Counted from the stretch's first letter, positions 1-33,001 are shown. The stretch: 33,001 bases of DNA from Perkinsus olseni (GCA_013115125.1 JABANN010000394.1:1-33001); one strand, 5' to 3'. Translations and numbers: made by a program. Notes: generated from the letters alone by a model not told the origin.

Positions 1-639
1 CATCCTCGCGGTCACCGTCCCAGCCGCCAGACCTCCGCAGCTTGCTCCAGCTGCTGTTATACTCTCCTTTGGCGATGACAACAACCTTGTTGGTGTTAGC
101 CTCAACAGGTCTATGACCTTTGGAGAAGACCTGAGTAGGGGGTGTTGTTAGCTGGAGCGCATCGGTCGTCACACAAGCGCTGTCTTCGTGGACACGAGCA
201 GACATTGCGCTGAAGCGTGATCGATATATTGAGCTACAAGCTCAACGATAATTGAACAGATCGTCTATGGCAGATGATGCAGATCCCAGGGGCTGGAAGT
301 AGCCAGCCTGCTGGAGACACAGATTATACGTTAGAGTTGACTCAGATAAGGAATGTATTCAGTTGTGTTGGATCAATTAACGGGAGTCCCTCACTGATAT
401 GCGGTCGGGCGAACCAAACAGTGTCGACCCCCCGGGCGCCTCCCTCGCCATAGAAATTGTCCCGTCGACCTCCAAATACACCGGCACAAATCGACGACCA
501 TCTTCGCACTCGTCACCAAGCGAACCAAGATACAGTCACCCTCCTTGAGTGGGCTCAATGAGTCCACCAGTTCTCGCCTGACTTCTAGATGATAGGGTGA
601 GACCGCGATGGTAGTACCATCATAGTACCGGAAGAGGTA

Positions 640-1115
640 GCACCTAGAGGTCGTAGTCGTGTAGAGAACCCGCCATGCGCCCCAAGTAAATATCCCAGGG
701 CATGTCCATCAGCGATACCATCTGCTTGATCCTCTTCACCCTGACCTCCGATAGCCCATTAGAGAGGGGACTCCACGCCGGGACTGGCAGATATTGAACG
801 GCCGTGGCGGCCAGCGATTGACGCACCACCTCAGAGAGTCTCTCACGATAGCGTATTGGTCTCTGACAGTTCTGTCAGTGACAGAGACCAAAGCGTTATC
901 GGGCATAAGACTTAGCGTAACCCCGAAGTAGGATACCCAACGATCCCGTAACAGTTTCGAGGTGGACTCAGCACCGGTCGAGGGGCACTCGCCACGACGC
1001 AATACCCAGTCGGTGAATCACCGACGGTGATGACCAGGAAAAAAGTCAGCCGACAAGCGGCGACGCTTTCAAGATTCGGGCCTTGAGGGGGATTCGCACT
1101 CCTCAACCCTCTCAT
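640..1115 (-). mobile_element. Degenerate LTR-retrotransposon (Ty3/Gypsy-like) integrase core (rve/DDE) remnant
   Basis: Three frameshifted minus ORFs join to FFLVITD...TGAESTSKLLRDRWVSYFGVTLSLMPDNA...VQYLPVPAWSPLSNGLSEVRVKRIKQ...PWDIYL. This fits the rve pattern LVIVD / W..FG.P..I.SDNG / P.SNG..ER (D, D, E). Removing the scar at 1010-1031 restores the frame at the first Asp. The element probably extends on both sides. Confidence 0.75.
1010..1031. repeat. 22-bp palindromic excision-type scar, X=TCGGTGAT
   Basis: TCGGTGA+ATCACCGA+CGGTGAT, perfect. Confidence 0.9.
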
Positions 1116-1538
1116 TTCTTGAGAACCACTGGAGCAGTCTGGTTACTGTCTCCTGGGAACAGCATAGGCGGCTATGGGGCAACTAACTGCACCAGCGTCT
1201 TGGCGGCTATGACCAATTGCCCCGTTCATTCCTCAGTGCCACTATGGACCTTGACACAGTGGTCATTCCATGGAGTTCATGGCGATCCTCATTTGCTCTG
1301 CAGAGGACACCTTCTTCCTCAGAACGCGGACTCGGTTAACGTGAATTGATCCAAGTGGCTCGATACACTTCGGCGTCCCTGTGGGTTAAAGTAAGTCTCC
1401 ATTACCAAAACTTCGCACGCCCCTTCAGTGGTACGATTCCGCACTATAGGACCGAATGCATCTCACAGCGACGTTTGGCAGTCTAGGAAAGGAGCCTTCT
1501 ACGACTCAGGATGCGATTGAATGCTTTAACGCCTCCTT

Positions 1539-2291
1539 CTAGTGGGCCGAGCCCTCACTCAGGTGCTCGGTTGTGGATCTATAAATCAGGTTGCCAGTAT
1601 ATAGTAAGTTCGCCGAACTTAGTTCGGAGCCTTGACAGTGATGGACAGTGATGTAGTACTTCGGTATCGAAGCGTGTGTATCGCACGACATAGAGTGCGC
1701 GGCCCGATTGCGAGGGATGCTCCAGGCAGATGAAGTTACCAATGTCAGACCATTTCCCACCTCGCCGACACCCCTTGGTGGTGTCGCTCGATTGCATCCT
1801 CGAGCGGACGGGGATTGCTCGGCGTGAGTTATATTTTCATAGGGTCTGCTGCGCTTCCCCATCGGCAATCCCTTCGGCCTCGTTTGTTTCAGCGCCATTC
1901 CGCCGTCGCTCAACGCAAAGATATTAGGGGAGGTGGGGAGCAGCGGGTTCATGATAAACGTTGCGTGGTTATTCACGGGTTCAATATGACGCACTCATTG
2001 TCAGTTACCCTTCTGAACTAATAGACGGTACACCTATTATCAGAATCGCCTTTGGCAGTGCGTTGACAATCTTCGAGGACGTTGATGTGCTTTTCTCGTG
2101 TATCAGGAGGGCCCTGTGTTACAGAGGCTGTGTACCAGCTGAAGGAGGCGACATTGACAATTGGTATGCGCCACGAGACCCAGCTTAAGTTCCAGGCAAC
2201 TACCTTTATTCAGGTCAGCCAGCCACGGTACGCATAATCTGGCTATCACTTTGCGTAGGTCCGTACTCCAATGTATGCATTGGAGTTTCAT
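1539..2291 (-). mobile_element. Possible degenerate MULE/Mutator-like transposase remnant
   Basis: Broken minus frames give KGDSDNRCTVY*FRRVTDNE and FALSDGGMALKQTRPKGLPMGKRSRPYENI. The spacing resembles MULE motifs D.NN...AF..V..E and SD...AL..A....FP......C..H, but key residues are substituted. Confidence 0.35.
1606..1627. repeat. 22-bp scar, X=AAGTTCGG
   Basis: AAGTTCG+CCGAACTT+AGTTCGG, perfect. Confidence 0.9.
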
Positions 2292-2540
2292 CTTTTTTGC
2301 GTGTCAAAGTTTGACAGTCAAATTGCTTCGCGCGAAGTGTTTTCGCGAGAAACGCGACTTGTTGGGTTTCGAGCCTCGAAATTCAAGGACACTTCTCGCC
2401 ATAGCGCATGCGTGAAAACGCTAACGAGATCTCGGGTGTCCCGCGTCACGCGGAGTGTTGAACGCGTTTAGAGCAGAAGGCTTGGATGTGAAAATACTAG
2501 GTCTTCGCGACGAGGGGGCGGGACTTGCGCTTGTGTGTTG

Positions 2541-2562
2541 CTCCTCAGTGAGGAGTCCTCAC
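2541..2562. repeat. 22-bp scar, X=CTCCTCAC
   Basis: CTCCTCA+GTGAGGAG+TCCTCAC, perfect. Confidence 0.9.
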
Positions 2563-2675
2563 GCCTAGCAGTATATTGAATCCCGGAATCCATGCGGGGA
2601 TTCAGGTCGTTGTCGTCGTATATGACACGCCCGCTGTAACAATGATAGCCCGATGCAGGCGCACAGGTCGGGCGA

Positions 2676-2697
2676 GTGGGAACTTCCCACTGGGAAG
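2676..2697. repeat. 22-bp scar, X=GTGGGAAG
   Basis: GTGGGAA+CTTCCCAC+TGGGAAG, perfect. Confidence 0.9.
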
Positions 2698-3082
2698 ATT
2701 ACCCGCGAGGCTGTCTCGGCAGGACGGTTTTGCAGCAGTCTACTGCCTCAAGCTGCTGCAGTATCAAAGCTGAGTACATATTGGGTGCTTTGTAGGAACT
2801 CCGACGTAGGCTGGCTCGTCAGGATTCGTGCCTTCACCCACGCGACTAGGGTTCGTGTCCCTGTATCGGGAAGTGAGTATATTTATCGTGCATCGGGCAA
2901 CGGAAGGAATTCATAGCGCAAGCCCGATAGAGTAGAGTCTACCCGGTGGGCCCCGCTCCCCCTGGGCAATTTTGGTGCCATGCGATGGACTGTGGCTTCT
3001 TTCAAGATCCAATATTCAGCAGTGGGTGAAGGGTTGTTTCAGTCGTATCCTCCCCTTGATGGAAAAGCCTAGCATTCTAGCA

Positions 3083-3155
3083 GGGGGACTAGCTCAAATG
3101 GTAGAGCGCTCGCTTAGCAAGCGAGAGGCACCGGGATCGATGCCCGGGTTCTCCA
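3083..3155 (+). tRNA. tRNA-Ala (anticodon AGC)
   Basis: Acceptor stem GGGGGAC/GTTCTCC+A, D arm AGCTCAAATGGTAGAGC, anticodon arm CTCGC-TT AGC AA-GCGAG, eukaryotic Ala-type T loop CCGGGATCGATGCCCGG, followed by TTTT (Pol III terminator). Confidence 0.97.
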
Positions 3156-3220
3156 TTTTCTTCCGTCTATCCCGACGCAGGCTCGACTCCGCCGGTAGTC
3201 CTTCTCTGAAGGCACTAAGT

Positions 3221-3242
3221 CACAGAGCCTCTGTGACAGAGG
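3221..3242. repeat. 22-bp scar, X=CACAGAGG
   Basis: CACAGAG+CCTCTGTG+ACAGAGG, perfect. Confidence 0.9.
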
Positions 3243-3508
3243 CTCCACTGCATCGTTCTCGTGCACATCTACGGTCAATGCCTCGTGTGTAGTCTACACA
3301 GTGTGGACCGTCTGATCATTACGGATACTCGATCCGTAAGTGTTTCAATCTGCGCCTTCGATCATTCTCTGGATCCAAACACGCCCACCCTCTATCCCAG
3401 ACAGTAGGCGATGATACGTAAGATACGGTCCATTAATAACTCGATCGGGTCTCCGTCAGTCGCTTCATCCTCGGAGACCACCGCATTCCTGAATAAACTG
3501 ACGCTCCC

Positions 3509-3561
3509 TTGCACTAGCCCCAACTAGCTTGCACTAGCTCCAACTAGCTTGCACTAGCTTG
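3509..3561. repeat. Short tandem repeat, 20-bp unit x about 2.5 (TTGCACTAGCYCCAACTAGC)
   Basis: Directly visible tandem units built from ACTAGC subunits. Confidence 0.8.
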
Positions 3562-3710
3562 AGTTCCTCTGGCACATGTTCCAGTGTTCTCGCCTCGCTG
3601 CCTGAGGCTCGCGTCACAATGAGTGAATGCCAACACTACCCATCATGTCAGGGAGTATGAAAAGGCCGTAGATTTGGATGTATTGACGATGATGAAAAAA
3701 AATGAGAAAA

Positions 3711-6121
3711 TTACCGAGCTCGTTCGAACATTTGCAGCTCAAAGTCCTTAGGCCCGTAAGTGAACGTGACCTCACCACGAACATTCGCTGGTGAATGACT
3801 GTTTTTAACGTCGTCAAAATGCCTAAGGATGAGGGTTATTATTGTCATGGCCTCCTTGATGGCCATATTCTGCCCGGGGCATTGACGAGGTCCCCCGCCG
3901 AATGCGAGATGGTCACGAACTCGGCCTTGGTCTATCTCAGAGCTATCAGGGATGAACCATCTCTCTGGCCTGAGAACGCAGCCGACCTTGTGGGAACTCT
4001 TTTGAAACTTGAGATGCGCGACAGTCGAATCGATGATTTACTTGAAGGTTGTGCCGCCCTGAGAATGCGCCATCATCGCTTTACGCTGTAGCGTGATCAC
4101 GACAGTCCCAGGGGGAATAGGCTTTCCAACGAGAAAAGTATCGCGGACACACTCATGGAGAAGAACCACACCCGGAGGTTGCAGCTGAAGAGAAAAGAGA
4201 GTATTGTTACAATGAGTTCATCAGAACTCACTCTGAGGGTCTCGAGTATGCAGCACTCAACGTAGGCTAGCCTGTTGAGGTCCGCTATCGTCTTGGGGTC
4301 ATGGCCGAGAGCATCCACCTCGGCCCTGGCCTTAGCTTGGATGTGGGGGTTGAAAGACAGATAGTAGAGGCACCACGATACTGCCATAGCTGTTGTATCA
4401 CTACCAGCGATCAAGAACCTGACGCGTATATAGATAGACCCCCAGTGGTTTAATAGTCATAAAATGCACACTGTCAGAGCTTTTTCGAGAAGTTTGTTCC
4501 TTTGAGAGGCATAAGGAAGCGAATTGGTAGCTACGGCTCACGTGATGAGGTTCCCCCGCAAGTCTTCTTCGTCCAGGTGAAGCAGCTTGTCCAGCAAGTC
4601 GCGTCGTTCCACTCGTCTCCCTGCTTGTTGCTCAGCCCGTCTAGCGCCAATGATTTCATCGCACAAGCTGTTAAGTCGCCTCACTCCTGTATGAAGCTGA
4701 TCAAAGGATGAGCTCAGATCGCTAAATGAGAAGCAGAGACGTACCTTCTTAATCATCAGATTGAGGTTCCAGCCTGGAACGCGGGACAGATTCCCCTGGA
4801 ACTTCCAGGGGAATCTGTCCCGCGTCATCCATGGAAAAGCGCTGAGCTGTGCGACGTAACCCGCGCCGGCCATAGCGTCGGCTATCGCTTGCTGAACCTC
4901 GTTGTAACGATAGCCGAGGGATATACCTAAAGTTAGAGACATATGCTGGTATCGGATAACATCGGCACAGGGATGCGGCACAGGAAATTATTCCTGAATA
5001 CCAGAGCCTCAGGTTAATCCGAAACGTATCGTGGGTCACGAAGGCCAATCAGATCAACTTGATATCTTGTCGCTGGTTGCGGAAAACAAGTTGGAAAGCC
5101 CTGTGTCCAGAAAATATGCAACGGTCTCGTACCGAGCTGAAAGGTGAGTCTTCGTGTTGCGGAATCCAAAATGGTATGCAGTTGAAGTGCAGCTGGACGT
5201 CATTGCCAAACCGAGCCAGGATACCCTGCTCACTGTCCGGGTTCAAGAAATTGTAGTCGTTCCCCAAGGTGGTAACACATAAGACATCGAGAGTACAGAG
5301 GGGAAGCCATTCTGTGGGCCGCCAAACAATACGGCCGGTCTGGCTGAGGGACTTCAACTGACGTACCTGAATATCCGGAGGTGGAGGGAAGACGGAGATT
5401 GGCAGCCTACCAGCTTCAATGCAACGTCGGACATATCGGGTACCATGGCGTCCGAGTTGTTGTCGTTGAAGGCCGGGGCACCCAACCGTCTGTTCCGCTT
5501 CCACTCTTCACCCTACGTATTGAACATCCCAGGGATTGGCATTATTTTGTGTTTGTTGAAAGATCTGATGTAGGTCTTCGGGCGCTCATCCTGGACTTGA
5601 CGGATGAGCTCAGGTTCGGAAACGACTACCACGTCCATGCGAGTGACCCTGAGCAGAAAGCTGGCTACCATGCTGGCACCACGAGAGTATTCGCTCGTAC
5701 CTGAGGCAGATGATAGAGCCATTGAGCACAGAAGCTTGGGCTCTAACTTGATATGGTATAAACCACCGTACGTGTCCGCGTAGATCTCCAAAGCATGGCA
5801 GAGATGATCCAACGATTTCGGTACGAAGCCCAGGATAGGGAGGAACTGCGAGAGACCAGAGGCGAGATCACAGAAAAGCTTTGAACGATAGTCCAGATTC
5901 CAAGTCAGTATAGAGTGCAGGGCAAAAGCTATGAGACTCACTCTATTAGGCCCGCCGAAGAGTGCGTGGAGGTCCACCTTCGCTCTTTGTACTAGCTTCA
6001 ATAATACCTTCAGAGCCAGAACTGAAGCTACACCGGTCACGATGATAACAGCTCTGTGCGACTGAAAAATTGATTGACATTGTTTCGCGACGTCGAGCGC
6101 CGTACCGACCAGGGATGCCAT
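3711..6121 (-). pseudogene. Cytochrome P450 copy A, 9 exons, one in-frame TAG (probable pseudogene or null allele)
   Basis: N-terminal anchor MASLVGTALDV..., I-helix AGSDTT, K-helix ETLR, PERW, heme motif FGGGPRQCPG, stop TAA at 3711-3713. All GT-AG sites align with copy B. TAG at 5513-5515 stands where the paralogues have GAG (Glu). Exon 5 carries a 36-nt in-frame palindromic insertion. Confidence 0.88.
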
Positions 6122-7419
6122 TTTTATGTAAGCTGGGAGCATGACTCTTATTTCTGAGGTCTCTCATGTCGAAAGGTTCGGCTTCACGGCTCGACACGCC
6201 TACAGCTAGTCCGTCTCAGCAAGCAAGCTTGCTGGCGTACACCTGCAGGACCTCTTCAATTCGCTTTCTCGCTGCGCCTTTCTTTCTCACCCTCGCACGT
6301 GGGACTGTCTCTTTCGTTCACTCATCTTATGCTCGTTCTCTTGAGCACAATAAGGGCGATACGATCTCCGAGGGGCTTCATGCACCACAGAGCAGCGAGG
6401 GCTGTTGCGGAGCTTGCTATATCGTACACTTAGCTCCTATGGAACCCTCGATGTCCACCGGACTTCTACTACGCATGTCGCTGGGAAGCTGTCTATCTCC
6501 TCGGGGTCGCACGCGCCATGGTATGTCTGACACGGTTTTGCTTCGTGCGGGCTAGCAACGATCACGCTTGATCGACTTCTGGTTCCCCAGTGTTAGTCTC
6601 AGCAGGGTCGACATTATGATGGCTGTCTATCAACCAATTACATTGGCAAGGCAACGCGGTCCAGATGCTCGACTCTCGGGTGACCGGTAGACATCTGTCT
6701 ACGTTCGGCGTCACGATCGATGGCCTCCTGCCGGACTACTCGTGACATTCACGCCGAGTTCTTTTGTTGCCATGGTATGAATTCCATACTATGGAACAAC
6801 CATGTGAATGTTTGAGAAACTTTCTCAAATATTCACATGGTTGTGAGGTGCGGTTCACAGTCACGGTGTTGTGGTTCACATGGCATAGCATATTTTCTCA
6901 GAGGAAGACCTACTTCGACTAGGTATGACGAAACGGTGTATAATATGGTATGATTCACTCGTTCAACCGCTTAACTCAAGTCGGCGATTTCTTCATCGAT
7001 CGACACTTTGACACGCTTGGACTATTTCAAGCCGGCTTAGGCTGGTGGGAGAGTGTAAGATTTGTAAACTGAAGGTTGGTGGTTCGGACCTGCCATCCGA
7101 CTAGTATCGCTGTATAGAGCCATAGAGAATTCTGGAGGATTGATCATCGATGTCTCGATCCATGAGCCGGATTTGTCTTTCAGAGACGATACTCGTTCAG
7201 GCGGCGCAGGCGTCAGTTCTGCGCCGACAGCTGGGAAAGCACGACGCCGAGGCGACATCATCGACCGCGCGCAGCAGCTAGCTTATATCAGGACGATACG
7301 ATTTTAACGTCAGTCCATTCCCCCTATTTGCAGGGTATGAAGTCTTTCTCTATTATTGTTCTTTATTACCCGCGGGCCCGCTCAAGGGACCCTTTTTAAG
7401 TGGGGAGAGGAGGGGAGAC

Positions 7420-7795
7420 TCTGCTCGATTGTCCATTTTGCATCACTCCCATCATCGGATGATCATCCCCCTAGATGGCGGAGCTCTTCTTCGCGCCAGC
7501 TCACTTCTCGTTGGAGATTTCCAATCCCGTCACTTAGCCTATGCCTTCATGAGAAGCAATAGCATTTTGGGCCACTGGGTCTTGGTGTCATGGGATACAA
7601 CGTTCCAGCCAGTGACCTCGGGAGACTCCCCGATGGTTCCCGATTATCGTTTTGTTCCCTAAGAAACCATCCACTGTGCGCTCCAGTACAGCGTCTCTGC
7701 GTGTATTTCCCACGGCCTGCACTCTTGCTTCGGGCAGCCCGTGCAGATGGGCACCTGGCCACCGTATGGCATCTTTGGATAAGGGATGCCATACT
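7420..7795 (+). mobile_element. Degenerate non-LTR retrotransposon (LINE) APE-type endonuclease fragment
   Basis: LLVGDFQSRHLAY...WDTTFQPVTSGDSPMVPDYRFV, then in another frame ADGHLATVW, resembling the APE motifs GDFN..H / TF....S.IDY.F / SDH. Contains stops and frameshifts. Confidence 0.5.
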
Positions 7796-7871
7796 CAGGC
7801 CCTGAGTCTCAGAGACCCTGTGGGAGGATTACTCCTTCGAGATGTGGAGCTCGAGACTCGTTTCTATCTCG

Positions 7872-7900
7872 CTGCGCAGGTTCGAATGCTGTCACTGTCG
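7872..7900 (+). pseudogene. tRNA-Ser 3' remnant (array unit 1)
   Basis: CTGCGCAGGTTCGAATGCTGTCACTGTCG aligns with the T arm and acceptor end of the intact tRNA-Ser and is followed by the same spacer GTTGTTCGTATTGGAGGAATTCA. Confidence 0.7.
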
Positions 7901-7966
7901 GTTGTTCGTATTGGAGGAATTCACCCCGCATCTTTCGGTCCCTACTGAACGAGAAGCTCAAAATAT

Positions 7967-8048
7967 GCCAGGGCGTTCGCTTGGTTGAGGAGGTAGAATC
8001 GAAACTCGCTGGGTACAACCCGGGCAGCTTCGAATCCTTCCGCTATCG
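7967..8048 (+). pseudogene. Degenerate tRNA-Ser(CGA) pseudogene (array unit 2)
   Basis: Colinear with 8230-8311 (TGGTTGAGGAGGTAGAAT CGA AA...GCAGCTTCGAATCCTTCCGCTATCG) with broken stems and the same downstream spacer. Confidence 0.75.
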
Positions 8049-8113
8049 GTGTTCATATTGGAAAAATTCATTCTGCATCTTTCGGTGTTCATTGAGCCAG
8101 GATTTTGGAACGT

Positions 8114-8185
8114 GACAGCGTGCCCGAGTGGCTAAGCAAGTAGACTAGAAATGCAGAAGGCTCGCCCTGCGCGAGCGTGCCGCTG
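8114..8185 (+). pseudogene. Degenerate tRNA-Ser(AGA) pseudogene lacking the T arm (array unit 3)
   Basis: GACAGCGTGCCCGAGTGGCTAAG...GTAGACT AGA AA...GGCTCGCCCTGCGC...TGCCGCTG; the T loop is deleted. Confidence 0.75.
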
Positions 8186-8229
8186 GTTTCGTTTCTTCCG
8201 GTCCTCATTGGGCCGGCTTTACGGAACAT

Positions 8230-8311
8230 GACAGCGTGTCCGAGTGGTTAAGGAGGTGGACTCGAAATCCACTAGGCTCAGCCTGCGCAGGTTCAAATCC
8301 TGCCGCTGTCG
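8230..8311 (+). tRNA. tRNA-Ser (anticodon CGA)
   Basis: Acceptor GACAGCG/CGCTGTC with G discriminator, D loop CCGAGTGGTTAAGG, anticodon arm GTGGA-CT CGA AA-TCCAC, long variable arm AGGC-TCA-GCCT, T arm GCAGG-TTCAAAT-CCTGC. Confidence 0.96.
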
Positions 8312-9258
8312 GGTTGTCGTACTGGAGGAATTCATTCTGTATATCCCGATTTCTGTCGGTTCAAACTAGGTAAAGACTCGACTTTTACAGCAGTGGAACA
8401 GAGCGGAAATTTGCAAGTTTGCCGGGTTGCTGGATTCATCGGATGGAATTCGTCTTCGTGAATATATTCTATGGTCTGAGTATGTTGCCCGATGTATACA
8501 GCACTTCCGTGACGGAAATGTCCGGGTTGAGGGTACTCAATGAACGGGTCGAACTTCGATTGGGTCACGGAGTCTGTGGAACAGGCGACGCATAACATGA
8601 GTTGGATTTGCACTGGTCAATCTTGACCGTGTATTGTCAAGCCTGGTTGTGATTCTGTTTTTCTTGCTTGCGATATTTTTGCGAGAGCGAATCTTCCCCT
8701 TGTCAGTTTGAACTTGAGGTGGAATCCATATCTACTTAATCCGTTACCCTTCCGTTCCAGGCGATGGGTGGTAGGCCAGCAAGCCTGTGGCGCGCGCCAA
8801 AACAGGAGCTGGGTGCCACGGGCTTGTCTGGCTTGTGCGAAGGTTGCCCAGCAGGTTGCTGGCAGCGACGCAACGCACCGCCTGTGTGGGCGGGTGGTAA
8901 AAAACAACTGCTCAGCTGTGAGCTTATATCCGCTACTAGCGGCTTTCTACGGCCGGGTTTGCAGGTGACCGGGTCACCCTAGCAGCTTCTAGCTGAGCCT
9001 CTCTCACCGGCCGTAAATTTAGAATGATCATCATCCGTGGTGTTGACGTATCTGAGATGAGACAAACTTGGACTTGACATCGATATAACGCCATCGTGAT
9101 AACAGCCCGGTAACATACCTTTGATCCTGTAGCAGGATGCGGTCGCACTGTCTAACAACATGCCCATGGACGAAAGATTTGAGTGACTCACTGAGTGTAC
9201 ACCGTGTACACTCTGTAACAGTGAGAGCCGACCTAGTGACGATTATTCGCTGTTTCCA

Positions 9259-9280
9259 TGCCATACTATGGCAGCCATAG
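9259..9280. repeat. 22-bp scar, X=TGCCATAG
   Basis: TGCCATA+CTATGGCA+GCCATAG, perfect. Confidence 0.9.
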
Positions 9281-9503
9281 AGCTACTTCTTGTCGCTATT
9301 GGTCTTGCCTCGCGGTGACTGGTGCGTCAAGTTACAGTGTCACATCAAGCTTGAAGCCTTAATAGGCTCGCTGACTCATATTTCCTTACGATAGGAATTT
9401 AGCCATGATAGGTGACACGAGCCCATTGTCAACGCTACTCAGAGCCGAAAGAAAAGGAGTGGATGTGCAAGCAAACCGAACATGGGTAAAAAGGACTAAG
9501 CGA

Positions 9504-11849
9504 CTAATCGGCTCGCTGGTACATCTGCAGCTCGAGGTTCTCAGGCCCGTAAGTAAAGGTAACCTTACCTCGAACGCATGAGGGTGAATGATTAAGTCTA
9601 ATATCATCAAAAAATCTTAGGATCAGAGCCATTATCATAGTGGCCTCCTTGATGGCCATATTCTGCCCGGGGCACTGACGAGGGCCTCCCCCAAATGCGA
9701 GATGGTCACGTACAAGGGACTGGTCTATCGACACGCCATCATTGGTGAACCAACGTTCCGGCCTGAGATTCACGGCATAACCGAGGAAATCGTATTCGAA
9801 TGCAGTCAACGCGACAAGCCACTAAACTAAGTACTGGTAGGTCGTGCCGCCTTGAGATTTCGACACCATCACTTGGTGCTGGAGTACGGCCACAACAGTA
9901 CCAGCGGGAACTGGCTTTCCATCGAGCAAAGTGTCATCAACGCACTCATTGAGGAGAAATACACTCGGGGATTGCAACTGAGAAGAATCCATCACAGCTT
10001 CGCCTGATTTAACGACAGCCCACTCTGAGGGTCTCGAGTATGCAGCACTCAACGTAGGGTAGTTGGTTGAGGTCCGCTATCGTCTTGGGGTCATGGCCGA
10101 GAGCATCCACCTCCGCCCTGGCCTTAGCTTGAATGTGGGGGTTGAAAGACAGATAGTAGAGGCACCACGATACTGCCATAGCTGTTGTATCACTACCAGC
10201 GATCAAGAACCTGACGGCAAGTGGTGTATGCCATGATGCTACATTGTAGCATCATGGCAGGAGTTGTAGCAGCTGCAACTCCTGCCGCTCTTCCAGTGGC
10301 GCTCTAAGCTATCAGTGGCAGGCCCGAAACGGACAAGAGCTTGTGAGTCGGCAAGAAGAGCTCACGTGACGAGGTTTCCCCGCAAGTCCTCCGGGTCTAG
10401 ATGCAGGAGTTTGTCGAGCAAGTTGCGTCGCTCCACCCGCCCTCCTCGTGCCGCTTGCCGCTCGGCCCGTCTACTGCTGATAATCTCATCGCAGATTCTG
10501 TTGAGCCGCTTCACTCCCGTATGCATCTGACGACCAGAAATGACGAAACCACCAACGACGAGCACCTGACCTTTCTGATCATTGGGTTGAGGTTCCAAGG
10601 GAATCTATCCCGTGTCATCCACGGGAAGGAACTGAGCTGAACGGCATAACCCGACCCGGACAGGGTATCCACTATCGCCCTCTGGACCTTCCCAGATCGG
10701 CTACCAAGACGCAGACCTGAGAAAGCACTGCGTCACACACTGTGTTACTCACGCAGTCGAATGATCTACTGATCTTGGCAGAGCTCAGGCTGCTTCGGGG
10801 AGTGCAGCAGCATCGAGTCAAGCAGAGTAATTAGCGTCCGCGATGACGTCGCTGAGCTCACCCGGAACATCTGCTTACCATCGGGATTCAAAAAATTATA
10901 GTCGTTCCCTAAGGTGGTGACACATAAGACATCGAGGGTACAGAGTGGAAGCCATTCTGTGGGACGCCAAACGATACGGCCGTCCTGGCTGAGGGACTTC
11001 AACTGACGTACCTGAACGTGAACCGAAGCACCTGGTGAAGTGCGGTGATCGGTCATTCACCAGCTTCAATGATACTCTCAACATGTCAGGTACCATAGCC
11101 GCTGAATTTTTGTCATTGAAGGCCGGGGCACCAAACCGCCTGTTCCTCTTCCACGCGTCACCCTCTGTAGTGAACATTCCCGAGAGAGGTATTATTTTGT
11201 GCTTGTTGAAGGGCCTAATGAAGGTCTTCGGGCGCTCATCCAAAACTTGTCTGACCAACTCAGGCTTGGACAAGACGATCACGTTCATTCCAGTAATCCT
11301 GAGAGACAACAGACCGCCGTCACAAACTTACTGGAGCCTGCGCTTGTCACTGATGCAGAGCGAAGAGCAGGAGAACAAAACGCTCACTTGATGTGATAAA
11401 CATCACCGTACGTGTCCGCATAGATCTCCAAGGCACGGGCAAAATGATCCATCGACTTTGGTATGAAGCCCAGGATAGGAAGAAACTATCAGAGAGCGTT
11501 GCGCACAGTTTGTGTTAACGCTAACAGGCCACAATTGCAATCTTCTTTTCACTGAATTATCCAATAGGCTATTGCATAACCTAGTGAAAAGGGTCCGCTA
11601 CTGTCAGTAGTGACCCTATTCGGTCCATAAAAACAGGACGATGCAAATGAGGGCCGAGATCCAGGGACTCACATGATTTGGTCCGCCGAAGATAGCATGG
11701 AGATCCACCTTGGTACGTCTTAGGAACCTCAGAGCCTTCAAGGCAAGTACTGAGGCTATACCGCTCACAAGGATGAGTGTTCCGTGCGACCGGAAAATTG
11801 ATCGACACTTCACTACGAGGTCCTGGGCAGCGACGAGTAAAGGTGCCAT
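9504..11849 (-). CDS. Cytochrome P450 copy B, intact, 9 exons, 513 aa
   Basis: Exons 11849-11673, 11485-11388, 11298-11061, 11011-10879, 10716-10571, 10526-10366, 10210-10024, 9977-9835 and 9762-9504 total 1542 nt. All introns are GT-AG and the frame is open. Motifs WKRNR (C-helix), AGSDTT, ETLR, PERW, FGGGPRQCPG. Confidence 0.93.
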
Positions 11850-12965
11850 ACACAGGATGAATGTCGAGCACTGAAAGATTCCTCGTGAAATCCGAGCGGC
11901 TCCAGTAGATCATGGCTTCCGGAATGAGAGCAGACTTCGAGAAGAAATTTCAGCAACAGGGGCTCTGACGTCTGAGTCCTTTGAAGTCGCCAGCAGGGGC
12001 GATTCCAGGCCTAGGCAAACAAGGCAACTGCCTAGAGTCCCCCTGGCAACTGGCCAGGGATCCGCGCTGATCTACAGCGGTTGATAGATGCCTCTATGCT
12101 TTAGTGAAGCTGCTTTACAGTAACTCACCGTGAGTATGAACTTCAATTGCAGATTTCGAGGCGAATGACTCCCCTGCATTTTGATCATGAGCGTCGTGCT
12201 GGTTAATCCCTCGAGAGAGGCAAACTGCTTGCACGACGCAATCACATGTTGCTCCACGACGAGATGCTTGTCGTGACCCATAGGCTAGACACCAACTCTG
12301 AACAGGGCTGGAGAGAGCCAGAAACCTGTCCTCCGAAGGACCCTGTGTATGCGCACTTAACAATTTTAGCTATAGTGAACATCAGAACCCGCGCTCGCCA
12401 CGAGTGACATAGAGCACGGTGACGTACTGAAGTAGAACGGTTACGTCCAGATAGAATGGGATTCTGAGCGCCGGGAGAGAAGTTCTAAAATTCGGAAAAT
12501 AGCGAAGATCATGTTAGCGCTATCCGAAAGTGTCCACCGTTAGTGAGTGCCCAAAGGTCTTGGGCCACAGCAGAGAAGAAGGGCGCGCCACATACTCAAA
12601 CGAAGCATTCAATGAAGCTACTGTAGAGCTAGCGAAACGACTCTTGAGGACCAGACTCCTGGTGTGCGCTGATTCAGCGCCGCTGAACGCAGCCCTTTCT
12701 TTGCTGAGAGTGAGGCTAAGATACCAGCAGTGGATACGGCGTCAGGCGGCTTCCAATTGCCTTCCGAACAGTCAATGGAGAAACCCTGGTTTCTACATTT
12801 ACCCCGGTTCTTATCGGTTACCCAATTTTCAGTGGTTTAACCGAGTGCAGCTTGGCGTGGCTCAAACAGCTGGAGCTTAGCAGACTAGATATCTATTTCA
12901 TAGCTTCTAGTAGTACTGGATAAAAGAGAATGAGTTCTAACTAAAATCGCATGTCTTAGGCTCTA

Positions 12966-12987
12966 GTCAGATGATCTGACTCAGATC
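12966..12987. repeat. 22-bp scar, X=GTCAGATC
   Basis: GTCAGAT+GATCTGAC+TCAGATC, perfect. Confidence 0.9.
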
Positions 12988-13245
12988 CGTACCACACGCT
13001 GTTCACTCTGCCAAACCTCTGAATTCTAAGAATGTCGTAGACTACTAGAACAGGTGATTGATGAACAATCTGATGAATCATTTCCTTGAACGAAAACGGT
13101 TTAAGCTCTACTCCGTATTAAGTTTGACGGATAACATTTTCCATACAGTATCATCATCAGAGAGGAAATAAAATATTTATCATGACCTTGGTCATCATTG
13201 GGAAACGGACGACATTTGAAATGATCATGTTGTAACATTAGTATT

Positions 13246-15098
13246 TCAAATGTCGTCCGTTCCCCAGGGAATCCCCAGTGTGTACATCCGCAGTTCAAGA
13301 TTCTTTGACCCACATGTGAGAGTAGCCTTACCTCGAACGGACTCGGGCGAATGATTAAGTTTAATATCATCAAAATATTGCAAAATTAGAGCCAGTACCA
13401 TAGTAGCGTCCTTGATGGCCATATTCTGGCCGGGGCATTGACGAGGACCCCCACCAAATGCGAGGTGGTCACGCACTAGGACTCGGTCGATCTCAGAGCT
13501 ACCAGGTATCAACCAGCGCTCTGGTCTGAGATATATTGATTGTTGGGAGAGCGGTTCTAGGAGATAGCCGGAAATCGAGTCGATTACGTACTTGAAGCTT
13601 GTGCCACATTCAGCCACCATCGCTCCGCGTAGAAGCGCGCCTACGATAGTACTGGAGGGAATCGGCTTCCCAACCAGCAAGGAGTCAGAAATGCACTCAT
13701 GAAAGAGGAATCGACCCGGGGGTTGTAGCTGAGGAGATTCGACGATATATTTGCGTGGGTCGCCGAGTGCCCACCCTGAGCGTCTCTAGCAAGCAGCATT
13801 CAACATAGGCCAGGTCGTTGAGGTCTGCCCTAGTCTTGGGGTCACGGCCTAGGCCACCCACCTCGGCGCTGGCCTCAGTTTGAATGTGGGGGTTGAGGGA
13901 CAGATAGTAGAGGCACCACGATACAGCTATGGCTGTTGTGTCGCTTCCAGCGATCAAGAACCTGTAATCGCTGATATATGCTCCGGTCTTAGGCAGAGCC
14001 ACTGGAATGCTCGGCACCTGTCAAGAAAAAAGTAGTAACCGGAAACTCCCGTAATGAGGTTTCCGCGTAAGTCCCCGAGGTCGAGATGTAGGAGTTTATC
14101 TAGCAAGTTGCTTCTTCCGCGTGGCCTCGCTGCATGCTGCTCAGCTTGTCTGTCACTGATAATTCCATCACAGATCGTATTAAGTCGTTTCACTCCGTTG
14201 TGCATCTGATGGGCCAAGCACCAGTAAGGCCCGTGAAATTACGCTCACAACCGTGGGCAGCAAACTAGCGTTGATATTCCTACCTTCCTGGTCATTGGAT
14301 TGAGATTCCAGGGAAACTTATCCCGTGTCATCCACGGGAAGGAGCGGAGTCGCACGGCGAAGCTGGAACCGGCCCGGTGGAAGGAAAAATAGGGCACCCA
14401 ACCGTCTGTTCCGCTTCCACTCTTCACCCTCCGTGTTGAACATACCCGGGATCGGCATTATCTCGTGCTTGTTGATAGCTCTGATGTGGGGTCTTCGGGC
14501 GTTCACTCAAAACTTGACGAACCAACTCTGGATTGGAAACGGCTACCACGTCTGAGGTAGCTATTCTGAGAATAACGGGGACTATTCACAAGAATCATCC
14601 TGGGTGAGTGCTCGCTGATCGCTCACGGAGGCGAGAGAACTTTCGAAGGCGGAAGTTCTAAATCCTACGACATCGGTCTCACTTGATGTGGTATATGTCA
14701 CCATAAGTATCGGCATAGACCCCCAGGGCACAGAAGAGAGGGTCCACGGACCTTGGTACGAAGCCCAAAATGGGAAGGAACTACGAAAAATCGTTTGCAG
14801 GGTCAGACTCAGCACACTTGCTATTCTCGAGGACGTGCGGAGGCTATTCCAGCTCGACTGAGCACGTGCACAAGCAGGGTGTCGAGCCCTGGGCTCACTA
14901 GACTCACATGAGTAGCCTACTCAGAGTAGGTCCCCCGAAAAGGGAATGAAGGTCCACCCTAGCTCGCTGCACGAACTTAAGAGCCTTCCAGGCTAGCACT
15001 GAGGCTACACCGATTCCGAAAATCAGTGCCCCGTGCGACTCAGAGAGTGTTCGGCACCTCGCCACGATGTCCTGGGTGGCAATGAGTGATGATGTCAT
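13246..15098 (-). pseudogene. Cytochrome P450 copy C, pseudogene
   Basis: Same exon plan and motifs (AGSDTT, ETLR, PERW, FGGGPRQCPG). It carries a 14-nt frameshifting scar in exon 1 (14909-14930), a +1 frameshift near 14486-14492, and a deletion near 14375-14392 that removes the end of exon 3, all of exon 4 and the start of exon 5. Confidence 0.9.
14909..14930. repeat. 22-bp scar, X=TGAGTAGG, in P450 copy C exon 1
   Basis: TGAGTAG+CCTACTCA+GAGTAGG, perfect; the paralogues have a single site. Confidence 0.92.
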
Positions 15099-16280
15099 TT
15101 CTACCATCATATAAGCTGCAGAAGGTTCTCCGAGAATCACTATCGCGAAAATTGAGGATCGTAGGACTATGCGAAATTCATTCAGTTTGGGTTAGACCTT
15201 TCAGACGCCACCCTCACAGGTCTTCGTCGGTAACTGAGTAATCGGGTGGCGAGTGATGAGTCACATCACGTGGATTAGTCATAAGTTTACAAGAACCGAT
15301 ACTACTATCGTCATTTACATACACAATTATTGCTGTCCCCTTTCAACACAACACAGCTTAGTGTGGCTAAGATTCATATTCAATCTAGCTGTTGTTATTC
15401 AAGTACATGATTGACCACTACTGTCCGTACTGTGAGATGATCGTTATTATTTATTGTTCAAGGTTTATTCCCATTCGTATAATCTCTCCTGCGTAATGTC
15501 TAATACCTCATTATACAGTGATACTATTCCGAGGCGGAAAGGTGGAGTCGAGTTGGTTAATTCTAGTACATAAGTATCCGGGAGATCCCATCGTTATGAA
15601 AAATTCGTTCGTTAGCCCTCTAAGACGCCTCCTCAGCACCGCTGGGGCAAACTTGAATTTACCGTGCCCGCAAAATTGTGCCGCTATGGTGGAGCAAGTA
15701 CACACTGGCTGACTCTCGTGGGAAAAGGGTCCAATCTAATACCAACCGTTCATTATTCAACGACGGGCTTGTCCTTGCGCCTCCCCGGGAGGCCCCCTCG
15801 GAATCGTTCTAGCAATTCGCGATGCCGCATATCCTTTCTTTGTGCTCACGGTTTCCGTACTCGCAGCCTGCGAGTCGCAGGAGTTCTGGCTTCGGGTTCC
15901 GAGGTTCGGCCCGAGGAATAGGAACGCGTTTATCATGTATCACACGCGTGGCGCAGTGCTTCACTCAATAGCGTATTAGAGGCGTTCAACAAACCGATTC
16001 TGAAATTCAGAAGCGATTCTGAGTTACTGAACGGGGGGATTTGGCGTTAGTAAGGCGCAAGATTCACTAAACGCGCGGAATGCTAGATTCTTGCGTTGCA
16101 GCTTCAATGTGATCTACGCCGTGAGTGGAGACTCATTCCCAAGGACCGCTTGACAAGCAGTACTTATCAAGCGGTGCTTAGAGCAGTCCGTTATACTTGG
16201 ATCACTAGCCGAGTTGGCTTTGCGAGCCCTGTACTACAGGGCCTACAGGGCCTGTAGGCGGGTTGCCATGTGCTTGGTTC

Positions 16281-16302
16281 ATGTTGAGTCAACATTGTTG
16301 AC
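16281..16302. repeat. 22-bp scar, X=ATGTTGAC
   Basis: ATGTTGA+GTCAACAT+TGTTGAC, perfect. Confidence 0.9.
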
Positions 16303-17099
16303 CTTTGGACAAGTCATTTATAGACACAGAGATGTCAGCAGCCCTTCCGACAAGCGAGAGTGTCCAGAGACAGCCGTAGATCCCGCTATAGAGAGAGGAT
16401 GGGAATGGACTGGAATGGGGAATGGATGGGAATGCATGTTTGTCCGAACGTGAGACTTGGGCCTCTTTTCGCCAACATTGTGCTCACCGTTCATCCTTTG
16501 CCACAAAAATGTCGAAAAAGGCCGACACGGACAGCTCATTGTCAGTAGCGTCTCCAGGAGTCGGCAAAAAGACGGGGGATTGAGTAGTTGTCGAGAGAAG
16601 CTCAGGTTGTCCTTTGGACATTTACCGCTCGCCTCGGCATTTATCGCCACGCCACACTCGGCCTAGGATGGAAAGCCGTGACTGCATGCGGCAGCCCATG
16701 GTGATTGCACTCTACTTGGCAGGTTGATGGGAATAGCAGCCTGATAAGTACAACAAGATCGTTTGAAGCGGGTGTGGGAATGTCAGAGGAACAACGTTTC
16801 TCTCATAATGCGAACACTTTGAATGGCATTCATTCATTCGCAAGCGATCGCTAATACTCTCATCGTACCTTCAGCGCTGTGTCAGACAGTCTGACTCATA
16901 CTGACGCCATCACTGTCTACTTGTGTTGGAAAACATATCGCTGTAGTGCCGATACCGCTGCCTGGCTTAGCTGCGCTGTTATAGCGCCGCTACAACAGCG
17001 CCGCTGTTTCAACCGTCCATGCGGCGGTGAGTATTACTAACTTAGTAGCATTGACAGGATACTTGTATTATCATAGTAGTTACGAAATTCATTCGGCAT

Positions 17100-18360
17100 G
17101 TTCAACGAGAAAATCTTCGTCGGACAGTCCCCGTTTGCGATGGGGTTTTTCGAATATATCTTCGCAGATATATCGATATCTGATTCCCAATCATGCCCAA
17201 CATGCCTCCGAAACATCAAGGATCGTCGGGAGAGGATCAGCGCTCCCATGGGTCCCCCAGTTTGTCGGCAGCTGACGGCTCTACATCTACCTGCATACTC
17301 GTTACCACTATCGACGTTCTCGCCCAAGTCTACCGTTTGGATCTCCCCTCCGGTATTCCAGAGGAACTCCTTCTAGGGAGAGATATATGTATTCAAAGAG
17401 GACGCTACCCCAATCCAAGTCTTCGTTGTTGATGCATCCGTGATGGCGGCCGAGGGACTTTTCTCGACACACTCCATACTGAGCTACCCTGTATGAAGCC
17501 TTGTGCCGTTGCCTTGATGATGCGGATTCCTTGAGTACGGAGGAGCTGGCTTGGGTCCTAAGGAGACGGCTATATATTGTCCTGCATACGACGGAATCTT
17601 TTTGGGCTGGTGAGCGCTCGGCCAGCTTTTTGGAGAACTGGGCCCGAGGTTTCCCACCGGGGAGCTACGATGCGGAGAAATTGAACAGATTGTTTCCTTA
17701 TGTTGTCTAGAATGGCCCATTCTGAATGGGCACGTGAAAGGCCAGTGGTCGTTGTACCAGTTGCATAAGACAATCAGTGGAACACTCAGGTCTCTGCAAT
17801 TTATCTCAGATAACGTCCATAGCAGCCTATTGGTACAGCAGTCCAAATACTGGAAGGGCCCCAAGAAGGTTGACCTGTCTGTGGCGAATCCGACCTGGGA
17901 TATTTTATTCAACGTGCTATGCGCTCCCCACTGGTCGCATAGGATTCGCATAGCGGATACCGGTACTGTCTTCTCAATGGGTCCTCGTATGTACAACCAA
18001 CATAAGGCGGAGTCAAATGATGTCCATCGGGGAAACTATATGGAAGGACTCGTCTCTCTGGCTATGGCGCAGCTTGGGGATATGACCAGCGTGTTACTTT
18101 CGGTCATTCTTGCTCTCCGAATTCAGCACGAGAACCGGCTCGTTCTGCGAAATATCCGGCAGAATATTGCTTACTGTCGGCAGCACAACTGCGAGTTGAA
18201 TATACTGCAGGATCCTGCCGAAGACAGTGATACGTTCGCTAAGTGGTAAGAGGAGTGGCGAGGCGCTACATCTTTGCTTGTCCATCTCTTCGAGATCGGC
18301 GAGTTGTCGCTCAAGCACTCCTACTGGATGAGAATGTTCAATCGATCCTTCCACGGTACC
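17100..18360 (+). pseudogene. Degraded coding sequence, weak resemblance to GT34 (GMA12/MNN10-like) glycosyltransferase
   Basis: Protein-like stretches interrupted by stops. NIRQNIAYCRQHNCELNIL...TFAKW loosely resembles the N...YA..HGY...W.K motif. Family call is tentative. Confidence 0.3.
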
Positions 18361-18397
18361 GCTGCGACGCACGTGGTAGCGTTAAACACTAAGGTAT

Positions 18398-18419
18398 CTC
18401 GTAAGTTACGAGTCGTAAC
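18398..18419. repeat. 22-bp scar, X=CTCGTAAC
   Basis: CTCGTAA+GTTACGAG+TCGTAAC, perfect. Confidence 0.9.
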
Positions 18420-19127
18420 GCCGGTCACGTAGCAGCTCCCCGCGGTCGAGGTAATTGAGGGTTTTGTTAGGGGAATACAGGCCGAGGCTTGAGGTCGAGC
18501 CACCCTTACAGGGCATGTCTCACTACTACCTCTTGCCAAGGCCTGAACCTCGTTCGGGTGACCTCCTTGTGGTGTTTGCTGAACCATTTGTTAATGCTTA
18601 CTTAACATAACTCACTACCATTACTTGTAGATGTTGAAGTATCGTGTTAGTGAAGTTGATGCTAACGAGAGTAATTTAGGAGCAGCTAGTCAGCAATGTT
18701 CGTGCCGTCTAGATATGCACTGCAGCCTGTGTAGTACAAATAAGCAAGGTAGGTTATCTATCTTGATAAGAATTGAGTTGAAGAGTAAGCGCGAAAAAGT
18801 ACCGAAACCACGGCTATCTGGAAAGGTAACTGAAATCGAGCAATCTATGGTATTAATTCGAGGTTGAAAGAGTTACGATGAGTTGGGAATGAACGAAACG
18901 AACGTCCATCGTAGGCCGTCTACAGGGAGCTAAAGTTTCGCAGCCCTACTGTCCGAGCCTCATTGAAACTGCTTCGGCCAAATTTGAAGTATCAAAGACT
19001 ACTTCTTCCAAGAAATCGACACTTTTGGACAGATAACTGTCGACGAACAAGTAGTTTGAACAAGGGATCTTGGACAACTCGGCAGGTAGCTGTCGAAAAT
19101 CTCCGAAGTACACCTTTCGACAAGGTT

Positions 19128-19149
19128 GTTGCAAATTGCAACTTGCAAT
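19128..19149. repeat. 22-bp scar, X=GTTGCAAT
   Basis: GTTGCAA+ATTGCAAC+TTGCAAT, perfect. Confidence 0.9.
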
Positions 19150-19647
19150 AGTGGGTCTCGATACTTGTCGAAATGTCACCGGACATCTTTTCTCAGTTTT
19201 CTCCCCAATTGACGTGGAGGAGGCCCTTTGGACAAGTCGACACGCGAGAAGTGTACAAAAAACATGTCCAGTACTCTCCCTAAGCGAAGCTGTAGCCAAC
19301 AGTTGTCCAAAGAAGATATTGACCGGCGCGCGCTTTCTGTATATTGTTGTCGAAAGATTAGTCCTAGTGCTAGATTTTGACAAGTGTCGGCGTTTGTAGA
19401 ATGGACGGAAAGACGATGTTGCCCAAAGCCTTTGGGCCAGAGGAGCGCTTACGCTACCACGTGTGTACTTTGGCGATTGTCTACTACATTTCCTAGCGTA
19501 CTAAGTCTGGGCCTACCGAGTCGGTCCTGTGTCGGTACTACCGGCGGTAGTACCGTCGGCGACCCCCCAGCTCGGGGATAGAACCATCGGGTTCTGAAAT
19601 CGACGTGAGGAACGTCTCGTAACTATTCCGAGCTCACAGTTCCCTTG

Positions 19648-19691
19648 TCCCGAAGTTCGGGACCCGAACGGTCAGAGTCTGACCGTCAGAC
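19648..19691. repeat. Two abutting 22-bp scars, X=TCCCGAAC and X=GGTCAGAC
   Basis: TCCCGAA+GTTCGGGA+CCCGAAC immediately followed by GGTCAGA+GTCTGACC+GTCAGAC, both perfect. Confidence 0.9.
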
Positions 19692-20119
19692 TGCTGCCAT
19701 CTTTGGCGTGCGCTACTGTTTGTGTCATGATGATCGCCCGACAGTTGTGCTACCTTGCCGCTAGTATGTTCTAAGGAGTCCTTTGACACTCTCGTCATAC
19801 CAGCATCGTCATACTTTGATGTACTAGATCCTCGGATTTATGTTTTTTTTCATTTGACACTTCTAGCTTCAATCGACTCGTTGCCGGTGCTCAGATCAAG
19901 TTGAGCGCCGCTCAGCTTGAGACTGGGATTCATCCGCTCAATGAGTGGATGAACCCCAGTCTTTAGAACGAATATATTCCTAAGCACAAGGCCTTGGATT
20001 GAGTTGCTTACTTCTCGGAGAAGGTATTCGGCATCTACTGATCACCAGAACCGTTCTGGCACCTAATGGTTCCAGAGTTACTTCTTATTCACTGTCTGAA
20101 CTTGGGGTTCCCCGGGATG

Positions 20120-20141
20120 GATGACCGGGTCATCATGACCC
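20120..20141. repeat. 22-bp scar, X=GATGACCC
   Basis: GATGACC+GGGTCATC+ATGACCC, perfect. Confidence 0.9.
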
Positions 20142-20408
20142 GGTTCGATCCGGCCCGTGCCTGACAGCCCCGAATGCCTGGTAGAGTCACTCTATCGCCC
20201 GACCATTCACAGAGGAGAAGGGGCGACTTCAGCGCAGAGTGTACCTCAATTGAGCCAATCCGAGCATCAATGCACTGCAAGTATGCCGCCTATCATGCCG
20301 ACACCCATAATGAGTCACTAATTAACAATGAACGATATGCAAAGCTTACCGAGGAGAAAATGAAACATGACAAGATGGAGAGGGATGACTGCGCGAGAGC
20401 ACTGTCAT

Positions 20409-22694
20409 CTAGCAAGATCGTTGATACATTTGCAGCTCCAGGTTCTCAGGCCCATAGGTGAAGGTGGTCTTACCATGAACGCAGTTGGGCGAATGATTGA
20501 GTTTTATATCACCAAAATGTCTTAAAATCAGAGCTAATATTATCGTAGCCTCCTTGATGGCCATGTTCTGCCCGGGACACTGACGAGGGCCTCCCCCAAA
20601 TGCGAGATGGTCACGTACAAGGGACTGGTCTATCGACACGCCATCATTGGTGAGCCATCGTTCCGGCCTGAGATATACGCCATTAGCGAGAGAGTACTTT
20701 CCAGGAACGAACATCGCGAGAGGCCACCCGAGTATTCACCCAAAGGTTGTGCCGCCTTGAGCTTCGGCCACCATGGCCTTATGTAGAAGCGTAGCGACGA
20801 CAGTCCCACGGGGGATCCGATGCCCCTCGATTGAAGTGTCAGCAATGCACTCATTGAGGAGAAGCAGACCAGGGGGCTGCAGCTGACAAAAACCCAAAAT
20901 ACCTCAACACGAGTTCACGATGGCTCACTCTGAGTGTCTCGAGTATGCAGCACTCAACGTAGGGTAGCTGATTGAGGTCCGCTACCGTCTTGGGGTCATG
21001 TCTGAGGGCATCCACCTCGGCCCTGGCCTTAATTTGGATGTAGAGGTTGAGGGACAGATAGTAGAGGCACCACGAAAGCGTCATGGAGGTGGTATCACTA
21101 CCAGCGATCAAGAACCTGATGGCGAGTAGTGCAGTGTGTACCACGATGCTACAACCCCTCTTCCAGTGGCGCTCTAAGCTATCAGTGGCAGGCCCGAAAC
21201 GGACAAGAGCTTGTGAGTCGGCAAGAAGAGCTCACGTGACGAGGTTTCCCCGCAAGTCCTCCGGGTCTAGATGCAGGAGTTTGTCGAGCAAGTTGCGTCG
21301 CTCCACCCGCCCTCCTCGTGCCGCCGCTTGCCGCTCAGCCCGTCGACTGCCGATAATCTCATCGCAGATTCTGTTGAGCCGCTTCACTCCCGTGTGCATC
21401 TGAAGACGAGAAATGACGAAACCTCCAACAGCGAGCGCCTCACCTTTTTGACCATTGGGTTAAGGTTCCAAGGGAATCTGTCCCGTGTCATACAGGGGAA
21501 ACGGCGAAGCCGTGCAGCGTAACCCGAGCCGGCCAGGGTGTCCGCCATCGCCTGCTGAACCTCTCCAGATCGACGGACAACAGCAGCTCCTGAACAAGCA
21601 CTGTACAAAAGCTTTTTAGCACCGTACCACAGGGACTGGCCCTCGCAGCATACTTCAGATTATTTCAACACGAGCTAGCATTTCCCACGATGATATTGTC
21701 AGAGCGAACACTCCACGATAGAATTATTATTAATGTTATTACTTACCGTAGAACTTACCCGAGGCACAGCGCTCAGCACCGAGATTTAAAAAATCGAAGT
21801 CGTGCCCGAATGTGGTTACACATAAGACATCGAGGGTACAGAGGGGAAGCCATTCTGTGGGACGCCAAACAATACGGTCGTTCTGGCTGAGGGATCTCAA
21901 CTGACGTACCTGAATATCAGAAGGTGGAGGGAAGACGGAGATTGGCGGCCTACCAGCTTCAATGCAACTTCGGACATATCGGGTACCATGGCGTCCGAGT
22001 TGTTGTCGTTGAAGGCCGGGGCACCCAACCGTCTGTTCCGCTTCCACTCTTCACCCTCCGTATTGAACATCCCAGGGATTGGCATTATCTTGTGTTTATT
22101 GATTGGCCTGATGTAGGTCTTCGGGCGTTCATTCAAGACTTGACGAATCGAGTCAGGCTTGGACGCAACTACCAGGTCCGTGCCGACAAGCCTGAAAGCA
22201 GAACCGTTACCCCCCGTAGGCACCGGCGCTGCCCTTCCTGAGCGTACCAAGGCGATTGAACAACCATCGAACACCACCCGAATCGGAAAAATCGATGGCA
22301 GAAGTGTGTACTCTCACTTGATATGGTATATGTCACCGTATGTATCCGCGTAGATCTCCAAAGCATGCCAGAGATGATCCAATGACTTTGGTATGAAGCC
22401 AATGGTAGGAAGTAACTGCGAAAATCGAAGCCTGAGAGATAGTTAGCACTCCTGGAAGGCCTCACTACTTGCTAGCGGACCACAAGAGCTGAGCGCGGCT
22501 GGAGCCACATATCTTACGTGATTTGGTCCACCGAAGACTGCATGAAGATCCACCTTGGTACGTTTTACGAGCCTGAGAGCCTTCAAGGCAAGTACTGAGG
22601 CTATAGCGCTCACAAGGATGAGTGTTCCGTGCGACCGGAAAATTGATCGACACTTCACCACGAGGTCCTGGACAGCGACGAGTAGGGATGCCAT
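20409..22694 (-). CDS. Cytochrome P450 copy D, apparently intact, 9 exons
   Basis: MASLLVAVQDLVVKCR... to ...LELQMYQRSC*. All exons splice in frame with GT-AG sites (the exon 4 donor is ambiguous, but both options are phase 1). Motifs AGSDTT, ETLR, PERW, FGGGPRQCPG. Confidence 0.9.
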
Positions 22695-23430
22695 CTACAG
22701 GGGAACTGGCCAAGTTGAGCTGAGTGTTGACACCTGAGCGTGTGACCTCGAAGTCCCAAAGTGATGATTCAGCGATTCGCCGCGAGGAGCAATAGCGGGC
22801 GGGGGTCTAGCGCGCACAAAAATTGAGTAATTCGAAATCAACATGCTTGGAGCTATGGCTAGTCGGATCATCGGCAGAGGGGACCAACAACCAGACTATG
22901 CTGTAACTCGCGCATAGAGGCTCAACTCAGCCCTCCGCTGGCTGAATGCGGAGGTAGCGGTTCATCCGAAAGTTTTACATAGCCCGAAGGCAGCAGACTG
23001 CCGAGGCAGTCTGAGGGCGTCAAGGAGGGCGTAGATTCGGTGTTGTTGGTTATTCCATCTCTCTCGAGGGCAGGCGTACTTCTTGCAGCACCCCGGGGAA
23101 CGCAGTGCTCCGCCGACTGAATCGTTCTCCCAGAACGAATAATAGAATTCGGCTTTGACCGCCCAACGTACCAGAGAGGGGTTCGCCTTCGAACAGAATG
23201 ATCTTGCCGCGATGACCGGACGACGCCCGGTTTATACTATCCGGCAACTTATCTCAAGAAGCTCGAGCTCACTGCCTCTCCGAAACCAATTCCACCCGCC
23301 GACATGCCTGCCCCTTCCCAAGCCTTCATACCAAACCGCTTCACACTAATCCGGAAACCCGATGAAGTCGACCGGAACCATCAATTAAGCTCACCACAGA
23401 AGGAACAGAGAACAAGCAGAAACGTATCAG

Positions 23431-24662
23431 TCAGCGGAAGAAATGTGCAATGCTAGCTGTGACTTCGTAACTTTTTATGAAGTGCCACCAATTGCTCGGC
23501 AAGAACAAGGCGTCGCCGGCGTTAAGAATGGCCTCTGAGTACACCACTTCACTGTACAGGGGGTATTTCTCGGGGTCGATCGGCTCGGTGAGGATGTCAG
23601 TCGGCAAGGTCGAGTTATTGGTGAGAATGCCGCGCTGAAGAGGGTAGAGACACTTCTCCTGCGAAGGGCTAAACAGCCGAACGTACTTGCAGCCGACGAC
23701 CTGAGTAGGAACCAAAGCCGTACCGAAGCCGCTGTGAAGCGCCATCGCCGTACCATGCATTTGATGTTGTTGTTTGCATCGCGATGAGTCTGAGAGGCAG
23801 TCCCTGCTGCGCCGAAGAACAGCAGCCGCCTGACGATCCCCTCGTCGGCACTCAAACACGCATCGGGCACTGGCTGCACCTCCTCTTCCAGCTCTGTTAT
23901 CTGGTTGAATATCTCGTACTCGGCCAAGTATGCAATCGACTGGTCCGCCGCGTCCGAGGCTGGCTTCATCAGATGCTCTTCCACGTAGTCCCGCAACTTC
24001 ATAAGACGCTGACTGTAACCCGAGCTCATATACCCGCCTAGTTCTATCGGTACTAGCCGGTCTCCATACTTGCCGAGGGTCCAGTGATCTGGGTCGGCCC
24101 AGGACTGTACTCCAGGCCAGCTAGAAACTAGTCCTCGGATCTTCACTGGCTTCTGGGGGATAAAGTACTGGGTGAGGAACTTCTCGAATGAGCATTCTGA
24201 CACCTCTAGCTCCTCAACTGGGTGCTTCAAAACCGGCGGTTTCTCCTTCCCCGCAGGAAAGGCTCGTCGAACTCGCTTCTCTGGCTGCACGACCGGCACG
24301 CTTGCGGCTGTGATATCTCTGCACATCTCCTCCAAGAGCTCGTAGGAGCGCGTCGACGGACCGCCGATCATGATCCCCATATCTGCATAAAACGTCGACT
24401 TCTCCAGCAACGCTAAGCAGCATGCGGCAACAGCAAAGGCTTCGCGACAGCCATGGTGAACCTTCGTGTAGTGACCAGTGTGGATGGTGGCCCAGGCCTC
24501 GTCGTACACGGCCCGAGCCGCCCTAGTAGAAGACATCGCCCTTTCTAGCTCAGGAAGCATGCCCATCAGATGCCGGCAGTCATCAGAGTCGTTCGCTTCG
24601 TCTTGTATGATTTCCGAGATCACCTCCTTCACCCGCTCCATCTTGTCTCCACCGGACTCCAT
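23431..24662 (-). CDS. JmjC/Cupin_8 2-oxoglutarate oxygenase, JMJD5/KDM8-like; one 53-nt intron (23701-23753)
   Basis: PVKIRGLVSSWP, DRLVPIELG, YLAEYEIFNQITEL, FFGAAGTASQTHRD (HxD), VVGCKYVRLF, LNAGDALFLPSNWWH (distal His). The intron joins ORFs 23475..24884 and 23431..23859. Start codon uncertain (24662, 24641 or further upstream). Confidence 0.9.
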
Positions 24663-24924
24663 TGGAATGATAGAACCTAGCTTCGCTCCGCTGTGTTTAC
24701 GGAAGACCTCTCTAAACTCCCCGTCATAATGAATCAGGCTCTTACTCTCACTATATTCCAAACTAGTAGAGCACTGTAGTACCCCGCTCCCTTTGCCTCG
24801 AATACCACACCAGACACACTGACCGCTCGACCGATGTCGACCGATGTCGACCCACCCACTCGAGAACACGACACTCAAAAGCATCCGAAACGTGAATGAT
24901 AATAAAGGAACAGGAATATTTACG

Positions 24925-25665
24925 TCACCAACTCTGCTGCTGCTGCCACGACCAGCTGTTCGACTTGTGCGTTTTGCCGTTCTTGTGCTCCTTCAGCTGC
25001 TCTTCCGAGGTGAAACCGAGGTAACAAGTATCACACCAAAACTCCATTCCCTTCCACCGGGCGTCCAACTCGTTGCGCAAGTGCCAGAATTTGCACTTCT
25101 CGCCTTGCTTGCACTGGCCGGTCTTCTTATACATTCGGCACATCGGAATATTGAGATTCTGCGCCACTCGGGCCAAGGCCGGGTCGAATCTTTTCCGGTG
25201 CCGCAGTTCCCGTATGAGCTCGGCCTTGTCGGCGTCGGTCATCTCCTCTGGCTTCACGTGGCTGAAGAGGCAAGGCTTGCCCATCTCCTCAAATTTGCAT
25301 TTTCCTGTCAAGTAGGAGAAGCACAGATTGGAGAGGCCTTGGCGCATCTTCTTCCGCAACACTTTGTTCGACAACTTCTCCTGCGCCTTCTCTTCGTCAT
25401 TCAGTTTTCGCTTCTTTGCTTCGCGTGGGACTTGAACCGGAGACCTCTGAGAGAACAAGTGCCGACCATCAATAAAACGCGTCACAATAATTATGAAATA
25501 GAAAGTTATTCGACACTCAGCTCAGAGGTCACTCGTCACAGTGCAGGACTAAGAAACAGTGCCCACCTCGTCCTCGCTGCTGCTGCTGGCATCGCTATCC
25601 GATGATGAGGCTTCCAAGGCCGCCAGCTGAGCGTCCAGGTCGTTGAGGGATAATTCGTTAGACAT
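24925..25665 (-). CDS. Zinc-finger protein with two CCCH fingers and a C-terminal C2H2 (matrin/jazz-type) finger; likely RNA-binding
   Basis: Exon 1 25665-25567 (MSNELSLNDLDAQLAALEASSSDSD...), exon 2 25446-24925. Fingers CFSYLTGKCKF...CLFSH, CRMYKKTGQCKQGEKCKFWH and CDTCYLGFTSEEQLKEHKNGKTH. Confidence 0.88.
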
Positions 25666-26040
25666 GGTGAACAAGCTAATTCACAGTTATTTCTTTCAGT
25701 ATCATCGAACTTTGTTCAGTAATTCTCTATAATAATATAATAACTGAATTTTATAGGCGATTATAGAATATTTAAAGATACGGTACTGTTCATCATGAGG
25801 AATCTTAGGTCGACTGAATGAAGAAAACGAGGACGTTGCATCGCCAACAACGGTCACCTCGACGGCCGAGAAGATGAGTAACACAATCAACATGGAGAAA
25901 GGAGAAAATGTAAGGATTGATACTAGTGGACGGAGTAACACTGTAAAACTCGTCAGCGTCACTGCGCCACGAAATTATGATGCTCTTGAATGGAGGAGCG
26001 GCAAGTGTCACATCTTCTGCGTTACTATAAAAACTCCGCC

Positions 26041-29000
26041 TTATTGCTGGGGCCACTTGAACTCGGAATCCGCAGGAGCCGGCGTCTCAGCGCCCGGCCA
26101 CCCCTTGGCTGCGCTGAGATTGCCCGTCAACTGAGAACAAAACGAGAGCTGTCATGCTACGCTGACCGCAAGTGTCTCGAAAGGCACATTAATGATCATC
26201 AGTGAAGGCCACCCGGAGCCACTCACCTTCCTCCTAATTCCGGGCACCCTAGAGGGCTCCTCGGCGGGCTGCTGCTGTTGCTGAGGCGCAGCGGAGGATG
26301 CCGCCGTGGGTGCCGACGCCTGATGAAGGTTGTTCGATATATAACAAGAGCGAAAAAAATTATAGAAATATTGAAAAAATCACGTGAATTATGCATCTAA
26401 CTGACATGTAAATTTATCAGTTCATAAGTAATCCATGTATGTAGTATAAGGACGTCTGCATAGTACTGAGTGATTATCCTATGCCTTCCCAGCAACAAGA
26501 GGCCCAAGAGCTCGCTAGTCGGTGAGCCCTAGTCGCAAGGCCGAGCAGGAGTTCTTACTTGAGGTCTGCCTACGGCCGCGGTGCCGCTACTCTTCCTCGT
26601 CTTTCTAGCTCCCACTAATGGAACCTTGGGGAACTTGGGAGGAGACGGAGTAGCGACCTTTGGAACGGCCTGTGCACTCTGAGCCTGCCACCTTTGCTGC
26701 TGCTGCGGCTGGCCTACACCATCACGAACTCTTTCACCGACGACGAAGACCGACGTTACCTTGTGACGGTGGCGCCGCCGGTCGCTGCTGTTGTTGCTGC
26801 TGCTCCGGGAGCTCAGGAGTTGGTACCCGCAGACTTCTCGGCGGTGGCATCGGAACTTGCGCCTAGAAAAGTACACGGTATCCAAAAATGATAAACACGC
26901 CACGCTTCGCTCCGCCAACTACCTGTGGTATGGTATATCCACTCTGCTGTCCATAATATCCTTGCGGTTCCCCATACCCCTGCTGGGCAGCGTAGCGTGG
27001 GGACGTCGGCGCCCCGCTGGCTACCGCGGCGTACGATGGCGGTGCCGCCTGAAAGAACCGCTAGAGGTGTCAGAATATCACCAGCCCGTGTCTGTCCACC
27101 CCGGCCTGTTGCTGCTGAGTGCCTCCCCTCCGGTCTCCGCTGACGACCTTCTCCGGCGGCACCAAGACAGCGCTCACTACCGGTACCCCTCCCGAAGACG
27201 GTTGCTGTTGGTTTTGCTGTTGCAAGTACTGTTCACGATCCGCCGGCCTCCCAGGCACCCAAGAGGCTGCTGATGTCTGATACGACGGCCCCTGGGACGG
27301 CGGAGAGGGCGTCCATTGCTCCTGCTGCTGCTGAGCTGGCGGAGGATAGGCAGCAGCGGCAGCAGCAGGGCTCTGGTCCTCCTCCTCATCATCACTGCCA
27401 GTCGAGGCCTCCCCCTGTGGCGGCTGCTGCCGCTGCGCTCGAGCTCTCAGCTCCTCTTGAAGCTGCAACAGCTGCGCCTTCTGCTCCTAATATCAACAGC
27501 AACTGCTCATCCTCGCTGACGTAGCATCCGCGACGCAACCAAGAGCAGTCCGCAAGCCGTACAGGACTCTATCATGACTATCGATATTAGAAATCCCTTG
27601 TTAACCCTTATAATACCATCACAGCAGCGCTCTAACGAGACCGAGGCTCCCAAAGTAGCAGTGCGTCGAGCCTGGACTTCCGTACTCCGAACTATCGTTA
27701 ATACCACAAATCCACCAATTTAGAGGAGGCCTATCCCTCAACTAACCTCAATAGCCTGTCGCTGCTCATTGAGAGTGTTCTGTTGCTTCTCTATCTCAGC
27801 CTGCTGATGCCTCCTCAATTCCGCCATCTGCACGTTCGCTGCCAAATCCTTATCCTCGCCGTCGCCTCGCGCTAACACCCGGGCCAGGACTGCACTCTGA
27901 AAAAAACGTTGGCACTTCGGGAAGGGACTGAACGGAAACGGCGAGCCCGTCCACTGAGACCCATCAACCCGCCGATAGATGCAGGGGCATTTACCGCCAC
28001 GACAAGCACGGTTTACTGAAATTATGGTATCCCGGATATTAACACGGGTTCGAACCGAACCGTCATGCAAATCACCTTTTTTGGGGCTACTCGTCGGATT
28101 TTGAGAGTTACTAGACAACATTCAAGAGATCCACTGATTCAATCAGTGGAACCGAAATGATTAGCTTTCTTAGCTTTCTTAATGAGTAGCTTTCTTCCTG
28201 ATTCAATTCAATCTGATACAATCAGTCTGATTGTAAGAATGAGAATAGGTAACAACTCCGGTCCGTAATATTATGCGCGAGCGAAAATTTCGAGACCCTG
28301 CTGTATACCAGATGAAAACAGAAAGCTGCTACAGAGGCGAATGACAGATAAAACGGAGCTCCTTGATCGTAGGAAGAAATCCCATGGCCCTCGATCGATA
28401 CCACATTTCCCCCATCACTACATCGTCCGAGGCTTCGCTATCGCTTGAACTTTCTTTCGCCTTCCCCTTGGACGTCGCTGACTTCTTCTTAGACGGCTCC
28501 GGTGAGCTCTTGCTGCTACTCTTTTTACTATCTTTCCCACTGCTCTTCGTGTCACCACCTCCCGCTGCCTTCCTTGCTTGGCGCTGGAACGCTTTCGCTT
28601 TCTCTTCTTGCTCCCTGAAAGACCAGACTACTGAGCCAAGAGCAACTGCAAGCATTCTACTCTGACAAACTAGAGTACTTTCGTACCGTTTCTCGACTGC
28701 GAGTGGGACACCAGAATACAGTTCAACCATCAACATTGAGATGGGAGGGTCATTGCGACGAAGTGACAACAGAGTGGACGAAAATCCAAAACTTCAATCA
28801 GTTGCGACCGAGAGTTCGAAGGATTACGATGATGCTGATTCCATTTCTGACGCCCCGATCTTCTAAGATGATTCATCTTACTCTCATTGCGCTGCTTTTT
28901 TCGCCCGGCAATTTCAGATTTGCCCGATCACATTGTTCACTTCGTTACACAATCCTGTTGTGCTATACTAGTAGCACGTATCACACAGCCTTCGACGGGA

Positions 29001-32000
29001 AAATGCGGCAAAACTGAGGCCACCATGCCACGTGATGGCGAGACGAGAACAGCGGTCGTCGAACAATTCAAGTATCTAAGTGCTGCCTCGAGCTGTAGAC
29101 GCTGCTGTCACGTGGTCTAGCGTCCCCGCTTTTGCACACTTCCTCGTTACATTCGCACGGCCCCACTGCACCCCTATGAAACAGAGAGCCTCAGCTCGCA
29201 CACGCCACTCCCCCTTAATATCCACGAGAGGCACGCTGCTCTCATTCCTGCGTCTATCAACCTCCCGCTCTCCCCCATATGCTACTACTTAGCCTTCTGT
29301 TGAGCCTCCGCTTGCTGCTTCTCTGCCGCTTCAGCCGCCATCCGACCCTCGTTAGCGCTCGCTAGAGCCAAAGTCCCTGAGCAAGCCCGGCATTCAAACA
29401 CGCTTTTTGCACGACGCTAAAGTCTCTCGTATGAAAAAAATGACAGAAAAGACATCTACAGAGGGGAATCGGTTGCGCAGAGATAACTTCTACAATACAG
29501 TGAGTTCCGACTTTAAATTTTTCATAAACGTACAAAAAGTCGATATCGAATTCAGAAATTATCGATTTCGAAAATGGATCAAATTTTCAGCGCCCGCCCA
29601 GATTAGACAACAAGACTATATACCGCGAACTCACTGACAGAATTTGAGCCCTCAACTTCGAGAACTGTAGAGGTTAAGTCACTGACATGTTTCACAATCC
29701 TCAGATTTCTCGTGCGGTAGTGAATCCGGAGACCACCAGTTCCCGATACTACTTGGACTCAAGTCAGCACCCTTCCCCCACGCCTTCTCGTATTCCTTCT
29801 TCGTCTTGGCGTACTCATCCTCCAGCTCCTTAGCGGCCGCCGCTCGTTCTGCTATTATCTTGTCCTCTGCTTCCTTGATGCCTTTGCGCCTGTCCTCAGC
29901 CTCCTTCATCTCCTAAAGTTCACGCTACTTGAATGTTATTGCCCACGGTAAATAATACATCATTATTAGCCTCTTGCTTCTTCCTCAAATCCTCCTTCCT
30001 TTCTTTTAGCATATCAACGAGCGATTGCTGATACGACAGGAGGGTACCTGGAAGCACGAATGGCAGAAAACTCGAAAGGGTAGAGACTGTACAAGAGTCA
30101 CAACCGAAAGACGAGGTAGAGAGGATTCAACACATGAAAATCGGCGCGGGATGACGCGGGTTTCGGGCGTCCGGAGATCAGCCAAGAGTGACGAGATCCA
30201 TTTGTCAATGTAGAATCACCAAGAGTGTCATTCCGGCTGGCTCCCAGCTGGCGGATAGCTCGTGAAAACTGTGAGAAATAAGATTGAAGCAAACTATTAT
30301 AGAACCGCTCATGTTTCAACGTCCGACCAGAACCCTCCGCCATACTCTGCATCTCATGAAATAAATCCTCATATCTTCCCTGCTGGTCTCCCGACGGAGC
30401 CGTCCGAGGAGGCCCGGCCGCCAGCGAAGGCTCACTCCCCAGATTCCGACCCTTTCTAGCTTCACAAAACTCGCAAACATCATCGGCACCGTGCCGGCCT
30501 GAGGCCACGAAGTTCAACCCTCAATCGCCGTCGCATGCGTACAGAATGGGTTCTTCGGCCTCTTAGCCTTTTCCACGCGTTCCTGCTCCTTCACTTGGAA
30601 CTCCGCCTGCTGGACAGCCTGAGTCGTCCTCCCCAACTGGTCCGATAAGAGCCCGCGGAGATCTTTAACCTAATCGTACCGTCATGACAACGAGGTGGAT
30701 TCTAAGAACTCTCAGTGCCAAAAGATACCATCAAGAATTGACAACGCATCCCATGTGATGTCACTCTTTCATGCCGCAATTTCTCATACAAACTCACGTC
30801 ACGACGCCCGACAACGTCATGACGCAACGTCATCCAGCAGACCAAAATCAGCCTAAATTCTCACACTTTCACAGAGGTGGCTGCTACCACTTGGCATGGT
30901 GGCCTCCACTCATACATCTAGAATTTACTTGGTCACAAACTGGTTCATAGAAATCTACGTCGTCCGCGGATTCAGTGGTTGATTTTTCCAAGCTGGCCAG
31001 TTCCCTCCCTCCGAGCCAGACAACTTCGCCCTAGTACCGTGCTCTCCAGCGAGGAATATCTTTGCTCCATCTCTTGCATTCTCAGCCTCTTCTCCATCTC
31101 CTGGGCACTCTCAGGTCCTTTAGTTCGCGCCAACTCCATCTTCAATTCCTTCACTTGTCGCCGAAGCAGCTTAATCGACTCTGAAGCGAAACCCGTGACT
31201 GCCCGCCACAGCCGCACCGAACGACCCCAAAGGCCGCGGTCCGCGAATGGCGAAAAGAATGCTGGTGGCGAACATGACGACACCACCGGGAACTTCGCTT
31301 TCAGAGGAGATCGCCAACGCCCAACTGGTTATAATACTGCGGGAAAAAGCAATAGAATTTCTTAGATGACACTTCATGCGCTAATGGCTACTTCTTGCGA
31401 TTCTTTCGTGGCCTATGCTAGTCTTATGACTACTTCCAGAGTAACGCGCATCCATTCAACGCTACACTCGAATTTAGCGGCGCAACTCGGTACTACCAGT
31501 ATCCCGAGGGTCCCGTTGGACTGCAGTCGGAGCAGTCGCCGGGATGGCCTGCCCGCCGGCAGCCGAATCTGGATGCCCTCCAGGGGGAGTACTGAACGGC
31601 TGGTTGCCGATGCTAAGCTCGGGCTGTGACCCTCCCGCTGTCACAGCAGAGGGTGATGCTGCATTGGTCGACATCTGAGATAAGAAATCGTGACGAAGAA
31701 GCTGAGAAGGAAGCGCATCGAAGAGCAGATTGAGAACGGGGTTATTGCTGAGAAACGTAGCGCTTGTACCATGCACAGCACGACGTGTAGAGGAAGCTTC
31801 GAGCGACCGAAGTATAACGTTGAAACCTACTACCTTATTCCTTCGGCTCCTGCCGCTACGCCCGCTCTCTCTCACTGGAGATGGACCAAAGTCGCCACCT
31901 CCAGGGGGCATATCATGGGAGCCTGCGGACAACCAGAGTCGACCTCGGATACGTTACCGAAGATCTCTTATATCCTATTACCTCCTTCTTGGCTTGTTGG

Positions 32001-32396
32001 TGTTGGGCTCTCGGGGACGGCCGGGATGCGGCCCGGCGTGAGGCCAGTCTGGACCATTTCTCGCATTTGATTCCGCATGTGTTCCAATAAACTCACGGCC
32101 TCATTCGTCATACCTGCGCGTCAACCTAAGATACGCCAAGTGAAGGAGAAGAAATCTTACCTTGCCGCTGGAGCTGCAAAACATGTTGATGCGCCTCCCG
32201 GGCCTGAGCTTGGTACTCCGGAGTTAACTTCGGGAAAAGTTCTGATGGCAAAAAAATCAAAAAAGGCAACACCAAGTGCGTGGACACTACCCGCCATTTC
32301 GGCCATCAACTGGTCTACGTCCGTTGTGGGAGGTGCCGCGTATCTTGGGTCGACGGCGGTGTTAGATAGGTAAGGCTGTGACCCGTAGGAAGCCAT
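26041..32396 (-). CDS. Long multi-exon hypothetical protein, coiled-coil with P/Q/S-rich low-complexity regions (may be two genes)
   Basis: Chain of minus-strand exons with GT-AG boundaries from MASYGSQPYL (32396) through ESIKLLRRQVKELKMELAR, MKEAEDRRKGIKEAEDK, EQEEKAKAFQRQARK, ELRRHQQAEIEKQQ and Q/P-rich exons to WPQQ* near 26041. No family recognised and the exact exon chain was not resolved. Confidence 0.55.
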
Positions 32397-33001
32397 AATT
32401 ACAAGTTGGAAAACACTGAGTACACCCTTCTGGTACTAGTAAGGCTACGGAAGAGCCCTCCCCTAATGATGATGCAACGAGGGTTGTAACGCCGTATTGC
32501 CGGGTTTACGCGGCGGGGGTCGACGTATTCGACATCACGCAGAGGCATAGTAGGAGATCTCATAGTCCTTCGTAATGTATGACGACCACTGCCGGAGGAA
32601 CTCAATACGAGAAGGACAGGAGATTGAAGCGGGTGCGGAACCACCCGTCAATTACGAACAAGGCAAATGAATACTGAAATGATGACAGAGTGATTCTCGT
32701 GCTTACTATGGCTACGCTCAAATCACAATAACGATTTAAAAGACTGAAGAGACAGAAGTCGCCCATCACAGTAAGTACTGTGAGTTCAAGATCCTTTTTG
32801 ACTGGAAACTAAATTAGACACGGCTGACATGGTAGATTTTACGAATCGCTGTGGAAGTCTTTATCAGCCTCAAGCAGCGAGAAAACGAACGGCGCCCGCG
32901 AGCACAGGCAGACCAATTGTGGGTTCGAGTGTACCAAAATCGATATCTCTCTGCTATAACTAGATAAGCCAACTCGACTCCAGCTCCTTTGTATACCAGC
33001 T

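Follow-up and report, generated by a model that had tools for sequence, protein, structure and literature searches.

Palindromic 22-bp scars in Perkinsus olseni DNA as probable excision footprints of a hAT-type transposon

Transposons of the hAT superfamily mostly duplicate 8 bp of target DNA and form hairpins on the DNA that flanks them, according to an excerpt of PMC5499845. For Ac/Ds, part of PMC5873905 gives the palindrome centre as the complement of the base adjoining the element and describes published hAT footprints as mostly short and heterogeneous; in partial accounts, reinsertion of Ac/Ds tends toward linked sites. Here, we analysed a window of 33,001 nt (GCA_013115125.1 JABANN010000394.1:1-33001) from the mollusc parasite Perkinsus olseni, and found motifs that are probably footprints left at donor sites by a cut-and-paste DNA transposon using hAT-type chemistry. 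If so, this contig's non-coding DNA would preserve an unusually clean natural archive of transposon movement and of the repair of DNA breaks.

Geometry of the 22-bp scars

The canonical scar reads X[1-7]+revcomp(X)+X[2-8], where X is an 8-mer, and spans 22 bp with a net gain of 14 bp. The whole window contained 17 perfect copies, built on 8-mers unrelated to each other in sequence. With mismatches scored against the best X, the numbers of scars with zero, one and two mismatches showed a graded decay (17, 10 and 7), compared with means of 0, 0 and 0.25 in 20 dinucleotide-preserving shuffles. Matches with three mismatches (18 versus 3.8 in shuffles) were left out of the count because many were echoes of real scars shifted by 7 nt. 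With up to two mismatches, 32 of the 34 scars lay within 607-20141, the remaining two being at 28212 and 28858 (Table 1). All 14 perfect scars listed in an initial annotation of this DNA were recovered at their starts, joined by three more at 12666, 15860 and 17709, and its five "one-change" scars were all real, those at 607, 3286, 6775 and 16881 carrying one mismatch each and that at 863-885 being a perfect scar with one additional T behind X[1-7]. Its chance expectation of ~1e-4 per window was arithmetically correct.

Scanning the length k of X gave 17 matches at k=8, versus 0, 0 and 0 in shuffles, and none at k=6, 7 and 9-13, which is the sharp peak at k=8 predicted beforehand; small excesses appeared at k=4 (22 versus 9-12 in shuffles) and k=5 (5 versus 0-1). 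Among the 16 combinations of arm offsets tried at k=8, only (1,1), with both arms one base shorter, produced matches. There were 59 palindromes with a 1-nt centre and arms no shorter than 7 nt, versus 2.8 in shuffles, while those with 2-nt and 4-nt centres numbered 6 and 7, versus 1.2 each, and palindromes without a centre base were not enriched in the window (0 versus 1.6), strong enrichment being limited to those with a single central base. Pairing odd palindromes in which both outer arms point to one duplicated target (the two-pivot test) returned 19 perfect events with k=8, at a distance of 7 in 17 cases, 16 in one and 29 in one. The same test found no events with k=6, 7 or 9-13 in the window, and thus none with 9- or 10-bp targets; raising the distance limit added one further event, at distance 86. 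Comparison with the single-X sites of paralogues confirmed that the centre bases are complementary to X8 and X1. This geometry, the exclusive 8-bp target and the single-base pivots are read directly from the sequence.

Table 1 Scars, variant footprints and lone palindromes in the window
Coordinates	Feature	X	Remark
607..628	canonical scar, 1 mismatch		
863..885	scar with P tracts a=1, b=8, 23 bp	CTGACAGA	centre of an older palindrome with arms of ~23 nt (846-901)
1010..1031	perfect canonical scar	TCGGTGAT	
1606..1627	perfect canonical scar	AAGTTCGG	
2113..2134	canonical scar, 1 mismatch		best-X count
2302..2323	canonical scar, 1 mismatch		
2367..2388	canonical scar, 1 mismatch		
2541..2562	perfect canonical scar	CTCCTCAC	
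2676..2697	perfect canonical scar	GTGGGAAG	
3221..3242	perfect canonical scar	CACAGAGG	
3286..3307	canonical scar, 1 mismatch		
4766..4825	long-P footprint	GTTCCAGG	exon, P450 copy c1; left P 6-8 nt, right P 22-24 nt, joint over 2-nt microhomology
6775..6796	canonical scar, 1 mismatch		adjoins long palindrome 6796-6844
6796..6844	single-pivot palindrome 24-1-24, 1 mismatch		second target copy not recognised
7450..7468	short footprint, P total 5		
7793..7814	canonical scar, 1 mismatch		
8848..8869	canonical scar, 2 mismatches		
9193..9213	single-pivot palindrome 10-1-10		
9259..9280	perfect canonical scar	TGCCATAG	
10229..10286	long-P footprint	TGCTACAA	intron, P450 copy c2; two 16-nt P tracts, 4-nt overlap, one later substitution
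12097..12118	canonical scar, 2 mismatches		
12666..12687	perfect canonical scar	GCGCTGAA	absent from initial annotation
12966..12987	perfect canonical scar	GTCAGATC	
13260..13278	short footprint, P total 5		
14909..14930	perfect canonical scar	TGAGTAGG	exon 1 end, degenerate P450 copy c3
15779..15800	canonical scar, 2 mismatches		
15860..15881	perfect canonical scar	CTCGCAGG	absent from initial annotation
15998..16022	7-1-7 palindrome, then 4-nt filler and near copy of target		atypical joint
16227..16259	footprint, both P tracts retained in tandem (a+b=17)	CCCTGTAG	
16281..16302	perfect canonical scar	ATGTTGAC	
16881..16902	canonical scar, 1 mismatch		
16973..17008	complex site: 2-mismatch scar, then another 7-1-7 palindrome		
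17027..17048	canonical scar, 2 mismatches		
17709..17730	perfect canonical scar	AGAATGGG	absent from initial annotation
18398..18419	perfect canonical scar	CTCGTAAC	
19128..19149	perfect canonical scar	GTTGCAAT	
19422..19443	canonical scar, 1 mismatch		
19533..19555	single-pivot palindrome 11-1-11		
19648..19669	perfect canonical scar	TCCCGAAC	adjoins scar 19670
19670..19691	perfect canonical scar	GGTCAGAC	
20120..20141	perfect canonical scar	GATGACCC	
28130..28235	two-pivot event	ACTGATTG	arms 10 + 9 nt; ~57 nt of repetitive filler separates P tracts
28858..28879	canonical scar, 1 mismatch		beyond span of initial annotation

Footprint variants and a proposed mechanism

Written as X[1-7] + a left-P + b right-P + X[2-8], a general model exactly generated the footprints at 863 (1+8), 4766 (a+b=30) and 16227 (a+b=17). 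Total P lengths of 0-4 occurred at chance level; two sites had a total of 5 and 17 a total of 8, with none at 6 or 7. The longer variants, whose P tracts measure 16+16, 8+24 and 9+8 nt, obeyed the same pivot rule.

Such footprints could arise if insertion of the element duplicates the 8-bp target X and excision nicks each flank 1 nt inside its own X copy, the nick offset of Hermes also being 1 nt. The freed 3'-OH would attack the opposite strand at the element end and seal each flank as a hairpin, whose tip would be the complement of the base that had touched the element. Opening of the hairpins several to many bases off the tip would leave a palindromic P tract on each end, the left one comprising revcomp(X) and beyond and the right one its complement. 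As the two P tracts originate from two copies of one X, they would be complementary in register, and annealing, flap trimming and fill-in would give the canonical 22-bp product, while other short homologies or direct joining may yield the longer palindromic joints (P tracts of 16+16, 8+24, 9+8 and 1+8 nt).

Every geometric test that could be run fit the core of the initial reading, namely a cut-and-paste element with an 8-bp duplication and flank hairpins offset by 1 nt. That reading also had two 8-nt overhangs annealing; the product stands, but the need for two full 8-nt overhangs does not, as by derivation P tracts with a and b each at most 8 and a+b at least 8 would yield the same 22-bp product by in-register overlap. 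Almost all of the breaks would have been repaired through annealing of the P tracts in this register. We infer the hairpin intermediates, the repair pathway, the transposase family and departure by excision rather than by another route; a massive past wave and a microhomology-dominated repair route, both proposed initially, may lie behind the record.

Replication template switching or fold-back priming without a transposon, in which a polymerase briefly copies the opposite strand and switches back, also creates local inverted copies of adjoining sequence, and is compatible with a window scan in which 8-bp duplications around inverted ends gave four matches, versus three and eight in shuffles, none of them convincing, in agreement with the earlier remark that no intact element was visible. 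However, template-switch mutations are not fixed in length and do not duplicate a target, and their length and pivots should vary, whereas here the target was always 8 bp, with nothing at k=6, 7 and 9-13, the centre was always one base, and the long-arm variants kept the same two pivot positions. In addition, a full copy of X stood on both flanks, therefore requiring a prior duplication. Taken together, these observations make template switching very unlikely.

Single-X sites and genomic setting

The footprint at 4766..4825 adds a net 36 bp, or 12 in-frame codons, to an exon of P450 copy c1, and the paralogous P450 copies c2-c4 of the window are in the single-X state without these 36 bp. Copy c4 has a single-X site where c2 carries the footprint at 10229..10286, and c1 aligns over the 14909 site of c3 without the 14 extra bases. 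The 12-aa c1 footprint was present in protein models of two P. olseni assemblies, including this contig's own, the second model differing from it at 1 of 1119 residues. It was missing from a partial model of a third assembly, with otherwise identical flanking exons, and from a 93%-identical gene of a fourth. The empty, single-X state expected in the initial annotation was therefore seen in three paralogue comparisons and one allele.

None of the 34 scars fell in the bodies of P450 c1, c2 and c4 or the JmjC reading frame, versus 8.7 expected by hand calculation from their 25.6% share of the window. The motifs lie in introns, a pseudogene and intergenic DNA. Non-genic DNA carries ~2 scars per kb, which, with no resident copy in the window, is far denser than is known to us for any transposon and weighs against the footprint reading. 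When 32 sites were compiled into a target logo and symmetrised (n=64), it showed T at position 2 in 28/64 and A at position 7 in 28/64 against a background of ~24%, with a similar Y/R bias at positions 3 and 6; the hAT target consensus is nTnnnnAn, a weak preference. Like the geometry, the single-X sites of paralogues and of the other allele, the gradual decay over time and the scarcity of scars in genes are read from sequence.

Amplified libraries can give palindromes, and the motifs might thus be a sequencing, library or assembly artefact, which is highly improbable given their graded decay over 17, 10 and 7 copies, their avoidance of gene bodies, the c1 scar lying in frame inside an exon, and the presence of that scar in two assemblies and its absence from the allele of a third. 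Arguing weakly in the same direction, 0.92-0.96 of sampled 31-mers from 10300-20200 were found in six runs from two studies, one of which runs may be the assembly's own source, whereas by hand estimate the share would be at most ~0.92 if all 18 scars of this interval were missing. The motifs might also be functional hairpins kept by selection, for instance as protein-binding sites or RNA structures, which would match the ability of each to form one or the other of two overlapping 7-bp stems, but a 1-nt loop is not stable, the 8-mers are unrelated and the copies decay, the motifs are missing at the homologous sites of paralogues and another allele, and the settings are introns, a pseudogene and intergenic DNA, making this explanation extremely improbable.

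Transposon family and comparison with known systems

The superfamily behind these probable excision footprints is most likely hAT (Ac/Ds-type), a judgement by analogy with known chemistry rather than from a transposase in the window. The same footprint formation might instead belong to another superfamily with ~8-bp duplications, such as Merlin/IS1595-like, Mutator-like or P elements or an undescribed flank-hairpin family with a 1-nt offset, in keeping with the finding that the 20 longest unassigned reading frames of the window contained no transposase domain, that of hAT included. We consider this unlikely, as all 19 perfect two-pivot events were exactly 8 bp and none 9 or 10 bp, which disfavours mixed 8-10 bp families because some 9-10 bp events would then be expected; moreover, we know of no evidence that Merlin leaves a centre base complementary to the element-adjoining base. 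Such a centre is documented for Ac/Ds in part of PMC5873905. Merlin is known in the genus, an excerpt of PMC8101967 reporting reading frames related to Merlin that carry conserved DDE motifs (P. marinus; 3 of 8 Perkinsidae genomes) and 8- or 9-bp duplications for the family, and stating that terminal repeats and duplications were not found for the P. marinus copies. Muta1, a Mutator-like element, likewise combines 8- or 9-bp duplications with flank hairpins, but its duplication length varies and >90% of its yeast excisions are precise, as given in part of PMC5499845. Here, by contrast, the target never departs from 8 bp and footprints are the norm.

In RAG and Transib hairpins the joined positions lie directly opposite each other, giving palindromes without a centre base, and the Transib duplication is 5 bp; unlike in these systems, centreless palindromes are not enriched in the window. 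The likeness lies in off-centre opening of flank hairpins, which also produces palindromic additions in RAG V(D)J coding joints and Transib (PMC5499845, in part).

As in Ac/Ds, Tam3 and Hermes, the duplication is 8 bp and the P palindromes are centred on the complement of the element-adjoining base, and the described hAT systems further feature microhomology-biased joints, palindrome arms of up to 20 nt in yeast and local reinsertion (PMC5873905 and PMC5499845, both in part). Unlike the hAT footprints studied so far, those described here form an ancient genomic record, with the element not seen in the window. Footprints described from plants, yeast and Candida are heterogeneous and for the most part short, Candida yielding 28 types among 128 revertants with P tracts no longer than 3 nt, whereas here one product dominates, the in-register joint with a full revcomp(X), found in 17 perfect copies versus two short footprints. 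The short footprint classes are essentially missing, and the repair step therefore appears to differ from that of the studied hosts.

Number, length and placement of the scars

An exact scan of the window (33,001 bases, 51.5% G+C) for the canonical scar, the 22-bp arrangement X[1-7]+revcomp(X)+X[2-8] built on an 8-bp target X, recovered all 14 perfect copies listed in the initial annotation and added three, starting at 12666, 15860 and 17709, which gives 17 perfect 22-mers. Counted by mismatches to the best X, the whole window held 17, 10 and 7 hits with zero, one and two mismatches, against means of 0, 0 and 0.25 in dinucleotide-preserving shuffles (n=20), while the three-mismatch class (18 vs 3.8 in shuffles) was left out of the counts because many of its members are genuine scars picked up again at a 7-nt shift. 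The five one-change versions described earlier are likewise real, and one of them, 863-885, departs from a perfect scar only by an extra T. A sharp peak at target length k=8, proposed there as the mark of a target duplication, was evident in the window, where k=8 gave 17 hits and k=6, 7 and 9-13 gave zero, together with small excesses at k=4 and k=5 (22 vs 9-12 and 5 vs 0-1 in shuffles, respectively). When the arms were truncated at k=8, hits occurred in 1 of 16 combinations, solely that in which both arms are one base shorter.

Template switching should not fit this spectrum, as the 8-bp fixity would be unexpected and complete copies of X would not be left on both flanks. Another transposon superfamily with hAT-like chemistry may have made the scars, given that Merlin-related genes occur in P. 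marinus (PMC8101967) and Muta1 combines 8-9-bp duplications with flank hairpins (PMC5499845); this reading is countered by the absence of 9- or 10-bp targets from the window and by the mostly precise excision of Muta1 (PMC5499845). The same paper gives 8 bp as the prevailing duplication length of hAT elements, and describes hairpin formation on flanking DNA for hAT, Transib, Mutator-like elements and RAG alike (PMC5499845).

P. olseni is an alveolate parasite of molluscs, and the window contains a minus-strand tandem array of cytochrome P450 genes, comprising four paralogues (c1-c4) and the start of a fifth. Because copy c3 has a large internal deletion and one of its scars breaks the frame, it is probably a pseudogene. 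Parts of c3, c2 and c1 are fused in the public protein model of the contig (1119 residues). In the 469-codon frame at 23475-24884, Pfam matches were confined to a cupin/JmjC domain and to KDM8-like repeats at the N-terminus, although the product is named DNA-(apurinic or apyrimidinic site) lyase in the source annotation. Ahead of the tRNA-Ser gene lie incomplete repeats of the gene's 3' part and of the sequence that follows it (7872-7923 vs 8283-8334; 7876-7939 vs 8024-8086; 8078-8172 vs 8194-8288), and short tandem repeats with periods of 20 and 10 lie at 3508-3561 and 24827-24852.

Genes and reading frames of the window
Feature	Coordinates	Strand	Remark
Fifth P450 copy, start	17-130	-	
tRNA-Ala gene	3083-3155		
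P450 copy c1	3717-6121	-	
tRNA-Ser gene	8229-8312		
P450 copy c2	9507-11849	-	
P450 copy c3	13285-15098	-	large internal deletion
P450 copy c4	20415-22694	-	
JmjC frame	23475-24884	-	100% identical to a P. olseni protein
Zinc-finger frame	24928-25521	-	CCCH and C2H2-type matches; unannotated neighbour gene

Of the 34 scars with at most two mismatches, 32 fall within 607-20141. The gene bodies of c1, c2 and c4 and the JmjC frame, 25.6% of the window, contain no scar where 8.7 would be expected (chance of zero ~4e-5, hand calculation). Non-genic DNA of the window carries ~2 scars per kb, and their clustering is not significant (~5-6 gaps of at most 65 bp vs ~4 expected, hand estimate). The earlier remark that no intact element is visible held up, inverted ends beside 7-, 8- and 9-bp duplications being at chance in the window. 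Pfam detected no transposase domain among the 20 longest unassigned reading frames of the window, and a metagenome search with a P. olseni P450 returned one distant hit (33% identity) and no Perkinsus relative.

Palindrome geometry and variant footprints

Perfect palindromes with a 1-nt centre and arms of 7 nt or more, the longest being 23, numbered 59 in the window and 2.8 in shuffles, whereas palindromes without a centre base were not enriched in the window (0 vs 1.6 in shuffles) and those with 2-nt and 4-nt centres showed a mild excess (6 and 7 vs 1.2 each). Each pair of odd palindromes was then examined for agreement of its left and right outer arms on one duplicated target of length k, with the centre bases taken to be complementary to the target's last and first bases. 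This two-pivot test yielded 19 perfect pairs at k=8, separated by 7 nt in 17 cases, 16 in one and 29 in one, and zero at k=6, 7 and 9-13 in the window; a higher distance limit added one pair, 28140/28226, 86 nt apart.

A general product, X[1-7] followed by a left and b right P bases (the palindromic bases expected from an opened flank hairpin) and X[2-8], matches base for base the events at 863 (1+8), 4766 (a+b=30) and 16227 (a+b=17). The footprint at 10229-10286, with P tracts of 16+16 nt and a 4-nt overlap, fits except for one later substitution. Sorted by a+b, footprints with intact target ends were at chance at 0-4, occurred twice at 5, never at 6 and 7, and 17 times at 8, and simple tandem XX duplications of period 8 were not enriched in the window (6 vs 7.5 expected). 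Other enriched duplication periods reflect ordinary tandem repeats or events already explained. On the basis of the two-pivot pairs and the general product, 16227-16259 is described as two tandemly retained P tracts, and the alternative of a scar with an added 9-bp tandem duplication was dropped.

An old, decayed palindrome with ~23-nt arms (83% complementary) spans 846-901 and has the 863-885 scar at its centre, which suggests that a second event struck the middle of an earlier footprint. At 28130-28235, the ~57-nt filler between two P tracts holds three copies of a 9-10-nt unit (28161-28181) and may be a templated insertion made during repair. Just downstream of c3, an old palindrome at 13199-13266, with 33-nt arms that are 88% complementary and 2 nt apart, may be a decayed footprint with long P tracts (long-P).

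Unscarred sites among paralogues and assemblies

Because the P450 intergenic spacers are not homologous to each other, only three events could be compared among paralogues. The site of the 60-bp c1 footprint (4766-4825) is a single TTCCA(A/G)GG in c2, c3 and c4, with a net gain of 36 bp in c1; the target of the 58-bp c2 footprint is in single copy in c4; and c1 aligns across the c3 scar at 14909 without the 14 extra bases. Thus, of the empty, filled and scarred states that the initial annotation proposed to compare, the empty state was found in paralogues and in one allele, but the window offered no convincing filled site. A selected hairpin function of the scars is contradicted by their absence at homologous sites, by their decay and by their unrelated sequences.

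Within exon-homologous sequence, the c1 footprint leaves the frame open and adds 12 residues. It is present in the contig's own annotated protein and in the protein of a second P. olseni assembly, which differs at 1 of 1119 residues. A third assembly lacks it in a partial protein whose flanking exons equal those of the window except for two residues beside the footprint and one elsewhere, and a fourth lacks it in a gene with 93% identity. The third-assembly model cannot merely splice out the 36 bases, as the residues right after the site differ from the window's. Judged from these assemblies and their protein models, at least one scar event is therefore polymorphic within P. olseni.

The reading of the scars as an artefact is hard to square with this presence and absence among assemblies, the in-frame exon event, the graded decay and the avoidance of genes. 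Weak evidence in the same direction comes from sequencing runs, in that 0.92-0.96 of sampled 31-mers of 10300-20200 were present in six runs from two studies, where the share would be at most ~0.92 if all 18 scars of the interval were missing (hand estimate) and the assembly may itself derive from one of the runs. Two other runs had a share of 0.15, and none of the runs listed was from RNA.

Two changes lie close to the c1 footprint: positions 4750 and 4758, both within 16 nt of it, account for the sole two residue differences between the scarred c1 and the unscarred third-assembly allele in this region, the unscarred allele agreeing with the paralogues, and they may reflect repair-associated mutagenesis. 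The c2 footprint coincides exactly with a change in c2 from c1-like to c4-like sequence. Over 10107-10206, left of the footprint, this copy shares 96-100% identity with c1 and 80-88% with c4, whereas over 10302-10449, on the right, identity is 100% with c4 and 40-76% with c1. The pattern resembles tracts of ectopic gene conversion or of recombination that end at the break site.

Probable excision origin, proposed repair and meaning of the scars

hAT elements are well known for leaving such footprints, Hermes nicking one base into the flank, and the geometry observed here is the exact prediction of hAT-type chemistry. We consider it likely that the scars are transposon excision footprints, and their geometry points to the hAT family as a putative source. 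Palindromic footprints of the Ac/Ds type have been put down to flank hairpins that are opened and then joined, with palindrome arms of up to 20 nt in yeast and microhomology at 85-100% of Arabidopsis and yeast joints (PMC5873905).

Under such a mechanism, a nuclease opening the hairpins would leave on the left flank X[1-7], then revcomp(X), then the reverse complement of upstream sequence, and on the right flank the mirror image. As both P tracts would derive from copies of the same X, tracts a and b (each at most 8, a+b at least 8) would overlap in register, and by our derivation annealing and fill-in by a polymerase would convert every such pair into the same 22-bp product; longer tracts would give 3' flaps needing trimming. 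Dominance of this product would require only that hairpins are mostly opened ~4 bases or more away from the tip, or that resection unfolds them, and that joining favours annealing. Long-P joints with 2-4 nt overlap imply opening positions spanning 1 to at least 24 bases.

A broader reading, which we put forward tentatively as possible rather than probable, is that a Perkinsus genome carries ~10^5 scars (~2 per kb of its non-genic DNA) that mark the passage of a hit-and-run hAT-like element which is hardly ever retained, with long P tracts kept and annealed in register, perhaps since Ku-dependent classical end joining is lacking or weak. If so, excision rather than insertion would be a main source of indels, small palindromes and coding insertions in the lineage, as well as of local substitutions and ectopic gene-conversion breakpoints.

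The excision reading itself, if true, would make the scars a fossil record of transposon traffic, invisible to repeat finders because they have geometry in common and not sequence, and would mean that a genome can be heavily shaped by elements no longer present. The outcome spectrum (17 perfect in-register joints, few long-P and almost no short ones) would be a natural read-out of hairpin opening and joining in Perkinsus, bearing on the evolution of alveolate repair pathways and on genome editing in the genus. The scars have consequences, with 12 codons added to a P450 gene and polymorphic among assemblies, and their graded decay may make them usable as dated neutral markers.

Literature searches on Perkinsus transposons, target duplications, hAT elements and palindromes found no description of the scars, and searches on footprint structure found no report of the 22-bp product as dominant, although footprint tables and supplements outside those searches may contain it. 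Three features are unusual here, namely ~2 scars per kb of non-genic DNA without a resident element in the window, a near-uniform single product, the full in-register revcomp(X) joint, and the near absence from the window of short footprints, the dominant hAT outcome in plants and Candida.
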